Positions 1-64,000 of a stretch of DNA of 64,000 nucleotides are shown one piece after another (positions within the stretch are counted from its first letter, which is position 1; every line of letters starts with the position of its first letter). The stretch is from IMG/VR virus record IMGVR_UViG_3300033821_000010. One strand, 5' to 3'. A program made the translations under genes and the position numbers. The notes beneath the pieces are model-generated. The model was given only the letters and a program-made list of their open reading frames with translations, searched no databases and had not been told where the DNA came from. The DNA comes from an uncultured virus (IMG/VR IMGVR_UViG_3300033821_000010) (Duplodnaviria > Heunggongvirae > Uroviricota > Caudoviricetes).

Positions 1-3000
1 CTGCTCCACCACTGTTTCCCGGCCCTTGGAACCCTTGCGGGCCGTCTCCCTGAAACCCTTGAAATCCTTGTGGCCCTTGGAAGCCTTGAATACCCTGGAA
101 ACCTTGGAAACCCTGACTTCCTTGACTTCCACCACAAATAGCCCAATTACGATAAGTGGAGTCAATAGTACCATTATGTCTGAATACAGCAATTTGGTCA
201 CCAACATTAGGCGGAATAGCATTAAAGGGATGAAGAGTATCACTATATTTACCTGTGTTATCTGAATACCCATTTGGATAACAGTCTACCAAACAAGTTG
301 AGGTTCCGTCTGTAAGCCATGGATTATCAACCTGTGTAATAATGCCAAGGATAATTTCATCATTCCCAAGGTCAACAAACTTCTCAGCACCTACTTTATG
401 AAGAACAGTTCTAATACCACCATTTAGATAGGCGGGAGCAGTAAGACCAAGCTGCATGTGTATATTTTGACCATTAAGAATAGTAACACCACTGATAGCA
501 CCAGAAGTAGCGGCTTGATTAAATCCGTCAGCATATTCAAGACCTGAACATGTATTACTTCCGCTGTCATTGGTGATTAAAAATGGAACATCGGTTCCTG
601 CTCCTTGTGGACCTTGGAAGCCTTGGAATCCATCAAAACCTTGAACACCATCAAAACCTTGTACTCCGTCAAAACCCTGATTACCGTCAAAACCCTGCAC
701 TCCATCATTGCCTTGGAAACCGTCAAAACCTTGTACTCCGTCATATCCTTGGAAACCGTCAAAGCCCTGAACACCGTCAAAACCCTGCACTCCATCATTG
801 CCTTGTACACCATCATTGCCTTGTACTCCGTCATAAACATCTATAACTACAGGGTCTTCACCGTCTAAATTAAATGTTAACTCAGTTCCACCTGGAAATG
901 GTTCAGCAGTTAAAGTCCAATAGGCACCCTGTGGACCATCAAAGCCTTGTACTCCTTCTTTTCCTTGTGGACCGTCATAAACATCTATAACTACAGGGTC
1001 TTCACCATTCATATTCCAAGTTAATTCGTTACCACCTTCAAATGGTTCATTGGTCAGGGTCCAATAGTCACCCTGTGGACCATCCAGACCCTGATTACCG
1101 TCAAAACCCTGCACTCCATCATTGCCTTGGAAACCGTCAAAACCCTGTACCCCGTCAAAACCCTGCACACCATCAAAGCCTTGTACGCCATCAAAGCCTT
1201 GTACGCCATCAAAGCCTTGTACGCCATCAAAGCCTTGTACGCCATCAAAGCCTTGTACGCCATCAAAGCCTTGTGGCCCATTATACAAATCGAAAATAAC
1301 TTGGTTTTCATCACTATCAGGCAGCGTCCATATCATTTGAACGCCAGCATTGTCAGGCAAAGGTTCTGTACTAGGAACCCAATATGGTCCTTGTACTCCA
1401 TCATCACCTTGTGGGCCTTGGAATCCATCGTTCCCTTGAAATCCTTGAACTCCATCAAAGCCTTGTGGACCATTATATAAATCAAATTGTTCAATAGGAT
1501 TCTCATGTTCTGTATCGCTTTGATAATAAAAACTTGTCTGAAAACCATTCTCAATTGGTGTCACTACTATATCTATTGAATCACCCTGAACACCTTGGAT
1601 ACCTTGCGGACCCATTAAACCACCAGCAGTTACTAATGAACCTGCTAGAATATTTGTACTTGGGTCTGCGTTGCCTGGATAGCCAAGGTTCAAAGCGTCT
1701 AATTCTGTATCACTTGTTACAGCAAGTATCTTGTAGTAACCACCGTTTTCAATATAGATAATTTGACCATCAGCGAACATTGCAGTAGAGTCAACTTCAA
1801 CCGCCACGTCAAGGTCAACGTCTGGTTGTAAGAAACTTGCTGTGGTATGCGCGGCTGTTGGACCTGTGCCTTGAAAGCCTTGAAAACCTTGGAATCCCTG
1901 TATGCCTTGTGGACCTATCAAACCACCTGGACTTGTACCAGCATTAGTGCCAATAAGAGTGCCTTCATCAGCATTGCCTGGATAACCTAAATTTGTCACA
2001 AAAGCATTTGTTCCATCAAGGTCAACAGAAGCAACTTGATAATAGCCAGCACCTTCAATGAAAATAACTTGGCCAGAAACCATCCAACTACAATTTTCAA
2101 ATAATACTGTTTGTGAGGAATCTATAGCTGGCACATTGAATTCTTCTGTTGTTACAGTATAGGCATTTATACCTTGAATACCTTGGAATCCCTGTATGCC
2201 TTGTGGACCTATTAAACCCGCTGGACTCACACCAGCACCAATATCTATATAAGCACCGGAATCAGCATTGCCAGGATAACCCAAATTCGTTATTGCCGCG
2301 TCTGTATCAGAAGTCACAGAATCAACTTGATAATAACCAGCACCAGCAACATAAATAACTTGCGTAGGCACCATCCAACTACAATTCTCAAATGTTAGTG
2401 GTATAGAATTTCCGATATCTGGTGCATTAAAATCATCTGTTGTAACGGTATAAGCATTAACACCTTGGAAACCTTGAAATCCTTGTATACCTTGTGGACC
2501 TATTAAACCACCCGGACTCACGCCAGCATATAATGTTTCTACAGTACCTTCATCTGCATTGCCTGGATAACCTAAATTTACTATAGTAGCAAGAATATCA
2601 GAATCCACCGAGCCAACTTGATAATAACCAGCACCAAATCCAATATAAATAATTTGGTCAGGCACCATCCAATTACAATTTTCAAATGATACTTGTGTAG
2701 CTCCACCTATGGCTGGAGTAGTCCATGATTCTGTTGTTATAGTATAAGCATTAACACCTTGAAAACCTTGAATGCCCTGCGAACCTTGTGGGCCGTTATA
2801 AACATCAAACGTGGCAATAGGGTCGCCTTCAGGGTCGCTGGCATAATACATATTGACTTGAACGCCATTTATAATTTCTGTTACACCTACAACTATTGCA
2901 TCGCCTTGTGGACCTTGGAATCCTTGTGGGCCGTTATATAGATTAAAGGTTAGAAAAGGGTCTTCTTCCAATTCTTGGTCTGAATAATAGTAATTAGTCT

Positions 3001-4435
3001 GTACACCATTTGTAATAGGAACCTGAGTTACATCTACATAAGCTCCCTGAAATCCTTGCATCCCTTGGAAGCCTTGTGAACCACCACCTTGCGAACCTGA
3101 TATTTGTAGAACTGTATAAGAAGTCAAGTCGTTTGATAATGTTCCAACACTCCCGCTTGGAGAAGCTTGCGGACCAGACAGAATATCAAAATTTTGTCCT
3201 GATGGTGTTGCTGTTAAATCTTGATTATATTTTATAATTTGTACTGTTTGTGACCTATCAGGCTGTACATCACTTGTTGCCATGACTAAAGGCGGAATAG
3301 TGTCACGTGCAGCCCACACTTTTAGAAAATTCGGGTCATCTGAACTTGGACCTATAATTGACATACAACGTGCGCCAAAAACGCCTTTAACGAATCCTTT
3401 ACTCGTGCCTGTATAACATCCAATTGTTTCTCCAATAGTTATCGAACCACCATCGTTGATACTCATATCCACAAGAGCAAGGAATCTGCCAGCCGGGTAA
3501 GACGCATAACCAGTTCTTGGTGTTGCAACTGGAATAATATAGTTTTTGTGAATATAAAAATACGGAAAGCCATCATACAAATCAGATGCGTCTGCTGGAC
3601 TTGTGAGAATTAAATCACCAGTTGAATTATATCCGCTGCTACTACCCCTCTCAGGCACCAACGGCATTCCTTCTAATAATTCAGAACCACCATTCCGTTC
3701 ATAAACAACAGTTCCAAGTGATTCTGGGTACGGCGGTATGTCTTCCCAATAAGTCTCTGGATAAGCAAGTTGCGGAAAATTAAAAACAGGAATGAAATCC
3801 AGAGCCGAATCTGTGTGTCCAGTGCCAGCAATACCACCGCCAAAAACAACGAATTTTTGCAAACTACCCGTGGTATAACAAAGCATCCGAATCAAACCTT
3901 TAGGAACTTCTTCATCCCATTGTTTTGTCTTCGCATTGTATTGGGAATATACTTGTTCTGCAACATATCCATAATCATAAGGATTCCAAACTTCATCTCC
4001 ATCATCGTTAAGGCTTTTGAAGTATGTCCAAAACCACATAGTAAATGTATTAGAGGTTTGGTCATAAGTAATTCGTGGTTGATGAACTTCATAAAAAGGA
4101 ACGATTGACGATTCATCTTCGCTGATATAACAAACTATATTTGTTCCATTGGCCATTTTTTGATTGTTTAGGCGCGACATTAAAAGCATGTACTTGCCGT
4201 CAGAACTGTATGGAGGGGTTGTTGGAAGGTTGGTTTGATAGCGAGTAAATTGCAGACTACCTTCTGTGGTTTCTTCTGAACAATAATATATTTGTTTATT
4301 TAGGCCATCCTCATATAATTCAATATCGCCATATACGAAGTCACTACGGAAGCACAGAATATCCCTATCTTTAAGCACAACAATAGAGGGTGCATGACCT
4401 ATATGATACCATTCTGATATGTTAGAATCAGGCAT
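1..4435 (-). CDS. Collagen-like tail fibre / virion fibre protein (3'-truncated by window edge, >1470 aa)
   Basis: Missing from the ORF track because no stop lies in the window. ATG at 4435 (MPDSNISEWYHIG...). The same frame reads GFQGDGPQGFQGPG at 2-58 and FPGGTELTFNLDGEDPVVID at 841-900 (spot-checked, not every codon). G-X-Y (GPQ/GFQ/GVQ) tracts alternate with repeated globular modules; it lies downstream of the hub/TMP genes. Confidence 0.8.
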   Translation of the reverse strand, partial: MPDSNISEWYHIGHAPSIVVLKDRDILCFRSDFVYGDIELYEDGLNKQIYYCSEETTEGSLQFTRYQTNLPTTPPYSSDGKYMLLMSRLNNQKMANGTNIVCYISEDESSIVPFYEVHQPRITYDQTSNTFTMWFWTYFKSLNDDGDEVWNPYDYGYVAEQVYSQYNAKTKQWDEEVPKGLIRMLCYTTGSLQKFVVFGGGIAGTGHTDSALDFIPVFNFPQLAYPETYWEDIPPYPESLGTVVYERNGGSELLEGMPLVPERGSSSGYNSTGDLILTSPADASDLYDGFPYFYIHKNYIIPVATPRTGYASYPAGRFLALVDMSINDGGSITIGETIGCYTGTSKGFVKGVFGARCMSIIGPSSDDPNFLKVWAARDTIPPLVMATSDVQPDRSQTVQIIKYNQDLTATPSGQNFDILSGPQASPSGSVGTLSNDLTSYTVLQISGSQGGGSQGFQGMQGFQGAYVDVTQVPITNGVQTNYYYSDQELEEDPFLTFNLYNGPQGFQGPQGDAIVVGVTEIINGVQVNMYYASDPEGDPIATFDVYNGPQGSQGIQGFQGVNAYTITTESWTTPAIGGATQVSFENCNWMVPDQIIYIGFGAGYYQVGSVDSDILATIVNLGYPGNADEGTVETLYAGVSPGGLIGPQGIQGFQGFQGVNAYTVTTDDFNAPDIGNSIPLTFENCSWMVPTQVIYVAGAGYYQVDSVTSDTDAAITNLGYPGNADSGAYIDIGAGVSPAGLIGPQGIQGFQGIQGINAYTVTTEEFNVPAIDSSQTVLFENCSWMVSGQVIFIEGAGYYQVASVDLDGTNAFVTNLGYPGNADEGTLIGTNAGTSPGGLIGPQGIQGFQGFQGFQGTGPTAAHTTASFLQPDVDLDVAVEVDSTAMFADGQIIYIENGGYYKILAVTSDTELDALNLGYPGNADPSTNILAGSLVTAGGLMGPQGIQGVQGDSIDIVVTPIENGFQTSFYYQSDTEHENPIEQFDLYNGPQGFDGVQGFQGNDGFQGPQGDDGVQGPYWVPSTEPLPDNAGVQMIWTLPDSDENQVIFDLYNGPQGFDGVQGFDGVQGFDGVQGFDGVQGFDGVQGFDGVQGFDGVQGFDGFQGNDGVQGFDGNQGLDGPQGDYWTLTNEPFEGGNELTWNMNGEDPVVIDVYDGPQGKEGVQGFDGPQGAYWTLTAEPFPGGTELTFNLDGEDPVVIDVYDGVQGNDGVQGNDGVQGFDGVQGFDGFQGYDGVQGFDGFQGNDGVQGFDGNQGFDGVQGFDGVQGFDGFQGFQGPQGAGTDVPFLITNDSGSNTCSGLEYADGFNQAATSGAISGVTILNGQNIHMQLGLTAPAYLNGGIRTVLHKVGAEKFVDLGNDEIILGIITQVDNPWLTDGTSTCLVDCYPNGYSDNTGKYSDTLHPFNAIPPNVGDQIAVFRHNGTIDSTYRNWAICGGSQGSQGFQGFQGIQGFQGPQGFQGFQGDGPQGFQGPGNSGGA
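1171..1274. repeat. Perfect 18-nt tandem repeat (5 full copies + partial) encoding GVQGFD
   Basis: Unit catcaaagccttgtacgc at 1171, 1189, 1207, 1225 and 1243, partial at 1261; in frame within the fibre gene. Confidence 0.95.
1900..2760 (-). repeat. Three tandem copies of a ~95-codon module in the fibre protein
   Basis: Each copy reads NAYT(I/V)TT...FENC(S/N)WMV..Q.I.I..AGYYQV.SV...NLGYPGNAD.G...G.SP.GLIGPQG; approximately 1900-2170, 2200-2460 and 2490-2760. Confidence 0.85.
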
Positions 4436-4441
4436 AATCTC

Positions 4442-5479
4442 TTACCTATATAAAATTCTGACTCTGATTTTGATACCAATATCCCCATTATTATACAACT
4501 TTAATGACGTTTTATCTGGCACATTTCTATCCAAATTGTAATAACCAACTGCTATTTGACCAATATTAGGAAAACTATATTTACTTATTCCTTTAGTCGC
4601 TTCAACAACAAGATGTGCTTCTACCGATATGATTTGTTCGGCATTCGGCACAGTGATTAGAATACCTCCTGTACCACCACTATCAGTATCAAACATAAAG
4701 ACTTTACTTTCAAAGGCTTCGTTGATAGCACCAATAATAGTTTGATTTGCAGTTACAAGTTTAATATTTATATCATCGCTTAAAGTCACAGAAGTTCGCT
4801 TGTCTTGGAGTACCATTTCATTTTTGGATTCTATGGTTGCTTTGCCTGTTCTCTTATCATCTACTGTTATGGATGCTTCAGTCAAACTGTCATCTTCACC
4901 GATGTTTACACCTAGATGCTTTCTGACAGTTAATTCATCTTGGAACAAAGACTCCCCATGAGGATTGGTTTTGTCGCTAGTGTGTAAAGCGATATCAGAG
5001 CCATATATTTTACCGTCAGGATTTGTATTTAACTCAATTTTATCATTGGATAAATCAGCAATAGCCATCAACAAAACGGCGGGGTTATTGGTCTTTGGTG
5101 ACAACGTGCTTAACACTCTAAAAGCCGTTTCATTTTCAAACAGGTCTACAGTAAAACTCACATACAAATAGTAAATACCACCTTTTTTAAGGTTATCCCA
5201 CACGATTGATTCTTTAGCTTCTACATAACCACCACCAACAATACCACAAAGCGCAGAAGTAGTTTCGTTGTGATATAAACTCACAGAACAAGTGCCGTCA
5301 TGGTTATCTTTAATCTCAAAAATTCCTTCCTCAAAGACAGCACATTTTACACCCTTAGAAGCAGCCAATAGCTGATTTTCAATGATGTTCATACGTCTTG
5401 TTTCTTCGATTTCCTCAATCTTGTCTTTTTTACAAGGAATGGGAATACCGAAAAATTCAGTTCTTTTTCCGTAACTCAT
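4442..5479 (-). CDS. Putative baseplate/fibre-associated structural protein
   Basis: 345-aa ORF between the hub-like gene and the fibre gene; contains a 'TANQTIIGAINE' motif typical of phage fibre proteins. Confidence 0.5.
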   Translation of the reverse strand: MSYGKRTEFFGIPIPCKKDKIEEIEETRRMNIIENQLLAASKGVKCAVFEEGIFEIKDNHDGTCSVSLYHNETTSALCGIVGGGYVEAKESIVWDNLKKGGIYYLYVSFTVDLFENETAFRVLSTLSPKTNNPAVLLMAIADLSNDKIELNTNPDGKIYGSDIALHTSDKTNPHGESLFQDELTVRKHLGVNIGEDDSLTEASITVDDKRTGKATIESKNEMVLQDKRTSVTLSDDINIKLVTANQTIIGAINEAFESKVFMFDTDSGGTGGILITVPNAEQIISVEAHLVVEATKGISKYSFPNIGQIAVGYYNLDRNVPDKTSLKLYNNGDIGIKIRVRILYR

Positions 5480-5497
5480 CGTTGTTCATCCTTTTCT

Positions 5498-5719
5498 TTA
5501 GCTTACAAAACAATCACCATCTACTTCTGAAGAACCAACTATAAACGCTCTTCTACCTTTTGAATCAGTATCAACTTTAGCAGATTTTCTCGTAACCACT
5601 CCACCAGTTACTCCCATCTGAGTGGAATGGAAATTTTGTGAACCAAGACTATGCTGTTGAATTGCAGTACGAGCAAACAGCTTATTATTCGGCGTATTTG
5701 TAAAACCAGTGAGCCTCAT
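5498..5719 (-). CDS. Small hypothetical protein (tail module)
   Basis: 73 aa, RBS-like GGAGAAGG upstream, tightly packed between neighbours. Confidence 0.6.
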   Translation of the reverse strand: MRLTGFTNTPNNKLFARTAIQQHSLGSQNFHSTQMGVTGGVVTRKSAKVDTDSKGRRAFIVGSSEVDGDCFVS

Positions 5720-5731
5720 AATCCTTCTCCT

Positions 5732-8437
5732 TTAACTGATACTTTGTGCAGCAAATTCTACGTCAGTAGTCCATGTCTTAGCACTAAAATCCATATTTTG
5801 TGTAACGCTTATGATAACGAATTGTAAGCCGTTGATGGTCCACGTGTCATAAGGCCATATTGATGGATTTCCTACTACAGACGTTCTTCCATTATAATAG
5901 ACTGTTCTTGACGCAGATTCCATTTTATCCAAAAGAGTTGACAAATCGCTTTCATTAACAAAAGCATTGAATCCTTGAACCATCATTTTAGCCCACGCAA
6001 AATGAGGATAGTTGTTCGTAATATTCCGTATTTGAATCAATGGGAACACTGGAAAATTTTTCACTTCTGTTTCTGTCGTTTCTGTTTTTTGAAGCCCAAA
6101 TCCTACTATTTGGTTTCGTATATTTTCAAAATCTGGCGTCTGGTCAAATGTCGTAGCTACTACTGTGACTGGCCCCGTATAAAAATTACTCCATTCTATA
6201 CCGTCACCAAGCGTAACAGGCAAACCTGTAGTTTTGTCCATTTCATATACTTGTATTTTTCCAAATGCATCAAAGAAATAAGTATGACCTTGCTCTTTCG
6301 TCACTTGAGATAGAGCATCTTGCACAGAAGTTCCCGTCTTAAAATCATAGTGAGCCGTTTGAATATCATCTGTTGACATAACAGGTTCATATAACATCGT
6401 GCCATGGTATTGGTCTTCGCCAAATTCCAATCCAACATAATCAAGTAAATATTTCAATACATCATACAACAAATAACCATCGAAAAATGGTGCATTTATA
6501 AGTGCCATGTCTTCCATTTTTTTACTTCTGCCAACCAATGGTATATTACAAGTGGCCCCATCCGATGAACCAGAATCACCAGCACCTAATCCAAGACCTG
6601 TAAAAATAGTTTCATCTATCCAATTATTACTTGGATTGATTGGGTGTGTTCCACTGGCAGTTATTTCTATTCTACCAACATATTGTTTGGTAATAGCGCG
6701 TTGACCGGCCATGCCATATTTGTCAAGTGTAATACTCCCGCTTGTGCTATCTAAGCTTATGGTAGTGTTTATAGTATGAATATAATCTGACCAATAAGAT
6801 GATGGATAAGGGTCAGCAGGCGCGGCACCATTCCAAATTGAAGTAAGCGGATATACACCATCAGCATTTGAATTTGATATATGACGGTTCTCGTCTGCTT
6901 GAAGTACAAAGCCAAAAATCTCACCACTTGTGCGTAGATAATTAGGATTGTCAGGGCGAGCATCATCTGAGGCTTCAAATCTTATTCTTCTATAATCATA
7001 ATCAGTTCCGCTCTTGTTATAGTTCGGGTCAACTTTGCAATTCTTTATTCCGAAAGAAGGAACTCCATTATCTGTCCAAATCGGATAAGCCCATTGCCAA
7101 TAACGAACATCACCACCATCAGCAGTTGTGGTATAAAAATAATCCATTCCAACCTCTGATAAAAAGAACAAAGGTTGATAAGCGAAATCTGCTTTGCAGC
7201 CAACAAATTCTATCTGTAATTGATTCCCAAAATCAACTTGTACATCGGGGGATGATGTGACGTAATTGAGTGCATACGGATTCACAGGAGGATAATCTAC
7301 CATTGGGTCGCCAGAACCATCAGGAGGCCACATTGCTTCATTAGGATAAGGTAATACATCTGTTGGCACGAATGGTGGTGTTATACTTCCCAAAAAATTC
7401 TCCTTCTTTTTTTTGACAAACAGACGGCTTGTTACTTCTTCTGTGTTTCTTGGGTCTTGTATTCCATTAGCAACAACTACTCCATTCCAAACAGGGTAAA
7501 TCACCACACAATAAGGTATGCCGCCGTTTCCAGCTATGGCTTGAAACGCTGGAGGTTTTTCAGCATTTGAAGCTTGTGGCATTGTTTCGCCTTTATCATC
7601 GTTGCCAGCTATATTAACCTTTAATGCTCCTGTGCTATCAAAACTAATTTTCAACCCATCAGCACTATCAGGGAAATTTATATTTACAGACCAATTGACA
7701 TTACCAGTTGGACTTGGGTTTCTGCCAAAATCTATCGTAGGACATTGACCTGAGTTGTTTGGAATAATACTCATCATTATAACCATTGCGCCACCAGCAA
7801 CTAATTTAGTGGGGTCTACTGGTAAATCACGATAATATTGAGTATTGGAATCCCATCTATCTTGATTTAAAGAGCACTCCACAATAATTTGACTTGATGC
7901 AGAATTATCATCTTTGTATTGTAATGAAACATATTTTGCAGTACCAACCCCACCAGCACGCATGTAATAAGTATTTGGATGAGGAATAGATGGTGGTGGG
8001 ATTACACTAACAACATTCCAATTAAATATGCCTCTATCTTGACCCCCTGCACCATTTTCGTCACCAGTAAAAACGCCATTGTCTACCAATAATTCCGATG
8101 GTATAACCAATTTTGGCATAATAGAATTGTTAGGTGTTATGAAACCAGAAGGCGTTTGCTGTATGCCTAATTGCGTTTCTTCGCCCCAAGCTGCTGGATT
8201 GATAAATGCTGGCCTAACATAACCAACGTCAAGTTGAGCTGTTTTATTATTCCAAAAACAGAAAGCTTCTGTTTCTGGCGGTTCTAACTCATAGTCTTCA
8301 ATAGAACCAGTACCGCTAAGATTGTAGAGGAAATAATGCTGTGATTGAAATGATACTTTAGAAAAATTCCTTCTGACGTTGTAGAAATCAACGTCATCAG
8401 TAGGAGGACTAGCTATGTTGGCTACTGGATTCATCAT
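5732..8437 (-). CDS. Putative baseplate hub / tail-tip protein
   Basis: 901 aa directly downstream of the TMP; C-terminal 'DFKTGTSVQDALSQVTKEQGHTYFFDAFGKI' resembles hub (gp27/Tal-like) segments. Confidence 0.6.
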   Translation of the reverse strand: MMNPVANIASPPTDDVDFYNVRRNFSKVSFQSQHYFLYNLSGTGSIEDYELEPPETEAFCFWNNKTAQLDVGYVRPAFINPAAWGEETQLGIQQTPSGFITPNNSIMPKLVIPSELLVDNGVFTGDENGAGGQDRGIFNWNVVSVIPPPSIPHPNTYYMRAGGVGTAKYVSLQYKDDNSASSQIIVECSLNQDRWDSNTQYYRDLPVDPTKLVAGGAMVIMMSIIPNNSGQCPTIDFGRNPSPTGNVNWSVNINFPDSADGLKISFDSTGALKVNIAGNDDKGETMPQASNAEKPPAFQAIAGNGGIPYCVVIYPVWNGVVVANGIQDPRNTEEVTSRLFVKKKKENFLGSITPPFVPTDVLPYPNEAMWPPDGSGDPMVDYPPVNPYALNYVTSSPDVQVDFGNQLQIEFVGCKADFAYQPLFFLSEVGMDYFYTTTADGGDVRYWQWAYPIWTDNGVPSFGIKNCKVDPNYNKSGTDYDYRRIRFEASDDARPDNPNYLRTSGEIFGFVLQADENRHISNSNADGVYPLTSIWNGAAPADPYPSSYWSDYIHTINTTISLDSTSGSITLDKYGMAGQRAITKQYVGRIEITASGTHPINPSNNWIDETIFTGLGLGAGDSGSSDGATCNIPLVGRSKKMEDMALINAPFFDGYLLYDVLKYLLDYVGLEFGEDQYHGTMLYEPVMSTDDIQTAHYDFKTGTSVQDALSQVTKEQGHTYFFDAFGKIQVYEMDKTTGLPVTLGDGIEWSNFYTGPVTVVATTFDQTPDFENIRNQIVGFGLQKTETTETEVKNFPVFPLIQIRNITNNYPHFAWAKMMVQGFNAFVNESDLSTLLDKMESASRTVYYNGRTSVVGNPSIWPYDTWTINGLQFVIISVTQNMDFSAKTWTTDVEFAAQSIS

Positions 8438-8452
8438 AAAAGCATCATGTCC

Positions 8453-11400
8453 TTACGACATACTCACATATCTTTTGTTCATTACTTGTAAAAAAGCCGG
8501 ATTTGTTGAAGCCGTTTGTATCACGATTTGTGACACTTCTTTCTTGAACATTTCGTTATTGAAGCTGACTTTAATATCACCCTTAACGTCAACATTCAAA
8601 GTCATTGGTGCATTAGCTGCCCCCGCACCCCTTGGATTGGCCGATATGGTACTCACAGGTTGCAAACCAGCAGTAGGAGTTAATGCGGCTGGACTATAAG
8701 GAGCAGTTTTCCCTGCCATAAATGCTGGACCAGTTGAACCTGCCAATCCTTGTTCACCTGCTGCCCCCGTAACACCTTTTGGACCCAAAGGCGCTTCTTT
8801 AGCACCAAACGTCTTAAAAGTATCAAGCCAATCAGTATTAAATTGGTCTTTTGTTTCGCCTGCTTTTGCTTCTAATTCTTTTTGTTTGTCTGCAATTTGT
8901 TTATAGCCAACATCATTCACATCTGTAGCACTTTTAACAGTTTGCACTCCAGTAGTCTTCGTAGCTTTTCTTTTTTGTAAACTTGCATTTACCATATCTA
9001 ACCGTCTTTGTGTTCTTTCTTCAGGTGTTTCATTTGATGTTTTTTCAATTCTGTCTTTTCTTGTTGCGGAAAATTCAGCAGCTTTCTTGTCTGCTGCAAA
9101 AGCGGCTTCATCGCTTTGAGCTTTTTTAGCTGCTCGTTCTTCATCTGTAAGTTTTGCTTCCGCCGCATCTGCTTCCTCAATTCGCTTCATATAAACATCA
9201 AACTTGCCCATTTTTTCTGCTTGATGCTTACCTATTTGCTGCTGATAGCTAAGGCCAACCTTACCACCTTTAGCACCTTTAGTACCACCAGCACCAACAG
9301 CCACACCAGCCACACCGGCAGCACCAGCCACACCAGAAGCACCTTTTTCTCCAAGTTGTTCTATTTTTGATAATCCATCTAATTGCTTTTTATCTGTTGT
9401 AATTTCGCGACGTGTATTTTTCAATTCTCTAGTTGTTTTTTTATCATCTTTCTTAGCAACAATACCAAATCGTGCAGCTATATCTAAAATGGTTCCAGCT
9501 ATAACATCAAGAGTATTATTCATGGAAGAAACTTTTTGACTTCCATCAATACCTTTATCTATGATAGCAGCTTGAGTGGCAGGAGTTGGTAAATTGGCTG
9601 CTGTGTTTGGACCGGCACCAAGTGTTCCCCCAAGACCACTACCTCTCTTATTTTCTAGCTTTTCTGTTGGGCTGCGTGATGCAACAGCGCCAGTACCACC
9701 TACGCCAGCAATATTAGGCATTGAAGATATCAGACCGGTTGGTTTAGCACCCATTGCCATTTGAGCTTGACGGTCTTGTAAAGTGGAACTCTTACCTCCA
9801 ACTGTCATTCCCTTGGCATTGACTACTCTTGAACCACCAAACAACAAAGCATCTGTACCAATACCTCTTGCAGCGCCTTTATTAGCATTTAAGGCTCCAA
9901 ACGCTTTGCTTAATAACTTGTCATAGGCATCTCTTTGCATACCAAGAGCTTCTTTACGAACCTGCATCTCTTTCTTACCATATTCCATAGCCATTCTGAA
10001 ACGTTCTTTTTCATTGGCTGTAATTGCTGTTGCTAAAGTTGCCGCCTTATTAAAATCACCTGCAATAGAAGCAGCCTCTTGCTCACGTTTCATAGCTGCG
10101 ATGTTTTCATCCATTGCCTTAACTTCATCGCGCTTTATGGCTAATTCTTCATAGCTCACTTGCATTGATTGTTGACGTACTTTTACAATCTCTCCCACAG
10201 AGCCTCCTAGTTCCGAGAGAGTGTCAGCATATTCAGTCAAGTAGCTCTTCTGTTCTTCTAGGTTAGATATTTGTAAGTCTGCATTCTTTTTGATTACTTC
10301 AGTAGTGGCTTTGGCTATTTCAAGTATTTTGGTATTGCGTGCTTTTTGTCCTAAAGAAGCTTTCATGCTACGATTTGCAATATCTATTTCTAATTTCTTC
10401 TTTTTTGTTTCTTTGTCTATAACTGTTTTTGCACCTTCTAATTCAATCTTGTCTTTTTCGATTGCCGCGTCCATTATCTTTAATGTGTCTTTAAGTTCTT
10501 TGTCTAAACCCGCAATATAAGCATCCCTCATTTGATTAAGAGACTTATTAGCATCTCTCACAGCTTCTTGACCTTTGGCAACATCCCATAACACACCGGC
10601 CAAATCTATACCAGCATCGGCAGATTCTTTAAGAGATTTAGGAACCTGATAATCAAAACTCTGGTCTATTTGGTCAATACTGTCTCTAAATTTTTTCAAG
10701 TCTTCTATCAATGCACTATTGGCTTCTGCCATCTTAATATCTAGATTTTGTTGAGAAGTTACATAGCTTTGAGCCGCCGTATTGCTTTTTCCAGCGGCTT
10801 TAGCAAGGAATTGTGCTCTGTTTTCCAACTTTGTCGCATACTCTTTAAGCTCTGGGAAATCACCATACTTTTTCATTATTGATTGTAATATATTTTTCTG
10901 CTTGGAAATATTTTTAGGTATGGCTTGTTGTTGAACTTTTTCTAATCTTCCTGCTTGTTCAGGGGTGAAAACTTTGGCGGCTTCTTCTTTTTTACCAGCC
11001 GCCTGAAGCTCTATTGCCTTCATCTGCCTTTCGCGTAAATCAGCCGCTTCCTTAAGTGCATCTTGTAATTCTGTATTGACAGCGCCAAGTTCTGTATTAA
11101 AAGCATTTTTAACGTCATTAGCTACGCCAGATAAGTTGAAAATCTGACTTGGGTGTATGTCTTCTAAGTCAGTTTGGATTAGTTCCAACTCTTTTGAAAT
11201 AACTATTTTTATGTTGGCGGCAGTATCATGAAGAACTTCTCCTGCCTTTTTAATGTCATCATTTAATCCGGCATTTTTCTTCATCGTAGCCAACAATCGC
11301 CTACTTGCGTTTTCTGCACCATTGTTTGTAGCATAGTCATACGTAGCGGCAGCATCTGCTTGTTGCATTTCCCTTAATGCTTCGGCTGATTTATTACTCT

Positions 11401-14400
11401 TTCCAATTTCATCAATTTGTTTATTGACAATCGCAGCATTCTCTTCTAATACTTTTAATTCTGCCTCTTGTGCTTGGGCAAAATTAGCCAATGCCATATT
11501 AGTATAATCTGTTTCCTTTACAGATTCTTCTAAACTGCTTATAGCTTGTTGTTGATAGCCGCGCCGGTTTGCAATAAATTTTATTTCGCTTCTGTGGGCA
11601 GCATCATATTTTCCATTAACATCATCAATAGCAATTTTGTCTTCTTCTGCCAATTTACTCCAAACTATTGGTCCTTCGCCAAATTGTTCTAATGCGGCTG
11701 TTATCTTCCCTTGTTGTTCTTTGGTTGCAAAATTTTTCACAATTTCTTTTAGATGTTTTTTGTCCAATTTCGCACTTTTTACTTCGCTGATTCTTGATGC
11801 TCTGAGCTTCTTCAACTCTTTTTCATCTTCTTTATATTTTGCAGTAAGTTCCTCAGTTGATTCTTTGTTGTCTTCCAACTCTTTCTTCTCATCGTTATAT
11901 ACCTTCGCTCTCTTTTTTAGTGCGTCTTCTGTTTCTGCTACCATTACAGTACCGATTTCATAATCGTCTGTTGCTCCTTTCTCTTTATCCATCTGTTGAG
12001 TAATTTTTTTAATTTGTTCATAAGCAGCGTCTTTAGTTATTTTCCCGCCATTAGTATTCTTAGTAAAGAAATCTTTCAAAGTATCCGTGAATTCGTTTTG
12101 TTGTTCGTCGGACTTTTTTTGTCGTTCTTCGTTTTCCTTTTTTACTTTTTCAATACGGGTTTCTAATTCTTTAACACTTGCAGTTGCCGTACTCCTCTCT
12201 TCAACCTTGCTTCCCAATGGCCCCGGTTCATTACTTATTTTTTTCTGTTTTTTAAGTTCTTTTTCAAGCGACTCAACTTCACTATCAGCAAGTGGCTCTG
12301 GTGTAGCGGCAACAAAAGTTTCGAATGTTTTGTAAGCTTGTTGTCTTGCTGCTTCGTCTTTTTTGAGCCTTTTATTAATCGCTTCCTCTAATTGTTTTTG
12401 TCTCTCAGCATCTCTGCTGGCTGCTTCAATTTCAACACCCTTTTGTTTTATCTGTTCCTTCCGTTGAGCAGCCGTACCAGCCGCCGTCAAAGCACCACCA
12501 GCGGTTTGGTTTGCTGTTAATCTTCGTTCAGTAATACCTGCACGTTTTCGCATTTCTTGAACTTGTGGCGATTTCTGCCAGACATCAGCCATTTCAAGTA
12601 TAGCATCTGCAAATTTTTGGGCTGCTTCCAACTCCACTTTATTTATCATCATTAAAGTGTTTTTTCTATCTTCGGCCATCAAAGTCGAATCGGATAATAT
12701 GCGTTGCCGCAATTTGTCTGTTTGCTCGGCAATCTTATCAAATCTGTCAGCAATAGCCTTGTTAGTATTGACTATTGTAGTGTTAAAGTCTTCAACTGAA
12801 CCTCCTAATTTTTCAAAATTAGCAAGTTTTAATTGACCAAATTTCTGAATTTCATCTTGAGCGGCAACCATAACTTCAGTTATGGTCTTGGTAGCCTTAA
12901 TATACATCTGCATACTTAATGCTGACCGCTGACGTGTTTTTTCCTCACCGCGCATAATAGTTCTTAAACGCTCATGGGACTTTTTTATTGAATCAATTGT
13001 TGGTCTTAGTTTCTTTAATGACTCGCCATATTTCGTTTCTTCATCGGCTCTCTCATTAAACGCATCCTGAACGTCTCCACTTACTATAAAAAGCCCTGCG
13101 AGTCCACCAATAGCTGCCCCTATTGCTGTACCAAATACTGGAACAACAGACCCAACAGTTGCTCCAAACAAAGCACCAGCAGCAGCACCTTTAAGAAGAG
13201 AGCCACCAATTTTCTTTGTTGTACTGGACATAGCATCTTCGTGCATAGCCATTTGATTGTCATAATCTTCAATCACATTGCCAGAAGCTACGAAGTCTTT
13301 TCTTAACTTTTTTACTCCATCCATTTGTTCCGCACCAGCGTCAGTCAACTTTTTTCCATAATATAATGCCGCCACACCAGCCAAAGCAAAACCTGTTGCC
13401 ATACCAGCACCTGTTGTGGTAATTTTTAATATACCTTTTGTATATAAGGTGTTATTTTTAAGTAATCCAGCGCCCCATTGTTTGACACCTTTTAAGGATA
13501 TGCCGGTTGCATCCTTAAAATCAAGCATAGTTCCAGCCACATCACCCAATTTATCTGTTACTTCTGCTGCGGCGGGAGAAATTTCACTAACTGCACCAAC
13601 CACAACAGAAGTAGCAACAGTTGCAGCTACTCCAGCTACTGCTCCCTTAACACCCCCGCCTTTATCTTTGCGGCCTTTACCACCAGTTTTAACAGCTAAA
13701 TTCCCCGCCCCACCTTTGCTTCCTTGGGCTGCTATGGCTGCTGTGTTCTTAACAATCTGGTCCGTATTAGTTTTAATAGATAAATCAGCCACATTTGGTG
13801 GTGGTTTCCTGAAAATCATCATAAGACCAACAGCAAGACCAGCTACGCCAATCAATGACTCCGCTGCACTGGAAGTCTTTTCTGCTATTGTGGCAAACGA
13901 CGGACCCCATGACGGCAACCATTCATATAAACCACGTTCGATATTCTCAATCTTGGCATCAGTTGTTTGCGCCTGATTTAATATGTCAGTGTTGGCTTTG
14001 TCCTTTTCTTCACCACCAGCACCACCTAATAAACCAGCACTCTGTAATTCTATAGCTTGAGAAACCTTGCCCTGTTGTGCTAAAGCAAACCACGATGCTG
14101 CTTGGTCATCAAAAGATGCTGTAATCTTTAAATCCGTATCAAGATTCGGCATTTCTTTGAGCAAATCTACATAGTTTTTAAGCTTATCTAATTGTGCCCC
14201 GCCAAATGATTCTCTAAGCTTTATCGCTGCATCTTCCATATTTCCCAACGAAGCAACACCCGACATTACTCCTTCTTCTAATACCCCTCTAAATTCAGAA
14301 AATTGCTTAGTGGTCATGGACAAGTTCTTGCGCATGTCCTCTAACTGTTTAAGACCACCTGGAGCTATAATATCTAATTCCGCCATTGTTGCTTGTTCAA

Positions 14401-15115
14401 CATTAAACTTGGCAAAATCTATCATTCCTTCGCGGAATTCTTTTGCCAATTCTCCCATCTTTTTCGCAGCATAAATGGCGGCTGCACCCAAGGCTACCAT
14501 TCCAGTTGCATTTTTTCCTATGCCTTCTCTAAATCCTTTTGTATGCTCGCTGGCCTTTTTCAAAACCAAACCATGTATCTTATCAAAAGCTTTGGTGCTT
14601 TCGATAAGCTTTTCAAATTCTTCTTTGGTTTCTTTATACCCCTTTATACCTCTCTTTCTTCGCTTTTCGCCATCTTCGTCGTTCTTTTTACTTTGACCGG
14701 ATGCTGCTGCTTCCTCTTCCGATAATGCAACAATAGCTTCAGTTTGTTTATTGATTACCGCCAAATTTTTTGCATTGATTTTGGAAGCAGCGTTAGCTTG
14801 CGAATTGGCTTTCTTATGGGCATCTGCTAATTCTTCAACAGCACCAGCAGCATCTTGTACACCCTCTGCCATTGCGCCAGTGTTAGTAGCCGCCTTCTTG
14901 GCATTAGTAGACAAAGCGCCTATACGTGTAACAACTGTCTTAAGTGAATTACCTAAAGCGCCTTGGCTTTTAACAAGCTTCTCTATAGCTCCACCTAGAG
15001 TGCCAATATTTTCCGTAAGCTTGCCAATTTGCTTCTCAAGCTTAGCTTGTTTCTTAAGCTGGTCTTCTTGACCCTCTTGAAGAGCCTCTAATTGGTCCTT
15101 GATGTCTTTTGGCAT
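8453..15115 (-). CDS. Tape measure protein
   Basis: 2220 aa, Ala/Lys/Glu-rich helical sequence with Gly/Ala hydrophobic stretches (GSVVPVFGTAIGAAIGGLAG); located after tube and chaperone genes. Confidence 0.85.
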   Translation of the reverse strand: MPKDIKDQLEALQEGQEDQLKKQAKLEKQIGKLTENIGTLGGAIEKLVKSQGALGNSLKTVVTRIGALSTNAKKAATNTGAMAEGVQDAAGAVEELADAHKKANSQANAASKINAKNLAVINKQTEAIVALSEEEAAASGQSKKNDEDGEKRRKRGIKGYKETKEEFEKLIESTKAFDKIHGLVLKKASEHTKGFREGIGKNATGMVALGAAAIYAAKKMGELAKEFREGMIDFAKFNVEQATMAELDIIAPGGLKQLEDMRKNLSMTTKQFSEFRGVLEEGVMSGVASLGNMEDAAIKLRESFGGAQLDKLKNYVDLLKEMPNLDTDLKITASFDDQAASWFALAQQGKVSQAIELQSAGLLGGAGGEEKDKANTDILNQAQTTDAKIENIERGLYEWLPSWGPSFATIAEKTSSAAESLIGVAGLAVGLMMIFRKPPPNVADLSIKTNTDQIVKNTAAIAAQGSKGGAGNLAVKTGGKGRKDKGGGVKGAVAGVAATVATSVVVGAVSEISPAAAEVTDKLGDVAGTMLDFKDATGISLKGVKQWGAGLLKNNTLYTKGILKITTTGAGMATGFALAGVAALYYGKKLTDAGAEQMDGVKKLRKDFVASGNVIEDYDNQMAMHEDAMSSTTKKIGGSLLKGAAAGALFGATVGSVVPVFGTAIGAAIGGLAGLFIVSGDVQDAFNERADEETKYGESLKKLRPTIDSIKKSHERLRTIMRGEEKTRQRSALSMQMYIKATKTITEVMVAAQDEIQKFGQLKLANFEKLGGSVEDFNTTIVNTNKAIADRFDKIAEQTDKLRQRILSDSTLMAEDRKNTLMMINKVELEAAQKFADAILEMADVWQKSPQVQEMRKRAGITERRLTANQTAGGALTAAGTAAQRKEQIKQKGVEIEAASRDAERQKQLEEAINKRLKKDEAARQQAYKTFETFVAATPEPLADSEVESLEKELKKQKKISNEPGPLGSKVEERSTATASVKELETRIEKVKKENEERQKKSDEQQNEFTDTLKDFFTKNTNGGKITKDAAYEQIKKITQQMDKEKGATDDYEIGTVMVAETEDALKKRAKVYNDEKKELEDNKESTEELTAKYKEDEKELKKLRASRISEVKSAKLDKKHLKEIVKNFATKEQQGKITAALEQFGEGPIVWSKLAEEDKIAIDDVNGKYDAAHRSEIKFIANRRGYQQQAISSLEESVKETDYTNMALANFAQAQEAELKVLEENAAIVNKQIDEIGKSNKSAEALREMQQADAAATYDYATNNGAENASRRLLATMKKNAGLNDDIKKAGEVLHDTAANIKIVISKELELIQTDLEDIHPSQIFNLSGVANDVKNAFNTELGAVNTELQDALKEAADLRERQMKAIELQAAGKKEEAAKVFTPEQAGRLEKVQQQAIPKNISKQKNILQSIMKKYGDFPELKEYATKLENRAQFLAKAAGKSNTAAQSYVTSQQNLDIKMAEANSALIEDLKKFRDSIDQIDQSFDYQVPKSLKESADAGIDLAGVLWDVAKGQEAVRDANKSLNQMRDAYIAGLDKELKDTLKIMDAAIEKDKIELEGAKTVIDKETKKKKLEIDIANRSMKASLGQKARNTKILEIAKATTEVIKKNADLQISNLEEQKSYLTEYADTLSELGGSVGEIVKVRQQSMQVSYEELAIKRDEVKAMDENIAAMKREQEAASIAGDFNKAATLATAITANEKERFRMAMEYGKKEMQVRKEALGMQRDAYDKLLSKAFGALNANKGAARGIGTDALLFGGSRVVNAKGMTVGGKSSTLQDRQAQMAMGAKPTGLISSMPNIAGVGGTGAVASRSPTEKLENKRGSGLGGTLGAGPNTAANLPTPATQAAIIDKGIDGSQKVSSMNNTLDVIAGTILDIAARFGIVAKKDDKKTTRELKNTRREITTDKKQLDGLSKIEQLGEKGASGVAGAAGVAGVAVGAGGTKGAKGGKVGLSYQQQIGKHQAEKMGKFDVYMKRIEEADAAEAKLTDEERAAKKAQSDEAAFAADKKAAEFSATRKDRIEKTSNETPEERTQRRLDMVNASLQKRKATKTTGVQTVKSATDVNDVGYKQIADKQKELEAKAGETKDQFNTDWLDTFKTFGAKEAPLGPKGVTGAAGEQGLAGSTGPAFMAGKTAPYSPAALTPTAGLQPVSTISANPRGAGAANAPMTLNVDVKGDIKVSFNNEMFKKEVSQIVIQTASTNPAFLQVMNKRYVSMS

Positions 15116-15126
15116 AACCTAAATTC

Positions 15127-15831
15127 CTAAATCAAGATAATGTCCTTCTCAAACAGTGTCATAACTACATCCATCAACGTTGGAAATATCTTGTACACCT
15201 TTGTTATACATTCACTCGAAAGACTGCCGCTCTTATCAAACTCCAAAGCTACCTTATTGCCCTTGGAATCACGAAGACTCCAATCCTTTAAATGCCAAAC
15301 TATAAAGAAATTACGCACTTGTACAGCATCCACGAGCGTCTTTCCTGCTTTAATATTGAAAGTAGAAGACCGTTGACGATAATTCGCAATGTCGTCATAA
15401 GTAGGTTGTGTGAAATCAAACCACTCTATTGTGTGACCTAGTTTATCAAATTCATCAAAATCAACACCTATACCTGTCTTGGAAATGCTAAGAATTTTAC
15501 CCTTCTGTTTGTCAAAAAGAATATCCACTTCAATTCGGCGTCTTTCTTCTGTGTCAATAAAGAAAGAAGGAAGTGCCTCTTTTTCTTCGGCAGGCTGTTC
15601 CTTAGCTTCCTTAAGTGCATCAACATTCACTGCTGATTTCTTGACGCCATCCAATTTCTCTGACATCTTTTCTTTCTCTTTAACATCATCCTTTGCTTCT
15701 TCTGGTGTTTCTACCTTGGCCTCTACCTTAGCTTCTACCTTGGCTTCTGTCTTGGCTTCGGCCTTGGGTTCTGCCTTGGGTTCAACCTTTGCTTCAGCTT
15801 TGGTTGTCTTCACTTCTTTTTCTTCTGCCAT
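15127..15831 (-). CDS. Putative tail assembly chaperone (paralog 3) with N-terminal EAKV-type repeats
   Basis: Immediately upstream of the TMP; 'WFDF...HLKDWSL' parallels 'WVEF...LLKVWSF' in 17425-17934. Confidence 0.55.
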   Translation of the reverse strand: MAEEKEVKTTKAEAKVEPKAEPKAEAKTEAKVEAKVEAKVETPEEAKDDVKEKEKMSEKLDGVKKSAVNVDALKEAKEQPAEEKEALPSFFIDTEERRRIEVDILFDKQKGKILSISKTGIGVDFDEFDKLGHTIEWFDFTQPTYDDIANYRQRSSTFNIKAGKTLVDAVQVRNFFIVWHLKDWSLRDSKGNKVALEFDKSGSLSSECITKVYKIFPTLMDVVMTLFEKDIILI

Positions 15832-15852
15832 TGCCCTATCCTCCTAATATAA

Positions 15853-16701
15853 TTATGGTGTAATGATATTCTGCGCTGGATACATGTTCAACGCAGCACT
15901 AGTAAACGAGTATGAGTATGCACCGGCATCAGTTGGGCCATTAAAAGTGAATCCTTCTGTTTTTGTTACTCCTTGAATCTGAAAGTTTTTCGTGGCTATA
16001 ACAACATGACTCAATTCGGAAGTGTTTGCAAAACTTATTTGTTCCATAGTGTTCAGGTCTAAAGTTACTTCTACTGTGCCACATTTCATATATTTGGGTG
16101 CCGTGGTATTCTGATTCAAGAAAACAGGAGAAACTTCTTGGCTATATGATAAAGTCCAATCCTTAACAGGAATGTTTGCATTGCCAGAATACCAATATCC
16201 ATAAGGTATGCTGGCAGAATTTTCGCTTCTTGTGGAAATATAGCTGCCACCACCACTCCAATCATTCCATATATTACTACCACCAGACACCACACTACCA
16301 GAAACAAACGAAAGATTGGCTGAAATCAAACCCCCTGCCGCCCCTTGAAGACTTAGAGAAGACGCATAAGCGTTTGATATCAATTTACCTACATACGGTG
16401 TTCCAGCATTACCTGTCCACATAGCCACTGTAAAATGGAATCCCCGCTGTAATAAACCTCCACTATTACTTATCAAATTCATTGCGTCTGCTTTGACATC
16501 CCAAGCCAAAGAACCACTAATCATTGTCGTGCCAGGAGCATATAATACCTTTGTTCTTTGAGTTGAGTCAGGCACAATATCCATTAACGTAACAAACGTT
16601 TGTGTGTTATCCAATGTAGCATTACCACTCGTCAACAGCACTTGTGTACCGTTAACCAATGCTACTCCCGCAAATCCACCTAGTAATGGTATAGCAGTCA
16701 T
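15853..16701 (-). CDS. Putative tail tube-like protein (paralog 3)
   Basis: Beta-rich, Ser/Thr/Gly-rich; shares N-terminal GF(A) and 'P..(Y/F)W...(D/N)W....(Q/N)...P.....G' pattern with 18084-19004 and 19022-20521. Confidence 0.55.
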   Translation of the reverse strand: MTAIPLLGGFAGVALVNGTQVLLTSGNATLDNTQTFVTLMDIVPDSTQRTKVLYAPGTTMISGSLAWDVKADAMNLISNSGGLLQRGFHFTVAMWTGNAGTPYVGKLISNAYASSLSLQGAAGGLISANLSFVSGSVVSGGSNIWNDWSGGGSYISTRSENSASIPYGYWYSGNANIPVKDWTLSYSQEVSPVFLNQNTTAPKYMKCGTVEVTLDLNTMEQISFANTSELSHVVIATKNFQIQGVTKTEGFTFNGPTDAGAYSYSFTSAALNMYPAQNIITP

Positions 16702-17447
16702 TATTGGCCTCTGTCCGGCACAATTGTTGCGCGGCTCTGTACTGCTGGACCACCCATTGAAATTTTACTACGACTTCTGTTATGTTCTGTCCTATGCGCT
16801 GCTGCATTAACCTGTGTTTCTTTTGATAGCATAAGACGCAGCATCATATATTCTTTGTATGATAAGCTCTTCAAATCAAACCTGTTGATTCCAAATTTCT
16901 CCCAAAAGTTGCCTAATGTACAGAATAAACTAACAGCCTCACATGCGTTTTCCACACCACTGCTGTTCTTCCCAAACAATGTGGCCGCTTGTTTGGTAAT
17001 AGTTTCTTCATCGTCATCGGCGACATTGATAGTTGCATAGTATTGGCTCACTATTGACGATAACAAAGGTGCTGAAAGTTTCATCACTTTCCGTAGACTA
17101 TCCTTGGTAAGTTTGCCTTCATCATCTAAATCAAGCTCAAAAAGTGAAATCTTCCGCAACATGTTTTGAACTATTTGATACCTGAATTCTTGGAAATCAG
17201 TCTCTTTTACCTTATCATTAAATTCATAGTTTTGCTCGTAAATAGCACTCTTAGTGTCAATGTTCCAAAAGTCTGTACAAGTCATCTTCTTGAATGTGGC
17301 AAAAACTTGTTCATCGCTATTGTCATCCGGTATGCAGATTTTGGGCGTAATCCATCTGACATTGACCGTAATATCAATGGTATCGGCAGATATTAAAGTC
17401 TGCCATTCGTGTTTAACAATATCGTTATCCGTTGTATTCAAGTACAT
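16701..17447 (-). CDS. Putative tail assembly chaperone (paralog 2)
   Basis: 248 aa in the tail operon; 'ELDLDDEGKLTKDSLRKVMKL' matches 'ALEFDKSGSLSSECITKVYKI' (15127 gene) and 'LLHVNGTLSDESYVAFTKL' (17425 gene). Confidence 0.5.
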   Translation of the reverse strand: MYLNTTDNDIVKHEWQTLISADTIDITVNVRWITPKICIPDDNSDEQVFATFKKMTCTDFWNIDTKSAIYEQNYEFNDKVKETDFQEFRYQIVQNMLRKISLFELDLDDEGKLTKDSLRKVMKLSAPLLSSIVSQYYATINVADDDEETITKQAATLFGKNSSGVENACEAVSLFCTLGNFWEKFGINRFDLKSLSYKEYMMLRLMLSKETQVNAAAHRTEHNRSRSKISMGGPAVQSRATIVPDRGQ

Positions 17448-17934
17448 TGTTCATTCTTTCCAAAACATACCGGACGATAGTGGGATAAAGCTTGGTAAAA
17501 GCCACATAGCTTTCATCACTTAAAGTACCATTGACATGTAGTAGTTTTAAACGCTGATTGTCCTTCTCAAAAGACCATACTTTCAAAAGACTTTGCACTT
17601 TTAGCCTGTTCAAAAGGTCATTGTCTACAAAATGGATACGTTTCAATTGGTCATAGGTGGTAGCCTGCTTTTTAAGCACGATTTCTTCCTCAAACGACCA
17701 CATCCTGAACTCAACCCAATGAGCTTCAACGCCTTCCATTTTTCCGTCTGGTTTTTCTAGTACAATCCAACGCTTATCTTTTTTGGCTAAATAGATATCT
17801 ATTTTAAACGTGTCATTGTCTGTTAGCTCATATTTCCCCGGTTTAGAAATTTGTTCGTCAATACGCTTTTCAGGCGCAATGGATTGTATGCCGGTAGTTT
17901 TATCAAGCGCATTTGGTAGACTCACCTTAGCCAT
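17425..17934 (-). CDS. Putative tail assembly chaperone (paralog 1)
   Basis: Likely start MAKVSLP at 17934 after GGAAAGG; shares motifs with the other two chaperone-like genes; follows the tube genes. Confidence 0.55.
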   Translation of the reverse strand: MAKVSLPNALDKTTGIQSIAPEKRIDEQISKPGKYELTDNDTFKIDIYLAKKDKRWIVLEKPDGKMEGVEAHWVEFRMWSFEEEIVLKKQATTYDQLKRIHFVDNDLLNRLKVQSLLKVWSFEKDNQRLKLLHVNGTLSDESYVAFTKLYPTIVRYVLERMNNVLEYNG

Positions 17935-17958
17935 TTTGTACAACCTTTCCACAAAAGA

Positions 17959-18034
17959 AAACGCAAACTATAACCCACGAAAGTCTATCTCACGATACCG
18001 CGAGATATCTACTCATGGAAGTTAGTTTGCGTTC
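17959..18034 (-). other. Long imperfect RNA hairpin in intergenic region
   Basis: Minus strand: AACGCAAACTA / TAGTTTGCGTT outer stem, CCATGAG / TTCGTGG middle stem, TATCTCGCG-GTAT-CGTGAGATA inner stem; G-U pairs favour the minus strand. Confidence 0.65.
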
Positions 18035-18083
18035 ATCTTTCATTTCATCTTTTATTTTCATACTATCCGAAATTAATCGGAAA

Positions 18084-19004
18084 CTACGCTATCGGACCAT
18101 ATATCTGATACGACAAATTAATAGGTACTACATCACTTTGTCCTACAATATCATCTGCAAAATTATTCCATTGGCAAAAACCTAAATTTAAAGAACCAGC
18201 ACCTACAGCCGTTGTAATATTTGTTTCATAGGTTATTATTGCTTCTCCTTCAACTTCCCCACTTAGATTTACTATTACTGCACTTCCTGTAAACTCTCCT
18301 GTCATTGGCCCAAAAATCACATAAGACGGTGCGCGGGGACTGCTAGACGCCAGACAAAGTGATTGTTTTGCTATATCCTGATTAAAAGTCACTGTCCAAT
18401 TTAGCAGTTTTAAGTTGTCCCCCAATCCCCCGATATTCGTTTTCCAAAATGGTATTGGCGTCGTATTAAAATAAGCCGTTTTGTTCAATGTAGGAATCGG
18501 CAAACCACGTAAAGCATTCTTTCCATCAGTATCATCAATAACCCCACCCCTATTCTGAATATAGTTATCTTTAATAGTGGTATACTCTCCTCCAAGGCCA
18601 GAAACCTTAGTCCAACTCATCAAACTCATACTACTTGTAACTGCCGAACCTGCACCAGCCGCTTCCATTGAAATCGAAGTCCAATAACACTCTTGTAAAT
18701 GTTGTTGGTTTGATATCTGATTCCCTCTTGTCTGATAAACGATATTTTTGAAACCAGTTCGATTTATTAACCAACCTTTCCAACTATTGAAATATGTAGG
18801 TGTTGCTTCTACTGATATTGAACCATCATAATTAGGCCAATCATACGAATGTGGATAACCAATACCTGGACTGCCTGTTACACTGGTACTTCCCTTATAT
18901 GCCGAATTTGATTCTAGCCTTGTGCTTTGAAAGGGTGCTGAAATTGACGTTACTAAAACCAAGTTTCCATCAATTTCAGCGAATCCCTCATAGCCAACTG
19001 CCAT
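18084..19004 (-). CDS. Putative tail tube-like protein (paralog 2)
   Basis: Starts MAVGYEGFA; shares PIPFWKTN and GP...TG motifs with the intron-split paralog. Confidence 0.6.
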   Translation of the reverse strand: MAVGYEGFAEIDGNLVLVTSISAPFQSTRLESNSAYKGSTSVTGSPGIGYPHSYDWPNYDGSISVEATPTYFNSWKGWLINRTGFKNIVYQTRGNQISNQQHLQECYWTSISMEAAGAGSAVTSSMSLMSWTKVSGLGGEYTTIKDNYIQNRGGVIDDTDGKNALRGLPIPTLNKTAYFNTTPIPFWKTNIGGLGDNLKLLNWTVTFNQDIAKQSLCLASSSPRAPSYVIFGPMTGEFTGSAVIVNLSGEVEGEAIITYETNITTAVGAGSLNLGFCQWNNFADDIVGQSDVVPINLSYQIYGPIA

Positions 19005-19021
19005 TTTAACCTACTCCTAAA

Positions 19022-20521
19022 TTACATCGCTCCCATGTACAATGGTGGATAAAGTGTATCTACTCCCGGTACTAAGCTTGGTGGTGGAAGAGAACCATCA
19101 TTATTAGCAGTTCTGCCACCCATACCTTTGAAGTTATAGGTACGGGTTGTTACTTCGCTCTGACCTTTCAAGCTGAAGTCATCTGTTTCTACCACAACTG
19201 CTGGCAAATCAATGTTGACGTAAGTTTGAATAGCTGGAGGAGGACCGCTAGTAGTAATTTGAATTCTGAATGCTGAATTCTCTGCCGTTCTTGGCAAATA
19301 ACCTGTTGGTGGGAATACAGGGTCAAACACGCCGTCTGTGTGGAATAATGTCGCATTACCAGTAGCTTCAATCGGTCCCATCAAAATTGCCGTTGGATAT
19401 CTTACACCGCTACAAGTATAGAGTGGCTGTGTATTATTGGTTAAATCAATACCCCAATCAGTAGCTTCTGTACCAGCCTGCCAAGGTGTCGGAGTACCCA
19501 CCCCACCCCAATTACCCGGAGTCCAATTACTTGTATTACCCGCTCCAGGCGTAATATCATAAAGTCTAGCATTTGTCTTCCAGAACGGAATTGGGTTTGT
19601 GTTAGTCTGGCCAGGATTCAAAGGATTCAAACCACGAATAGCAGGTGGAGTTGAACCAATATAACCCGTTCTTTGATTGATATACGGCAGCAACAACGGG
19701 TCAAGAGCAGGATAAGTAATAATACGGTAAATGGCAATAACGTTAATAGAACTTAACACAAATGAACCCTGTGACGTATTGAAATTCATTGACTGCACCC
19801 ACGCACCACAATTACTGTTTACATCAAAATGCGAGCCGACGCCAGGACCGTATGGATTTGGAGTAAGTGTTGTAGGGGTATTTAAATCACTCAAAGTACC
19901 CACCCAATAATGATAGAGTGATTGACCATCTGGAGAAATATCCAATGAGCGTGGCCATGCTCTCTGTTCAATAGCCCAATCACGTATCGCATTCCATATG
20001 CCTTGCGATGCTTGAAGTTCAATATCAATATTACCTTCATAGCGCAAAGCGGAATCAGCGTAATGTGCCGACATCGGAGCATTGTACCAACCAGCGCCCC
20101 ATACTGAAGACGAATAGATTGGTTCAAGAGCGATGTTTACACCGGCTGTTGTGCAAAGCAATATCAGCGGATTTGAAGGTGAATCGGGTAAGCCTCCATA
20201 AGCTCCACCGCCACTTCCTAGTGTGTATAGTCTCGCAAAACCTTGGTCATTCTGTTGCTTCGGTTTTTCAACCTACTAACCACTTTTATGTGGCGGGGAA
20301 ACCTCTTCGGATTTCCCTCTCCCGCTTCTTTTTGTTATACGGGAGTTCAGACTGTCGCATATAGTTAAAAAGCTACTTGTTCGGGTAAACTTTTCGCCTT
20401 TAACTATCCCTCTCATTCAGTCGTTCAGGCTACCTTTCGGCTTGCCCCTTGTTATCCACTGCTGGATTTCCAAGTCAATTAGAGAAGGTTGAATGGGACA
20501 ACTTGTTTATCCCATACCCAT
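19022..20521 (-). CDS. Putative major tail tube protein, spliced (exon 1 20509-20521, exon 2 19022-20247; 412 aa)
   Basis: AGGAGG RBS at 20531-20536, then ATG GGT ATG GGA T | intron | AC CAA GGT TTT GCG gives MGMGYQGFARL. This is in frame with the 19022-20161 ORF and matches the paralog start MAVGYEGFAEI. Confidence 0.8.
20248..20508 (-). ncRNA. Group I self-splicing intron, 261 nt, no internal ORF
   Basis: 5' exon ends in U; exon GGGAU pairs with intron GUCCC (P1 with U-G); terminal omega-G at 20248; P3 CCUUCUC/GAGAGGG; P7 GACUG (20418-20422)/CAGUC (20350-20354) within R-like GAACGACUGA and S-like AUGCGACAGUCU elements; removal restores the reading frame. Confidence 0.88.
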
Positions 20522-20536
20522 TTGATTGTTCCTCCT

Positions 20537-21346
20537 TTATACTCTGTTCTGTTTGTTCATAAACTCTTTAAATATTTTCCTCTTTCTTTCCAAACAGAGG
20601 TAACTCCCATCACTATACAAAATATCAAATAAATGTAATAACGTCTCTCTCTTGTTGGTGTTCAAAAAACCAAAATCCTTTTTTTCTCCATCAAAATACC
20701 AAGGTATGTACAAATTGAAATGCTCTAACAAAGTTTTCTGGACATAGGACAAACTCTTAGGATGTCCATAAAGACTGAAAACAAATTTACCATTTTTTCT
20801 CTTTTTGCTAATGCTTCCGTCTCCGTCAAACCAACCACGCAACACTTGAATAAACGCATTTTCACTTAAATATGGCACTATAAATCCGTCCGACTTCCTT
20901 CTTACCAAATTAAACTTTTGTAATAACTCTCTCGCATATTTTGCAGGAATAGTAATCCTGTACATCTTTCTAGTTTTCCTTTTATGTACGACACATCCTA
21001 ATCGTTTTGCAATGTCATCTAAAATCTGTCTATCCTTCAACTCCAATTGAACCTGCTTCTTCTTTGTTACGTTCCCGTCTGCAAATAACAAACCCAAAAC
21101 GTATGCCATAAATGAATTTAATCCATGCGCTTCACTTATAACGTTATTACCTCCTGACAAAAGCTTCCTACGTCTGATGAACTTCTTAGCCTTATTTACT
21201 TGAGTAATACTAAATCTTCTATGACCGCCCGTTGTTCTAATGGCTTTTAATGCACCTTTAAAAGCCAAACGTCTTATTTTGTCAATAGATAGACCACTGA
21301 GTTTTGCTAGATTGGAAGTTGTTAAAGTCGCAACTCCCATTCCCAT
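20537..21346 (-). CDS. Free-standing LAGLIDADG homing endonuclease with N-terminal MerR/IS607-type HTH
   Basis: Two motifs, AYVLGLLFADG and VLRGWFDGDGSI; C-terminal LERK; N-terminal 'IRRLAFKGALKAIRTTGGHRRF' HTH. Confidence 0.85.
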   Translation of the reverse strand: MGMGVATLTTSNLAKLSGLSIDKIRRLAFKGALKAIRTTGGHRRFSITQVNKAKKFIRRRKLLSGGNNVISEAHGLNSFMAYVLGLLFADGNVTKKKQVQLELKDRQILDDIAKRLGCVVHKRKTRKMYRITIPAKYARELLQKFNLVRRKSDGFIVPYLSENAFIQVLRGWFDGDGSISKKRKNGKFVFSLYGHPKSLSYVQKTLLEHFNLYIPWYFDGEKKDFGFLNTNKRETLLHLFDILYSDGSYLCLERKRKIFKEFMNKQNRV

Positions 21347-21371
21347 TTGTATATCCTCCTAGTTCAACCTT

Positions 21372-21398
21372 CTATAGCTACCTACATATCAAAAAATT
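21372..21398 (-). promoter_or_regulatory. Putative phage late-promoter motif (TTTTTTGATA-N10-TATAG)
   Basis: Same motif recurs upstream of several structural-region genes (see findings). Confidence 0.45.
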
Positions 21399-21422
21399 AT
21401 GACACATTCCACTTGCCGTTCT

Positions 21423-22388
21423 CTAATATGGTTTTATTAAAAAATTATCACAAAGAATCCTGTCCAAGCGCATAAAAGTTTGCTCACCTGTAAATTGCTG
21501 TCCTTGGCCTCTTAGAAAATCCCCTATTCTGCTAAGATAGCCTTGATATTCACTCTCTGGCATTTTTTCACAGTAGTCCATGATTTTCACCAAATCATAG
21601 TCAAATTTGCGCATGTCTATAAAAAGCGACGGGTCTATCATCTGCTCAATATTCCAAGCACCGGCATATATGGGCACCGCAGCAGCCAAAAACCCATGAA
21701 ATATCTTCTCTGTCATATAATTCACTGAGTAGTAATCATCATGCGTATTCTCAGTGGCGAACACAAATTTGGTCTTGGTCATCAAACCTCTGGCGTCTGT
21801 GAATTTGATTGGTGAAGACCGTTGACCATTCATATAGATTTCACCACCATAATTTTTATCTTCACGTGACCAGCCATAACCATAATATTTAAAACTTCGA
21901 TTAGCAGCCGCCTTTACAATTTCGTCTCTCATCCATCCAAAATAACAAGGTGGTTGGCCTTGTTTCGGCGGCTTCTTTCCTAACACCATTCCAAACGTGA
22001 AGTCCACTTTTTTGTTTTTGACAGCCTCTTCATAAATAGACAGTTCTTTAGTCCACCAGCCAAAAATTGATAGAGCTTTCGTATTCTGCTGTTTACAATA
22101 ATTTGGGTTAAAGTGCAAACGCAAATTGAATCGTTTATCAGTATCGTAGATGCAATACTGAGGCTGTAGATAGTAGAATGATTCTGCAAACCATGAAACT
22201 TGTGGACATCGTGCACCATACAAATACTCATTGCCGTTTGTGGTCAGCCAAATATCTTCAACATCCCAACCGTTTCCACCATAGCCATTTACCCATTCAT
22301 AATTCAAAGGTAAGGGTTTGATGTTGTTAAGTTCTAACTCCGATTCTTGTTGACTCCACGACCTCCAAAACACTTTTCTTTTCATCAA
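21423..22388 (-). CDS. Glycosyltransferase family 10 (fucosyltransferase-like)
   Basis: GT10 signature KFVFATEN...NYMTEKIFHGFLAAAVPIYAG. Confidence 0.8.
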   Translation of the reverse strand: MMKRKVFWRSWSQQESELELNNIKPLPLNYEWVNGYGGNGWDVEDIWLTTNGNEYLYGARCPQVSWFAESFYYLQPQYCIYDTDKRFNLRLHFNPNYCKQQNTKALSIFGWWTKELSIYEEAVKNKKVDFTFGMVLGKKPPKQGQPPCYFGWMRDEIVKAAANRSFKYYGYGWSREDKNYGGEIYMNGQRSSPIKFTDARGLMTKTKFVFATENTHDDYYSVNYMTEKIFHGFLAAAVPIYAGAWNIEQMIDPSLFIDMRKFDYDLVKIMDYCEKMPESEYQGYLSRIGDFLRGQGQQFTGEQTFMRLDRILCDNFLIKPY

Positions 22389-22399
22389 TAGTATCCTTT

Positions 22400-23176
22400 T
22401 TAGGAAATGATACGCTCCTTTATGTTCCGAATCGCAAAACTATCTCCCACAGTCCCTGTGTTAGCACTTGCGTATGTCACGCTTCCAACATCTAAATACC
22501 GTGTTGCCGTAGTCCCTATTGGTATAACAGTACCCGGAGCCGTCAATGCTGGAATTGTAACCATTGTAGTCTGAAGATTCCCCACTTTGTCTATTCCTGT
22601 GATGTTCAAATCGCATCGGACACCACCAAAAGTCGTAACCACAATTCTTAATTGTGTCGCGGCAAAATTTCCCCCCGTTGCTCTTCTATAAGGAGTTGGG
22701 TAGCCATAATTCACACCGTCAACGAACTGGATAACCGGCCCTACTAGTATATTGATTGTACCAAATAGCGAGTCAGATTCGCAGAAAACATTGTCCGCAT
22801 ACATCCAATTTCCGTTAAGGATGCAAAATAACTGGTTAAAATAGTCACTCTCGCGTATATTATTTGTAGCACAATAGTTGTCCACGCCACCAAAAAAACC
22901 CACCCTATAAAAATGCGATTCAAAGGAAGATATGACGGAAAGCTGATTTGAAAAACCACCCCTGACAATCAAACCTGTACGTTGAAGCATATCAGATACG
23001 GCAGCAGGATTAATCATAGGAAGCTCAACATCGGGGTCATCTGTAATCGTTATCGTTGAACAATACGATGGACCACCAAGACTTGTATATGTGGCAAGAA
23101 GTTCTGTCAAATGTTTATATTGACTCGCTTCTTTATCACAAATCGCTAGAAACGTGGGCACCGTAATCAGAGGCAT
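22400..23176 (-). CDS. Hypothetical virion structural protein
   Basis: Likely start MPLITV at 23176 after AGGAAGAG; Thr/Gly-rich beta-type C-terminal half; structural gene context. Confidence 0.55.
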   Translation of the reverse strand: MPLITVPTFLAICDKEASQYKHLTELLATYTSLGGPSYCSTITITDDPDVELPMINPAAVSDMLQRTGLIVRGGFSNQLSVISSFESHFYRVGFFGGVDNYCATNNIRESDYFNQLFCILNGNWMYADNVFCESDSLFGTINILVGPVIQFVDGVNYGYPTPYRRATGGNFAATQLRIVVTTFGGVRCDLNITGIDKVGNLQTTMVTIPALTAPGTVIPIGTTATRYLDVGSVTYASANTGTVGDSFAIRNIKERIIS

Positions 23177-23177
23177 T

Positions 23178-23471
23178 TTACTCTTCCTTAACTTGTTCTT
23201 GCCGTTTAACATACAATTCAATTGAACGTTTGTAATCAGCCACTTTCTTTTTCATAGATTCTAAAATTATGAGAGAAATGTCACAACGGTCAGTAATGTC
23301 AATATACTGATTCTGCAAATTAAGTAATTCTAAATCTTCATTTTCTGTATTCCCTAAAATTGTAATAGTATCAGATGCCGCGTTAATGTTGTTTCGCAGC
23401 GATATATATTGCCTTGCCAAAAGGCGCATATCATTATTGATGTTGAGCTTCAGATAATTCGGATGGTCCAT
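23178..23471 (-). CDS. Hypothetical protein (coiled-coil)
   Basis: 97-aa ORF in tightly packed operon. Confidence 0.55.
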   Translation of the reverse strand: MDHPNYLKLNINNDMRLLARQYISLRNNINAASDTITILGNTENEDLELLNLQNQYIDITDRCDISLIILESMKKKVADYKRSIELYVKRQEQVKEE

Positions 23472-23715
23472 TTTTAAGCTTGCTCGCTCCTATTTGAATG
23501 CGCCGTATTTTCTTCTCCCATTCCTCTATATCTACCAACATATCATCACAAAGTTCCAAACCAAATTCTAAGTCAAATTCTATCTCAAATGCCTTGATTA
23601 AATCTCTGTTGTCTTGATGCACTGTTTCACCAGTGGTCATAGACTTGTCATATTTCAAGCGTAAGTTGACATTGCTAAATAAAGCTTTAAGCTGTGCCAG
23701 TTCTGCTTGCGTCAC
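23434..23715 (-). CDS. Hypothetical protein
   Basis: 93 aa, GTG start after AAGGGG, preceded by the promoter-like motif at 23729-23750. Confidence 0.55.
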   Translation of the reverse strand: MTQAELAQLKALFSNVNLRLKYDKSMTTGETVHQDNRDLIKAFEIEFDLEFGLELCDDMLVDIEEWEKKIRRIQIGASKLKNGPSELSEAQHQ

Positions 23716-23750
23716 AATAGTCTACCCCTTATACTACACAAATATAAAAA

Positions 23751-24320
23751 TTATGTAGGTTTAATCTTATCAAACCGCACAATAGTAGGGTCTTCAACAC
23801 TGCCAATCTGCCATTTCCATTCTGGATAAGGCTCGTGCACTAATACAAATAAACTGAATTCTGCTGTCCTAATAGAACCATCCTTATTCGCATTGTATGT
23901 CACATCTTCCACAAGTGAGTCCAAAATAATGCTGTCAACTAAACCATATGTAGGTTCCCATTTTTTCTCATTCAAAATTTTCATCTGTAAGTTGGTTGGG
24001 TCAGTCAAAATCTCTACAATAGTAGTAGTCAACTTTGCGATATACTCTACACCATAGTCTTCATTGTCGTTTACAACAGTCAGCGTGCAAGTGAAGTTGT
24101 AACGTGGTCTTTGACTTCGGCAACTGTACCATTCTATGGCAGCGTTCTGTGGTTCTATTTCAAGAGCCGGAAAAGCGTCTCTTGGAAGAGTTTTTCTCAT
24201 CCCTTCAAAAACATTAAGCGGTCTGTCTTCATATTCTTTGATGACAGTATTTATATTATCTTTGTTCCTTTCAAGAAGGGAGAGATACGTTTTGACTATA
24301 TTTGAGACGTTAGTATACAT
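23751..24320 (-). CDS. Putative tail terminator / tail completion protein
   Basis: 189 aa; 'DAFPALEIEP' and alternating beta/alpha pattern resemble tail-completion proteins; upstream of tube genes. Confidence 0.45.
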   Translation of the reverse strand: MYTNVSNIVKTYLSLLERNKDNINTVIKEYEDRPLNVFEGMRKTLPRDAFPALEIEPQNAAIEWYSCRSQRPRYNFTCTLTVVNDNEDYGVEYIAKLTTTIVEILTDPTNLQMKILNEKKWEPTYGLVDSIILDSLVEDVTYNANKDGSIRTAEFSLFVLVHEPYPEWKWQIGSVEDPTIVRFDKIKPT

Positions 24321-24397
24321 AATCTACCCGCTACCAATCCCACCATAGGCTAATATCCAATAATTATCAAAGGTATAAATTGTTACTGTATAATAAT

Positions 24398-24754
24398 TTA
24401 TGGTTGCCATATACCAAAATGCGAAGCAATAGCTTGCGAAGATGGTCTGACAGATTGCAAGTCTTGTTGACTACTTACACCAGCACGACGGAATAAATGT
24501 GGCGGGACGGCTTTATCACCACCTATCGTGCTTGTGAAATCGCCTTCTGCTTGAGTAATTTTATCTCCTACTACATTGGAACTATGGCCTGCTTGTGCCG
24601 CTGCAAAATTAGGTCCATAGGCAGTCTGAGATTGAGAAAAATTTGAACCATACAAGGGTTGAGCACCTCCCGTAAGCTGATTTTCAATAGCAGTCACATT
24701 AACTTGATTCGGTTTTCCTGGCTGCGAATCCGGGTTTTTTACGTAATAACTCAC
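24398..24754 (-). CDS. Hypothetical protein (Gln/Ser/Gly-rich)
   Basis: 118 aa, GGAG RBS within the end of the cca gene. Confidence 0.55.
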   Translation of the reverse strand: MSYYVKNPDSQPGKPNQVNVTAIENQLTGGAQPLYGSNFSQSQTAYGPNFAAAQAGHSSNVVGDKITQAEGDFTSTIGGDKAVPPHLFRRAGVSSQQDLQSVRPSSQAIASHFGIWQP

Positions 24755-24756
24755 GG

Positions 24757-26232
24757 TTATTCTCCTTTGCTAAAATGCAATATCACTTCGTGTTCCGCGT
24801 CCTCTTTTGTAAGTTGCTTTCCTTGTTCTGCATATTCATCGGCTAAGCCCATTAAGAATGACGTTACTTTGCCGATGATTGGCCCTGCTTTTACGTTCAA
24901 AATCTGCATTATTTCATTGCCGTCAAGCACTGGTTTTTTGCCTACTTGAACAGGCGATTCTCTTATTTTCCTTACACGTTCCTTCAATTCAGGGACTCTA
25001 TTATTCACTGGTAAGCTACCTTTGGCATCTGCTTCTGCCAAATCCAACAAAGTATCCGCTAATTCGTCTCCCATTTCCCGAAGGAACTTGCGCAAAGACT
25101 TTTCACTTGCATCAAAAAGAGTCAAAGGGCGCATGTGATTTTCAACTAATTTTACTATCGTCTGAATCGTTTTAGCATCAAATTTCAGGCGATAGAGTAT
25201 GGCTTCGGCAATCTTAGCACCAGTTTCCGCATGACCGTGAAACTTGATTTCTTCACCAAGAATCTGTTGTGTGGCTGGCTTTCCAATATCATGTAATAAA
25301 GCCGCCATTTGACCTTCAATAGTGGGCGGTGCGTTTTTCAAGACCATCATTGTATGACGGAAAGCATTACCTTCGCTGTGATATTTAGGACTTTGTTCCG
25401 TCTTTTCAAGGTCCATGACTTCAGGCAGAATATACTGTAAAAGACCTGTTGCCTTCATCAACCTAATTGCTTTATGAAGTTTACCCAATGTCATTATCTT
25501 CTGTAATTCTCCCATAATGCGCTCGGCAGAAATTATCTTAATTCTATTAGCATTGCGTTTCACAGTATTAAGCACAGATATTGGTATTTTCCAACCATAT
25601 TTACAATAAAATCTTACGAGCCGCAGCATTCTTAGAGGGTCATCTGTGAAAATTTTATCCAATGAGACTTTTGGATGGCCGCGCAATATTCCTTCTTCAA
25701 TATCATGTTTGCTCACGCCCGTCATATCTAATACTTCACCAGTGCTTAAATCCTTCAAGAGCATATTTACTGTAAAATCTCTGCGCTCTATATCATCTTG
25801 AATCGTGCCAAATTCTGTTTTTCTTTGACGCGACATTTCATCAGGGAAACTTTCTTTCATTGTATCGGCAAACTCTATTATGGCTCCTTCGGTTTTGTAG
25901 ATTTCGTTCTTATAAGTGATATCTTCCTTAAAGGTGATTTGCCAAATAGGATAACCCGCCCCCATTTGATGTGGGTTGGTTACTGCCGGATAGAAAATCT
26001 TAGAGATGTAATGAGTTAGCTTTTCTGCTCCATCCTTCATTTCAACTACTACATCAAGGTCTTTGGCATCCAAGCCCATATGTTCATCTCTGTTATATCC
26101 ACCAACTGAGAATGTCTTACCGGCAAAAGATGTACCACTAAGAACAACTTTTAACAATCGTTCCACTTCCTTTTCAGCTTGTCCAGAAAGGATTGCTTTT
26201 GCTATTTTTTCTGTTATGTTGGCCAAAATCAT
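24757..26232 (-). CDS. cca: CCA tRNA nucleotidyltransferase (class II) with HD domain
   Basis: VGG..RD...KDLDV, DIERRDFTVN, DDPLRMLRLVRF, SAERI.GEL, H.EG....HT, LLHDIGK, FHGHAETG, ADAKG motifs. CCA versus poly(A) polymerase specificity is inferred from the HD fusion. Confidence 0.9.
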   Translation of the reverse strand: MILANITEKIAKAILSGQAEKEVERLLKVVLSGTSFAGKTFSVGGYNRDEHMGLDAKDLDVVVEMKDGAEKLTHYISKIFYPAVTNPHQMGAGYPIWQITFKEDITYKNEIYKTEGAIIEFADTMKESFPDEMSRQRKTEFGTIQDDIERRDFTVNMLLKDLSTGEVLDMTGVSKHDIEEGILRGHPKVSLDKIFTDDPLRMLRLVRFYCKYGWKIPISVLNTVKRNANRIKIISAERIMGELQKIMTLGKLHKAIRLMKATGLLQYILPEVMDLEKTEQSPKYHSEGNAFRHTMMVLKNAPPTIEGQMAALLHDIGKPATQQILGEEIKFHGHAETGAKIAEAILYRLKFDAKTIQTIVKLVENHMRPLTLFDASEKSLRKFLREMGDELADTLLDLAEADAKGSLPVNNRVPELKERVRKIRESPVQVGKKPVLDGNEIMQILNVKAGPIIGKVTSFLMGLADEYAEQGKQLTKEDAEHEVILHFSKGE

Positions 26233-26250
26233 ATCTAGACTCCGTTATTG

Positions 26251-26661
26251 TTATATGCTTCTTCTAATTTCTTCTAGTGTAAGGTCGTCTATTTTTCGAT
26301 GTTCTTCGTCAACATTTAAACGGCTCTCTGTAGACGTAATCCAATTTTTAGTCAATCTAATAATGCGCTTCAATTCAAATTGGAAATCATGTGGGAAAGC
26401 ATATTCAAACTCTTCAGTCTTAATTATGCTCCAACCCAATCCATGTTGAATGGCATAATCAATTTTCCAATCATGATGCCGCAAAACAATCATAACAATG
26501 CGATTATTGGGGAAGTCTTCGTAAATATACTTTGCTTCTTGTCTCATTGCCATACCACGTTGGAATTTCATATTACCGACAAAAAATGTCTCAGGGTAGT
26601 TAAGGTCAAAAGTAGTGGCAACAATGTTCTCCATTACCCTTTGAGCATTTATTTTACGCAT
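26251..26661 (-). CDS. Hypothetical protein with leader-like N-terminus
   Basis: 136 aa, GGAG RBS; begins MRKINAQRVMENIVA. Confidence 0.6.
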   Translation of the reverse strand: MRKINAQRVMENIVATTFDLNYPETFFVGNMKFQRGMAMRQEAKYIYEDFPNNRIVMIVLRHHDWKIDYAIQHGLGWSIIKTEEFEYAFPHDFQFELKRIIRLTKNWITSTESRLNVDEEHRKIDDLTLEEIRRSI

Positions 26662-26677
26662 ATGTATTCTCCCACCA

Positions 26678-29600
26678 TTATTCCAAATTTGAGTTTTCTA
26701 GAGCACTAAAAGCGTAGTCCAAGCTCTTCATAAGTTGTTGCTTGTTTAAGAAGACTGCATTGTTAAAAGCATCTGTAAAATATTCTTCCATATCGGCAAA
26801 AGCTTTATTATTACGCGAGATGAAATCTGTTCCTACACCTAATTTATCGTCAGTAAAAGTAATTACAAAATCAGAATCCCACCACTTTATATTCAAGTTG
26901 TTTCCATTAATAAACCATCTTAAATTTTTGTGCATGTGTTTATTGTTTTGAAGATAGTCAAGGGTAATTTCAATACCATCATCTTCATTAAAATTTTCTG
27001 ACGCTGTTTTTTCATCCTTGTTTTCCACAATTTCTCTTGTCTTCTGTTTAATCTGTTCCCGTGTCAAATTCACCACAGGAATAGGCAAGTCAAATATCAT
27101 AACTGTTCCAGCATCTTCTGCCAAGATAATTTGAATTGGTTGGGAGCCGCGCCTTGCTGTATAAATTTTTTGGTATTTTAAACTACCCCTTCTACAAAGA
27201 GATGCTTCTTTGTTCATAAGCCACTTTTTTTCTGAAGCAAGTAAAGGCCAAGCACCCAATTTTTTAATGATTGCTTCTGGGTTGGTTGCCTCACCATCAA
27301 TCACCTCCCAAAGTTGTTTCCATTCTTCATCTGTGAATTTTTTCTTCTCTATTTCAAGCTTTTTCTTTATCTCTTCAATACCTGCTTTTGTGTCAGAACC
27401 AGATTCTTGTATTATTTTAGAAGCTTGTTGGAAAGAAGCTCTGGCTGTATTGGTGATAAAATCCTTCATACCTTCATTAGTTGCACTGTCAATTGGTTCA
27501 TCGTCAATGCCGTCTATATTAAGCTGAACTCGCGATTTTCCCTGTTCACCAAAAATTGTGCTTCCTTTTGTGCCTTCAATTGCTTTGCCACCACCCATGT
27601 CTTTGGCAAAACCCTTGAATTTGTTAGCCGAAACTGCATCACCAAAAAGCATATCCACTGTATGACCTTCTGGTGAATATTTCATATCAACATTCATTGT
27701 GTTTTTATTTTTATCAAAAGCAAAACCTTTAAGTCTGCCACTATATCGGCTTAAAATGTCCTTTGTTGTATAGTCCATCATCTTACTCGTTTCATCAATG
27801 GACTTATGCAATAGTTCTTTATCAGAATCAACAATGTCATTATCACTATCAAGATGGTCGTGTAACTGACTTGTAATTTCCTTTTGTAAACCTTCATCTT
27901 TGGCATCTACAGCCATGCGTAGTTTACAAGCCAATTTCATAGCTTTGGGAGACTTGATGAATAAATCCTGAACCTTATCTTGTCCAAACAAAGCAAGATT
28001 ATCTGCTAGTCTTACAGATGAAGCAAGAGGGTCATTTTCCCAATCTAATTTTGGTTCATCGTGCGTTCTAACAATTTCCTTGAATTTGGCAGCAGAACCT
28101 TCACCAAAAATATGATTATATCTATCTTCTTCGGCACCTACAACAACAGCAGAATTATCTTTATGTTCGTTTCCACTACGAGCTTCAGTTGCTGCCTTGC
28201 CCAACGTATAACCAATATCATGGTTGGCTTGGATGCTCAATGCCATGAATTTATCTTTGCCAGTAACTTTAACACCAGATTTTTGTAACTGGTCTAACAT
28301 GGAAAGAGAATTTCTGGCATTGGCCGTAGCGTGACGAATACCATGGTCACCTAAAGAGCGACGTTTGGTTTCTGCTTCTTGATGTAACATTCTCTTTAAA
28401 TCTTCACGGATATATTCGTCTAAATCGGTTTGGCTAACACCCTCAAAAGAGCCGTCATTTAAACCTTCTTGAATAGAATTAAGCACATCATCTACATGAT
28501 TATTAACCATTTTATTTGTATGCTTGCTTAATATCTTGTCATAACGTTTCAGAACGCTACCAGTAGTTCCCTTTGTTTGTTTGATAAAATCCTTAATATT
28601 CGCTTTGGATACTTTTGATTTTTCTTTATTTTTTTCCTCTTTTACATCATCATCTGCTATGGTGTCCAAAGTTGTTTGAACATTTTTTATATATGTTTTG
28701 TGTACTTCTGCTGGTGGTTTACCTTTAACATCCGCATAATCAGACATACCTTTATGAGCAACCTCGCCTCTTTCCATAGCATCCGTCAATTGTTTCTTTG
28801 TGTTATCATCTAATTGACCATACTTCTTTTCAGAGCCATCGGGGAATTTAATTACAGTTTGAGGAGACAATTGGACCGGATTTAGTTTATGCGTATCCCA
28901 AGAATCGGAATCCGGTATGCCCATTTTTCCTATTTCTTCTCTCATCAAATTAGCTTGCTCTTCAGGTTTATATCCTTTTTGAAGTTTCATCATTTGAAGA
29001 GAGGGTTTCTTCTTAGGCTTATCTTTTAAGGCAGGAACTTTTCTGCCACTTTGAGGCTGCTGCTGTGGCGGTTGTTGCACAGGCTGTGGTTGTGGCTGCA
29101 CGGCTTGTGGTTGTGCTGGCTGTGGTGGTACAGGCTGCGCGGGCTGTTTTGGAACTGGCTGTGATTCTTTCCCCGGTTTCTTTTTCCCTTCTTCTGGCAC
29201 AGCAGAAGGTGGTTGACCCATTGGTCCTACAATATCTGTTACTGGAATTTGTTCCTCTTTTGGTTTTACATGATGCAAACTTTTATCAGCATCTGGATGT
29301 TCTTCCAAATAGTTTTCCAGTTCTTTCTTCGTATCAAAATCAATAGCCTGCCTTCGTCTTGTGGCTCTTACCACCGCAAGTCTAAGCTCAGCATCAACCG
29401 TAGTAGCAACTCTTTTCATGGTCTTCCCCGTATTAGAATCTACAAGATAAATTATTTGTTCTTCTTCGCACCATACAGGAATTATCCTAGCTTTCCATGC
29501 TTTCAAAACTAATTGAACCGGGTCATCAGTACCAAAGTATTGTTCTACAAACGGAAGATATTTGTTTTTATAGGCCGGTGTCACTTTCACGTTTTCACGA

Positions 29601-29701
29601 CGAATAGAATTGAACTTTTCCAACTCCAAATCAATAGTACACTGCTCACCACCGCAGTCTACATTATCAACCCAAGGCACAGCTTTTCGCATTCTACGCA
29701 T
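26678..29701 (-). CDS. Large multidomain protein: internal HPDADK module, Pro/Gln linker, HD phosphohydrolase domain
   Basis: 'QA-IDFDTKKELENYLEEHPDADKSLHH' near aa 120; HD motifs DHGIRH...NHDIGY...EH...RTHD...RLADN. Confidence 0.75.
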   Translation of the reverse strand: MRRMRKAVPWVDNVDCGGEQCTIDLELEKFNSIRRENVKVTPAYKNKYLPFVEQYFGTDDPVQLVLKAWKARIIPVWCEEEQIIYLVDSNTGKTMKRVATTVDAELRLAVVRATRRRQAIDFDTKKELENYLEEHPDADKSLHHVKPKEEQIPVTDIVGPMGQPPSAVPEEGKKKPGKESQPVPKQPAQPVPPQPAQPQAVQPQPQPVQQPPQQQPQSGRKVPALKDKPKKKPSLQMMKLQKGYKPEEQANLMREEIGKMGIPDSDSWDTHKLNPVQLSPQTVIKFPDGSEKKYGQLDDNTKKQLTDAMERGEVAHKGMSDYADVKGKPPAEVHKTYIKNVQTTLDTIADDDVKEEKNKEKSKVSKANIKDFIKQTKGTTGSVLKRYDKILSKHTNKMVNNHVDDVLNSIQEGLNDGSFEGVSQTDLDEYIREDLKRMLHQEAETKRRSLGDHGIRHATANARNSLSMLDQLQKSGVKVTGKDKFMALSIQANHDIGYTLGKAATEARSGNEHKDNSAVVVGAEEDRYNHIFGEGSAAKFKEIVRTHDEPKLDWENDPLASSVRLADNLALFGQDKVQDLFIKSPKAMKLACKLRMAVDAKDEGLQKEITSQLHDHLDSDNDIVDSDKELLHKSIDETSKMMDYTTKDILSRYSGRLKGFAFDKNKNTMNVDMKYSPEGHTVDMLFGDAVSANKFKGFAKDMGGGKAIEGTKGSTIFGEQGKSRVQLNIDGIDDEPIDSATNEGMKDFITNTARASFQQASKIIQESGSDTKAGIEEIKKKLEIEKKKFTDEEWKQLWEVIDGEATNPEAIIKKLGAWPLLASEKKWLMNKEASLCRRGSLKYQKIYTARRGSQPIQIILAEDAGTVMIFDLPIPVVNLTREQIKQKTREIVENKDEKTASENFNEDDGIEITLDYLQNNKHMHKNLRWFINGNNLNIKWWDSDFVITFTDDKLGVGTDFISRNNKAFADMEEYFTDAFNNAVFLNKQQLMKSLDYAFSALENSNLE

Positions 29702-29711
29702 TGCTTATCTC

Positions 29712-30554
29712 TTAGAAAGGCTCAGAACCAGTTTCTATTCTTTGTAACTCTTTTGCTACTCTGTACTTGCTGAAACCTCTTTCCAATACTTCTAGTTGCT
29801 TTGGTGATAATTGCCCCCTGTGTTTATATTGCTGCCCAACAGACTCAGTGAATTTCATCAACCATTCATCATTTGCTTGTTTTGCTACTGCCCAAAGTTT
29901 CCTCATTTTTTCAATCAGCACCGTGTCCATTTCTTTAGGAGCAATAGGAGCAACTATAGAAGTTTGTTGTGGAATGACATTATTCACCACTTTTTCGTAA
30001 TGAGCAATCTGTCCTTCTTCTCTCTCAGTAAAAACACCATTTGCCAAGATTCGTTGATGTAAACGTACCAAATCAGGAATGCTTTCCCAATTCACGATTG
30101 CCTCTATTTTTGCTTGCATTTCCTTCTTGTATTTTTCCCTATCGGCAATTTTAGCAACAGCATCATAGAATGCTTGTGATTGCATATAAGCGTTTTCAAA
30201 AGCATGTAACCCCCGCCCTAACGAATCACGCCATCCCGTAGTACGCTTAAAATGGCTCTGACCTTGTGCCTTCTTGTTTAATGTCTGTTTGGTAATTAAA
30301 CTCACCATACGCATGTGCATGGCTGCATTACCTAAGCCCAATACTTGGTCTTCTCTGCCAATAGAAGAAGAAAGTTCTATAGCAACATTGTCTGACATGG
30401 AAAGAAGATATACACCGGCAGTGTTATCTTTCAGTTTCCACTTGCTTTTATACTTGGTGGTGTCAAGCCAATCCTCAAACTCTTTACGAGTTATCTGGAC
30501 ATACGTTGCTGCTGCTTTAACCAATCGTTCCACAATGTTAGCAAGCATTTTCAT
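29712..30554 (-). CDS. Hypothetical protein with leader-like N-terminus
   Basis: Start at 30554 after AGGAG gives MKMLANIVERLVKAA; C-terminal 'FTESVGQQYKHRGQLSPKQL'. Confidence 0.65.
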   Translation of the reverse strand: MKMLANIVERLVKAAATYVQITRKEFEDWLDTTKYKSKWKLKDNTAGVYLLSMSDNVAIELSSSIGREDQVLGLGNAAMHMRMVSLITKQTLNKKAQGQSHFKRTTGWRDSLGRGLHAFENAYMQSQAFYDAVAKIADREKYKKEMQAKIEAIVNWESIPDLVRLHQRILANGVFTEREEGQIAHYEKVVNNVIPQQTSIVAPIAPKEMDTVLIEKMRKLWAVAKQANDEWLMKFTESVGQQYKHRGQLSPKQLEVLERGFSKYRVAKELQRIETGSEPF

Positions 30555-30570
30555 TCTGCTCCTGTTGATA

Positions 30571-33500
30571 TTACTCATCTTCCTCAAGAATGTCATCAGA
30601 GTCATAACCAAAAATTTCATTTACGTCAGAAGGACCACCATTTTCTGACTCACGAATTGCTGAAATGAGATATCTTCCAAAATGTGATTCATCATAAACA
30701 CTTGCTGCCTTAAAACCTTCTCCAATATTTTCACCTGTTGTGTCATCAATTATTGGTATGCCAGCTTCTTCCACAAAAGGGCTAATGCCTTTAGTTAGTT
30801 TCCCCATATAGTTTATTTTTGGACAAAGAATCGTTACATTTTCAGCACCACGTGTCATAGCCACATAAGCCAATCTACGTTCTTCATCTAGCGCACCTTT
30901 GTTGCCTTCATCATAAGATTTTTGAGCACCATAATAAGGGAATGTTCCTTTTGCCATACTTATGAAAACTTCCTTCTTTTCCAAACCCTTCCATTGATGC
31001 ACTGTGTCTATTTGTACCGCTGGCTCTGGATTGTCTTCGCCTTTAGCACCCTTTTCGTTTGCCTTCTTCATTTTGCGAATATATGACAAGCACTTTACAG
31101 GGTCTTGTTGGTTCTCTGCCATTCTGATAAGCGGTCTTAATGGCACCAAAGCCTTTCTCTTGATTTCTTCAGGGTCAGGTTTGTTACCTTCTTCGTCCAC
31201 ATCGTCAATATCCACGCTATCAACCAACATATCCATAAATGATATGAATTGTCCATCCACATCCTTTTTTGAACCTTTCATATCAATAATTTTTGTCATT
31301 ACGTCTTTAGAAGATATTTGTAGTGTCTTTGCATAACCAGTCAGTTCATCTATAGCGTCAAGGTATGCTTTAATGTTATTGGCTCTAAACCCTTGATTTG
31401 GATATGCAGCATTTGCCACGTCATTGAAATTCTTTTTCAAGTGGTCATAATAGTTCATGCCTTTTGGACATGTGCGTTCTACAGCACTAATGAATTCCTT
31501 GCCCAACCAAAATCCCGGTATTTCGTGAGCACTGAGAACGGCGTCATTGATTTCCTCATCAGCAATATCTCTTGAGCCAATAGAAGCTAATGTCATCCAT
31601 GAAGTCATGCCTTTTACTTTTTTATTGGCAAAGTAATTACTCTGTGACCTGTATGGAATCTCGCGGGCTATTAGAGCAGTCTGGAAAGCATCACGTTCTG
31701 CGTTATTTCTTACCAAAACTCCATAATCGTTTGGTGAAACTACTTTGGTGATGTCCACACTACTTTGTCCTGCCTTCGCTTCATCTAATGCTGCTTTGAT
31801 TTTATCAGCCGTCATTTCAGCACCAGATTCATGGTCTGATACCACCCGCGCTTCAATCTTTCCCGCTTGCTCTTTTCCAGGCTTTGATTTAGTAGGGAAG
31901 CGCAATGGGTCTGGCGCATTGTTGTTAATGAGCCGATTTGCCGCATCAAGAATTTTACCACCACAACGATAACTGGTGGAAATAGGCATGACTTTGTAAC
32001 CTTGGCCAGCAAGACCAGAGAATTTTTCCGGTTTAGCTCCACGCCAAGAATAAATGGCTTGATTCGGGTCACCAATATAAGTTACATCATCTGCCTTCTC
32101 GCCCAAAATATTAAACATCTCGTGTTGTACTGCATTCAAATCTTGCGCTTCGTCAATAAGAATAGCCTTGTATCTGGATTGTTCTGCATTCCTTGCTGTT
32201 GAATTTGTTTTCAGAATATCAACAGCTTTATTCAACCAATCGTTGTAATCATATACCGGGCCTTCTGGATTGTGCTTTTTCAGCCAATCATAAGCACCAT
32301 ACGCAATGGCCGCAATGTATTCCATCGTGCCTTCTGAAGATGCCGTTACAAATTCTGTTTTGGCTTGTTCGGCACTCATTCCTCGATTGGCAATATTATC
32401 CATCGCGGTCTTAATCATTCTTGTACCAACAATCTTATTTCCTGCTTCATCTTTCAATTTGATGCCCATATTAAACCATTCATTAACCGGCTGTTTGTAC
32501 CACTGATTGATATTGCTGCCACCTTGTTGCTGATACTGTTTCTTAGGATAACCACCTCCATAACCACCTTTATTTTTGTAGCCATATCCCCATGCCGCAT
32601 AAGTGCTCTTTTTCATCTGTATCTGTGCAATAGCAATATCAGAAAGTTTAGAAATCAGGTATTTATCCGTCCTTTTTTTTGCATCTTTTTCAGCCGGTGT
32701 TCCATGTGCCGTGATAATATCGCCAGCCACATGATGTGTCGTGCCTATCTCTGCACCATGAAGACCAAATTTTTCTGCACGAGCTTTCATCTCTAGAGTA
32801 GCTTTTTGAGTAAATGTAGTAGCTAAAATCTGTTCTGGCCTAATACCTTTATCTTTTGTCAGATAAGAAAGTTTGGCAATTACGACGCGCGTTTTCCCGC
32901 TTCCCGCTGCGGCAGCAATCACTGACCTTCCACGCGCCAACATAGCAGCACTTTGTTGGTCATCTAATCCAAAATCTTCAGCCGTTTTATTGATAGGCTC
33001 TTTGGCAAGATTTGTTACCACGCTCGTTAGAACAGCTTGTGGAGCTTTTGAACTTGCTGCCACTTCCTCTACTTGCTGTAATAATGCTTTTTTCTCTTCT
33101 TTTAATTCAACACCTTCGGGCGTCATCGGGTCTGTCACTGGTATTCGTGTCTGTACTTCTTTAATCTTATCACCAATAGCTTGACCCGTTTCAGCATCAG
33201 CCAAAACGCTCTCGGTTGTGCTGATAGGCACTTCAGCCAATTCCGCCGCCGTTTCTATCCACTTGCGAGATATGTTCATGCCAGAAACACTAGGAATGGA
33301 TGCTGCTTGATTCAGTCTGGCTTGTGGTGAGTCTTCCAACACCATAAGCATAAGTTTCTGTGCCACTCGTAAAGACCGTGATACAAAGATTTCCTTCGCC
33401 TTGTCAGTGTGTGATTTCATCCAACGGAACATTTCAACACATAAGTCAGCACTATTAGTTACTTTGTCTTCAACAGAGCCACGTAACGCTCTCATATAAT

Positions 33501-33753
33501 AGGGTCTAAGTCTTGGTGCGTGTTCCAAAAGAGGTTCTACAAATTGTGTCAGAGATGCTTCAAAACCGCCCATATAACGCCGGTAAAGCAAAATGCCTTT
33601 ATGTAGATGTACATCTGAAGTAGTAGGTTTGCCAACAGTTTGCAGATATTTCATATAAGCGTCACAAGCTACGCATAATACAGCCATGTCTGCTAATCTG
33701 TCGGGGTCCGCTTCGATTGCTGGATTTCTACCGGCAACAATAATTTCACTCAT
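30571..33753 (-). CDS. uvrD: UvrD/PcrA/Rep-family SF1 helicase with N-terminal extension
   Basis: AAAGSGKT, ATTFTQKA, LIDEAQD, GDPNQAIYSWRGA, SYRC, LVRNN, TVHQWKGLE, EERRLAYVAMTRG. Confidence 0.92.
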   Translation of the reverse strand: MSEIIVAGRNPAIEADPDRLADMAVLCVACDAYMKYLQTVGKPTTSDVHLHKGILLYRRYMGGFEASLTQFVEPLLEHAPRLRPYYMRALRGSVEDKVTNSADLCVEMFRWMKSHTDKAKEIFVSRSLRVAQKLMLMVLEDSPQARLNQAASIPSVSGMNISRKWIETAAELAEVPISTTESVLADAETGQAIGDKIKEVQTRIPVTDPMTPEGVELKEEKKALLQQVEEVAASSKAPQAVLTSVVTNLAKEPINKTAEDFGLDDQQSAAMLARGRSVIAAAAGSGKTRVVIAKLSYLTKDKGIRPEQILATTFTQKATLEMKARAEKFGLHGAEIGTTHHVAGDIITAHGTPAEKDAKKRTDKYLISKLSDIAIAQIQMKKSTYAAWGYGYKNKGGYGGGYPKKQYQQQGGSNINQWYKQPVNEWFNMGIKLKDEAGNKIVGTRMIKTAMDNIANRGMSAEQAKTEFVTASSEGTMEYIAAIAYGAYDWLKKHNPEGPVYDYNDWLNKAVDILKTNSTARNAEQSRYKAILIDEAQDLNAVQHEMFNILGEKADDVTYIGDPNQAIYSWRGAKPEKFSGLAGQGYKVMPISTSYRCGGKILDAANRLINNNAPDPLRFPTKSKPGKEQAGKIEARVVSDHESGAEMTADKIKAALDEAKAGQSSVDITKVVSPNDYGVLVRNNAERDAFQTALIAREIPYRSQSNYFANKKVKGMTSWMTLASIGSRDIADEEINDAVLSAHEIPGFWLGKEFISAVERTCPKGMNYYDHLKKNFNDVANAAYPNQGFRANNIKAYLDAIDELTGYAKTLQISSKDVMTKIIDMKGSKKDVDGQFISFMDMLVDSVDIDDVDEEGNKPDPEEIKRKALVPLRPLIRMAENQQDPVKCLSYIRKMKKANEKGAKGEDNPEPAVQIDTVHQWKGLEKKEVFISMAKGTFPYYGAQKSYDEGNKGALDEERRLAYVAMTRGAENVTILCPKINYMGKLTKGISPFVEEAGIPIIDDTTGENIGEGFKAASVYDESHFGRYLISAIRESENGGPSDVNEIFGYDSDDILEEDE

Positions 33754-33823
33754 TTGATAATTCTCCCTTTCGGAACTATCTACTATTCCACCATTCTCTG
33801 TAAGTTAGTAATGTATAAAGAAA

Positions 33824-34288
33824 TTATAGTTTCCTGATGACGGCCTGATGATAGCCGCCCCTCAATATATTTTCCGGCTTGTCCTCTATGAAATCATCCA
33901 CTATTTTCTTCGTTTCTGGATAGTTGTCATTGTAGTAATCTTCAAGAATAATCACTCCGTCTCGTATCATTTTGGGATAGAAAAACTCAAGGCAAGTCTT
34001 ATAATTGTCTATGCTTGTGTTGACATGCACATACTTGAATTTATTTGCTTTGAAAATATCTGTTTGTAGAGGGGTTTGAAAGACTTGAACATTGGTTTTG
34101 GTGGTCTTAATTACGTCAGTCGCGTCAAATAAGTACCATCTGGACTCCATATCCTTCTCAAAAACACGAATGATTCTATCATCGGCATAGCTGCCAATTT
34201 CGACACAATCGCCTTCTAAACATCTGACAAAAGCAGCAAAATGAATGAGATTTCGGAGAGCTAATTGGTCTGTGAAGTTATCTTCCAT
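33824..34288 (-). CDS. TylF/MycF-like methyltransferase (short, divergent)
   Basis: EGDCVEIGS, LFDA, FKYVHV, LEFFYPKM..GVIILEDY, KKIVDDF pattern; SAM and Asp motifs look degenerate. Confidence 0.6.
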   Translation of the reverse strand: MEDNFTDQLALRNLIHFAAFVRCLEGDCVEIGSYADDRIIRVFEKDMESRWYLFDATDVIKTTKTNVQVFQTPLQTDIFKANKFKYVHVNTSIDNYKTCLEFFYPKMIRDGVIILEDYYNDNYPETKKIVDDFIEDKPENILRGGYHQAVIRKL

Positions 34289-34295
34289 AATATGA

Positions 34296-35006
34296 TTATA
34301 CAGTAGTACCTAGAGTCTTATCTGCGAAAGCCTTAGCTTCATCATAAGACCATATATAACGAGTCAGACTTGGGGAATCAATAGTGCCCAAATCACTATT
34401 GTCATGTTCTTCATCTTTATGCATCCCTATATGTTCATAGAAAGAGTTTGACCCTTCATCAGAACGTAGCTCTAATTTATCGCCCTTTTCCACATAGCTA
34501 CGAATTGCCTCTGCTATTAAACGTTTCCCAATGCCTTTTGTGCCAGCTTTTGTGCCAAGAGCATTGATTTTTACATAGGATTTTTCTTCGCTTTCATCCC
34601 AACGATTGCGACAACTAATCGCGCCTAAAAAAGCATCTCCCTCTTTTATTATCTTGCCTTTGTAGTCTTGGTCTTCATCACCATATTCATAAGTATTTTC
34701 AAAGATGTTTTTCAATGCTTCTTCTGCCATTGAACCGCGATTTCCTTTCCATCCTTCTCCTTCAAGTTGTTTGGCCAATCCTTTTGCTAGTTTGCCTTTC
34801 TGCCTTTTATCAATCTCAATAGTCTTGTGCTGCGCTGGTAAACTTTTTTGTGGTGCTGACTTGGTTTTTACCACTCTATGATTTCTTTTGTCAGCGTCTG
34901 GATGTTCTTTCAAATACTTCTTCATGGCTTCATCAGTAGGAAAGTCTATAGCTATTAAACTCTCAGCCACCTTCAAAAGTTCTGAGGCTATAAATTTTCT
35001 ATTCAT
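34296..35006 (-). CDS. Leader + HPDADK module protein with C-terminal GNAT acetyltransferase
   Basis: MNRKFIASELLKVAESLIA-IDFPTDEAMKKYLKEHPDADKRNH; GNAT motif A 'INALGTKAGTKGIGKRLI' and 'NSFYEHIGM'. Confidence 0.75.
   Translation of the reverse strand: MNRKFIASELLKVAESLIAIDFPTDEAMKKYLKEHPDADKRNHRVVKTKSAPQKSLPAQHKTIEIDKRQKGKLAKGLAKQLEGEGWKGNRGSMAEEALKNIFENTYEYGDEDQDYKGKIIKEGDAFLGAISCRNRWDESEEKSYVKINALGTKAGTKGIGKRLIAEAIRSYVEKGDKLELRSDEGSNSFYEHIGMHKDEEHDNSDLGTIDSPSLTRYIWSYDEAKAFADKTLGTTV
34906..34973. repeat. 68-nt exact direct repeat, copy 1 (leader/module junction)
   Basis: Identical to 37987-38054. Confidence 0.9.
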
Positions 35007-35017
35007 CTTAAAAGTCC

Positions 35018-36223
35018 TTAATTATATTTAATTCCAGCTTTTTTAAGCATAGCCTCTAGTTCTGGTGTTCTGCTATTCTTGTTCGCAAACCTAACTTCTT
35101 CAATATCATTTAATGTTACACCGCCATGTATTTGTGCTTCAAAATAACTCTTGCTACCCTTGCCACTCATTCCTAAACTAGTTCCCTTACCTGATTCTAC
35201 GTCTTTTTGTGTTTTGGTTTCTGCCAATTGATATATAGGAATACATCTTGAATCAGCTTCGTCTAACTGTTGTGGCAGACAAGATATTGAAAGCAATCCT
35301 TTGGATGGATTTTTAGCATTTTTGAAAGCAGCCGTGTCTAACGAATCACCAAACGTACAAGTTGTTCGTCTTCTGAGACTGTCTTTCAATTTTATTACAA
35401 TACCACCATATTGGCCAGCTTCATCACCTTTCTTCTTTGATAGATAACCATATATAGGACGTTCTGCTGGTTTTTCATTATCAGGAGTGCTAAACAAATT
35501 TTTTTCTATTACTCTCCTGGCTTCTTGATTTTCTAAGGCACCAGAAGTATGGGTTTCAATTTGTGTCTTAAATCGTTGGTCTTTGAGAATTCCTAAAAGA
35601 CCCTTTGTTGTAGTCCTGTGATAGATAGAAGTAGAACTTACATACTTTTTTACGCTGGTATCCAATACTTCTTTATATTTAGCTGGCACCATTTTTTTAT
35701 GTTTTGCACCTATCTCTAAATAGTCTCCATATCTATCTGACAAAAACTTATCCCATTGTTTTGCTGGTTTAATACTTGTCTTAGTGGATTCTTGTTTGTG
35801 TGTCTGTTGTGGTTTAGTTTTTACTACTCTATGATTTCTCTTATCGGCATCAGGGTGTTCTCTGAGATACTTCTTCATCGCTTCATCAGTTGGAAATTCA
35901 ATGGCCAATAAGCTCTGAGCTACCTTCAAAAGTTCTGAGGCTATGAACTTATTTAAAATCTTGCCTTTCTTGGTATAGAATTCCACACCCAAATAATCAT
36001 CAGTCCTTCCACTCCACATTACATGATATTGCGGGAATTCTTCTTCTATTAAAGCAAAAACAAAATCATACGCATCATTCTCCAACAAACCTTCTGTGGC
36101 CTTTGTTTGTACCATAGAAGTACGGTCAATAGCAAGATAATCATGCCTAAGAAACGTTGACTTGATGCCATGCCGTCTCAAAAATTCATGACACGGTTTT
36201 AATGGTTCAATAGTTGGAGACAT
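35018..36223 (-). CDS. Protein with internal leader + HPDADK module and C-terminal DUF3626-like (ADP-ribosyltransferase-like) domain
   Basis: NKFIASELLKVAQSLLA-IEFPT...HPDADK at about aa 90-130; ERPIYGYL, QYG, RTTCTFGDS and YFEAQIHGGV.L.DIE match my recollection of DUF3626. Confidence 0.7.
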   Translation of the reverse strand: MSPTIEPLKPCHEFLRRHGIKSTFLRHDYLAIDRTSMVQTKATEGLLENDAYDFVFALIEEEFPQYHVMWSGRTDDYLGVEFYTKKGKILNKFIASELLKVAQSLLAIEFPTDEAMKKYLREHPDADKRNHRVVKTKPQQTHKQESTKTSIKPAKQWDKFLSDRYGDYLEIGAKHKKMVPAKYKEVLDTSVKKYVSSTSIYHRTTTKGLLGILKDQRFKTQIETHTSGALENQEARRVIEKNLFSTPDNEKPAERPIYGYLSKKKGDEAGQYGGIVIKLKDSLRRRTTCTFGDSLDTAAFKNAKNPSKGLLSISCLPQQLDEADSRCIPIYQLAETKTQKDVESGKGTSLGMSGKGSKSYFEAQIHGGVTLNDIEEVRFANKNSRTPELEAMLKKAGIKYN

Positions 36224-36227
36224 AAAA

Positions 36228-36716
36228 TTAGAAGTCCTGCTCTGGATTAAGCGGCGGTTGAAATCTAGGCAACATAGTCCGAAGACGAGATTTCATTTCC
36301 TGACCAAATATTCTTTCATTAAATCTAATCAATCTGAAAAGTGCTTTTTGAGCTTTTGTAAGATACTCTTGTGCAGCTTCTTGTAAATTTGGTTCGTTTC
36401 CTTGAAATTCTGATGATAACAACATTCCCGCCGATTTGTAGAGAGCCACTTCACGTACATTACCTGGAAAAACCGATATCGTAGTTCCATCAGCACGAGT
36501 TAAATTATAAGGTTTTATAGGTGTATAATATAAATCTGAAAGCTGCTCGTCAAGGTCACGGTCTACACGTTCACAATAGCCACAGACCATTTCTTGTGTT
36601 ATTTTAGACAACTTACCTTCTCCAATATTAATGCTTCGGCATATAGCCCTGATGGCTTCAGTCGCAGCCGGTCCAGCATAATAAGGCTGATTAGTTGTTG
36701 GTGAAATGTCTGGCAT
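36228..36716 (-). CDS. Putative head-tail connector/adaptor protein
   Basis: 162 aa helical; 'ERVDRDLDEQLSDLYYTP...PGNVREVALYKSA' resembles gp6/gp15-like adaptors. Confidence 0.5.
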   Translation of the reverse strand: MPDISPTTNQPYYAGPAATEAIRAICRSINIGEGKLSKITQEMVCGYCERVDRDLDEQLSDLYYTPIKPYNLTRADGTTISVFPGNVREVALYKSAGMLLSSEFQGNEPNLQEAAQEYLTKAQKALFRLIRFNERIFGQEMKSRLRTMLPRFQPPLNPEQDF

Positions 36717-36756
36717 AATATCATTCCCTCTTACCGTTTCTATAGTAGCTAATTAT

Positions 36757-36796
36757 AAAAAAAATATCCCTTGCTACTCCAAAAATGCAAGGGATA
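36757..36796 (-). terminator. Rho-independent terminator overlapping putative late promoter
   Basis: Stem TATCCCTTGC/GCAAGGGATA (36765-74 / 36787-96) followed by T8 on the minus strand. Confidence 0.75.
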
Positions 36797-36821
36797 CTAA
36801 TTGTTAAAATTGTCTTGACGT

Positions 36822-37271
36822 TTATCGGTCTTCTGGACGTGTGGTATGTCTGTCTAAAAAGTTCCACACCGAACCAGGAATTTCGTCCCTTACTGCTGTG
36901 TCAAGATTATCAAAGAGTTTAATAGCACCTTTATAATCTTTCTTCTTCATAAGGTCTAAACCCTTCCTCAAATCCTTCACATCGTCTTCATACATCTTCC
37001 TGAATTCTTTTTCATCCTTATCATCATCTTCATACTTTCGGTCAACCCACTTCTTTTTATATTTCTGTACCGCCTTATCCATTTTATCTACGTGTTCATT
37101 ATGCTTTTCAGGAGTTGCTGTAGGAATAGGTTTTTTAAACCTATGATTCCTCTTGTCTGCCCCAGGATGCTCTTTCAAATACTTATCCAAAGCATCTTTA
37201 CTAGGAAATTCAATAGCTAACAAGTTCTGTGCTACTTTAAGAAGTTCCGACGCTACTAATTTTTTGTTCAT
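36822..37271 (-). CDS. Leader + HPGADK module protein, acidic/basic helical cargo
   Basis: MNKKLVASELLKVAQNLLA-IEFPSKDALDKYLKEHPGADKRNH. Confidence 0.75.
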   Translation of the reverse strand: MNKKLVASELLKVAQNLLAIEFPSKDALDKYLKEHPGADKRNHRFKKPIPTATPEKHNEHVDKMDKAVQKYKKKWVDRKYEDDDKDEKEFRKMYEDDVKDLRKGLDLMKKKDYKGAIKLFDNLDTAVRDEIPGSVWNFLDRHTTRPEDR

Positions 37272-37274
37272 GTT

Positions 37275-37655
37275 CTACCCTTTCTTTGTTTTAGTGTTTT
37301 CGTACACCACAAGTAATTGACCTAAATAAACAGCCGCTTCCTTTGGAGTAGGATTGTCTAATTCTAATTTCAACCCGGCGTTTAATACATCTCTATTGGA
37401 TAAACCGCTCACATCATATTCAACTTTGATAGCAGCACCTACATAATGGATAATATAAGCTATCACCTTTTTACTGCCTTTGGGACTTATCTCATATTTG
37501 TGTACTCTGGCGAATCTATCAAAATTAAATTTGAGATTTTTTGATGCTAATTGTTGTACTGTCACCACAAAATCTTGGAACTCTTGTTCGGATACTTCAG
37601 CAACCAGTGATTTTGCTAGTTTCAAAAGTTGTGAAGCTATCTTTTTGTTGTCCAT
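37275..37655 (-). CDS. Leader-family hypothetical protein
   Basis: MDNKKIASQLLKLAKSLVA; GGGAG RBS. Confidence 0.75.
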   Translation of the reverse strand: MDNKKIASQLLKLAKSLVAEVSEQEFQDFVVTVQQLASKNLKFNFDRFARVHKYEISPKGSKKVIAYIIHYVGAAIKVEYDVSGLSNRDVLNAGLKLELDNPTPKEAAVYLGQLLVVYENTKTKKG

Positions 37656-37667
37656 TTTTGTACTCCC

Positions 37668-38087
37668 TTATCTTCGTATCTCACCCAACCACCGCTTTCC
37701 TCCACTGCCCCAAGTCGTAAAACCAAGACTTCTAAGATAGTCTGTTTGGGCATTTGTGGAGTCTTCTGGTACTTCTATAATCGTTTGTACACCAGCTTTT
37801 TGAGCAGGTTGTTTGCCAAATATCGTTTCTTTCTCTTCAGTAGCCTTCCAATGATGTTCCTCTATCTTCACTCCCTTTGGCAATTTACTCTTGTCTATAA
37901 CACTAGGAGCTTGTTTATGCGCTTTAGCTGATTCTGTTTTCTCTGTCTTCACTACTCTATGATTGCTCTTGTCAGCATCCAGGTGCTCTTTCAAATACTT
38001 CTTCATGGCTTCATCAGTAGGAAAGTCTATAGCTATTAAACTCTCAGCCACCTTGATTAGTTCAGCCGCTACTTTTCTCTTATTCAT
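37668..38087 (-). CDS. Leader + HLDADK module protein
   Basis: MNKRKVAAELIKVAESLIA-IDFPTDEAMKKYLKEHLDADKSNH. Confidence 0.75.
   Translation of the reverse strand: MNKRKVAAELIKVAESLIAIDFPTDEAMKKYLKEHLDADKSNHRVVKTEKTESAKAHKQAPSVIDKSKLPKGVKIEEHHWKATEEKETIFGKQPAQKAGVQTIIEVPEDSTNAQTDYLRSLGFTTWGSGGKRWLGEIRR
37987..38054. repeat. 68-nt exact direct repeat, copy 2
   Basis: Identical to 34906-34973. Confidence 0.9.
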
Positions 38088-38091
38088 GATT

Positions 38092-38403
38092 TTAAGCATC
38101 TTTCATTCTGCGTGCTTGCCGTATCCCTATCACCTTATCTGTTAATCCGCTGAGTTGCTTCACTTCAATATCCGGTATCTTCGCTAATCTTCTAGCTATT
38201 AGTTCCGTTTCTTTATCACCGGCCTTATGCACCACTATCATGTCATATTTGCGAGCCTCATTTGAATGTTGCTCACCAAACTTACCACCTAAAACAAGAG
38301 CCTTTTTGCCAAAGACAGTCTTCACTTCTTGCCGTACAGCCGCAATCAGCTTCTCAGACCGTATCAAAGCCCCTATGTCAGATAACTCTTTCTTGATGTC
38401 CAT
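38092..38403 (-). CDS. Hypothetical protein
   Basis: 103 aa, AAGGGAAG RBS, promoter-like motif at 38434-38460. Confidence 0.6.
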   Translation of the reverse strand: MDIKKELSDIGALIRSEKLIAAVRQEVKTVFGKKALVLGGKFGEQHSNEARKYDMIVVHKAGDKETELIARRLAKIPDIEVKQLSGLTDKVIGIRQARRMKDA

Positions 38404-39577
38404 ATATCACTTCCCTTCGCCGGTTTGTGCTCTCTATTCTACTGTCATCTATAAAGAAATTGTTAATAGCTACTGGTACTTGTTTGTGCTCTTTCTCAAA
38501 TTCAGCCCAATTTTCCAATGTCGTAAACTTCCCAAACCTCTCATGTATCTTTTTGTGGCATGAATCACACAAAGCAACACCATTCTCTACATCACACCTT
38601 AACTCCCTAAACATGCTGTAATTTTGCTTGTGATGTGCTTTGATACCACCTTCCCTGCCACTACATATCCGGCAGCAATAATTGTCTCTCTTATACACTG
38701 CATCCCGCCACTCCACATAAGCCGGATTCAAATTTCTATGCTTATCGCCCCACCTGTCTTCATCAGTCAGATTTTTATTCCATCGGGGATGCTTTTCACG
38801 CCTTCGTTCCTTCTTCAAATCTCTATCAAAACAACCACAAGATTTTGTATGACCCATGTTTAGTACATTGGTGGTACATTTAATCATCTTCCCACATTCG
38901 CATTGACAATCCCAAATATAAGCATTGCCGTTTGAATGACTGAAGGAAATAACAGTCAACCTACCAAACTGTTTACCTATTATTTTTTGTTTTATTTGGC
39001 TGAACTTAACACAGCCGCAATCCTTAGTATCGTGAGTCAAGCTTTCTCTGGTATAGGTTGACACCTCACCGCAATCACATTTACATTCGTAGTGCTCGTT
39101 ATCTATCAATTTTGTAACCAGCAATTGACCAAACCTTTTACTAGTCAAGTCATCTAAATTGGTTTTTTTGTTAGGGTCGGAATTCAACCTCTCTGCATTT
39201 TTTCTTCTCGTTTCAATAGCAAGACAACCACAAGATTTTGTATTACCGCTTTTCAAAGAGCCATACGGAATTTCAACTTTTTTGCCACAATCACATTTAC
39301 ATTCCCAAATTGTTTGTCCTTTGTTCCAATCTACTCTTTGTATAGCTGTTAATCTACCAAATTTCTTTCCAACAATATCCCTTACCATTTTGTGTTCGCG
39401 TTTTAAGCAACCACAAGACTGAACTTCGTTATCTCGTAAATGATGTCTCATAACACACGCTATGTTACCACAATCGCATCTGCATAGCCAGACATAATGA
39501 TTCCCTTTTTTGGAATGCTTTTCTATCACCGTCATTTTGTTAAACCGTTCGCCCGTAAGGTCAATAAATGCGCTCAT
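38378..39577 (-). CDS. HNH homing endonuclease with four CxCxCG/xCGC repeats
   Basis: DLTGERF..LT...WxCxCDCG...SCGC x4; C-terminal RDNYCCRIC...AHH...NGVALCDSCHKKIH. Confidence 0.85.
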   Translation of the reverse strand: MSAFIDLTGERFNKMTVIEKHSKKGNHYVWLCRCDCGNIACVMRHHLRDNEVQSCGCLKREHKMVRDIVGKKFGRLTAIQRVDWNKGQTIWECKCDCGKKVEIPYGSLKSGNTKSCGCLAIETRRKNAERLNSDPNKKTNLDDLTSKRFGQLLVTKLIDNEHYECKCDCGEVSTYTRESLTHDTKDCGCVKFSQIKQKIIGKQFGRLTVISFSHSNGNAYIWDCQCECGKMIKCTTNVLNMGHTKSCGCFDRDLKKERRREKHPRWNKNLTDEDRWGDKHRNLNPAYVEWRDAVYKRDNYCCRICSGREGGIKAHHKQNYSMFRELRCDVENGVALCDSCHKKIHERFGKFTTLENWAEFEKEHKQVPVAINNFFIDDSRIESTNRRREVIYGHQERVI

Positions 39578-39644
39578 AAGTTATACTTATCCTTGTATTA
39601 GTTTTAATAATATCATTGTTGTTTCTATTCTTGTAAGTCCTTTA

Positions 39645-40415
39645 CTACAAATACTTTGTCGGTTTCCATCCGCGAAGCTTGCCATAGCCCTGCACATTGT
39701 GCACCCCGCTGCGGCCAAATCCTCTTATGGCCTGATAGTAAAACACAGTAGGTTTAGCAAGAGTAGGAGGAATCTTAAACTTCTCATTTGTGATAGCTTG
39801 GTTGGCTCTTTCTTCTGCGTTTTGTTTCAGAGTATCAAGAGCGCCGGTAATATCACCACCACCATCTTCCAGAGCTTGGGCACCGATAGCAAAAATGAGT
39901 CTACCGTACCACAGGTCATATTCCAATAAGAGCTTTTCGATACAGAGGGCGAAGGCAAGGTCGGCGAGAACACCATCCCAATATTGAGGGGCATCGTTAA
40001 TTGTGTAATTTGTAGCTGGACCGAAGGCGTTAGTATTGATGAAATCAACGGCTTGTCTAATAAAACCTTCTAGTGTAGCGATACCGAAGTAATCAATGCT
40101 GTAGGTGAGGTTACAAGTATCTCCGGTGGTAACAGAACCAAATTGGAAAGTAGCGTGGGCATAATCTATATTAACGATTTGTGGAGTAGGAATCATAGCT
40201 TTGTTTTTATGGCAAACTAATGGGTACGTGGGGTTCCAATTACCATAATGGACTTGCCACGTAACACCGTCTGGCATCAAGAGGGCAGGTTCATCGAAGA
40301 TAGTGACTTGCCGGAAAGCGAGCAAGCGTGGGGTGAGGTAAGTATCCACGATGTAATTGATTCTGGAAGTGGTGGATAATCCTATTGGAACGTATGAGCC
40401 GGGGAAGACTGCCAT
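39645..40415 (-). CDS. Putative neck / head-tail adaptor protein
   Basis: 256 aa; 'FIRQAVDFIN...PATNYTINDAPQYW' resembles large-phage neck proteins; strong AAGGAG RBS. Confidence 0.5.
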   Translation of the reverse strand: MAVFPGSYVPIGLSTTSRINYIVDTYLTPRLLAFRQVTIFDEPALLMPDGVTWQVHYGNWNPTYPLVCHKNKAMIPTPQIVNIDYAHATFQFGSVTTGDTCNLTYSIDYFGIATLEGFIRQAVDFINTNAFGPATNYTINDAPQYWDGVLADLAFALCIEKLLLEYDLWYGRLIFAIGAQALEDGGGDITGALDTLKQNAEERANQAITNEKFKIPPTLAKPTVFYYQAIRGFGRSGVHNVQGYGKLRGWKPTKYL

Positions 40416-40478
40416 GGTATTTCTCCTTGTTAGAGACGCTTACTGAAGAAAGCATCTCTTCTATAAGTAGGGGAGTAT

Positions 40479-40517
40479 AAAAAAAATATCCCGTGCTGTT
40501 TTTAAGAGCACGGGATA
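40479..40517 (-). terminator. Rho-independent terminator overlapping putative late promoter
   Basis: Stem TATCCCGTGCT/AGCACGGGATA followed by T8; homologous to the 36757-36796 terminator. Confidence 0.75.
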
Positions 40518-40540
40518 GGTTTGTTCAATTAAAAAAATTG

Positions 40541-40921
40541 TTACTTTTTCAAAACCCAATCCAATTCACCACTTTTTGATTCCCGTTCAAATTTATCTCT
40601 CATATATATAGCCACTTCTTTACGTACTGATGTTGGGAAATTAGTAGGACCACCAGTTGAACTACTGAATTCCTTGAAGTACATCTTACCACCTTCATCT
40701 GTCAAATATTGGAACAGTTTGACGGCCATATTTGAGTCGTAGACATCCTTCTTCTTTTTAAGCATGAGATTTTTATAGATAGGAATAAGTCTATTGCGAT
40801 AGAGTTGGCCACTATTGTCAATATACATAAATAGTTCACCACCATCTTCCGAAAGGCCAGTAATAGCCGTCATTTTCTTGGCAATTTTCAGCAATTCAAC
40901 AGCTATCTTTTTCTTATTCAT
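40541..40921 (-). CDS. Leader-family protein with conserved phage-type domain
   Basis: MNKKKIAVELLKIAKKMTA then 'ELFMYIDNSGQLYR...PIYKNL...YD...AVKLF'. Confidence 0.7.
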   Translation of the reverse strand: MNKKKIAVELLKIAKKMTAITGLSEDGGELFMYIDNSGQLYRNRLIPIYKNLMLKKKKDVYDSNMAVKLFQYLTDEGGKMYFKEFSSSTGGPTNFPTSVRKEVAIYMRDKFERESKSGELDWVLKK

Positions 40922-40939
40922 TGTTGTTCCTTTCAAACT

Positions 40940-41581
40940 CTAATCCCACCAAACTCTGATTTCTGCATTTAACATATCATCATTTTGAAGTGGATATGAG
41001 CGCGATTTACTGCTCAAAGATATACTAATATTTTTGCTTCCTGAATTTAGATATAATTCATTTGGCTTTAATCTCTGCGCAGACGTTAAAATTTCATCTG
41101 CTTCTTCCTTACTTTTAAAGCCTTTTATATAGATGCAAGGACTATATTCTCTTGCCCACCTGAATTGATATTGACTGAATGCTCGTATAAATCTATTTAC
41201 TTGGGCTTCATCAAAACTTCCATTATAACCATCAGGCAAAGCTTTTTGAAGTATGTCAATGGCTGTGCTGGCATTGACATATTTGCCATGATAGAACATT
41301 ACACCTTCTTCATCACTGAAAGCTTTGATTGTTTCTCCAATTAGTCCACCGGGTTGTTTTTCTCTTTCGTCTTCAATAGTTCGTTTGACATCTTTGGTTA
41401 GGCTGGCTATGGCATATTCCAAGGCATACCAGTCACCATTATTTTTTTCAATTTTTTCTATTATTTTATTGATACGTTCTAGTTCTTTTTTGACAGAATT
41501 GATATAGTCTTGTTTGGTAAATTCGCCTATAATTGACTTCGCTAGTTTCGTCAAATGTTCAGCTATTTCTTGGCGTTTCAT
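40940..41581 (-). CDS. Leader-family hypothetical protein
   Basis: MKRQEIAEHLTKLAKSIIG; AGGAG RBS; ends in RVWWD. Confidence 0.7.
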   Translation of the reverse strand: MKRQEIAEHLTKLAKSIIGEFTKQDYINSVKKELERINKIIEKIEKNNGDWYALEYAIASLTKDVKRTIEDEREKQPGGLIGETIKAFSDEEGVMFYHGKYVNASTAIDILQKALPDGYNGSFDEAQVNRFIRAFSQYQFRWAREYSPCIYIKGFKSKEEADEILTSAQRLKPNELYLNSGSKNISISLSSKSRSYPLQNDDMLNAEIRVWWD

Positions 41582-41619
41582 AACAATCTCCTACTACTAA
41601 TAATTAGTATATACTCCAA

Positions 41620-41919
41620 TTATAAAGCATTGTTTATTTCGTGTTGTACTCTATCAAGAAAATCTTTTAATGCGCTTATTTTGTCGTTAATGGTTGTTAG
41701 ATATTTTGGAGCTTCGATATGTCCCGAACCAACTTTGTCTAATCCTGTAATATCTTTATTTGCCTGTTCGAATGCTTCTTCTACAGCTTTGGCTTTTTTA
41801 GCAATTTCGTTTGAAATAAACTTGGAACCTTTTATCATATTATAAGCTTTATCGTTATCAGTAGCCACTAACTCTTTTGCCAATTTCAATAGTTTAACTG
41901 CTGTGTCTTTGTTTGCCAT
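41620..41919 (-). CDS. Leader-family small helical protein
   Basis: MANKDTAVKLLKLAKELVA. Confidence 0.7.
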   Translation of the reverse strand: MANKDTAVKLLKLAKELVATDNDKAYNMIKGSKFISNEIAKKAKAVEEAFEQANKDITGLDKVGSGHIEAPKYLTTINDKISALKDFLDRVQHEINNAL

Positions 41920-41963
41920 GGTTTGTTACCCCTTCCGCTACTTTCCTATACTTTCCCCTGCCA

Positions 41964-42605
41964 TTAGATAACCAAAATTAAAATTTTTGTGTCATCGCTC
42001 TGTCCATCTATATCAAAAGTCGGGAAACCTGTCTTGATTTTACTTGGCCTATAATACATACCTGTTGGCGTTTTACTACCTTTATAATCCAAACGTTTCA
42101 AGTGCATGAAAAATTCGTTCAGACTTGTTCTCACATTAGGGTCTTGCTTAGATAGTTCCCAAGCAAAGCGAGCGTGAGGGTGAGTAGACTTTTTGACACC
42201 GGGAACTTTCTCTAAAAGGTCTATCACCATCAAGAAGTTCTTTTCTCTTTCGGCAGCTTCGTTTTGGAGCCTTTGTTTATCTTGTTCTCTTCGTTCTCTG
42301 AGTAGATTGTGGTACTTATTGGCAATAGCGATAGTTTCTGGTGTTGGTGATTCAAGGACTTTCTTTACCGGGAGAATTATGTGATAAACTTTCTTGTGGT
42401 GTTTCTGGTCAAAGAGGTAACCATTGCCGATGTAGATGCCTGTGATGGTTAGATTACCAAGCAATTGAGCCAAATCTGTAACGGCCACACCTTCAGCCTG
42501 TACTGTCGAGCCAAGTTCTGGTTCAACTGATGCTTTCTTAACATCATCATGGAGAAGTGAACGAGCCAATGAAATCAATTGTTTAGCTACTAATCGTTTC
42601 TCCAT
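41964..42605 (-). CDS. Leader-family hypothetical protein
   Basis: MEKRLVAKQLISLARSLL. Confidence 0.7.
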   Translation of the reverse strand: MEKRLVAKQLISLARSLLHDDVKKASVEPELGSTVQAEGVAVTDLAQLLGNLTITGIYIGNGYLFDQKHHKKVYHIILPVKKVLESPTPETIAIANKYHNLLRERREQDKQRLQNEAAEREKNFLMVIDLLEKVPGVKKSTHPHARFAWELSKQDPNVRTSLNEFFMHLKRLDYKGSKTPTGMYYRPSKIKTGFPTFDIDGQSDDTKILILVI

Positions 42606-42721
42606 GATTGGGTATTGCCCTTTCCCTTGCTATCCGGTACTTTCCTATTCTTTCCTCTCAGATTCTTTGCTGTGTTCTCCGGTCCTGTCCTATCCTTTGC
42701 TTTCTAGTCCTTTTCTATCTC

Positions 42722-43024
42722 TTAAAAGCATTGTAGCGCAATTCCTAATGTAATTGTAAGCGCAAACATGACAAAGCACATTGATTTAAGGCTTCGGAGC
42801 GATTGGACAAATTTCATGGCGCGAACAGTTCCCGTGCCGCCAAAAAACGAAGCTTTTAACCGAGCCATATCTTTGGCCGGTACTTTAAAGATAAACAAGA
42901 TTTTCTTTTTACCACCATCATCTTCTGGCTCTGTTCTTTCAAGAGGTAAATCCAGAGAACTTAAATATGCAGAAAAATAAATATCCGATGTCTTGTAAAA
43001 AATATACTCTTCTTCATTTTCCAT
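42722..43024 (-). CDS. DUF5659-like small protein
   Basis: 'FYKTSDIYFSAYL...F.F...F...LRSLK' pattern. Confidence 0.55.
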   Translation of the reverse strand: MENEEEYIFYKTSDIYFSAYLSSLDLPLERTEPEDDGGKKKILFIFKVPAKDMARLKASFFGGTGTVRAMKFVQSLRSLKSMCFVMFALTITLGIALQCF

Positions 43025-43027
43025 AAT

Positions 43028-43957
43028 TTATTCCTTCCCTTGGTTAGATAAAACTCCCGATTTTTTAAGCAAACCAAATTCGTCCCATTGTTTTTTTGTA
43101 TTGTTTTTATAACCATAATTTTTGTGGAATTCATCATGGCATTTTTGACAAAGTGTACTCCCATTATTCAAATCAAAACGCAACTCTTTATTTTTTCCAT
43201 ATGAATATATGTGATGTGCTACTATTCCAAAAAATCTCTCCCGTTTTCTGCCACACAAACAACAAGAATAATTATCCCTTTTATAAATCTCCCTTCTCCA
43301 TTGTTTAATGCGTTTATCCCTTCCTTTTTTTAGTCTTTCTTCGTCCGTTAAAAGAGGATTATAATTCAATTTACTAAATCTTTCTATATTATAACAACCA
43401 CACGATTTAGTTCCACCACTTTTTAAGTTACATGTTTCTACTATTATTTCTTTTCCACAATCACATTTGCACAACCAACATGTCTTTCTACTTTTGCTAA
43501 TGTGGTGATGTTTCATTACTGTTAGTCTATTGAATTTTCTCCCCGTTATATCAAACTTTTCTCTTGTCCAACAACCACATGATTTAACAATTCCCGACGT
43601 TAACTGGTTTTTATATTTAACACATTTTTTGCCACAATCGCATTTACATAACCAAAATTCTACTCTGCGATTGTTTAAATTTTTAATTTCAAACAATTCA
43701 ATTACAGTTAGTTTTCCAAATTTCATTCCCGTTATGTCTTTTGATTTATTTGCCTCTTTTTTTGCACAACTTCCACATTGTTTACATTCACCGTTTGTTA
43801 TATCATTTTTATACTTTATTGAATTTTTACCACAATCACACTTACACAACCAACGTTCTTGTTTGTTATTGGTATAATATTTAACATCAAACAGTTTAAT
43901 AACTGTTAGCTTGCCAAATTTCATTCCAGTTATGTCTACTGCTTTTGGACCCGGCAT
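43028..43957 (-). CDS. HNH homing endonuclease with three CKCDCG repeats
   Basis: DITG.KF..LTV...WLCKCDCG x3; RDNYSCCLCG...AHHI...NGSTLCQKCHDEFH; likely start MPGPK at 43957. Confidence 0.85.
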   Translation of the reverse strand: MPGPKAVDITGMKFGKLTVIKLFDVKYYTNNKQERWLCKCDCGKNSIKYKNDITNGECKQCGSCAKKEANKSKDITGMKFGKLTVIELFEIKNLNNRRVEFWLCKCDCGKKCVKYKNQLTSGIVKSCGCWTREKFDITGRKFNRLTVMKHHHISKSRKTCWLCKCDCGKEIIVETCNLKSGGTKSCGCYNIERFSKLNYNPLLTDEERLKKGRDKRIKQWRREIYKRDNYSCCLCGRKRERFFGIVAHHIYSYGKNKELRFDLNNGSTLCQKCHDEFHKNYGYKNNTKKQWDEFGLLKKSGVLSNQGKE

Positions 43958-43958
43958 T

Positions 43959-44234
43959 TTAGTCACTCTGTTTAACCAACTTAGGCGCTGTTCCTGTTCG
44001 CTCACTTCTCATACGTTCACCAGCATGTTCATTCTTCTCTGTTTGCTCCCTGTTGAATTTAATACTCTTACCCGGCCAACCACCTCCAACAAGGATAAAA
44101 TTCACTCCACTGCCATAGTAACGTTCACAATCGCTATTACAGTCTTGACACTTGACTGTTTTTTCTGCATGTCCTACCCGAAAATCCATTTCAATCAGTT
44201 TGTTACATTTCTCACACCGATACTCAAATATCAT
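43959..44234 (-). CDS. FmdB-family zinc-ribbon protein
   Basis: MIFEYRCEKC...VKCQDC...FILVGGGW; AAGGAG RBS before 44234. Confidence 0.8.
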   Translation of the reverse strand: MIFEYRCEKCNKLIEMDFRVGHAEKTVKCQDCNSDCERYYGSGVNFILVGGGWPGKSIKFNREQTEKNEHAGERMRSERTGTAPKLVKQSD

Positions 44235-44279
44235 AGTGTCTCTCCTTAGTGTCAATAGCAAAACAAAATTACACCAACC

Positions 44280-45038
44280 TTACAATGTTTCGTCTGCTAC
44301 TGCACCAAGTGCTTCATCGGACACTTCATTGATTACTTTTACTTGTGGTGTTGCTGCTGCTACTGGTGCTGCTACTTTCGGCTTATTAAGAGAACCTTTT
44401 GGTCTGCCCTTACCTCTTTTTTCTACCGCTGCTTCACCAGCTACTTTTGTCAATGCTTCTTGTCTCTTTGCCGCGTGTTCTGCTGGCGTCATAATTTTGA
44501 CTTTACCGGCATTCAACGCTGGCTTGCTTTCATCTACATTGCCGAAAGACTCATCGGCTTCTACCACTTCCATTTTTGGAATTTCAGTTTGAAGTCTTGC
44601 TATTCTTTCTTCGGCAGTTTCGTCACCCTGTATCACTTCCATTGGTGCATTCTTATCTGCCGCCTTCTTTACAGCAGGTTTGGTATGACTAATATCAATG
44701 GTTTCTTTCATCATGTCTTCATCGGACTGCACAATTTTCATTGGAGCACGGTTCTTAACTTTAACAGCCTCTTCTTCCATGATTTTAGGCTGTGGTTTAA
44801 CTAATGTCTTTTCATGGGCTGCTTTGAGGGTTTTTTCTGCGATTGGGCTATAAGGTTCAACCCAATTGTGGCGTTTGAGAATATCAAAGTCTTTTACTTC
44901 ATCATATTTCTTTCCGTCAATGAGCAGAAAATTTTCCTTCTGCTCAATGACGGTTCCTGCTGGATAAGTCTGTTTGATGTGACCAAGGTGCATTGTTCTC
45001 TTCATAACATACTTGGTCACTTCTGCTACTTTACTCAT
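44280..45038 (-). CDS. Hypothetical protein with AT-hook-like motif
   Basis: KRGKGRPKGSLNKPK near the C-terminus; repeated M(K/E)(I/V)(V/I)..DE motifs. Confidence 0.65.
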   Translation of the reverse strand: MSKVAEVTKYVMKRTMHLGHIKQTYPAGTVIEQKENFLLIDGKKYDEVKDFDILKRHNWVEPYSPIAEKTLKAAHEKTLVKPQPKIMEEEAVKVKNRAPMKIVQSDEDMMKETIDISHTKPAVKKAADKNAPMEVIQGDETAEERIARLQTEIPKMEVVEADESFGNVDESKPALNAGKVKIMTPAEHAAKRQEALTKVAGEAAVEKRGKGRPKGSLNKPKVAAPVAAATPQVKVINEVSDEALGAVADETL

Positions 45039-45126
45039 GGTCTAATCTCCTTGTTCATAAATATGAGTCATGTTGTCCAAAGACTCTAAACCAATTTTAG
45101 AGTCTTTGAAAAAATCAATTACATTC

Positions 45127-45762
45127 TTAGATGATGTTGGCCTTATAGCCATACTTTCTGTTTCCCGTTGCACCAAACAAAGCATCAACAACAATCTTCT
45201 CTGCATCGGTCAACGGAATTTTCTTTATGTCACGTGCAATGACGCCAAGATTCTTAATATCGTTATATGTCGGTTCGCACGGTGGATAACCCGGCTTATT
45301 TGGTGGTGTGTTTTCTGGCATTGCGCTTCTTTCATCAAACCAAGTATAGAGCCACGGTCTTGAACCTGTGCTAGTATCTGTATTCCAGAAATACTCAATT
45401 ACTGATGCCAACATTGCTTCTTCTCCAGTTACAACAAGACCAGCACCAACTGCTCCTGCTGGTATTACAGTTACTACTGTAATTGTAGTAAGGTTGGGAA
45501 TAGGTGCAAAGGTAGCATCTATAGAACAAGTATAAAAGCCGTCAAGAGCATTGGCTGCTGAACCTTGAACAGTGAAACCAAAACCAGCCTTGAAATTAGC
45601 TGCCCAATTACCACCTATTGTAAAAACATGTGGCTGTGCAACACCAACAAGATTATAACTAATGTTGTCGGCAGCTTTTGGCTCGTTCATCTTAAAGCTA
45701 CGAGTTATTACCCACATCCAACGACTATATTGCTGCCACGAAGCATTCGCTGTACCTGCCAT
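45127..45762 (-). CDS. Hypothetical virion structural protein
   Basis: 211 aa with beta-rich insert; AGGAGG RBS; late-promoter-like motif upstream (~45908). Confidence 0.55.
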   Translation of the reverse strand: MAGTANASWQQYSRWMWVITRSFKMNEPKAADNISYNLVGVAQPHVFTIGGNWAANFKAGFGFTVQGSAANALDGFYTCSIDATFAPIPNLTTITVVTVIPAGAVGAGLVVTGEEAMLASVIEYFWNTDTSTGSRPWLYTWFDERSAMPENTPPNKPGYPPCEPTYNDIKNLGVIARDIKKIPLTDAEKIVVDALFGATGNRKYGYKANII

Positions 45763-45928
45763 GATTACTTCCTCCTATATTCCCGCTTTTTATCACTCTT
45801 TGGTCAATTAGACAACTAGCCCGATGCTAGTGAATAAATTGGCCATCCTCTTTGTTACAAAATGCGGGCAATTTTATCTATCGTCCACACTCTTACCTCT
45901 AGTCCCATATAAAAAAAATATGAAGACT

Positions 45929-46321
45929 TTATATCTTTGCTCTCAAATGCTTTAATTCCATAGCAGCTTTACGGGGTGAGTCCGGGGCATCAAACATCTC
46001 TTGAGCGCAGTCCCATCCCAATGCCACTTCATCACTACCATCGTTCTGATTTTTCCACACAAAAATGTGCAAAGGACAGCCATATTGGTCTGTTTCTGAA
46101 ATCACGTCTATTTGCAACAATTCTTCAATTTCAAACATGGCTTCGGCAGGAGTCTTAAACTCTTTTTCAGCACTCATAGCCAACGCACCCTGAAACGTTC
46201 CATCGGGTGCTATACCACGAGTTTTGAACTCGCTATTGGTAAATAAATGAAGTGTCCAGCCCGCGTTCTTTAATATGTTTGCCTCTTTGACTGTCAACCA
46301 ATTATCATATGTGATTTTCAT
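45929..46321 (-). CDS. Hypothetical protein
   Basis: Start MKITY after AGGGAG. Confidence 0.6.
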   Translation of the reverse strand: MKITYDNWLTVKEANILKNAGWTLHLFTNSEFKTRGIAPDGTFQGALAMSAEKEFKTPAEAMFEIEELLQIDVISETDQYGCPLHIFVWKNQNDGSDEVALGWDCAQEMFDAPDSPRKAAMELKHLRAKI

Positions 46322-46340
46322 AATCTCCCTTTCTCTAATG

Positions 46341-46970
46341 TTATCGGCTGTATGCCACAACCAAGACATCACCGGCCTCCAAAAGCGTTGCCAAATCTCC
46401 TACAAAAGTGAGACGATTATTACTTACTATTGTAAAATCTGTACCATATTCCTGTGTGGTGCCATGAACAACGTGACAAGCAATGCCACGTGCCATTTGG
46501 GGTGCATACGTCAGAACCACATAACCAACGGAAATATCAGTAGGAGTCATAACTAATGTCTCTATATTTTGATACTGATTTTGTATCTGTTGTATTGCCG
46601 CATCTATGCCAATTACAGAGTTGTTTCGTATAAACTCCTTTAGAAACTCAGTTATGCCATTTTGTTCTGTTGTGGTGACAGGAAAACCATAATTGACAGT
46701 TGGCCTATAAATACAACCATTTCCAAGAGCAGGGCCATTTCCGGCTGAATCAACATCTATAACGTCAGCTACTAATGTAGAACCAACCTGAGTAATTATA
46801 TTGCTAATCCGATATCTTCTGGCGTTTTCATCAAAGATTTCGTCACCAACTGTAACTTGAGTGACTAACCATGTACCAGTGTTGTCATAAAACAACCCCG
46901 AAGTCTGATATGGGCCTACACCAGAAACAGTCTGTATCAAATAGCGTGCATTCAGTAGTGCGTTGGACAT
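46341..46970 (-). CDS. Hypothetical virion structural protein
   Basis: C-terminal 'QEYGTDFTI...LTF...LEAGDVLVVAY' typical of phage tail/baseplate beta domains. Confidence 0.55.
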   Translation of the reverse strand: MSNALLNARYLIQTVSGVGPYQTSGLFYDNTGTWLVTQVTVGDEIFDENARRYRISNIITQVGSTLVADVIDVDSAGNGPALGNGCIYRPTVNYGFPVTTTEQNGITEFLKEFIRNNSVIGIDAAIQQIQNQYQNIETLVMTPTDISVGYVVLTYAPQMARGIACHVVHGTTQEYGTDFTIVSNNRLTFVGDLATLLEAGDVLVVAYSR

Positions 46971-47183
46971 TGTTATTCTCCTTCAACCCTATCTCATTCT
47001 ATCTATTTATTCAACTTTTATGACACTTGATTGTGGCTTTTATTGAGCCTTGCTTGTGAGTATGCTTAATATAGATATGGCGCGGTTTCCATCCAATACG
47101 CTTGTTTCACCACGCCCACAATCCTTTACTTTCATTGAAGTTGCCAAATCGTCTGTTCTATCATACACCACACCGATGTACTG

Positions 47184-47396
47184 CTAATCTACAAAACATG
47201 TACTGCTAATGCCTACTTCTTCCTTTGTTTTGATGCCAATTTTTCGCTCCATTTTCTCAAAAACCGCACCATGCTTCTCTTTTTCCGCCTGATAGTCCAA
47301 AAGAGTATGGCCATAGATACCAAGAACCGATGAATCGTCATCACTCATTGTTCTCTTCTCTGAAAACGTAGTATCCCTCCAACGTACTTCTTTCAT
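47184..47396 (-). CDS. Hypothetical protein (frame stays open past its TAG to 47040)
   Basis: 70-aa ORF; see finding. Confidence 0.4.
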   Translation of the reverse strand: MKEVRWRDTTFSEKRTMSDDDSSVLGIYGHTLLDYQAEKEKHGAVFEKMERKIGIKTKEEVGISSTCFVD

Positions 47397-47432
47397 ACGT
47401 TAGAGGGATATAAAATTATTGTGAACGCTTTT

Positions 47433-47969
47433 TTACTTCATGGACGACATAAATTTCTTAGCCCACGCAGCAGAAACACCGGCTTTCATCAGCTTAGCAG
47501 CATCCTCTGGCTTCACACCAGCCTTGGCGTAATCAGCCATAGCCGCAATCGTGGTGCTGTTAAAAGCAACTTTGGTGTTAGAGACGGTAGGAACAGTTGG
47601 ATTGGCTGTCTTAATAAAGAAGTTTGCGCCTTTCAATTCAAATTCTTCAAAGTCAGCGATGATTTCTTCTTTTGTAGTATAATTTTTGGTATTCAGTTTT
47701 GCTTCAACATACTTCATAAAATTAAGGACCAAATTGCGTTGTTCGTCGGTTCTAAGAAACTTGTAAGAGGATACTCGTCTTTTCTCTTTCCGCTTTTGCC
47801 ATTCGTGATATCCTAAACCAGTAGGAGCACGATGAGCTTGTTCGTGTAGTTTAGCATATTCATTATCGGCAAAACTGAAAGCAAAATCGAGAGAAGCTAA
47901 TTTCTGTTTGATGTGAAACCAAGTCTGCTTAATTTTCTCATTGATAACGTCTGCTTGTGATAGTGCCAT
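47433..47969 (-). CDS. Hypothetical protein
   Basis: Start MALSQ after GGAGAGG. Confidence 0.65.
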   Translation of the reverse strand: MALSQADVINEKIKQTWFHIKQKLASLDFAFSFADNEYAKLHEQAHRAPTGLGYHEWQKRKEKRRVSSYKFLRTDEQRNLVLNFMKYVEAKLNTKNYTTKEEIIADFEEFELKGANFFIKTANPTVPTVSNTKVAFNSTTIAAMADYAKAGVKPEDAAKLMKAGVSAAWAKKFMSSMK

Positions 47970-48034
47970 GATATTGTCCTCTCCATTCAAAGAGTGAGTT
48001 TTTGCTTCCCCAACACCAAAACCATTATACAACT

Positions 48035-48628
48035 CTAGCGTTCTGTTTTTTCTTCTACACACACAATATGTTCAACAAGATACGGGCAACTTTCTGGTGG
48101 TGAATTGTGAATGTTAATATCACCACCCCAAAGACCAGCACCGGGGCAATACAGCTTCCCTTCCAATTGCCATTTTTGTTCTAGCTGTAATTCTATATTG
48201 CCGGGGTCACAATCTTCGATATACTTCTTGTGGCACTTCAAACAAACATCTTTTGTCAGTCTTCTATCATTTAAAATGACTTTCTCTTTTGAAGACAAAT
48301 CGGGTATAGTCTTCAAACGCGCCATAATTTCTTCCATCGTACCAATGAAAACAACATATTCTGGATATCCACCGTTATAAACACCATCTTCCCATTCCAC
48401 CGCATGAATTTCTTTGCCATGACTTTTTAAGCCAAACTCATAGCCTATTTTGAATTTGTCAAGGTCAAGATTGTCTTCTTGAAAACGTAAATCTGCCATG
48501 AGATAAAGGGCATGTTCTATTTCTTGAAGGTTTACGATTTCAGTCTCAGTCCTGCCAAAACTATTTTGCCCATGAAGCCGTTTTATGTCAATGTACTCTT
48601 GTAGCTCTGTGTCAATTGTAAATTGCAT
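48035..48628 (-). CDS. Hypothetical protein with C-terminal CxxC...C...PPxxCPYxxEH domain
   Basis: VCLKCH...YCPG...SPPESCPYLVEH. Confidence 0.65.
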   Translation of the reverse strand: MQFTIDTELQEYIDIKRLHGQNSFGRTETEIVNLQEIEHALYLMADLRFQEDNLDLDKFKIGYEFGLKSHGKEIHAVEWEDGVYNGGYPEYVVFIGTMEEIMARLKTIPDLSSKEKVILNDRRLTKDVCLKCHKKYIEDCDPGNIELQLEQKWQLEGKLYCPGAGLWGGDINIHNSPPESCPYLVEHIVCVEEKTER

Positions 48629-49480
48629 TTACAAGTCTCCGTATATATTATTCCATTCCTCAATTGCCAATTCGGTGAAAGTATCAACCACTTTTTCCAA
48701 ATCACAAGCATACAAGCCAGCACAATTAGCGCCGCCTATTTCCAACAAAGAAAATCCTTCTGTTGTTTCGGCAACATCCATCACGTAAATTGTATCCGGT
48801 TGCCAACTATCTTTAGCAACAGAACTTGCAAACTCTAAAGCTTTCGGGTCTGTCTCAGGAAGCACACATGATTGGCCATCTTGTTTATAGAGACTGCCGG
48901 TTATGATTTGCTTTTTACAGACCAAAAAGCGCCATTCTCTTTTGATGTTGCGCGGTCTAGCCACAACGACAAAGAGCGTAGGTTCGATGTTGTAGCAATC
49001 CAATTCCTGTTTATACCAATGCTCAAATTCGTCTCTAGCCACAACTTTGCCGGTGAAGGTCTTAAAATTGTTGTCTGGACGAATGAAAATACAATCTGAC
49101 TCGCCATAGTTTTTGTAGAGAGAATTCGCCTGTCGTTTCAATTCTGCAAAAGTGATGAAACAGTAGTTTTGCTGAAAGATATGTTTACCCCAAAATGAAT
49201 AGTAATGAGAACAGCGCAAGGTATCAGCATTAAGCCATGCCATAGGAATGGAGTTACAGTTTTTCAAAGCAAAGCGAATGAAGTTTATTGAGCCATAGAG
49301 AATTTTGCAATCATCGTTTTTCTTGCTTAAAGATGGGTCTTGTGACATGCCGCCGAAAGGCACGTAATCAATCCACTGACAAGACATTCCCTTGGCCTTG
49401 ATGATTTCGGCCATCTTTTCTGGATTACCTTCATCAAACGTGTCACGCTCAAGAACCCATTTTACGTCAGATTTTTCCAT
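48629..49480 (-). CDS. ATP-grasp domain protein (DUF4343/R2K-like)
   Basis: LYGSI, IFIRPDNNFKTFTG, REWRF, YVMDVA, LLEIG..NCAGLY; likely start MEKSD after the tRNA. Confidence 0.8.
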   Translation of the reverse strand: MEKSDVKWVLERDTFDEGNPEKMAEIIKAKGMSCQWIDYVPFGGMSQDPSLSKKNDDCKILYGSINFIRFALKNCNSIPMAWLNADTLRCSHYYSFWGKHIFQQNYCFITFAELKRQANSLYKNYGESDCIFIRPDNNFKTFTGKVVARDEFEHWYKQELDCYNIEPTLFVVVARPRNIKREWRFLVCKKQIITGSLYKQDGQSCVLPETDPKALEFASSVAKDSWQPDTIYVMDVAETTEGFSLLEIGGANCAGLYACDLEKVVDTFTELAIEEWNNIYGDL

Positions 49481-49494
49481 TGGTCCAAACCTTT

Positions 49495-49571
49495 TGGTAG
49501 CGGGGATGGGATTCGAACCCACACTTGAATGATTTTAAGTCATTTTTCTCTGCCAGTTGGAATACCCCGCC
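49495..49571 (-). tRNA. trnL: tRNA-Leu (anticodon UAA), short variable loop, encoded CCA
   Basis: GGCGGGG...AATGA-CTTAAAA-TCATT-CAAGT-GTGGG-TTCGAAT-CCCAT-CCCCGCT-A-CCA, 77 nt. Confidence 0.9.
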
Positions 49572-49572
49572 A

Positions 49573-49746
49573 TTATTTATCTTTCCAATCGTTTAAGCGC
49601 ATCTTATTATTTAAGTCTTCATCGCTTAATTTATTAACTTGTTCATTAAACTTTCGTAAACGCTTTTCTCTTTGACGGTCTTGATATGTTTCTTCTCCAC
49701 ATCCTAAGAGAAAAAGCGGCAAAAGAAAAATGAAGAACCTACGCAT
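49573..49746 (-). CDS. Small lipoprotein (57 aa, not in ORF track)
   Basis: MRRFFIFLLPLFLLG-C lipobox; AAGGAAG upstream. Confidence 0.6.
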   Translation of the reverse strand: MRRFFIFLLPLFLLGCGEETYQDRQREKRLRKFNEQVNKLSDEDLNNKMRLNDWKDK

Positions 49747-49747
49747 T

Positions 49748-49972
49748 CTACGCTTCCTTTTCTAAAGACGCTAGAGCCTCTTCTACGCCTTTTGGGTCAT
49801 TGGTGTAATACTTCTGATTTTTCAACATCTTGCGAACGTATGGCTTACTCAAAAGTATAGCCATAGTTTCAATATCGGCTTGACTCAAAACTTCAGTCTG
49901 CCAATAGAGAATGTAAAGCTCTTGTAATTTAGCAAGAGCGTCTTTGAAGTCTTTGCGCTGTGATTTGGTCAT
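49748..49972 (-). CDS. Hypothetical protein
   Basis: 74 aa, ATGA-coupled to the upstream gene. Confidence 0.55.
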   Translation of the reverse strand: MTKSQRKDFKDALAKLQELYILYWQTEVLSQADIETMAILLSKPYVRKMLKNQKYYTNDPKGVEEALASLEKEA

Positions 49973-50496
49973 TTGCTTTGTTCGATTTCCAATTTCTCTA
50001 ATTTAAACGGACTGACAACAATACGTGGTTCAATGTAAACAGGCTTGACATCTTTACTATTCGGGTCTTTAAGAAGTACCCATGTGCCTTCAGCAGATGA
50101 AGGAGAAAACAATCCATTTGGGTCTGCTTGAGGAAGTGTACCATGCATACCACCTCCACGACTACTATATTCAAACTTTTGTGGATTCGTATATTGAGTA
50201 GCACAAGGGATTCCGTAACCGATTGACTCTCCCAAAAAGATTAGTTTGCCGGTCATTTCAGAATAGAGATAGGTATACGTTACCAAACCATCTTGGTCAC
50301 GAAGTTCAAGAATTTCTTTAAGAAGCTTTTTCTCTCGGAAATTTTTGATTGCTGGCATCCCGATTCCAGCCGTGCCTTCCATCAAAATCTTTTCTTGCTG
50401 TTGGCGTTGAATGTCATCGGAAGTTGGGTCACCACAAGCAACTATTACGAACAAACAAATCACAACACATACCACCAATTTTCCAATTTGTTTCAT
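49969..50496 (-). CDS. Putative lipoprotein (conserved phage type)
   Basis: Signal peptide ending VIVA-C; 'SIGYGIPCATQYTNP...PQADPNGLF...EGTW...YIEP'. Confidence 0.7.
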   Translation of the reverse strand: MKQIGKLVVCVVICLFVIVACGDPTSDDIQRQQQEKILMEGTAGIGMPAIKNFREKKLLKEILELRDQDGLVTYTYLYSEMTGKLIFLGESIGYGIPCATQYTNPQKFEYSSRGGGMHGTLPQADPNGLFSPSSAEGTWVLLKDPNSKDVKPVYIEPRIVVSPFKLEKLEIEQSK

Positions 50497-50506
50497 GCTT
50501 CTCTCC

Positions 50507-50890
50507 TTAGTTGGTCTTCTCTACCTTCAACCTTTCGGCTTTGAGTTTCTTAATGAAATCACGAAGGTCATCCGGCAACTTCTCCAAATCGTAATCAGCC
50601 GTCCTATGCAGAACGATAGAGGCTAAGGCGTCTTTATGCTCTGGCTTAGCCTTGATATATTCAAACATCATGTTCTGTAATTCTTGTTTCATGCCTTCGT
50701 TATAGGCTTTGCTCTGCTCAAAAGTTTCGCGTCTGGCTTGCTCATACTTCGGGGCAAAAAACTTGTACATGAAAAAGTCATTGCCTTGAATCACCCAAAT
50801 TACCATAAATAGGCACACTATCCCGCCAATGACAAAACAAACAGATTTGGCGAAATCACTCATTCCGGCATAAGGGCTATCATTACTCAC
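50507..50890 (-). CDS. Single-pass membrane protein
   Basis: N-terminal TM helix, 'RRETFEQSKAYNEG'. Confidence 0.65.
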   Translation of the reverse strand: MSNDSPYAGMSDFAKSVCFVIGGIVCLFMVIWVIQGNDFFMYKFFAPKYEQARRETFEQSKAYNEGMKQELQNMMFEYIKAKPEHKDALASIVLHRTADYDLEKLPDDLRDFIKKLKAERLKVEKTN

Positions 50891-51090
50891 GGCTTCAGTC
50901 TCCTTTTTATTGCATAACCACCATCTTTAGATTTGTGAGCTACAACAAATCCTAATGAGCGCATGGCTTGTCGCATCTGAGCCAAAGTGCGCACCGGAAC
51001 TTCTTCATGCGTACCGTCAGAATTGGTTAGGACATACCCACATTCGTCTTTGAATGTGAATATAGGCTCAATTACTGCTTCTTTTCGCAT
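50887..51090 (-). CDS. Hypothetical protein
   Basis: 67 aa, coupled to neighbours. Confidence 0.5.
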   Translation of the reverse strand: MRKEAVIEPIFTFKDECGYVLTNSDGTHEEVPVRTLAQMRQAMRSLGFVVAHKSKDGGYAIKRRLKP

Positions 51091-51566
51091 TCTTCGTCAC
51101 AATCACCTTTACTACAACCACCACAACCACCATGTGCAGCCATTGCAGCTTCGCGCATTTCGACCATTTCTTTAAGCTTCTTAACTATTTCTGCAAGCTT
51201 ACCGAACATTGGCGTAGGCATTTCATCACGTGGAGAAACCCACTTCCATTCCTCACACCTATCAGGCTCTTTGTTAACAAGAGTACCACCAGCCAAACGA
51301 GACATAAAATAGAGCGTCACGTAATGTTTATCGTCTGCCGGGAAGATGTCGTTGGTAAAGGTAAATTGCCCGATATGGTCAATATCAAGGTCAGTTTCTT
51401 CTTTGACTTCTCGCACACAACAGACTTCAAACTCTTCGCCACCTTCCTGATGACCACCTGGAAGGCTCCACATACCAGCAGCATGTGCACCTTTACGCTT
51501 ACCAACAAGGAATTCGTTTTTCTCATTCCAAACAAAAACTCCTACACCTACCGATGGCCTATTCAT
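51072..51566 (-). CDS. NUDIX hydrolase (NUDT15/MutT-like)
   Basis: PGGHQEGGEEFEVCCVREVKEETDL Nudix box; RPSVGVGV, HYVTLY, EPDRCEEWKW. Confidence 0.9.
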   Translation of the reverse strand: MNRPSVGVGVFVWNEKNEFLVGKRKGAHAAGMWSLPGGHQEGGEEFEVCCVREVKEETDLDIDHIGQFTFTNDIFPADDKHYVTLYFMSRLAGGTLVNKEPDRCEEWKWVSPRDEMPTPMFGKLAEIVKKLKEMVEMREAAMAAHGGCGGCSKGDCDEECEKKQ

Positions 51567-51666
51567 GTTCCTTCCTTTCTGTTTTAACCTTGCCAAACCA
51601 CACCATTGTATCGTCAAACTAACCGATTTTTCTTATTTCAACTCAAGCAAATCCATTCAAGGATTG

Positions 51667-52824
51667 CTAAACCCCGTATTTATCTTTCAGTTCTCGCATA
51701 TAATCGGTAAGCATCGTCAACTCCAACTCACCGACACAACGCTTTTGAACCCACTCAGGCGCTTCATCTTCGTAATTGCCGGTTTTGCTAGGCGGCATAC
51801 TCTTGAATTCGATAAGATGGTTGTCCTTCAAAAAGCCTTCCAAACCCCACACCATCTTTTCAATGATTGCGGGAGAGTATTCCTTGGCCAGTCCGTATTC
51901 GGCACGCTTCTTTGTGGCTTTGGAACTGCCCTTCAGCGTCTTGATAACTGAAGTATTAGCATGACCGGGGGGCAATGTGAGTAGAAGATTCACTGCCGCT
52001 GCCACAATCTCAAAGTCTTTCTTCGTAGGAACGCGGTTAAAATTGCGCCTTGTGAAGTTGATGAATTTCAAGTCCTTTTCATCGGTGACTTTATAGGGCA
52101 AATCTTCGCTCTTATAAAAGGGAGTTGCCTTGAAGATAGAGTAATCATCTGTCGTTAATTCTACAGTAAGATTCGGGTCAAAAGTGAACTTGTAGGTGTA
52201 ATTATAGCCATTCTTTGAGACGCGCTTCCAACAATCAGGACAACGCAACCGATTATAGGTATCATCCTTATCAACGTGCGAAGGGAGCATGGCAAACAAA
52301 GCTTTGAGTTTCTCTTCTGTGCCGCCGATTGCAGGAGGAAGCCAACGAGCAATCTGTTTGGCATCCAGTTTATCCGGTTCAATCAATTCACCATGTTCTT
52401 TGGTGTGTTTCGGAATGTCACGGTTGTAGATGAACCCAAAGCGAATCAAATCAGCGGTTTTGACACCATGCTCTTCATGCAATTCTTTCGGTTCTTTATA
52501 ATGTTCTTTATAATCCCTGTTAGAACTTGAATAGAAAACGCCAATCATCGGTGCAGGCATATTAGGTCTATCAGAAAAAGAGTCATTGTTTTTCTTTGCG
52601 CGTTGCCACGTCCAACTGATTTTGTCAAGCCATTTATCAAGCATTGTGTATTCTGCTTTGCTGGCGGTCTGTCGAATGGTATGGTGCTTATCCCACCATT
52701 CCTTTGGAACAAACGTAGCCCAAAGCCAACAAGGGCCATTATCCCAACCAGCACGAATAGCACCGGGATGATTCACTTCACAGCAAACATACCAATCTTC
52801 TGGCTTAAGATATTCTTTTTCCAT
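51667..52824 (-). CDS. Hypothetical protein
   Basis: 385-aa ORF; no motif recognised. Confidence 0.65.
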   Translation of the reverse strand: MEKEYLKPEDWYVCCEVNHPGAIRAGWDNGPCWLWATFVPKEWWDKHHTIRQTASKAEYTMLDKWLDKISWTWQRAKKNNDSFSDRPNMPAPMIGVFYSSSNRDYKEHYKEPKELHEEHGVKTADLIRFGFIYNRDIPKHTKEHGELIEPDKLDAKQIARWLPPAIGGTEEKLKALFAMLPSHVDKDDTYNRLRCPDCWKRVSKNGYNYTYKFTFDPNLTVELTTDDYSIFKATPFYKSEDLPYKVTDEKDLKFINFTRRNFNRVPTKKDFEIVAAAVNLLLTLPPGHANTSVIKTLKGSSKATKKRAEYGLAKEYSPAIIEKMVWGLEGFLKDNHLIEFKSMPPSKTGNYEDEAPEWVQKRCVGELELTMLTDYMRELKDKYGV

Positions 52825-52842
52825 TATTGACCCTTTCTAGCC

Positions 52843-53199
52843 TTAATCTCCCAATTCTGATTCAAGTGCCCGATGGTATTCAACGTTTATGATGTTGTTG
52901 CTGTAACCGCGAACAAAAACTTCTTCTTCAGGAGTCAATTTGAATGCGGTCAGGTCCATTTTTTCTATTTTTTCAGAGGCTTGCTTTTTGAACATCATCA
53001 AGACTTTATCACGCAAGGATTTCTTATGAATGTAGCGGCAACAGTCACGAAACAGAGTTACAAGAGGAACAATGGCCTTGCTGGTTTTGCGTATTAGACC
53101 GGGTTCGTTCTTCTTATCGAGCAATTCATCAAGAAGTTTGCCAGCTTTACAGCCGCCAAAAGTACCTCTAAATGTCTTACCGATATAAGGTGCGCTCAT
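52843..53199 (-). CDS. Hypothetical protein
   Basis: 118-aa ORF. Confidence 0.55.
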   Translation of the reverse strand: MSAPYIGKTFRGTFGGCKAGKLLDELLDKKNEPGLIRKTSKAIVPLVTLFRDCCRYIHKKSLRDKVLMMFKKQASEKIEKMDLTAFKLTPEEEVFVRGYSNNIINVEYHRALESELGD

Positions 53200-53279
53200 T
53201 TCGCTCTGCCTCTAAATGCCGTCTTAAACTTCTTCACGAACATTGTATCGTCAAAAGAGCAAATGTTTTTAGCGGAAAA

Positions 53280-53624
53280 TTATTTCTTAAAAACTCCTTC
53301 GTGCTTCTCTTTGGCCAGCTTGCGCTTTTCTTCTTTTGTTAAGAATTGAGTAGGATTCAATGGTTCAAAATTATATCTAACCGTTCCTTCATCCTTCCAA
53401 AGAATATCCAAATGAAAATACTCACGCAATTTTTTTCCTTCATCAAGTATGATTTCTTGTTTCACGCCTGTTACTTCGGTCCACTTGGCAAAACTCAAGC
53501 GGGCACAATTAATGCTTATCTCAGTAATAACACCATGTAATCCATAATAGGCCAAGTTGTCGTCTGGTTCTGGAATTTTTGCAATACAGACTTTATCTCC
53601 CACTTTCAGAGTGTTTTTCTTCAT
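53280..53624 (-). CDS. Hypothetical protein (SH3/KOW-like start LKVGDKV)
   Basis: 114 aa, GAGG RBS. Confidence 0.55.
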   Translation of the reverse strand: MKKNTLKVGDKVCIAKIPEPDDNLAYYGLHGVITEISINCARLSFAKWTEVTGVKQEIILDEGKKLREYFHLDILWKDEGTVRYNFEPLNPTQFLTKEEKRKLAKEKHEGVFKK

Positions 53625-53653
53625 TCTATCCTCTTATGTTGAGATGATTTTGA

Positions 53654-54190
53654 CTACCCGTTGTACTCGTAATCCACAAAATTCGTTACTTCTCTGTACT
53701 TAACTTCAGCGCCCTGTTCCACATAATAGGCTCTGTTTTTGAACTTGTTTAAGCAGTCATCGCAAACGACAATGTGCAAAGTCTTTTTGCCTGTCATTGG
53801 GTCAAAAACAGTGCTGCCATAATTACCACTGCTGCGGAAATAAGTGCCGTTAGATGGTGGCAAAAGAGGAATTTCATGCGGGTCAAAGGCGCACGATTCA
53901 TCACAAGACGGTTTCATAGCCTTGCCACAAACGAAACACACCCGTTCATATTTCGTAGGAAGTCCAGAATCAACAATCAGTTTATCCACACCCAATTCAA
54001 CAAAGAGTTTTTCGATGAACTCGGCTTGCTCTTTCGTGCCAGTATTTTGCCGTACTTCTAATGTCGTTTCAAACTCTTTTTCTGTCAACAATCGTGGCAG
54101 TTTGAATTGCTCACGGAAATAGGCAATCCATCTTGCGTCTGAGGATTGCTTCTCTGTTGCCATATAACGTTCTTCTGTTGCATCGCTCAT
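53654..54190 (-). CDS. Hypothetical zinc-binding protein
   Basis: Start MSDAT after GGAG; CFVCG...GNYGSTVFDP...VCDDC. Confidence 0.65.
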   Translation of the reverse strand: MSDATEERYMATEKQSSDARWIAYFREQFKLPRLLTEKEFETTLEVRQNTGTKEQAEFIEKLFVELGVDKLIVDSGLPTKYERVCFVCGKAMKPSCDESCAFDPHEIPLLPPSNGTYFRSSGNYGSTVFDPMTGKKTLHIVVCDDCLNKFKNRAYYVEQGAEVKYREVTNFVDYEYNG

Positions 54191-54209
54191 GACTATTCTC
54201 CATGCTTCT

Positions 54210-54455
54210 TTAATACAGCGCCAGCAGCTTTTGTTTGGTAATGTCCCGAATGTATGGTTTTTCATCCTTACATTCCTCAAAAAACCACTCTGGACCTTGT
54301 TGTTGAATGAAGTGCAATGCTTCTTTTTGAGCAGTTTTTTCAGTGCTTTTGTCATTCAAAAGCAATATAACAGTCCTATCGAATTTGGGAGGGTGCTGTG
54401 ACGAAAGAAAGTTTTTTCTGCACCGGCCTTCGTATTTAACTTTCCAAATTTTCAT
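54210..54455 (-). CDS. Hypothetical protein
   Basis: Likely start MKIWKV at 54455; TATAAT at 54487-54492 upstream. Confidence 0.5.
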   Translation of the reverse strand: MKIWKVKYEGRCRKNFLSSQHPPKFDRTVILLLNDKSTEKTAQKEALHFIQQQGPEWFFEECKDEKPYIRDITKQKLLALY

Positions 54456-54520
54456 ATGTCCAAAACCCCTTGGCTTCTCACACCACATTATACAGCCAAA
54501 GGGTTGGATTTCAGAAAAAA

Positions 54521-54910
54521 TTATTCGATTACAGAACCCAAAGTCAGATGCAGCGGATAGAACGGGTCTGGCAATCCATAACGCTTCCGTATTGCCAAAA
54601 GGTCATGCGAAAAGACCGTAAACCAAAAATGATTTCCATTCGTTTGGATTTCAGGGTTATAATCAAAACGTACCCGCAAACCTTCATCACCCTTCCACAG
54701 TTCCTTGTTTTGGACAGACTCATTACGGATAACGCTTATGTGAGTACCCCACGCTGGCCGATGAATCTTCGTACCGTTCCGCTTGTAGAGCATGTGGGCA
54801 TAGTAGTAGGAAATGCCGTCATCGCACTTTACGACAAGCCAATAAGGCTCTTTGACCTTTTGGCCGTCCATTGTAGGGCCATAAACCAGTTTGCCGTAAG
54901 ATGTAAACAC
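54521..54910 (-). CDS. 2H phosphoesterase-family protein
   Basis: Two H-x-S/T-hydrophobic motifs: GTHISV and PLHLTL. Confidence 0.65.
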   Translation of the reverse strand: MFTSYGKLVYGPTMDGQKVKEPYWLVVKCDDGISYYYAHMLYKRNGTKIHRPAWGTHISVIRNESVQNKELWKGDEGLRVRFDYNPEIQTNGNHFWFTVFSHDLLAIRKRYGLPDPFYPLHLTLGSVIE

Positions 54911-54990
54911 AGACTATCCTCAGTTTTCCCTCTTTATATATCGTCAAAGCTGAGGAATTTTATTACCAAATCTTCTAAATGCTTACAAGT

Positions 54991-55275
54991 TCACTTGTTA
55001 GAACGTTTTTTAACAGGCTTTTTGTAGATGGTATGCTCCAAAATGTAAGGACAAGCATCGGGTGGTGGGCCATCTTCATCGAATGGGCGTTCTAAATCAC
55101 AGTATTGAAATTGCCAGTCTTTGGTTTTGATGCCTTCAAAAAGCTCACTCCAATCTTTTTTACCTATTTCGCTCATAAAGACATCACCACCAAGCCTATA
55201 TGAATAGGTGGTAATGTCTTTCTCTTTTTTCTGCCGTTCTCTCCAACACTTCTTACAAATTTTCATGTTTTTCAT
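54991..55275 (-). CDS. Small Cys-motif protein
   Basis: ICKKCW...YCD...PPPDACPYILEH. Confidence 0.6.
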   Translation of the reverse strand: MKNMKICKKCWRERQKKEKDITTYSYRLGGDVFMSEIGKKDWSELFEGIKTKDWQFQYCDLERPFDEDGPPPDACPYILEHTIYKKPVKKRSNK

Positions 55276-55281
55276 GGCAAT

Positions 55282-55614
55282 TTATTTTCCAATAACGTCT
55301 CTTGCAATACCCCATATCCATTGCAAACCAGTAGAAATTTGACCGCGAATAGTTGTTTCTCTTATTTCGCCCCTATTATAAGTCGTGCCGCGAATATTGG
55401 CTGGTGGAATTTCTTCACCAATAGTAGCATAAGCTGGCGGGGTTTCAGGTTCCGGTGGTTGTGGCTCACGTATATCAAGAGGATTTGACGAAAAAAGTGA
55501 TGCTAAAAATGATACTTTTTTAACGGACGCAGTAGTAGGAATTGGTGCCTGTGCTTCGGCAGTATATGCGTTACAAGCCACAATCAACGTTAATACAAAA
55601 AACAGTTTATTCAT
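55282..55614 (-). CDS. Putative exported protein
   Basis: GGAGGGAG RBS, N-terminal signal-like MNKLFFVLTLIVAC. Confidence 0.55.
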   Translation of the reverse strand: MNKLFFVLTLIVACNAYTAEAQAPIPTTASVKKVSFLASLFSSNPLDIREPQPPEPETPPAYATIGEEIPPANIRGTTYNRGEIRETTIRGQISTGLQWIWGIARDVIGK

Positions 55615-55660
55615 CACTCCCTCCAAGTTGAAGTTTAGTTGCAAAATGTAAAGGCCGCTT

Positions 55661-55936
55661 TTATTCTAGACCGGCATCTACCGTCTTTGCTTTTTTCGAC
55701 GCTCTTTTGGACTGCTTTTTGATTGGTTTGTTTTCTGATTCGTTCATGTTTACTGGTGTTCTTTCAGAATCAAAACGGGGGGCAATGATTATGACTTCTT
55801 GTGAAGAAGAGCCTTTAATCTCTTTTTCAGCAGCCATCCAAAATTCTTGGTCACGTCCATGTTGGCTACCATTGCTCTGCCAAAGTTCATAGGCACGTTT
55901 TTCGATTGCCTGTTGTGTCTCTTGCTCGCTTGCCAT
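55661..55936 (-). CDS. DUF2934 domain protein
   Basis: IEKRAYELWQSNG..HGRDQEFWMAAEKEI. Confidence 0.8.
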   Translation of the reverse strand: MASEQETQQAIEKRAYELWQSNGSQHGRDQEFWMAAEKEIKGSSSQEVIIIAPRFDSERTPVNMNESENKPIKKQSKRASKKAKTVDAGLE

Positions 55937-56055
55937 TGTCGTGCTCCTTTATTTTTACTCCATTTAACTATAATCGTCTTTCCCATTGAAAGGCGTTTAC
56001 TTTTGACAGTGTATACCAATCAAGCTGTCATTTCCTTAAAAATCTGAAAAACATT

Positions 56056-56134
56056 TGGCATCTCCGGTTGGATTTGAACCAACGACCTCCGAATTAGAAG
56101 TTCGGTACTCTTATCCAGGCTGAGTTACGGAGAC
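56056..56134 (-). tRNA. trnR: tRNA-Arg (anticodon UCU), encoded CCA
   Basis: GTCTCCG...CCGAA-CTTCTAA-TTCGG-AGGTC-GTTGG-TTCAAAT-CCAAC-CGGAGAT-G-CCA, 79 nt. Confidence 0.92.
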
Positions 56135-56139
56135 ACATT

Positions 56140-56400
56140 TCACTTCTCCTGATTTACAACTTGCTCCAATCTGTATTCACAATCTGACGGAATTACAAAA
56201 TCATCATTGAAATCCAAAATCACTTTATTCCCGTCTTCAAATCGCATAGTAGCCATCAACACATGTCTATAATGTTTATTCCAATCTCCGCTACATGTCA
56301 ACTCTTGTTTTGAACTTTTTACTTCATTTGTCAGAATATCATGGTCACCCATAATTTCAAATTTGTAACATCGTGAACACGCCTTTAAATTCGCTTTCAT
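56140..56400 (-). CDS. Small Cys-motif protein
   Basis: ACSRCY...TCSG...IPSDCEYRLEQ. Confidence 0.55.
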   Translation of the reverse strand: MKANLKACSRCYKFEIMGDHDILTNEVKSSKQELTCSGDWNKHYRHVLMATMRFEDGNKVILDFNDDFVIPSDCEYRLEQVVNQEK

Positions 56401-56418
56401 GCAACCATTATACACCAT

Positions 56419-57487
56419 TTACTCCAAACTTTGTAGCTCTGGAATCGGACGGGCATAGTATTGCAAACCTTTCATGTAGCCCAAGTAGCTGCACATCGCC
56501 AAAGAACCATGCCCTCTCAAGTTTACTACCACATTTTCCATATCACCTTCAGGAAATAACTCTAAAATTTCATCAAACTCTTCCACAGCACCACAAGGAA
56601 TAGCGATTGAAGTCATGGGTGCATTCTTGATGTAAACGTGTGAGTGCATCCCCCACCGCAAACGATTATAGTAACTATACAGCCGTACCTGTATCGGAGC
56701 GTCAACAGAAGGCTTTTTGTCGCCATAGTAGTTCACCACATTGTCAAGAATCGGTTCTACAGCTACAAAGCCTTCCTTATCAATGAACCGCTTATCAATA
56801 TCTCTTTGCGAAACGTAAATCACATCCCTAGTCCTGAAAGATGGGAAACCATGCTCGCATCTAAAAGACAAATTTCCCAAAAAGCGACTAGGATTGGAAC
56901 CATGAATGAGACTATGAAATGTATCAGCTACCTTTTTGGCATAATCAAAAAACTCTTTTTCATCGGGAATAGGAACACTGTCTTCCATTTGTTCACTTCC
57001 AACCCGTGTAAATACTTTAAGTTGGTTAAGTCTGCCTTTCAGAATTTTCGCAATTTCAACAAAATCTTCGGATTCTCCCCATAAGTTTCCAAGCGGGTCA
57101 AGTATCCTACCCTTATACCGCTCACCGTTTTTTGGTTATCTCGACAAACAGATTGCTCTTGACTTGCAGAGCGCGGGCAATCAATTCTTGCAGTGGATAT
57201 TGGTTATCCAAATTGCGCTTAGACGTAACCAAAAGGCACTTGGGATGAACGGCTTTTATTTGCCGGATGATTTTTTGCTTGTTGTTAGGAACATCGGCAA
57301 ACCAGATAATCAAGCCATATTTTTCAAACTCCTCAACATTTTCAAGCATTTCCTCTAAAACAGAAAAACAACCACCATTCAAAAAAGTGGTGTTCTTGTC
57401 AACTAGAACGGTTGACATAGTTTGGACGATTTTGGAAGGTTTGCCGACACCATCATCCCATGTACCGCCAACAAACAAGGTCTTCAT
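56419..57487 (-). pseudogene. Class II aldolase/adducin-like gene split by a 1-nt frameshift in an A6 run
   Basis: Deleting one A at 57128-57133 joins 57122-57487 to 56419-56988 through TKNGERYKGRILDPLGNLW... into one 355-aa ORF; C-terminal HSH and LRGHG aldolase-II motifs. Confidence 0.7.
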
Positions 57488-57498
57488 CAGAACCTCTC

Positions 57499-58143
57499 TT
57501 AGTGTGTCGTAAAAAGACGTTGGGCTTTATATTTAGTCTTTATGGCCTTCAAATCAAAGTCGTAACAATTTTTTGCATCAAGAGCCATATCACGCGGGTC
57601 ATCTTCAATTTTAAGCACTTCAGGCCCACCAGCATCAATGATACTCCAACCGTCATACCATTTGATAGTGGCGTCTTTTTCAATTTCAATTTCGTAATAA
57701 ACAAAACCATTCTCATCAGAAATCATGAGTATTTTAGTGCCAGCCTTGACCTTTTCCTTTTCAGGAGCCGAATCTTCACGCTCTTTTACTAGCATTTTGT
57801 AATCAGCTTGCGGAATGAAATTAACATGCTCAAACGAGTCTTCTAGAAATTCGCCAACCTTTCTCAAGATAATTCCGTTTGGCTCAGCAACAGAACTTGG
57901 CTTTTCTTCGGCGGATGATTGTGTGGCTCCCTTTTTTTCAAACTTCACTTCTGTAATAGAACCACTCCATTCTTTGACTGTGATGCGAAGTTCAGGGCAT
58001 TCTTTCGCTTCAAAAACGCGAACGTAGCCATCCTTAGCATTGCCGGTTTTTGAGATACGCTTCCATTTTGGGTTGAAAAGAACCTTCAACTCCGGTTTCA
58101 TTTCATCAATTTCTTTGATACAGCTTTCCGTAGTAATCTTCAT
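57499..58143 (-). CDS. Hypothetical protein
   Basis: 214 aa, ATGA-coupled. Confidence 0.6.
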   Translation of the reverse strand: MKITTESCIKEIDEMKPELKVLFNPKWKRISKTGNAKDGYVRVFEAKECPELRITVKEWSGSITEVKFEKKGATQSSAEEKPSSVAEPNGIILRKVGEFLEDSFEHVNFIPQADYKMLVKEREDSAPEKEKVKAGTKILMISDENGFVYYEIEIEKDATIKWYDGWSIIDAGGPEVLKIEDDPRDMALDAKNCYDFDLKAIKTKYKAQRLFTTH

Positions 58144-58517
58144 GCTTCCGCTCCTTCTTTGAAAAAATCAGGGTCATACTTCAATATCTTTTCCTTGAAC
58201 GTTGGGCTTCGCTCAGAAAGGATGTTACTGAGAACAAGAATAGCTTTTCGGCATAGTTCTTCTCTTTGTTTAATTTTAACGGTAGGACTTAATGCCGCTA
58301 CTGCAATAGCAAGAATCTCAGTATGTTGTTCTTCTGTGATTTGCAGAAGATGAAGATTGTCGCTCAGTTTTTCTATAAAATCAAGCTTACGAGCACGTTT
58401 GATACAGCGGCTCAACAATGTGAATTGAAGTAACACTATATACCAATCAACTATCGGCTGCATTTTGTCCTTTCTCAAGACTGCGCCATTATATGTATCG
58501 TCAAAAATGGGATTCAT
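58140..58517 (-). CDS. Hypothetical protein
   Basis: 125 aa, ATGA-coupled. Confidence 0.6.
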   Translation of the reverse strand: MNPIFDDTYNGAVLRKDKMQPIVDWYIVLLQFTLLSRCIKRARKLDFIEKLSDNLHLLQITEEQHTEILAIAVAALSPTVKIKQREELCRKAILVLSNILSERSPTFKEKILKYDPDFFKEGAEA

Positions 58518-58795
58518 TTTAAAGGAAAACGTTCATCTTTACATAAGCCGAAATCACTGAGCGTATCCACCCACCACTCTTTCAGCCACATTTTCCAAGA
58601 GCGTTGATTATACATCAAATGCTCCAACGAATAAACACAACCTTCTGGCGGCTCTTTATCTTGAATGGAAACGCTGACACTGGTAATTGGACAGCGCCAA
58701 GCATTAGGACCAAAATCGTGCCGCAAGATTGGTTCGCCTAACTCTTTATCAAGAACCACTTTACGACATAAATTGCAGATTCGATGGTCTATCAT
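58514..58795 (-). CDS. Small Cys-motif protein
   Basis: Likely start MIDHRIC; ICNLCR...RCPI...EPPEGCVYSLEH. Confidence 0.6.
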   Translation of the reverse strand: MIDHRICNLCRKVVLDKELGEPILRHDFGPNAWRCPITSVSVSIQDKEPPEGCVYSLEHLMYNQRSWKMWLKEWWVDTLSDFGLCKDERFPLK

Positions 58796-59067
58796 GTTTT
58801 TGTGCGAATCTTCAACGCAGTCCACCCCATATTGCCAGCCTTTCGGCCTTGCGGATACCAGAACAAATCCGTCCTGCTTTTGGTTTGCTCTTTCTTCGGC
58901 ACCTTGTGAACCTTGAAAAACTCTTTGAGAGCTTCTTTTGGACTCTCTGCTTCAACTGTTTCTTTATTACCAGTCAATTCACAGTTGGGCAGCTTAAATT
59001 CGACAACATCATAACGGGACATTGCTTTGCCCTCTTGGCCTGAGAGTATATCGTCAAGAGTCTTCAT
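58792..59067 (-). CDS. Hypothetical protein
   Basis: Likely start MKTLDD just after the upstream stop. Confidence 0.55.
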   Translation of the reverse strand: MKTLDDILSGQEGKAMSRYDVVEFKLPNCELTGNKETVEAESPKEALKEFFKVHKVPKKEQTKSRTDLFWYPQGRKAGNMGWTALKIRTKT

Positions 59068-59072
59068 TATTA

Positions 59073-59474
59073 TTATCCGTTTGAAGTATATGTCGTAATG
59101 CTTTCGCATTTCACGGCTTGTCCAAAGACATTCTTCATGTCCTTCTTGACACCATCCCTGAAAGCCTTGCCTGTCTCTTTATCCTTGATGGACTCGTAAT
59201 CCCGGCCAACGTATGTAGTACCTTCTTCGTTTTCATAACAAGCGAGTTTAGCTTTCTGTTTTTTGATAGTGACATCTAACAGATTTTGTACTGCTTCTCT
59301 TTCTTCCCACCTGTCATTGCAGTCTTCGCCGTTATCTGTTTCATCGCTCTGGTCTTTTTTCTCTTTTGGAGTGTAATTCAACATCGTCTTCAAATCGTCA
59401 TATTCAATACGCGCCCCAAAAATGCTGAAACTGGTTGTACTGCTATTGCTCACAAAACCATGCCGTACTTTCAT
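59073..59474 (-). CDS. Hypothetical protein with 'MKxRxGFVSNSSxxSF' N-terminal motif
   Basis: Motif MKVRHGFVSNSSTTSF, recurrent in large-phage hypothetical proteins; AAGGAGG RBS. Confidence 0.7.
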   Translation of the reverse strand: MKVRHGFVSNSSTTSFSIFGARIEYDDLKTMLNYTPKEKKDQSDETDNGEDCNDRWEEREAVQNLLDVTIKKQKAKLACYENEEGTTYVGRDYESIKDKETGKAFRDGVKKDMKNVFGQAVKCESITTYTSNG

Positions 59475-59522
59475 AATTCCTCCTTTTTGTTTCAGCCAAT
59501 TACCACGTCGCTTCCAACAGCC

Positions 59523-59551
59523 ATTATAGTCTCGCGGCTTTGTCTTTTCAA
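59523..59551 (-). promoter_or_regulatory. Sigma70-type promoter heading the early/accessory block
   Basis: TTGAAA (59546-59551) - 17 nt - TATAAT (59523-59528), 48 nt upstream of the ATG at 59474. Confidence 0.7.
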
Positions 59552-59701
59552 CTGTTTTTTGATTTATCTAACTATTTGGACTACACGGTTTTGTGAGAAT
59601 GTTTCGGTTTGTATTTCTTTCTATTGAATATGACAAGAGCGCCGTTTGGTGGTGTATTTTCGTCAACAACTATCCACATGGTTGGACTGAGCACTAAAAG
59701 T

Positions 59702-59911
59702 TTAGACACCTTTTTCATTGCAGCGTTTTCTGTTTTTAATGACCAAAACACCTTCTTCATCCTCTACCAATTTGAATCTTCTGTTTTTGATGTCGTTTAT
59801 ACTGACAGAAGGACAACTCGCTATTTCAAACATCGGCACCAGAACCTCTTGGAACTTAGGTTCATTCAATACCGATTTTTTACTCAGCTTTACACCTTTA
59901 GGAAGTCGCAT
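59702..59911 (-). CDS. Hypothetical protein
   Basis: 69 aa overlapping the end of the upstream gene. Confidence 0.4.
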   Translation of the reverse strand: MRLPKGVKLSKKSVLNEPKFQEVLVPMFEIASCPSVSINDIKNRRFKLVEDEEGVLVIKNRKRCNEKGV

Positions 59912-60977
59912 TTTGTGCTATTCCAAAGCAGCTTACCGTTGCGAACTCACCTGTTAATTCTCTGTCGTGTGTAGTCCAGAATTGTAGATGAATTCCATAT
60001 TTGCCTTGTAACGTTACAGGGCTAGTATATTGTATCCAAAAAATGTAAGTATCATTATGCAAACCGCGCAAATCACCACCTATGCCAGCAGGACTAGGTG
60101 GAGAGATTGAATCTGAATAGTTTATTAAATCCCTAATTCTTTTCCATTTCGTATTGCTTGGAGGATAGAGAAAAAATTGTCCAGTCTGAGGATTTGGTAC
60201 ATATATACCAGTTTCTATCGAATCTGTCATTACTATATCTTTGCTTATCTGAACATAGCAATCAGTTAAAAGTATGTCTTGGTCTGGTGTTGGCATAAGA
60301 CAAAATGTGCTTCTACCTTCTGTATTAGGTGAATAAAAGTAAGAAACTGTGATATCTACGCCTACGCCCGGTGGTGTGAAGAACGTAAGCTGGCCCGTTC
60401 TATAATCAAGTTCGTAATCTCCATCAATTTCTCCAAATGTTCTTTCTTGAACATCTGAACCATTGAGTTTTACTTCAATGGCATAGCTTGTACCACCCTG
60501 CCAAGGGAAAGGCACTATCAAATGTTCGTCTGTAAGTTTTCCATGCGTAGCGTCAATCGCATATTCATGAGCAAGATGAAAGACATTTGTTTGACCATCA
60601 CCCGCGCCTAAAAATTCATCTACTACTCTAACGGCTTTGCTATACCAAGTTGTTCTGTCACAATAATCATGGCTATACATCCATATTCTTGTACCAATGC
60701 TTTGCGGTTTTTCAGTCACAAAAGCAGTATTTGCCACATTGACCAGCATTGCGCTATCTACAGAAGGAGTATAATCATGGTTTGCAAAAACTGTTTGTAA
60801 AGTATTCAAATCATCGGTAGTCAAATCAGCTTTGAAAATAACAGATAGTGTATCATCTTTGGTGCTGATACCATATAATGCTATCGTAATAGTTGAAGTC
60901 TCTATTTCAGTTTTTAGTTTACTAATATTCAAACCATGAGGAAAAGTTTGACTTATTGAGTAAGTATACGTTGTCAT
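59898..60977 (-). CDS. Hypothetical virion protein
   Basis: 359 aa; 'GAGDGQTNVF...DYELDYRTGQLTFFTPPGVGVDITVSY' beta domain typical of tail/baseplate proteins; AGGAG RBS. Confidence 0.6.
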   Translation of the reverse strand: MTTYTYSISQTFPHGLNISKLKTEIETSTITIALYGISTKDDTLSVIFKADLTTDDLNTLQTVFANHDYTPSVDSAMLVNVANTAFVTEKPQSIGTRIWMYSHDYCDRTTWYSKAVRVVDEFLGAGDGQTNVFHLAHEYAIDATHGKLTDEHLIVPFPWQGGTSYAIEVKLNGSDVQERTFGEIDGDYELDYRTGQLTFFTPPGVGVDITVSYFYSPNTEGRSTFCLMPTPDQDILLTDCYVQISKDIVMTDSIETGIYVPNPQTGQFFLYPPSNTKWKRIRDLINYSDSISPPSPAGIGGDLRGLHNDTYIFWIQYTSPVTLQGKYGIHLQFWTTHDRELTGEFATVSCFGIAQNATS

Positions 60978-60992
60978 ATTTCTCTCCTGACC

Positions 60993-63900
60993 TTATACAG
61001 TATTTTCTTGTAAATAAAGCATTGCGTTTTCTAATTTACTAGCCAATGTTGCGTTGATTGAAGCTCCTCCAGAAGTATACCATTGTATATAAACAGTATG
61101 TGCTCCTGCTGCTAGACCAGTTGCTTGATACACTATTGTACTATTTATAGCTATACCACTACTATAGAAATAGATATTAGTTCCTTTGAGTATTGTTGCA
61201 GTACCATCAATAGACAAACCAAATGTGTTTGTACTTCTTGAACTTGTATTAGAACTAGATGCAGTGAAGACTATCAACAATGTTGTACCTGCACTCGTCG
61301 TGATTGATTGTGACATTAAAGTTACATAAGAAGTGCTGCTTGTGGTATTATTTCCAGTGATATTGTTTACTACTGTTTGTTTAATAGATTGTATACCTTG
61401 TACTCCCGTAAAACCTTGTACTCCCGTAGAACCTTGTACTCCTGCACCTGTTAAACCTTGATAGCCTTGGAAACCACGTGGGCCTTGTACTCCCGTAGAA
61501 CCTTGTACTCCCGTAGAACCCTGTACTCCTGCGCCAGTTAAACCTTGAACGCCTGTAAAACCTTGCGCGCCTTTTGTTCCTTGTGTTCCAGTAAATCCCT
61601 GAACACCAGCGCCAGTTAAACCTTGTGGCCCAACAAAACCTTGAACACCAGTAAAACCTTGGACACCTGTTGACGCAAGTGATATAACATCAATACTGAT
61701 ATCTTCACCATAAATTGTATTAGCACCAGTAAGACGTATCCATTGCAATTTAACAGTATATGTTCCCGGCGCTTTCTTTGTCGAACTTCTAAATGATGCA
61801 GAGAATGTTCGTTCAAGGTCATCGTATGGTTCTTCAACGACAGCATCACCATTTTCGTTATCAATAACTACTCTCATGCTTACTTCAGAACCAGCACCAG
61901 CAGCACTAGTAGTAAGAACTATAGTACCTATTGCAAAAATATATCCTGTTGCTGTCGTTGTAATATCTACAGTGGCATTAGGAATATCTATCCAAGATGC
62001 GGAAGTCAATGTTTGTTGTGTTGCAGAATAATATCGTGCAGAAACGATTTCACCAGTGCCAACAGGGCCAATTAATCCTTGATAACCTTGTGGGCCTACA
62101 TTTCCTTGAACACCAATATCTCCAGTATTTCCTTGTGTTCCTACATTGCCCTGTACTCCCGTATTGCCTGTGAATCCTTGAACACCAGCATTTCCTGTTA
62201 AACCTTGTGTGCCAATAAAACCTTGTACTCCCGTAGCTCCAACATTTCCTTGTACTCCATTAAAACCTTGTACCCCCGTATTTCCTGTATTGCCTGTAAA
62301 TCCCTGAACACCAGCATTGCCTGTATTGCCAGTCAAACCTTGAACTCCTGCATTACCCGTCAAACCTTGTGCGCCCTTGACTCCCTGTACGCCTTGTGTG
62401 CCTTGAACTCCTGCATTTCCTGTTAAGCCTTGCGCGCCAGCAAAACCTTGTATTCCTGTATTGCCAGTCAAACCTTGTACGCCTGTATTTCCTGTTAAAC
62501 CTTGATTACCAGTAAAACCTTGTACTCCTGTATTTCCTGTTAAACCTTGAGCACCTGATGCTCCAATATTTCCTTGAGTGCCTGTGAAGCCCTGAACACC
62601 AACATTTCCTGTTAGACCTTGTACTCCCGTATTTCCTGTACTGCCAGTAAATCCCTGCACACCAGCGTTGCCAGTAAATCCTTGTACGCCAACATTGCCT
62701 GTGCTACCAACTTGACCTTGATATCCCTGTACGCCTGTATTTCCTGTTAAACCTTGATTACCAGCTACGCCTTGAACACCGGCATTGCCTGTAAAACCTT
62801 GAACTCCTGTATTGCCCATCAAACCTTGTGTACCTACAGCACCTTGGAATCCTAAGCCTTGAATTCCTTGTGGACCAGCAACACCTTGATTACCTGTGGC
62901 ACCCGCTACAGCTTCGATATTGCAATTGGCATAAACAATGGTAATATTTGTACCAGAAGATGTTAGATTAGCAGCGCGAACAGTAAAAATATCACCAGAA
63001 TTTACACCTGCAATAACTCCAGTGATTGCTACCACGTTATATTCTGTAGAAACACCCATTCTTGTTTGAGCAAGATGGTCAGGAATTTGATTTCCATTTT
63101 TGTATATGCCAAAAACCAAATCTTGTGAATTTGTATTACAACTAACCGAGAGCGAACAATTAGTAATATATGTTCCCGTTGTATTGCAAGTTAAAGCATT
63201 TGTGGCATAGGAAAAACCTGAATTATCGCCAGCAGACCATCCAGTAATTATATAGTAGTTTCCAACAGTGGTTAATGTTTGTGAAGTAGAATTGTTATCA
63301 ATTACCATCTCACCAAAAGCTGCTGACCCCGGTACTGCTGGAGTACCTTGATTTCCCTGAACACCTGTAGCTCCTTGGAAACCTAAACCTTGAATCCCTT
63401 GTGAACCAGCAACGCCCTGAACTCCATTATTTCCTTGAGTACCAACATTGCCTGTTGACCCTTGGGCACCTACACTTCCTGTATTTCCTGTACTGCCTGT
63501 AAATCCCTGAACTCCTGCATTCCCTGTTAAACCTTGAACACCTGCATTCCCTGTAAATCCTTGGGCACCTACATTTCCTTGTACGCCTATATTGCCAGTC
63601 AAACCTTGAACACCTGTACTACCAATATTTCCTTGGGCACCTACATTTCCTTGTACGCCTATATTGCCTGTAAATCCCTGAACTCCTGCATTCCCTGTTA
63701 AACCTTGAACACCTGATGCTCCCATATTTCCTTGCGTACCTACATTTCCTTGAACGCCTGTATTACCTGTAAATCCTTGTACCCCCGTATTACCGATATT
63801 GCCTTGAACACCACTATGTCCTTGTGGACCCGGTACTGTTGAAGCATCACCAGTATAGCCTTGCGCTCCTACATTTCCTTGTGGGCCTGTGTCTCCAATA

Positions 63901-64000
63901 TTTCCTTGAAATCCAATACTACCTTGTGAACCAACAAATCCTTGAATTCCATCAATGCCTTGAACTCCATCTATGCCTTGTGCGCCTTCCGGTCCTTGTG
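60993..64000 (-). CDS. Collagen-like fibre protein with interspersed BclA/C1q-like globular domains (5'-truncated by window edge)
   Basis: The frame of the 60993-63725 ORF also reads Gly-X-Y at 63781-63839 and at the window end (QGPEGAQGIDGVQ at 63998); long G-X-Y tracts (GVQGFTGNT) and three beta-sandwich-like domains. Confidence 0.85.
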   Translation of the reverse strand, partial: QGPEGAQGIDGVQGIDGIQGFVGSQGSIGFQGNIGDTGPQGNVGAQGYTGDASTVPGPQGHSGVQGNIGNTGVQGFTGNTGVQGNVGTQGNMGASGVQGLTGNAGVQGFTGNIGVQGNVGAQGNIGSTGVQGLTGNIGVQGNVGAQGFTGNAGVQGLTGNAGVQGFTGSTGNTGSVGAQGSTGNVGTQGNNGVQGVAGSQGIQGLGFQGATGVQGNQGTPAVPGSAAFGEMVIDNNSTSQTLTTVGNYYIITGWSAGDNSGFSYATNALTCNTTGTYITNCSLSVSCNTNSQDLVFGIYKNGNQIPDHLAQTRMGVSTEYNVVAITGVIAGVNSGDIFTVRAANLTSSGTNITIVYANCNIEAVAGATGNQGVAGPQGIQGLGFQGAVGTQGLMGNTGVQGFTGNAGVQGVAGNQGLTGNTGVQGYQGQVGSTGNVGVQGFTGNAGVQGFTGSTGNTGVQGLTGNVGVQGFTGTQGNIGASGAQGLTGNTGVQGFTGNQGLTGNTGVQGLTGNTGIQGFAGAQGLTGNAGVQGTQGVQGVKGAQGLTGNAGVQGLTGNTGNAGVQGFTGNTGNTGVQGFNGVQGNVGATGVQGFIGTQGLTGNAGVQGFTGNTGVQGNVGTQGNTGDIGVQGNVGPQGYQGLIGPVGTGEIVSARYYSATQQTLTSASWIDIPNATVDITTTATGYIFAIGTIVLTTSAAGAGSEVSMRVVIDNENGDAVVEEPYDDLERTFSASFRSSTKKAPGTYTVKLQWIRLTGANTIYGEDISIDVISLASTGVQGFTGVQGFVGPQGLTGAGVQGFTGTQGTKGAQGFTGVQGLTGAGVQGSTGVQGSTGVQGPRGFQGYQGLTGAGVQGSTGVQGFTGVQGIQSIKQTVVNNITGNNTTSSTSYVTLMSQSITTSAGTTLLIVFTASSSNTSSRSTNTFGLSIDGTATILKGTNIYFYSSGIAINSTIVYQATGLAAGAHTVYIQWYTSGGASINATLASKLENAMLYLQENTV

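Follow-up and report, generated by a model that had tools for sequence, protein, structure and literature searches.

Here, we found a predicted group I intron that interrupts a tail-tube gene after nucleotide 13 (four codons), next to a free-standing homing-endonuclease-like gene, in the genome of an uncultured virus (IMG/VR IMGVR_UViG_3300033821_000010, Caudoviricetes). The window, i.e. the whole stretch of DNA that was analysed, comprises 64,000 nucleotides. By comparison with uninterrupted alleles we conclude that the intron is real, and going by established group I chemistry it would almost certainly splice. We regard it as probable that this is a functional group I intron moving by collaborative homing, and homing of this kind, once the intron is granted, as distinctly probable. 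The features of the locus are collected in Table 1.

Table 1. Predicted features of the interrupted tail-tube locus in the window
Feature	Position	Strand	Remarks
Old tube start, now nuclease start	21335..21359	minus	GGAGG at 21359-21355 and codons M-G-M-G
Free-standing homing-endonuclease-like gene	20537..21346	minus	269 aa; MerR-type HTH and two LAGLIDADG motifs
GGAGG Shine-Dalgarno of working tube start	20535-20531	minus	1 nt past nuclease stop codon
Tail-tube start codon ATG	20521	minus	read from sequence
Exon 1, tail-tube gene	20509..20521	minus	13 nt: four codons and first base of Tyr5
ORF-less group I intron (predicted)	20248..20508	minus	261 nt, terminal G
P1	20493..20515	minus	20515-20509 with guide 20499-20493; U·G 20509·20499; -9.6 kcal/mol
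P3	20488-20482 with 20414-20408	minus	100% paired; 6 of 7 pairs change on both sides
P4	20474-20471 with 20451-20448	minus	four pairs only; 100% paired in 23 introns
P6	20447-20445 with 20429-20427	minus	100% paired in 23 introns
P3-P6 region including P5, P6a	20408..20488	minus	P5 89.6% paired
P7 pseudoknot with P8 between its strands	20349..20424	minus	comparative model
P9-region hairpins	20279..20345	minus	three modelled; fourth hairpin precedes terminal G
Exon 2, tail-tube gene	19022..20247	minus	two-domain tube fold like P74-26 and T5 pb6
Uninterrupted downstream paralog	18084..19004	minus	context; E 1e-5

Read without splicing, the tube frame closes at codon 5 in a TAA (20509-20507) that uses U13 of the exon. 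A 407-codon open frame follows the intron, and the two exons, joined by script, form one open frame of 412 codons beginning MGMGYQGFARL. This reproduces the N-terminus proposed in a first-pass annotation of the DNA, whose intron coordinates (20248-20508) proved exact; its view that the tube product depends on splicing agrees with the early stop. The start is indeed miscalled, as had been expected: the ORF lister picks a TTG at 20161, and the database copy of the protein (P0004, 350 aa) is 62 residues short. The assignment of exon 1 draws on the sequence, on 57 intron-less alleles and on the alignment to L041, and the spacing from GGAGG to start resembles that of the intron-less alleles; this exon 1 is probably a copy delivered with the mobile unit described below. 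Similarity to the downstream paralog, to which the spliced N-terminus had originally been matched, exists but is weak, so that the orthologs are the real evidence. The start itself (20521-20510) is a near-tandem hexamer. In alleles interrupted after nucleotide 12 that hold two identical hexamer copies, the first could serve as a cryptic in-frame 5' splice site.

Three locus scans yielded 120 loci, which after addition of the window and removal of 33 duplicates, 3 truncated loci and 1 non-hit gave 84 distinct classifiable alleles. The gene is uninterrupted in 57 of them and carries an insert at codon 5 in the other 27, the window included. The complete inserts (25; 222-277 nt) hold no ORF. A U·G pair at the 5' site, a stop at codon 5 and, upon removal, a restored conserved N-terminus are each found in 25 of 25 complete copies, which bears out both splice sites as they had been placed, and a terminal G is present in 24 of 24 related complete copies as well as in the window. 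No insert is present in the nearest relative (L041/P0005, 78% identical), whose N-terminus is the same as that of the spliced window gene. The inserts fall into two classes, 17 after nucleotide 13, the window's class, and 10 after nucleotide 12, and both boundaries restore the orthologous N-terminus, in two different phases (+12 and +13). Positions G10, G11, T13, A14, G19 and G20 are invariant in the 57 distinct intron-less alleles. Longer matches in L009 and L014 that were considered as inserts turned out to be the downstream paralog.

A quickly built tree of 81 tubes implies 18 changes of intron presence, at least 11 of them forced by well-supported branches; shuffled labels gave counts as low as 18 in 34 of 500 trials, i.e. 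the observed number is not clearly fewer. Such scattered presence would fit mobility, gain and loss being inseparable on this tree. The +12 introns form one clade (support 94) within the +13 set, and the branch enclosing this clade (support 78) also holds two introns of reductase genes; the +12 site possibly arose when the intron slid by one base, or else by an independent gain. L012 and L114 are 99.3% identical upstream of the site and 94.7% downstream, but a +12 intron accompanied by a nuclease is found in one and a solitary +13 intron in the other.

Does the insert fold as a group I ribozyme? The predicted fold of the intron region is more stable than that of any of 200 shuffled sequences (z -4.59). 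A group I model of 59 pairs was fitted to 23 complete introns, the other two of the 25 being an identical and a near-identical copy. Across these 23, 96.8% of the model cells are paired, compared with 80.3% upon shuffling, a test inflated by relatedness for a model drawn from the window sequence, and 38-45% with the partners slid. Two-sided changes occur at 37 of the 59 pairs, and those in P3, P6, P7 and P8 would not be explained by relatedness or by the origin of the model in the window. In the +13 class, the guide base changes in step with the Gly4 wobble position, and each of the four pairings occurs (A-U, U-A, G-C, C-G). P7 is 100% paired, with two-sided changes at 2 of 6 pairs, and P8 shows them at 5 of 5 (23 introns); the predicted guanosine site is G20422-C20350 with a bulged C20423. 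The four-pair P4 is shorter than usual, there is no P2 in the model, and pairing of P10 with the 3' exon is weak (1-4 bp across alleles, 2 in the window). Subgroup IA, the td and Twort type, has an extra helix between P7 and P3; here, just 3 nt lead from the 5' strand of P7 to P3 in 23 of 23 introns, and the IA helix is absent from all of them. Thus, the ORF-less group I intron proposed at the outset is supported by a covarying model together with 57 intron-less alleles, and the predicted structure shows every tested sequence and structure feature of such introns save P10 and the Rfam score.

An Infernal-type search had been suggested as a check; with Rfam, at gathering threshold and at E up to 10, the insert drew no group I match. 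Since it is unrecognised in both modes, the case rests on comparison. The Rfam group I model misses whole subgroups, according to PMC11878797. The splice junction is absent from three RNA assemblies, whose contigs are unable to show transcription; they hold one 185-nt contig (at least 99% identity) within the nuclease gene and one divergent piece of a 3' intron end. A sequence profile of the intron found no second copy within the window. P1 had been placed inside the footprint of the initiating ribosome. Judged by the size of that footprint, this stands for the 5' strand of P1 (+7 to +13) but not for its 3' strand, which lies outside (+23 to +29).

The assignment of the host as a tail-tube gene was borne out by structure: the model of exon 2 (pLDDT 80) matched the two-domain tubes of P74-26 (8ED0, E 6e-12) and of T5 and DT57C (E 7e-10 to 3e-9) in a fold search, and the first residues encoded by exon 2 form a conserved, well-predicted beta strand. 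The gene lies ahead of two paralogs and of a 2220-aa tape-measure-like ORF (15115-8453), and we infer that it encodes the major tube rather than a tube-like initiator. Elsewhere in the window, a glycosyltransferase-like gene (21423-22388) common to L041, whose copy matches Pfam Glyco_transf_10, sits inside the tail operon and was seen in none of the 17 loci compared. We also noted a tRNA nucleotidyltransferase-like gene (24757-26232), two tRNA genes (49498-49571 and 56059-56134), two free-standing HNH endonuclease genes (38378-39577 and 43028-44005) and long collagen-like tail-fibre genes with repeats (60993-63725 and 1-4441).

The first-pass annotation had recognised the intron of this locus and missed the adjacent HTH-LAGLIDADG gene and the second insertion site. 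Both LAGLIDADG aspartates of the nuclease (D90, D176) are invariant in 7 of 7 aligned members. DNA similarity between the window and L041 spans the upstream genes and ends at nucleotide 11 of the L041 tube gene, which corresponds to 21336; in three sister pairs (window/L041, L047/L002, L067/L009) it ends at nucleotides 11-12 of the intron-less start, and this boundary coincides with the M-G-M-G of the nuclease. Because the boundary falls at the nuclease start, the insert would consist of nuclease, new ribosome-binding site (RBS), exon 1 and intron, about 1.09 kb in all, and in the alignments these predicted parts form a single insert, placed where the intron site lies in the intron-less allele.

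With 13 alleles set aside for too little upstream DNA, the HTH-LAGLIDADG family flanks 10 of 23 intron alleles, drawn from both classes, but none of the 48 intron-less alleles; L042, L071 and L115 were counted solely because their nuclease match was visible on a short contig. A paired test on the tube tree gave six independent pairs, none opposite (median p 0.031), and became non-significant (p 0.22) upon pooling with the distant LAGLIDADG genes (23-27% identity) that occupy the equal position, ahead of an intact start, in the intron-less L055, L069 and L115. The nuclease is absent beside 10 of the 23 intron alleles, and LAGLIDADG genes of a second type lie beside three +12 alleles, two of which are near-copies. 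The HTH-LAGLIDADG family thus accompanies two intron lineages one base apart. Among 23 database members of the family, 7 begin MGMG and 8 read on into a tube start, all 8 of them intron-bearing by eye (one is L017). The old start is not captured by all: the nucleases of L017 and L076 lie at the end of the upstream gene, and in L006 a small ORF separates old start and nuclease.

Several loci show the traces of rearrangement at this spot. In L006 (3680-4720) the RBS and first four codons occur twice in almost identical form, with a 73-aa ORF and the nuclease in between. L119 (189-1295) reads as exon 1 with a 5' half-intron, a LAGLIDADG_2-like gene, and then full exon 1 and intron, and looks like a recombination intermediate. 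The unrelated LAGLIDADG genes of L012 (4038-4070) and L017 (3953-3985) agree over codons 1-11 and meet the upstream gene at an identical junction, which suggests that one replaced the other. Scanning viral contigs with the nuclease sequence alone gave no match, an alignment search of them returned two already-known loci only, and genomes yielded distant relatives alone (21-36% identity). A search for longer nuclease-tube fusions found zero, which is weak evidence. A hairpin at the nuclease start was not significant (z -0.55) and is absent from three relatives; promoter and terminator scans stayed at chance level.

Based on group I chemistry, a G would attack at U13·G and the exons would be joined at the terminal G. 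Unspliced RNA would give a four-residue peptide only, and the ribosome would therefore stop before P3 (+34); splicing would remove the P1 hairpin from the start region. We speculate that the LAGLIDADG protein cuts the uninterrupted sequence of codons 1-8 in a co-infecting phage, that either intron (+12 or +13) would split this target and so protect its carrier, and that repair would copy nuclease and intron together. The mobile unit would carry its own copy of exon 1, which it could do because exon 1 is so short, and later loss of the nuclease would leave an ORF-less intron alone. The fullest form of this proposal is a composite mobile element, made of a nuclease outside the ribozyme, a replacement RBS with exon 1, and the intron. 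It would land within the opening codons of an essential late gene, hand the old start to the nuclease and, through splicing and a start of its own, repair the gene; a single nuclease family would serve two intron lineages one base apart. We hold the chances for and against this fullest form to be even.

Other readings of the same locus have to be weighed. The intron could be real and merely hitch-hike by co-conversion, the nuclease targeting another site, e.g. in the upstream gene. Several family members do insert at the end of that gene, and other LAGLIDADG genes and unrelated ORFs occupy the intergenic spot in intron-less alleles. However, the HTH-LAGLIDADG family itself is missing from all 48 intron-less alleles, in the three sister pairs the insert is bounded by the intron site itself, and the link still holds in the window, where the upstream gene is a different one (glycosyltransferase-like); we consider co-conversion rather unlikely. 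The nuclease could also be a former intron-encoded enzyme that was displaced by recombination at the duplicated start and is now inactive or mainly a maturase. The arrangement of L119 would agree with such a turnover, as would a nuclease copy split into two frames in L117, and endonuclease turnover is raised as an alternative origin in PMC10448857. Against this, no complete tube intron holds an ORF and the catalytic aspartates are kept throughout the aligned members; introns without any nuclease are common, so that a maturase in cis would be unnecessary. This origin appears improbable to us.

Two further readings concern the start region and not the nuclease. If the intron were kept as a regulator, competition between ribosome loading and P1 formation would time the synthesis of the tail tube. 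P1 covers +7 to +29 and the codon-5 stop is found in every complete copy, but the intron is missing from 57 of 84 alleles, sister phages among them, and phage introns in general have an in-frame stop at the 5' site, according to PMC2504315 and PMC3984707, which makes a regulatory role very doubtful. It is hardly conceivable that the insert acts as a structured leader on the 5' side, with the protein starting inside exon 2: the negative Rfam result and the internal starts chosen by gene callers speak for this, but the opening residues of exon 2 belong to the conserved beta strand, and the orthologous N-terminus is restored in all 25 complete copies and in two phases. Collaborative homing of a functional intron is the reading that we prefer.

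Pairs of an intron and a separate nuclease are known. Collaborative homing is described for F-CphI and the psbA intron of cyanophage S-PM2 and for T3/T7-like phages, and is proposed for terL of Vibrio phage ICP1, where the endonuclease adjoins the N-terminal exon (PMC3984707, PMC10448857). The tube locus resembles these pairs, as described there, in joining a group I intron that lacks an ORF to an adjacent free-standing endonuclease gene. It differs from them in that its partner is an HTH-LAGLIDADG protein whose gene often opens with the old RBS and four codons of the host, in that the unit brings a new exon 1, and in that the nuclease family accompanies two intron lineages whose sites differ by one base; cleavage by the nuclease is predicted here. 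The partnership as such is known; what sets this case apart is its LAGLIDADG partner, the capture of the start and the presence of two adjacent sites.

The surprise that the first-pass annotation attached to the class of host gene was overstated. Tail-tube group I introns are published for Twort orf142 (PMC11878797) and for the BwK1 prophage of the B. cereus group, the latter being without a complete endonuclease gene and located in the most conserved stretch (PMC2504315); these two and the window intron all interrupt tail-tube genes. PMC2504315 assigns the prophage introns of the B. cereus group to IA1 or IA2; the window intron differs in having no P7-P3 helix. From mycobacteriophages, PMC3706429 describes a 265-bp minor-tail intron of BAKA and a capsid intron of LittleE, both spliced efficiently in late genes. 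As in the window, these are small introns in virion genes with U before and G at the end; unlike the window, they reside in other host genes, and LittleE has its nuclease inside the intron.

Is a short first exon in a virion gene peculiar to this locus? The core motif of the intron was found in at least 122 viral stretches and in 85 genome stretches, some of the latter being chance matches. From 118 downstream ORFs of other family members, 77 were chosen and scanned, and 40 encode capsid, portal, tape-measure or tail proteins, 5 ribonucleotide reductases and 15 endonucleases, with 17 giving no match. Nor is an exon 1 of 13 nt the shortest: first exons of 6 or 12 nt precede 4 of 154 distinct motif-matched introns, as predicted by pattern only. 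With the bias to virion genes and the other short first exons, the locus stands alone neither in its gene class nor in its short exon. In L175 (1-2458, minus) and L239 (1-658), a family intron follows a 6-nt first exon (Met-Ala, then a stop) in an unassigned, capsid-like gene; a PHROG search with the L175 exon gave no match. In L269 (1-1171) and L272 (1-2060, minus), it follows a 12-nt first exon and has an HNH-type ORF in the P9 region, and the downstream exon of L272 resembles that of L175. Two or three family introns lie close together in L123/L124, L138/L139, L149/L150, L154, L169 and L173, several of them in major capsid genes. BLASTN against annotated phages returned weak, unannotated matches only, and a literature search, mostly of main texts outside subscription, found neither the tube locus nor so short a first exon described.

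PMC10448857 describes the origin of collaborative-homing arrangements as unclear. The locus family offers a population-level record of it, with empty, intron-only and nuclease-plus-intron alleles, often in sister phages, and with two nuclease types and two sites. Prediction narrows the nuclease target to about 25 bp, which makes a test cheap, and a ribozyme of 222-277 nt beside a start codon makes a clean system for the competition between initiation and P1 docking. As for annotation, 27 of the 84 alleles of this tube gene would be given wrong gene models, and Rfam overlooks an intron family that sits in many capsid, portal, tape-measure and tail genes. If the composite element is true, it would show how collaborative-homing pairs arise and would explain an uncatalogued family of introns sitting 6-13 nt after start codons.

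Follow-up and report, generated by a model that had tools for sequence, protein, structure and literature searches.

A free-standing homing endonuclease gene and the gene behind it, which is probably the major tail-tube gene of an uncultured siphophage, begin with the same ribosome-binding site (RBS) and the same four codons, and the second gene is broken by a group I intron just after them; how did an endonuclease, a repeated gene start and an intron come to lie together? In the 64-kb window, i.e., the whole stretch of DNA analysed, the minus strand carries the endonuclease ORF (20537..21346) and then the tail-tube gene, split by the intron at 20248..20508. The endonuclease gene starts with AGGAGG (21360..21355), an 8-nt spacer and ATG GGA ATG GGA (21346..21335), with GTT next. 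The tube gene starts with AGGAGG (20536..20531), a 9-nt spacer and ATG GGT ATG GGA T (20521..20509), directly after which the intron opens with an in-frame TAA. We call the first start copy A (21335..21360, minus strand): by sequence and by colinearity with the tube gene start of L139, a relative lacking both insertions, it corresponds to the resident tube RBS, spacer and four codons (MGMG), now serving as the start of the endonuclease ORF. Copy B (20509..20536, minus strand) comprises the RBS, its spacer and tube exon 1 (ATGGGTATGGGAT); it lies inside a block missing from L139 and would be the incoming copy.

The 12-mer ATGGGNATGGGA occurs exactly twice in the window, both strands searched, and its two occurrences are the two adjacent gene starts; a third match appears only with one mismatch. 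The endonuclease stop codon, TAA at 20539..20537, abuts the tube RBS without a gap. The first-pass annotation had described both the shared AGGAGG...MGMG start and the abutting stop, and reading the two starts bears it out. As to its further statement, that the likeness ends at the intron site, the copies part after codon 4, which is exactly the insertion point of a sister intron subtype and 1 nt before that of the window's own intron (after the first base of codon 5). The layout of copy A recurs in L157, L180 and L187.

Upstream, the intergenic region between a GT10-like glycosyltransferase gene and the endonuclease gene (21347..21422, minus strand) is orthologous to the pre-tube region of L139 by blastn, with 85/95 identical positions over 21480..21386 and 26/30 over 21365..21336. 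One weak sigma-70-like site (21425..21396) overlaps it, and the number of such sites is not above that in shuffled sequences. Identical contigs from three other DNA runs, belonging to three studies, span all three junctions (21029–21575, 20458–20964 and 20114–20264), and thus the arrangement is not an assembly artefact. In the four runs, no contig bypasses the endonuclease or the intron, as an empty or spliced form would, which says nothing about the absence of such forms, since contigs drop rare variants. An RNA-library run shared 0.09 of sampled words, and its contig covers only 185 nt (21087..21271) inside the endonuclease gene; it is not counted as evidence of expression. A DNA search of the region against GenBank phages gave no match, and neither did tblastn with the tube protein. 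The phage lineage is an uncultured one, present in peat samples.

Exon 2 of the tube gene occupies 19022..20247 (minus strand), and the spliced product would be a protein of 412 aa beginning with MGMGYQGFARLY, as judged from translation and intron-less homologues. On structural similarity, we identify it as a tail-tube protein of the T5/P74-26 type: Foldseek matched 8ed0 (5.3e-08) and T5 pb6, the query being a low-confidence model (pLDDT 48.6), and PF18906 was found in 3 of 13 family members. What supports the naming is the agreement among the Foldseek matches, the Pfam matches just given and an Atlas lead, rather than the quality of the model; searching PDB sequences with the tube profile returned nothing meaningful.

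The intron (261 nt, minus strand) splits the tube gene after 13 nt and holds no ORF of at least 40 aa on the minus strand. It was delineated by RNA folding, by its own covariance model and by covariation. In P1, 20515..20509 pairs with the guide sequence 20499..20493, with a U-G pair at the 5' splice site, and the terminal G lies at 20248. The fold is more stable than expected (z = -4.66). The covariance model scores the window intron at 299.5 bits, its only match in the window, and recovered 92 relatives in the 75 sources searched; the family is present in more than 121 viral contigs. Paired cells make up 94.7% of the alignment versus 65.2% after shuffling and 39–47% after sliding, where the fit of the alignment to its own covariance model favours structure and the slid controls keep relatedness. 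Double changes were seen in 58 of 62 pairs of the structure and in 7/7 pairs of P1, and one pair of P7 occurs as three pair types and is Watson-Crick in 88 of 89 distinct instances. Covariation thus backs a conserved group I core, P3–P9 with the P3/P7 pseudoknot. Rfam group I models gave no match in the window, none at gathering score or at E <=10 on 20100..20620, and 0 matches in 20 loci holding the same intron family; as the structural tests support the intron, we regard this as a sensitivity gap of the models.

Splicing is predicted from the uninterrupted homologues. The junction proposed at first pass, ..ATGGGAT|ACCAAGG.., agrees with how the tube gene begins, without interruption, in 12 of 17 viral-contig relatives (MGMGYQGF and variants) and in L139, so that removal of the intron would restore their reading frame; between L141 and L142, the intron is the sole difference. 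Long tblastn matches in L009 and L014, considered as signs of further introns, turned out to reflect a downstream paralogue.

The endonuclease gene is intact and encodes 269 aa, recognised by Pfam (PF14528 LAGLIDADG_3, 41.6 bits against a cut-off of 22.5), by PHROG 4645 'endonuclease' (9.7e-27), by its model and by Foldseek. The first LAGLIDADG motif, AYVLGLLFADGNV (..LGLLFADGNV; residues 81–93, 21068..21106, minus strand), contains the acidic D90, and the second, VLRGWFDGDGSI (..RGWFDGDGSI; residues 168–179, 20810..20845, minus strand), the acidic D176; these residues close helices 78–90 and 162–176 of the model. In an alignment of 16 sequences, A81, Y82, L84, G85 and G91 are invariant and D90 nearly so, and in the second motif R170, G171 and D174–G177 are invariant; K151 and both catalytic-position acidic residues are conserved in the family. 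The model (pLDDT 88.4, pTM 0.77) predicts a monomeric two-motif enzyme with the pseudo-dimeric alpha-beta-beta-alpha-beta-beta-alpha fold. Its top Foldseek matches are I-Tsp061I, bI3 maturase and I-AniI, and the top 50 are all LAGLIDADG enzymes, maturases, inteins or WhiA (best 2dch, 1.1e-08). The N-terminus carries a MerR/excisionase-type helix-turn-helix (residues about 7–50; 21197..21328, minus strand), presumably an extra DNA-binding module: Pfam MerR (1.3e-05) and HTH_17 (2.7e-04) lie below their gathering cut-offs in the window protein, the motif is above cut-off in the homologues of L006, L171 and L187, and the region matches PDB sequence 8jbs (residues 17–59).

Relatives of the enzyme were obtained by tblastn inside tube-gene loci, and the nearest are only 36–43% identical. 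A single-protein locus search of viral contigs gave no relative, and a word-index homologue search only 9 distant matches of <=33% identity. Among contigs with the intron family, this endonuclease type was found only in tube-gene loci. Among close relatives it is an optional gene at one locus, as shown by the pairs window/L139, L157/L002, L180/L009 and L171/L014.

The pair with L139 is the most informative for the origin of the duplicated start. This 78% identical relative shares the window's gene order, GT10 gene included, but has neither the endonuclease nor the intron. It is colinear with the window from 25123 to 21336 (81.8%), i.e., through the intergenic region, the endonuclease RBS and the first 11 nt of the endonuclease gene, and the alignment resumes from 20175 onward, with a 17/17 block at the start of exon 2. 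Colinear blastn and short-word alignment together place the breakpoints at 21336/21335 and at exon 2. Compared with the empty site, the window carries an additional 1087 nt (20248..21334, minus strand) comprising the endonuclease body, its stop, a second RBS, a second exon 1 and the intron. A single T at 20509 may be resident or incoming. Because the colinearity runs through the start of the endonuclease gene, the enzyme appears to use the resident start of the tube gene, and the cassette would have brought the second RBS and exon 1, through which the tube gene would still be translated after splicing.

Relative to the empty-site relative, the alignments thus place the block exactly at the intron insertion site, with the endonuclease body joined in frame to the resident RBS and opening four codons of the tube gene. 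The same breakpoint is found in the filled/empty sister pairs L157/L002 and L180/L009. The earlier proposal that the endonuclease had captured promoter, RBS and four codons is borne out by these three comparisons for the RBS and codons; for the promoter, it comes down to a conserved intergenic block with one weak site. The proposal of a regenerated tube 5' end agrees with the position of the present tube RBS and exon 1 inside the inserted block, with just 13 nt shared between them and L139.

Insertion at the intron site is not the sole layout. In L017, L006 and L171, i.e., 3 of 7 full-length endonuclease relatives, there is no MGMG start and the endonuclease abuts the upstream gene, and in L201 it lies upstream of the resident intergenic region. 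The duplicated start itself is found in at least three other lineages besides the window, and the cassette may therefore have carried it in already formed; the endonuclease tree does not decide between an ancestral fused start and two origins.

Across genomes, an endonuclease of the window type adjoins 9 of the 19 judgeable intron-bearing tube genes and none of 48 intron-less ones (Fisher p = 2e-6). On the tube tree, the endonuclease state changes 8 times, and in the 8 phylogenetically independent contrasts the intron goes in the same direction in 6–8 and in the opposite direction in 0 (median p 0.0078). This is the co-occurrence that the first-pass annotation had predicted for a comparison with relatives lacking the intron or the endonuclease, and it suggests that both are inherited together. 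The intron is nevertheless independent of the endonuclease, since 8/19 intron-bearing tube genes have none; such intron-only alleles are as expected for immune survivors. L187 has the long intron, yet its endonuclease groups with those of L157 and L180, which have the short one, and this mismatch between endonuclease phylogeny and intron subtype suggests that the two also move apart. Distant LAGLIDADG genes are found in this slot in L179, L181 and L195, whose tube genes have no intron. For intron-less genomes with the distant endonuclease, GGC at codon 2 was considered as an immunity mark, an idea weakened by four more GGC loci without an endonuclease.

We interpret the locus as a mobile element made up of two parts, a collaborative-homing pair seated at codon 4/5 of the tail-tube gene, and assign this reading, cutting of the target included, a probability of about 0.68. 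A free-standing endonuclease gene adjoins a gene with an ORF-less intron, and the junction position together with the co-occurrence points to the intron insertion site as the place where the enzyme would cut. In a mixed infection, the enzyme would recognise and cleave the conserved intron-less sequence around ATGGGNATGGGN/TAYCARGG, whereas its own genome would be immune, since the target is interrupted there in two places: copy A runs into the endonuclease body, and copy B into the intron. Repair of the break from the donor, with exon 2 as the right arm and copy A or the upstream gene as the left arm, would copy endonuclease and intron together; the left arm offered by copy A alone is only about 25–36 nt, short for homologous repair. 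Pairing with copy B, or recombination between the two copies, would yield immune intron-only alleles.

An account that we consider unlikely, although the best of the competitors, is that the endonuclease cuts nearby, i.e., deeper in the tube gene, in the intergenic region or in the upstream gene, and that the intron hitch-hikes by co-conversion in the repair tract, a process reported for mobE and the nrdB intron of T4. The endonucleases of L017, L006, L171 and L201, inserted where the upstream gene ends or ahead of the intergenic region rather than at the intron site, would suit it, as would the subtype mismatch of L187. However, the insertion begins on its left within 1 nt of the intron site in 3/3 filled/empty pairs of the fused class, and linkage alone would not enforce the absence of this endonuclease type from intron-less genes (0/48) if the intron-less site were harmless.

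It is improbable that the block came by homing and now holds an inactive or target-less enzyme, with the duplicated start as a neutral scar. The homing cycle as outlined in part of PMC3984707 predicts decay after fixation, and L201, where the endonuclease is broken into two ORFs, appears to represent such a stage; the 36–43% identity to the nearest relatives means that no recent transfer is visible. The window enzyme, however, is a full-length ORF with all 17 invariant family positions and a confident model, and empty, presumably cleavable alleles exist in close relatives such as L139. Slightly less probable still is that the LAGLIDADG protein mainly serves as a maturase for the neighbouring intron and is kept only beside it for that reason. 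The bI3 maturase and I-AniI, which is bifunctional, are among its nearest solved folds, a bacterial LAGLIDADG maturase is on record (in the portion of PMC3984707 cited here), and the co-occurrence is one-sided, as for a helper. Yet 8 of the 19 intron-bearing genes do without it, the intron family extends over more than 121 viral contigs while the endonuclease keeps to tube loci, the catalytic-position acidic residues and K151 are conserved, the added MerR-type domain points to a DNA target, and presence and absence among sister phages follow the pattern of a mobile gene. Convergence or gene conversion for efficient translation as the source of the common MGMG start is very improbable: the copies within L180 (28/36) and L187 (30/36) are closer than those between genomes (18–27/36), as gene conversion could bring about, but the window copies (22/36) are not, the 12-mer is confined to the two starts in 64 kb, copy A sits in an intergenic context colinear with the empty site of L139, and the comparisons with L139, L002 and L009 contradict it.

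Collaborative homing has been described in a small number of phage systems. In T3/T7-like phages, a free-standing endonuclease reportedly cuts the DNA polymerase gene at the site where an intron inserts (Bonocora and Shub 2009), and such an enzyme was put forward as an intermediate on the way to mobile introns. We know of no shared-start duplication in that system, which resembles the present one in an endonuclease pre-adapted to an intron insertion site and differs in enzyme family and gene; PMC10448857 also refers to it. In cyanophage S-PM2, the psbA group I intron and the free-standing F-CphI form a collaborative-homing pair (Zeng, Bonocora and Shub 2009; PMC3984707 and PMC6083498). F-CphI is Endo VII-like, whereas the enzyme here is a LAGLIDADG protein with a helix-turn-helix, the host gene is structural, and the endonuclease is fused in frame to the duplicated host RBS and four codons, within its predicted cleavage target.

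In Vibrio phage ICP1, a T5orf172 endonuclease gene adjoins the N-terminal exon of the large terminase gene, an arrangement called collaborative homing in PMC10448857; as in the window, the first exon is very short and the endonuclease gene is next to it, outside the intron. The ICP1 enzyme is GIY-YIG-like, and the passages of PMC10448857 cited here contain no empty-site comparison showing start capture. In T4, mobE mobilises the nrdB intron in trans (PMC2790892); here too the endonuclease is free-standing and the intron next to it lacks a functional one. MobE, however, belongs to the HNH family, the nrdB intron retains a defunct ORF, and no fusion to the host start is known there. In nrdA of Aeromonas phage Aeh1, split by mobE (PMC3045599), and in 'fractured genes' with split inteins (PMC2677866), a homing endonuclease gene likewise lies within a coding region and the downstream part has new expression signals. 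Two protein pieces must reassemble there, whereas here only a duplicated four-codon stub lies upstream, and what comes with the insertion is an intron in place of an intein or docking domains. Group I introns in virion genes have precedents in Twort orf142, since recognised as a tail-tube gene (mentioned in PMC11878797), and in capsid and tail genes of Cluster J mycobacteriophages (mentioned in PMC3706429). The present intron is likewise predicted to be self-splicing but belongs to another lineage, undetected by Rfam models, and the cited parts of these articles mention no adjacent LAGLIDADG partner for theirs.

In the collection of papers searched, the phrase 'free-standing LAGLIDADG' occurred in three, none of them on phages, and the present locus would extend collaborative homing to LAGLIDADG enzymes in phages. 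A 2023 survey calls the origin of the collaborative-homing arrangement unclear (in the part of PMC10448857 cited here). That origin becomes testable at this locus, where several independent lineages offer natural 'before' and 'after' alleles, i.e., endonuclease and intron at the intron site with the host translation start apparently captured, and may show how two-part mobile elements are built. The intron family is itself of practical interest, since a large group of phage group I introns undetected by Rfam 15 matters for the annotation of split phage genes.

Within the collaborative-homing reading, we tentatively suggest, at somewhat less than even odds, that the duplicated start is part of the element's design and not a scar. 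The endonuclease gene would sit in its own cut site and borrow the late promoter, RBS and first four codons of the tube gene, while the spare RBS, exon 1 and intron would heal and shield the host gene. The exon-1 repeat could serve as a portable left homology arm, with which the block could enter genomes with upstream neighbours other than the glycosyltransferase gene found here, and through it the endonuclease could be lost without a scar, so that immune alleles with the intron alone would remain. Two more junctions at the same locus look like start captures: in L012, the first 11 codons of this endonuclease type are joined to a LAGLIDADG_2 gene that follows them, and in L203, another LAGLIDADG_2 gene follows a duplicated exon 1 and the 5' part of the intron. 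Collaborative-homing pairs, and later intron-encoded endonucleases, may therefore come about more generally by one-sided repair in which the left join is illegitimate but in frame.

All genes of the window are located on the minus strand. The endonuclease ORF (269 codons, 21346..20537) is preceded by AGGAGG and 8 nt, opens with ATG GGA ATG GGA GTT and is separated by a 76-nt intergenic region from a GT10-like glycosyltransferase gene (21423..22388, Pfam PF00852). Its stop codon, TAA (20539..20537), is followed directly by the tube-gene RBS AGGAGG (20536..20531), a 9-nt spacer and exon 1, ATG GGT ATG GGA T (20521..20509). An in-frame TAA lies straight after exon 1, and a 261-nt insert, in which no minus-strand ORF of at least 40 aa was found, extends up to 20248; after it, the reading frame is open from 20247 through 19022. 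The first-pass annotation had described two adjacent duplicated starts with the endonuclease stop abutting the tube RBS, and the sequence reads as described: on both strands of the 64 kb, exact copies of the 12-mer ATGGGNATGGGA occur at these two gene starts only, copy A (RBS and first four codons, MGMG, of the endonuclease, 21335..21360) and copy B (RBS and exon 1 of the tube gene, 20509..20536). The further claim, that the similarity ends at the intron site, holds insofar as the copies diverge after codon 4, but this is 1 nt short of the insertion point of the window intron.

The arrangement was also found in independent DNA. The region 20100..21500 is partly or wholly present in 14 public runs, 13 labelled as peat metagenomes and one as a sediment metagenome. 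Three of the DNA runs, from as many studies and with none flagged as a possible source, contain difference-free contigs over every junction: 21029-21575 spans the glycosyltransferase gene, copy A and the endonuclease, 20458-20964 extends from the endonuclease end over copy B and exon 1 into the intron, and 20114-20264 links the intron to exon 2. No contig joining across the endonuclease or the intron was found in the runs compared. A metatranscriptome library contains one identical 185-nt contig within the endonuclease gene (21087..21271, depth 87) and nothing else of the 1.9 kb, and this contig may be RNA or carried-over DNA.

The interrupted gene is likely a tail-tube gene of the double-domain T5/P74-26 type, as suggested by profile matches and a structural model. 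It shows a weak match to PHROG 290 'minor tail protein', PF18906 Phage_tube_2 is matched by 3 of 13 family members (best E 2.4e-4), and the nearest Atlas clusters, taken as a lead only, are phage tail-tube proteins. The low-confidence model of the protein (pLDDT 48.6) matches the P74-26 tail tube (5.3e-08), as well as an Acinetobacter phage major tail protein, T5/DT57C pb6 and tail-tip proteins. No homologue was detected among 50,697 GenBank phage records. The next gene downstream (18084..19004), starting with MAVGYEGF, is a tube-gene paralogue, and the pair is kept in most relatives checked; this paralogue caused the over-long tblastn matches in the relatives L009 and L014. Elsewhere, the window carries two tRNA genes (49498..49571 and 56059..56134, minus strand; Rfam 55.8 and 63.5 bits).

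To locate relatives, metagenome contigs were scanned with the tube alignment, yielding 80 loci. Among them, L139 has neither endonuclease nor intron; its tube protein is 78% identical to that of the window, its gene order is identical, glycosyltransferase gene included, and its uninterrupted tube gene lies directly behind the intergenic region. By blastn, L139 1-3791 aligns with window 25123-21336 (81.8%) and L139 3869-5109 with window 20175-18937 (79.2%). Short-word alignment matched the L139 intergenic block and 'GAACTAGGAGGA..ATGGG.ATGGG' to the DNA before and at the endonuclease start (26/30) and revealed a 17/17 block shared with the start of window exon 2, while the present tube start of the window has only 13 nt matching L139. 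Copy A is therefore the resident tube start, as expected if the endonuclease had captured the original RBS and first four codons. On these alignments, the block 21334..20248 was inserted between codons 4 and 5 and comprises the endonuclease body, its stop, a new RBS, a second exon 1 and the intron; the proposed new 5' end of the tube gene thus lies within it. The GT10 (fucosyltransferase-like) gene stands amid virion genes in the window and L139 (2739-3686) only; in most other relatives checked, a conserved upstream gene directly precedes the tube gene or its endonuclease.

Sister pairs of filled and empty loci extend this comparison. In L157/L002 and L180/L009 the breakpoints are exactly those of window/L139, so that the empty relatives L139, L002 and L009 all break at one point. 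In L171/L014 the break lies at the end of the upstream gene, in L201/L162 the resident intergenic region is preceded by the endonuclease and an extra ORF, the intron having been inserted separately, and the intron is the sole difference between L141 and L142.

Co-inheritance of endonuclease and intron was assessed on 98 tube loci (97 and the window), 18 of them duplicates of another contig and two without a locatable start. A locus counted as judgeable if ~840 nt or more lay upstream of the tube start, or if the contig showed an endonuclease or reached the end of the conserved upstream gene; five intron-bearing and six intron-less loci were dropped as too short. tblastn of the endonuclease and Pfam scans sorted the LAGLIDADG genes in the slot before the tube gene into three kinds: type A (LAGLIDADG_3 and HTH; window, L006, L017, L157, L171, L180, L182, L187, L201), type B (LAGLIDADG_2; L012, L203) and type C (22–27% identical; L179, L181, L195). 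The 19 judgeable intron-bearing loci comprise nine with type A, two with type B, none with type C and eight without endonuclease (L007, L011, L141, L147, L152, L192, L199, L202), versus three with type C and 45 without endonuclease among the 48 intron-less loci; type A without intron was not found among judgeable loci. The association of type A with the intron (Fisher p = 2e-6) was computed on related rows. On a tube-protein tree of 59 rows (rows <200 aa dropped; L017, L199 and L203 are among the missing), 8 changes of state were counted for type A and 15 for the intron. Of 8 independent contrasts differing in type A, the intron changed in parallel in 6-8 and in the opposite direction in none (median p 0.0078). 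Among tube lineages, the block is therefore highly mobile. At the level of sequence comparison, the observation of the first-pass annotation is confirmed and its interpretation supported.

Type A proteins are 36–43% identical to that of the window and 45–67% among the others; the gene lies at the contig end in L182 and is split into two ORFs in L201. Four loci have a fused start, MGMG-VATL.. (window), MGMG-EGIAIGDF.. (L157), MGMG-IKIGEF.. (L180) and MGMGMG-IKIGEF... (L187), each with a second RBS and exon 1 downstream of the endonuclease; the start repeat has 25 identical nt in L180 and 30/36 in L187. In L017, L006 and L171 the endonuclease start coincides with or overlaps the stop codon of the upstream gene, and MGMG is absent. 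On a 12-row endonuclease tree, type A is monophyletic (99/99), the window branching as sister to all other members, and type C forms a separate clade (100/99). Fused and unfused forms fall into two moderately supported groups (85/88 and 82/85); therefore, fusion is either ancestral or arose twice. The split gene of L201 (2379-3700), an HTH ORF and a LAGLIDADG ORF beside an extra 176-aa ORF, is probably a decaying copy.

Judged from sequence profiles and modeling, the window ORF is a LAGLIDADG endonuclease with intact motifs. It matches Pfam LAGLIDADG_3 (41.6 bits, cut-off 22.5) and PHROG 4645 'endonuclease' (9.7e-27), and an N-terminal MerR/HTH_17 match is below cut-off in the window but above it in several homologues. 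The acidic D90 and D176, one in each of the two motifs, and K151 are conserved. The AlphaFold model is confident (pLDDT 88.4), with I-Tsp061I, bI3 maturase, I-AniI, WhiA, PI-PfuI and I-DmoI as the closest structures. Relatives outside the tube locus are distant: nine matches with ≤33% identity in a 5.8-billion-protein index, and 25–31% identity, confined to the core, in 44 GenBank phage records.

The intron had no Rfam 15 match at gathering score, nor any when E was relaxed to 10, yet its RNA folds far better than shuffles (z = -4.66). Among 17 exon-2 protein relatives in viral contigs, 12 have the uninterrupted start ATGGGNATGGGNTAYCARGG (MGMGYQGF) or a close variant (MAMGY/MSMGY, then MGF), and five have an alignable insert at the identical place. 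P1 (with U-G at the splice site), P3, P4, P5, P6/P6a, P7 and P8 were found by hand, as were a P9 region of four hairpins and a terminal G. The 3' core pattern matches in more than 121 viral contigs, a lower bound among the matches listed, and in many different genes; the listed contigs are L018-L138, with the window counterpart at 20240..20521. A covariance model was built from six sequences and our own hand-made structure, with P7 omitted because it forms a pseudoknot. At E ≤ 1e-3 it yielded 92 matches from 75 sources, frequently two or three at one locus and spread over many different genes, with one in the window and zero in intron-less tube loci. Paired cells amounted to 94.7%, versus 65.2% for shuffled and 39–47% for slid partners, in an alignment that is model-fitted and so favours structure, the slid controls retaining relatedness among rows; in the same alignment 58 of 62 pairs show both-sided changes. 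Among 89 distinct instances of one P7 pair, counted apart, 88 are Watson-Crick (A-U 55, G-C 22, U-A 11). At gathering score, Rfam assigned no family in 20 loci holding such introns. The intron is real and belongs to a widespread phage group I lineage overlooked by current Rfam models. Two subtypes occur at the tube site, offset by 1 nt: a long one after the first base of codon 5 (window, L006, L011, L017, L171, L187, L201) and a short one between codons 4 and 5 (L007, L012, L157, L180, L182, L203).

We hypothesize that the enzyme cuts the conserved start region of the intron-less tube gene and that repair of the cut copies the block; the genome encoding the enzyme would be free of this target, copy A being continued by the endonuclease body and copy B by the intron. 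One-sided homologous repair, in which exon 2 supplies the right-hand homology and the left end is joined in frame by an illegitimate or microhomology event, would leave the left edge where it lies, and normal repair using copy A as a short left arm would do so equally. With two copies present, intron-only products and loss of the endonuclease without a scar are also expected, in keeping with the ordinary intergenic regions of the eight intron-only loci. The alternatives considered were cleavage elsewhere with hitch-hiking, a maturase, a fossil gene and convergence.

Collaborative homing, in which a free-standing endonuclease and an ORF-less intron converge on one site, is described for two phage systems in the review PMC3984707, which names GIY-YIG, HNH, PD-(D/E)xK and EDxHD as the usual enzymes in phage introns. 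PMC10448857 presents an ICP1 case and calls the origin of the arrangement unclear. The phrase 'free-standing LAGLIDADG' retrieved literature on organelle genomes only, and titles and abstract openings described no pairing of the present kind in a phage tail-tube gene. A homing endonuclease beside an intron would not surprise specialists; here, natural filled and empty alleles pin the insertion to the intron site. This allele set, the start capture and the extent of the intron family that had gone undetected are of use and make the question of origin testable.

Further variants were observed in the same slot. The distant LAGLIDADG_3 genes of type C (L179:2248-2925, L181:3100-3963, L195:7-585) lie upstream of intron-less tube genes in which codon 2 is GGC (3/3, versus 4/45 intron-less loci without endonuclease; Fisher p 0.002, uncorrected for kinship), possibly an immunity substitution or just kinship. 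In L203 (150-1300), exon 1 and the 5' ~105 nt of the intron, up to and including P6, lie upstream of the LAGLIDADG_2 gene, and the first 77 nt of this stretch match the copy before the full intron at 74 positions; the repeat is of the same kind as that of the window, but with its junction within the intron at J6/7. L012 (3038-3923) and L017 (2953-3925) have ~94% identical flanks and different endonuclease families; in L012 the start of the L017-type gene survives as the initial 11-12 codons of the LAGLIDADG_2 ORF, and the right breakpoint lies inside the intron, which, from the sequences, looks like endonuclease turnover with start capture.

Follow-up and report, generated by a model that had tools for sequence, protein, structure and literature searches.

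A short helical tag shared by unrelated proteins in an uncultured jumbo phage and its relatives: a candidate head-docking adaptor for polymorphic cargo

In bacteriophage T4, the internal proteins IPI-III and Alt carry an N-terminal capsid targeting sequence (CTS) of 10-20 residues that is removed by gp21; as outlined in PMC7411985, the CTS loads otherwise unrelated proteins, one of them an ADP-ribosyltransferase, into the prohead, and these are ejected with the DNA. For the phiKZ-like jumbo phage SPN3US, the same source describes many head-internal proteins, ejection-protein propeptides that are cut after AXE, and terminal propeptides, located at either end, that are proposed to target the prohead, with the protease propeptide being C-terminal; these propeptides comprise 64 residues in the protease and 111-130 residues in head proteins (PMC7411985). 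A different arrangement is represented by MuF polymorphic toxins and polyvalent proteins, in which a constant head-associated part is combined with interchangeable effectors (ART, HD, ParB-like and others) and which, in the account of Iyer et al., are encoded near the portal and late genes and are predicted to be injected (Iyer et al. 2017, PMC5512222). Comparison can also be extended to cellular compartments. Encapsulin cargo-loading peptides and microcompartment encapsulation peptides are short, are located at either terminus, and through a flexible linker dock cargo inside a shell, which in encapsulins has the HK97 fold.

The window analyzed here, a 64-kb stretch of DNA (64,000 nucleotides; IMG/VR record IMGVR_UViG_3300033821_000010), is a piece of an uncultured jumbo phage genome. 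Nine minus-strand genes located at 34.3-42.6 kb (as are all genes and motifs given below in the form start..end) share a 19-residue amphipathic helix, hereinafter the leader, in agreement with the original prediction of at least eight such genes. The leader starts at residue 1 in eight of the nine products (gene starts at 35006, 37271, 37655, 38087, 40921, 41581, 41919 and 42605) and is internal, at about residue 90, in the product of the gene at 35018..36223. A leader HMM assigned 30.6-38.9 bits to the nine copies, whereas the highest score among the 1,037 other six-frame ORFs of the window (at least 30 aa) was 6.9 bits. When each copy in turn was omitted from the model, all nine still outranked every non-family ORF, the two marginal ones at 6.7 versus 5.0 bits and 9.2 versus 5.3 bits. 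A model derived largely from outside the window (62 sequences, 60 of them not from the window, plus the five leader-only copies) gave the nine copies 20.3-35.3 bits, with the next ORF at 2.4 bits. Both classes of tagged proteins, those with the full module described below and those with the leader only, were recovered by leave-one-out and cross-class models. The weaker versions of the leader that had been reported for the CCA enzyme and at 26661 and 30554 obtained no score in any HMM; the site at 30536 was touched by nothing but a loose regular expression.

In the alignment, the hydrophobic residues of the leader form a heptad-like stripe, two small residues (A7 and A14) are invariant, a charged residue is found at every third or fourth position, and the longest hydrophobic run is three. 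A Sec/Tat or lipoprotein signal peptide can be ruled out, as it would require a basic N-region followed by a hydrophobic core of about 7-15 residues without interruption. The helix generally ends in Ala, as originally noticed, an exception being the 42605 gene, in which it ends in His. The 80 nucleotides preceding the starts of the leader genes show no alignment and the Ala codons vary among the copies, so that a repeat at the DNA or RNA level or a common promoter is ruled out as the source of the leader conservation; it is the leader peptide, and not its DNA, that selection conserves.

The original prediction also described five proteins that continue after the Ala with the stretch I(D/E)F...YL.EH(P/L).ADK..H. 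Alignment indeed identified five copies of this stretch: four leader genes run on into the HPDADK motif, and the fifth copy lies inside a 1007-aa protein, where it is preceded only by a degenerate helix. The module contains invariant His35 and His43, a conserved Asp39 and a conserved junction [A/G/S]-x-[D/E]-F at which Asp is as frequent as Glu; its best-conserved portion is the polar HPxADKxxH stretch. The leader and the HPDADK motif had been viewed as two independent parts. In AlphaFold models of module-bearing proteins, they are instead predicted to form a single compact mini-domain of about 48 residues, with a helix-strand-helix-strand arrangement that ends in HPxADK: in the 149-aa protein, residues 1-50 have pLDDT values of 91-97 (helices at 3-17 and 25-34, strands at 21-22 and 44-45), and the mini-domain modeled alone has a pLDDT of 90. 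In about half of the window copies, the leader is the first helix of a predicted 48-residue domain and, packed in this way, would not have to exist as a free peptide.

This 48-residue domain is undescribed in Pfam, NCBIfam and PHROGs. Searches with the module produced only sub-threshold chance matches in Pfam (MHB, HrpK1, CP12) and no match in NCBIfam, and the window module proteins matched no PHROG apart from the DUF3626 cargo discussed below. A PDB sequence profile search with the module returned nothing below E 0.03, and Foldseek comparison of the whole 149-aa model with the PDB gave no match at E≤1e-3. In a wide VIA fold search with this model, only the C-terminal helices were matched (Z≤6.8), and the mini-domain model alone reached at best Z 3.0 and, in BFVD, E 0.89; for a domain of 50 residues, such blanks prove neither novelty nor kinship. 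A literature search with the motif strings found nothing relevant, and a broader one on targeting peptides yielded reviews only.

Among the full-module proteins of the window, the 236-aa product of 34296..35006 consists of the leader and HPDADK mini-domain (aa 1-48; leader HMM, 38.9 bits), a linker and a GNAT cargo (Acetyltransf_10, E 2.4e-7). The 401-aa product of 35018..36223 combines an N-terminal domain of about 90 aa, the internal leader and HPDADK (encoded at 35786-35956), and DUF3626 (Pfam E 5e-10; phrog_8314, E 1.8e-14). That this internal leader is a missed start is ruled out by the preceding codon, TTA, and a relative (P0139) has the same N-terminal domain and an internal leader without Met. 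The 149-aa protein (36822..37271) carries an HPGADK version of the mini-domain followed by a C-terminal part that is helical in the AlphaFold model. In the 139-aa protein encoded at 37668..38087, translation from the ATG at 38087 and the HPDADK alignment reveal a leader and an HLDADK mini-domain; the ORF extends to 38099, and the protein is identical to the representative P0019. The core-only copy in the 1007-aa protein (26678..29701) spans aa 117-146 in the alignment (approximately 29264-29353). This protein belongs to no Pfam family, and the HD phosphohydrolase label originally attached to it does not hold up, with no HD family detected in Pfam at E≤0.01; the HPDADK stretch is all that it has in common with an HD_4-bearing relative. 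Its homolog in a related contig (L006:5782-8085; 41% identity, E 7e-169) is encoded after the portal gene (phrog_16240, E 2.3e-17).

The leader-only proteins comprise one of 126 aa encoded at 37275..37655 (37.5 bits), which has no match in Pfam, PHROG or NCBIfam; a second of the same length, 126 aa, translated from an ATG at 40921 (40541..40921; 31.1 bits); one of 213 aa with the weakest leader copy (40940..41581; 32.5 bits, 6.7 bits in the leave-one-out model), for which a homolog search returned only the protein itself; one of 99 aa (41620..41919; 31.3 bits, leave-one-out 15.3 bits); and the 213-aa protein whose leader ends in His (41964..42605; 30.6 bits, leave-one-out 9.2 bits). The regions that follow the tag in the window proteins are, as had been proposed, mutually unrelated, with a best pairwise BLASTP E of 0.028; GNAT and DUF3626 are identified by Pfam, the remaining cargo has no family assigned, and the suggested HD assignment lacks support. 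For the tagged window proteins and 145 relatives, Pfam lists neither MuF nor any other adaptor family already known, and the same holds for NCBIfam with the window proteins.

A connector-like gene lies in between the tagged genes, consistent with the original description of neck- or connector-like genes at this location: the 162-aa protein encoded at 36228..36716 is a head-tail connector-like protein by its Atlas structure match to Phage_Mu_Gp36 (PF07030; TM 0.69/0.68 over 131 residues). A second viral protein, of 256 aa (39645..40415), might be a head-tail adaptor; this is a lead only, because its nearest named Atlas clusters (Gp19/Gp15/Gp42, SU10 adaptor, gp6-like connector) score 0.86-0.89, below the bar of 0.9. 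An AT-rich motif at 36754..36770, upstream of the 162-aa connector gene, is repeated exactly at 40476-40492, ahead of the 256-aa gene (the window contains these two exact copies, against 0.8 expected by chance at up to three mismatches). A 16-nt motif at 41934..41949, upstream of the 41919 gene, is found again ahead of the 42605 gene, exactly at 42633-42648 and with two mismatches at 42678-42693; its matches at up to three mismatches number six, against 0.82 expected. Both motifs may function as promoters, as originally suggested; they precede the two connector-like genes and two leader genes but not every leader gene. The same island also encodes a UvrD helicase and a CCA enzyme (both identified by Pfam), neither of which carries the tag.

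Cargo diversity was surveyed among relatives, as had been proposed. The module is carried by 1,164 representative protein clusters at E≤1e-3 (283 at E≤1e-10), and a Pfam scan of 145 of the best 150 relatives identified effector-type cargo of the ADPrib_exo_Tox, ART-PolyVal (two proteins), Zeta_toxin, Topoisom_I (topoisomerase IB), HD_4, Ferritin and ChaB families, the ferritin-like protein being P0027 (L002:1967-4837). The members are mostly small, single-cargo proteins with a median length of 213 aa. Among the best 150 relatives, the leader is internal in 56 of the 148 leader-bearing copies and 47 proteins contain two to four copies. The linker that follows the module is enriched in Lys (15.8% versus 12.7% overall) and Pro (7.2% versus 4.4%). 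One leader-only relative (L020:18780-19184) aligns to phrog_3308 from its residue 42 only, from profile position 2 onward, that is, exclusively past the tag, which indicates that this cargo family also matches without the tag.

A tblastn search of 50,697 phage records with two module proteins produced no match, and a scan of genome contigs with the module yielded only six weak partial matches, in MAGs, which argues that the family is neither prophage-borne nor bacterial. Nor did the module profile detect anything in phage G, Tunturi_5 or LR745208, whose capsid proteins are related; the module is therefore not a core part of head assembly. In other large viral contigs, we detected a second type of helical tag (…PELR…; 23 distinct matches), which behaves likewise: it is N-terminal or at the extreme C-terminus and in some cases immediately precedes the HPxAD core.

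A clue to function comes from gene neighborhoods in the relatives. In 9 of the 10 viral contigs that contain a full module, the full-module gene adjoins the prohead protease gene (phrog_18299, E 2.5e-12 to 1e-8) or lies within 1.2 kb of it; in these contigs, which are relatives with a phage-G-like capsid protein, the module gene has its place between the portal gene and that of the major head protein (phrog_2522, E about 1e-52). This location fits loading into the head. Five more contigs encode core-only forms directly behind the portal or between the portal and the protease, and in L025, L026 and L001 multi-module proteins are encoded immediately beside the protease. All 31 bare-helix matches obtained in a six-frame search lie on the coding strand, and among the 22 distinct leader-only matches from related loci, 19 are terminal (14 N-terminal and 5 C-terminal). 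Each of the five C-terminal helices closes a small ORF, and four of these ORFs correspond to an acidic protein that adjoins the protease-scaffold genes. A leader-like helix is also found in the L020 scaffold-like protein, and a separate conserved scaffold-like protein is present at seven loci. The cultured Tunturiibacter phage Tunturi_5, the capsid protein of which is 48% identical to that of L020, has genes annotated as 'DNA ejection protein' and 'virion structural protein' upstream of its protease, with one hypothetical gene in between. Searches of the 64-kb window with the relatives' portal, protease, scaffold and capsid proteins (tblastn, phmmer) found no homologs.

The resemblance to the T4 CTS is apparent: one short peptide, in eight of nine cases N-terminal, is attached to unrelated proteins of one phage, and in the relatives the module genes are found among head genes. 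Unlike the CTS, the tag is 19 residues long without sequence similarity to its T4 counterpart, occurs also in internal, tandem and C-terminal positions and as the first helix of a predicted 48-residue domain, and is not followed by a uniform cut motif. The [A/G/S]-x-[D/E] junction is similar to the AXE motif of SPN3US; however, the SPN3US propeptides are long and do not constitute one common short tag, whereas the capsid lineage here is phage-G-like and the junction of the module has Asp as often as Glu. A constant part combined with interchangeable effectors, including ART-PolyVal in two relatives, is shared with the MuF and polyvalent proteins, but the adaptor part here consists of a very small undescribed domain, with no MuF, DarA/DarB or portal-fused adaptor listed by Pfam, and the members are mostly small and single-cargo, in contrast to the giant multidomain polyvalent proteins. 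Finally, a short terminal tag with a linker, and a ferritin-like protein among those tagged, are reminiscent of encapsulin cargo, although encapsulins and microcompartments are cellular compartments that employ other sequence motifs, and binding to a shell is only proposed here.

Collectively, the tag, the modular cargo, and the location of the relatives' genes next to those for protease, portal and capsid are established, whereas the fold of the domain is a prediction. We tentatively favor, at a little under an even chance, the interpretation that the helix or mini-domain is a head-docking tag or adaptor for polymorphic and probably ejected cargo. Under this scenario, a short amphipathic helix, used alone or as the first helix of the mini-domain, would be a docking tag at the protein terminus, bringing a variable set of proteins into the assembling head, presumably by binding the capsid protein, the scaffold or the portal; a flexible Lys/Glu/Pro-rich linker would connect the mini-domain to the cargo, which would be packaged in the capsid and enter the host along with the DNA. 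Observations that weigh against this scenario are the internal and multiple copies in the relatives, the predicted packing of the leader into a folded domain, the lack of recognizable portal, protease or capsid genes in the window, the module genes outside head modules, the missing module in three phages with related capsid proteins, and the lack of a common cleavage motif after the leader-only helices. Cleavage after the leader Ala, as originally envisaged, is unsupported: given that the leader and HPDADK are predicted to fold as one mini-domain, such a cut would split a folded domain, and the alignment of the leader-only proteins, including matches in related loci, reveals no common cleavage motif after the helix. 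Should the proteins be packaged, cleavage at the [Ala/Gly/Ser]-x-[Asp/Glu] junction or close to it is conceivable but rather doubtful. An extension of the head-docking interpretation, which we consider unlikely, is a lineage-specific two-part terminal address code in uncultured jumbo phages, in which a docking helix at either end and the HPxADK core would be partners in cis and possibly in trans, with leader-only proteins completing the core-only modules of large hub proteins. Dozens of enzymes of a polymorphic repertoire (ADP-ribosyltransferases, zeta-toxin kinases, topoisomerase IB, ferritin, acetyltransferases) would be carried into the capsid by the resulting internal protein network and be co-injected, and the type of tag would co-vary with the head-protein lineage.

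Not all module genes belong to head modules. In three related contigs (L022, L030 and L031), some are located far from the head module, and the distant core-only loci mostly lack detectable head genes, some of them (L003-L013) being close to genes for a ligase, a methyltransferase or transposases. These locations, the heptad-like stripe with its invariant A7 and A14, the many proteins with two to four copies, and the presence of the UvrD helicase and CCA enzyme in the window island would all be compatible with a cytoplasmic hub or oligomerization tag that gathers phage enzymes together, or on a common phage or host hub such as a replication or takeover factory, inside the infected cell, with no packaging involved. 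We consider such a role unlikely because a full-module gene lies close to the protease gene in 9 of the 10 contigs with a full module, the same helix forms the C-terminus of a head-module protein, and the helicase and the CCA enzyme themselves lack the tag.

The head genes also admit a role in assembly itself, whereby the module proteins would be head-core or scaffolding components, the junction would be a prohead-protease cassette, and the pieces would be degraded and expelled in maturation instead of being delivered to the host. The adjacency of multi-module proteins to the protease in L025, L026 and L001, the leader-like helix in the L020 scaffold-like protein, and the fit of the [A/G/S]-x-[D/E]-F junction to the AXE-type motif, as described for SPN3US in PMC7411985, all agree with this possibility. 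Nevertheless, ART, zeta toxin, topoisomerase and GNAT cargo are ill-suited to a discarded scaffold, a distinct conserved scaffold-like protein is already present at seven loci, and the leader-only proteins lack the junction, which together make a scaffold function quite improbable.

Still less probable is that the proteins simply escort the DNA, with a basic mini-domain (His35/His43, Asp39) and the Lys-rich linker binding the phage genome and traveling with it in the absence of any capsid receptor. The enrichment of Lys and Pro in the linker and the conservation peak in the polar HPxADKxxH stretch are in line with this idea, but neither Pfam and NCBIfam nor PDB sequences and fold libraries reveal any likeness to DNA-binding families, and the leader-only proteins dispense with the HPxADK part while retaining the helix. 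Plain paralogy, with the N-terminus persisting as the slowest-diverging remnant of local duplication and having no address function, is very improbable: the genes are clustered and DNA identity among the four full modules reaches 73-84% over 143 nt, which points to recent duplication, but the cargo parts belong to different Pfam families or share no similarity, the same tag is found on other cargo, also C-terminally, in other phages, and both classes are recovered by the leave-one-out and cross-class models.

The 48-residue domain merits its own family entry whichever interpretation holds. If the tag does load the head, a simple sequence criterion would allow the injected arsenal of a large group of uncultured jumbo phages to be read directly from metagenomes, and the tag would double as a small, transferable handle with which proteins of choice could be packed into phage capsids. 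Such a criterion, if true, would flag candidate host-takeover and anti-defense enzymes among otherwise unannotated proteins.

Profile searches supported the original prediction that at least eight genes of the window share an amphipathic leader and put their number at nine: an HMM of this 19-residue helix scored the nine copies at 30.6-38.9 bits, compared with 6.9 bits for the top non-member among 1,037 other six-frame ORFs. All nine genes are on the minus strand, as is every long ORF of the window. Each copy survived leave-one-out modeling, two of them narrowly, and a model derived mostly from external sequences recovered all nine at 20-35 bits, with the next window ORF reaching 2.4 bits; the weaker copies suspected in the CCA-adding enzyme and in genes 26661 and 30554 did not score with this model. 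A model of the five leader-only copies, which lack the HPDADK core, recovered all four leaders attached to the core (16-24 bits); the reverse search, with a model of those four leaders, gave 21 bits for two leader-only copies and missed the remaining three. The leader peptide is preserved across synonymous changes, and the DNA upstream of the leader genes is not conserved. Comparison of the cargo parts, which follow the tag, showed them to be unrelated, as proposed; among the suggested cargo labels, GNAT and DUF3626 were confirmed, and the HD domain in the 1007-aa protein (26678..29701, minus strand) was not.

The leader and the HPDADK core are predicted to form a single domain. In AlphaFold models (62 and 79 aligned sequences), residues 1-48 comprise a helix (3-17/18), a strand (21-22), another helix (25-34) and another strand (44-45), with pLDDT of 91-97 within the full protein and a mean of 90 for the domain alone. 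M1, A14, F22, Y31, H35 and H43 are invariant, and A7, E9, L10, A27, P36, A38, D39 and V45 nearly so. Searches of curated families, solved structures and fold libraries produced no match to this module; at this domain size, a null fold search speaks neither for novelty nor for kinship.

Searching 1.84 billion proteins with a profile built from the five window copies retrieved 1,164 cluster representatives (E<=1e-3). The best 150 of these contain 208 domain matches, 148 with the leader and 60 core-only, and 47 of the 150 carry two to four module copies. Among the 148, the leader is located at residue 1 in 87 cases, within 15 residues of the start in 5 and internally in 56, of which 24 retain a start-like Met-x-x triplet. 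The anticipated cargo diversity was found as well: a Pfam scan of 145 of the best 150 representatives identified ADPrib_exo_Tox, ART-PolyVal (two proteins), Zeta_toxin, Topoisom_I, HD_4, Ferritin, ChaB and MORN, the majority of the scanned proteins having no Pfam family. The module was absent from 50,697 phage records (tblastn, two queries) and from phage G, Tunturi_5 and LR745208 (profile search), and all but missing from 185,579 species genomes.

In nine of the ten viral contigs with a full module, a module gene adjoins the head maturation protease gene or lies within 1.2 kb of it; the tenth is a 6-kb fragment. The gene order at the protease-linked loci is portal, module and protease, scaffold-like protein, major head protein, and three of the ten contigs (L022, L030 and L031) contain additional module genes outside the head module. 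In five further contigs (L006/L049, L033, L037, L050 and L055), core-only forms, including a homolog of the window 1007-aa protein, are encoded either directly behind the portal gene or in the interval separating it from the protease gene. At the remaining core-only loci, no head genes were detected with the head-gene queries used; some adjoin ligase, methyltransferase or transposase genes. In Tunturi_5, the annotations 'DNA ejection protein' and 'virion structural protein' belong to genes located upstream of the protease, from which one hypothetical gene separates them. Two genes upstream of the prohead protease gene intervene between it and L002:1967-4837, which encodes a ~960-aa protein with a ferritin-like domain; this protein and its near-twin P0027, a cluster representative with two HPxADK cores, recall the ferritin-like cargo of encapsulins. 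Inteins reside in the portal gene of L006 and the protease gene of L002 (Hint and LAGLIDADG domains in the Pfam scan), and the L020 and L025 protease genes are probably also interrupted, given their length (752-754 aa). The major head proteins of L020, L025, L026, L027, L028 and L029 are 92-93% identical, with the tagged proteins and most neighbors far more diverged.

Leader-only gene arrays resembling that of the window were found in L020/L021 and L029, with four or five such genes after the capsid gene in L020. Six-frame searches of related loci yielded leader-only matches exclusively on the coding strand; 14 of the 22 distinct matches lie at the N-terminus, 5 form the extreme C-terminus of small ORFs, 2 are internal and 1 is stand-alone. 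Four of the five C-terminal copies belong to an acidic protein whose gene is flanked by those for protease and scaffold. The stand-alone ORF (L030:3958-4131) would encode only a 27-residue peptide, the leader helix plus nine residues. A second kind of tag, made of two helices, is placed in the same way in other large viral contigs, sometimes immediately before the HPxAD core. Because L037 and L055 pair this second tag with a more divergent capsid protein (70-71% identity to L020), the two classes hint that tag type might co-vary with head lineage. In phage G (L059, record 5000-40000), several proteins encoded near portal and capsid start with a recurrent MKRLIKK-like sequence (e.g., locus positions 6938, 11056, 23219 and 30182), possibly a shared leader peculiar to phage G.

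CheckV estimates IMGVR_UViG_3300045118_000047 and four other module contigs, 44-125 kb long, to be 21-50% complete, which makes them fragments of jumbo phages, as is the window. Megablast detected no close phage relative of the window; IMGVR_UViG_3300045118_000047 is a relative that keeps the order of homologs of window genes 44283, 43962, 42725, 23754 (E 2e-64), 22403 (E 7e-51) and 19025 (E 8e-73). The major head protein of related contigs shares 37% identity with its counterpart in Bacillus phage G and 48% with the one in Tunturiibacter phage Tunturi_5. The tagged genes occupy a variable island directly upstream of the tail genes: the stretch bounded by two conserved landmarks, the DUF5659 block (42.7 kb) and the 189-aa gene (24.3 kb), spans ~18 kb in the window versus ~8 kb in IMGVR_UViG_3300045118_000047.

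The tagged genes of the window are interspersed with a 162-aa Mu Gp36-like connector gene (36228..36716; structure match, TM 0.69) and a 256-aa gene (39645..40415) that is, as a lead only, a possible adaptor; an identical AT-rich motif precedes each of the two. A distinct family of intergenic 26-nt direct repeats (41934-41959, 42633-42658 and 42678-42703) precedes genes 41919 and 42605 and may serve as a promoter or other regulatory element. PHROGs/Pfam comparison identified, on the minus strand, collagen-like tail fibers at both window ends, a 2,220-aa tape-measure-like protein and a minor tail protein; a GT10 fucosyltransferase-like gene (21423-22388) lies among the tail genes. Three homing-type endonuclease genes (38378-39577, 43028-44005 and 20537-21346) are embedded among the structural and tagged genes: two are of the HNH type, with Cys-rich modules in repeated copies (phrog_374), and one is a LAGLIDADG/MerR-HTH gene. 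An untagged CCA-adding enzyme with an HD domain (24757-26232) and an untagged UvrD-type helicase with a ~230-aa N-terminal extension (30571-33753), both assigned by PHROGs/Pfam, are encoded between the neck and tail genes; further upstream are tRNA-Leu(taa) (49495-49571), tRNA-Arg(tct) (56056-56134), an R2K-clade ATP-grasp gene (48629-49522) and a NUDIX hydrolase (51072-51617), the latter two also by PHROGs/Pfam.

The proposed cleavage of the leader after Ala found no support; should the tag be cut at all, the better candidate site would lie two residues past Ala, at the conserved [A/G/S]-x-[D/E] junction, which the leader-only proteins lack. The overall pattern combines a short helix at a protein terminus, a flexible linker and a swappable enzyme cargo, encoded beside portal, protease and capsid genes. 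The T4 capsid targeting sequence and the SPN3US propeptides follow the same logic (PMC7411985), and MuF and polyvalent effectors are also alike (PMC5512222). We infer that the tagged proteins may be packaged, engage a binding partner and be ejected. The adaptor domain of this pattern appears to be new and is widespread.
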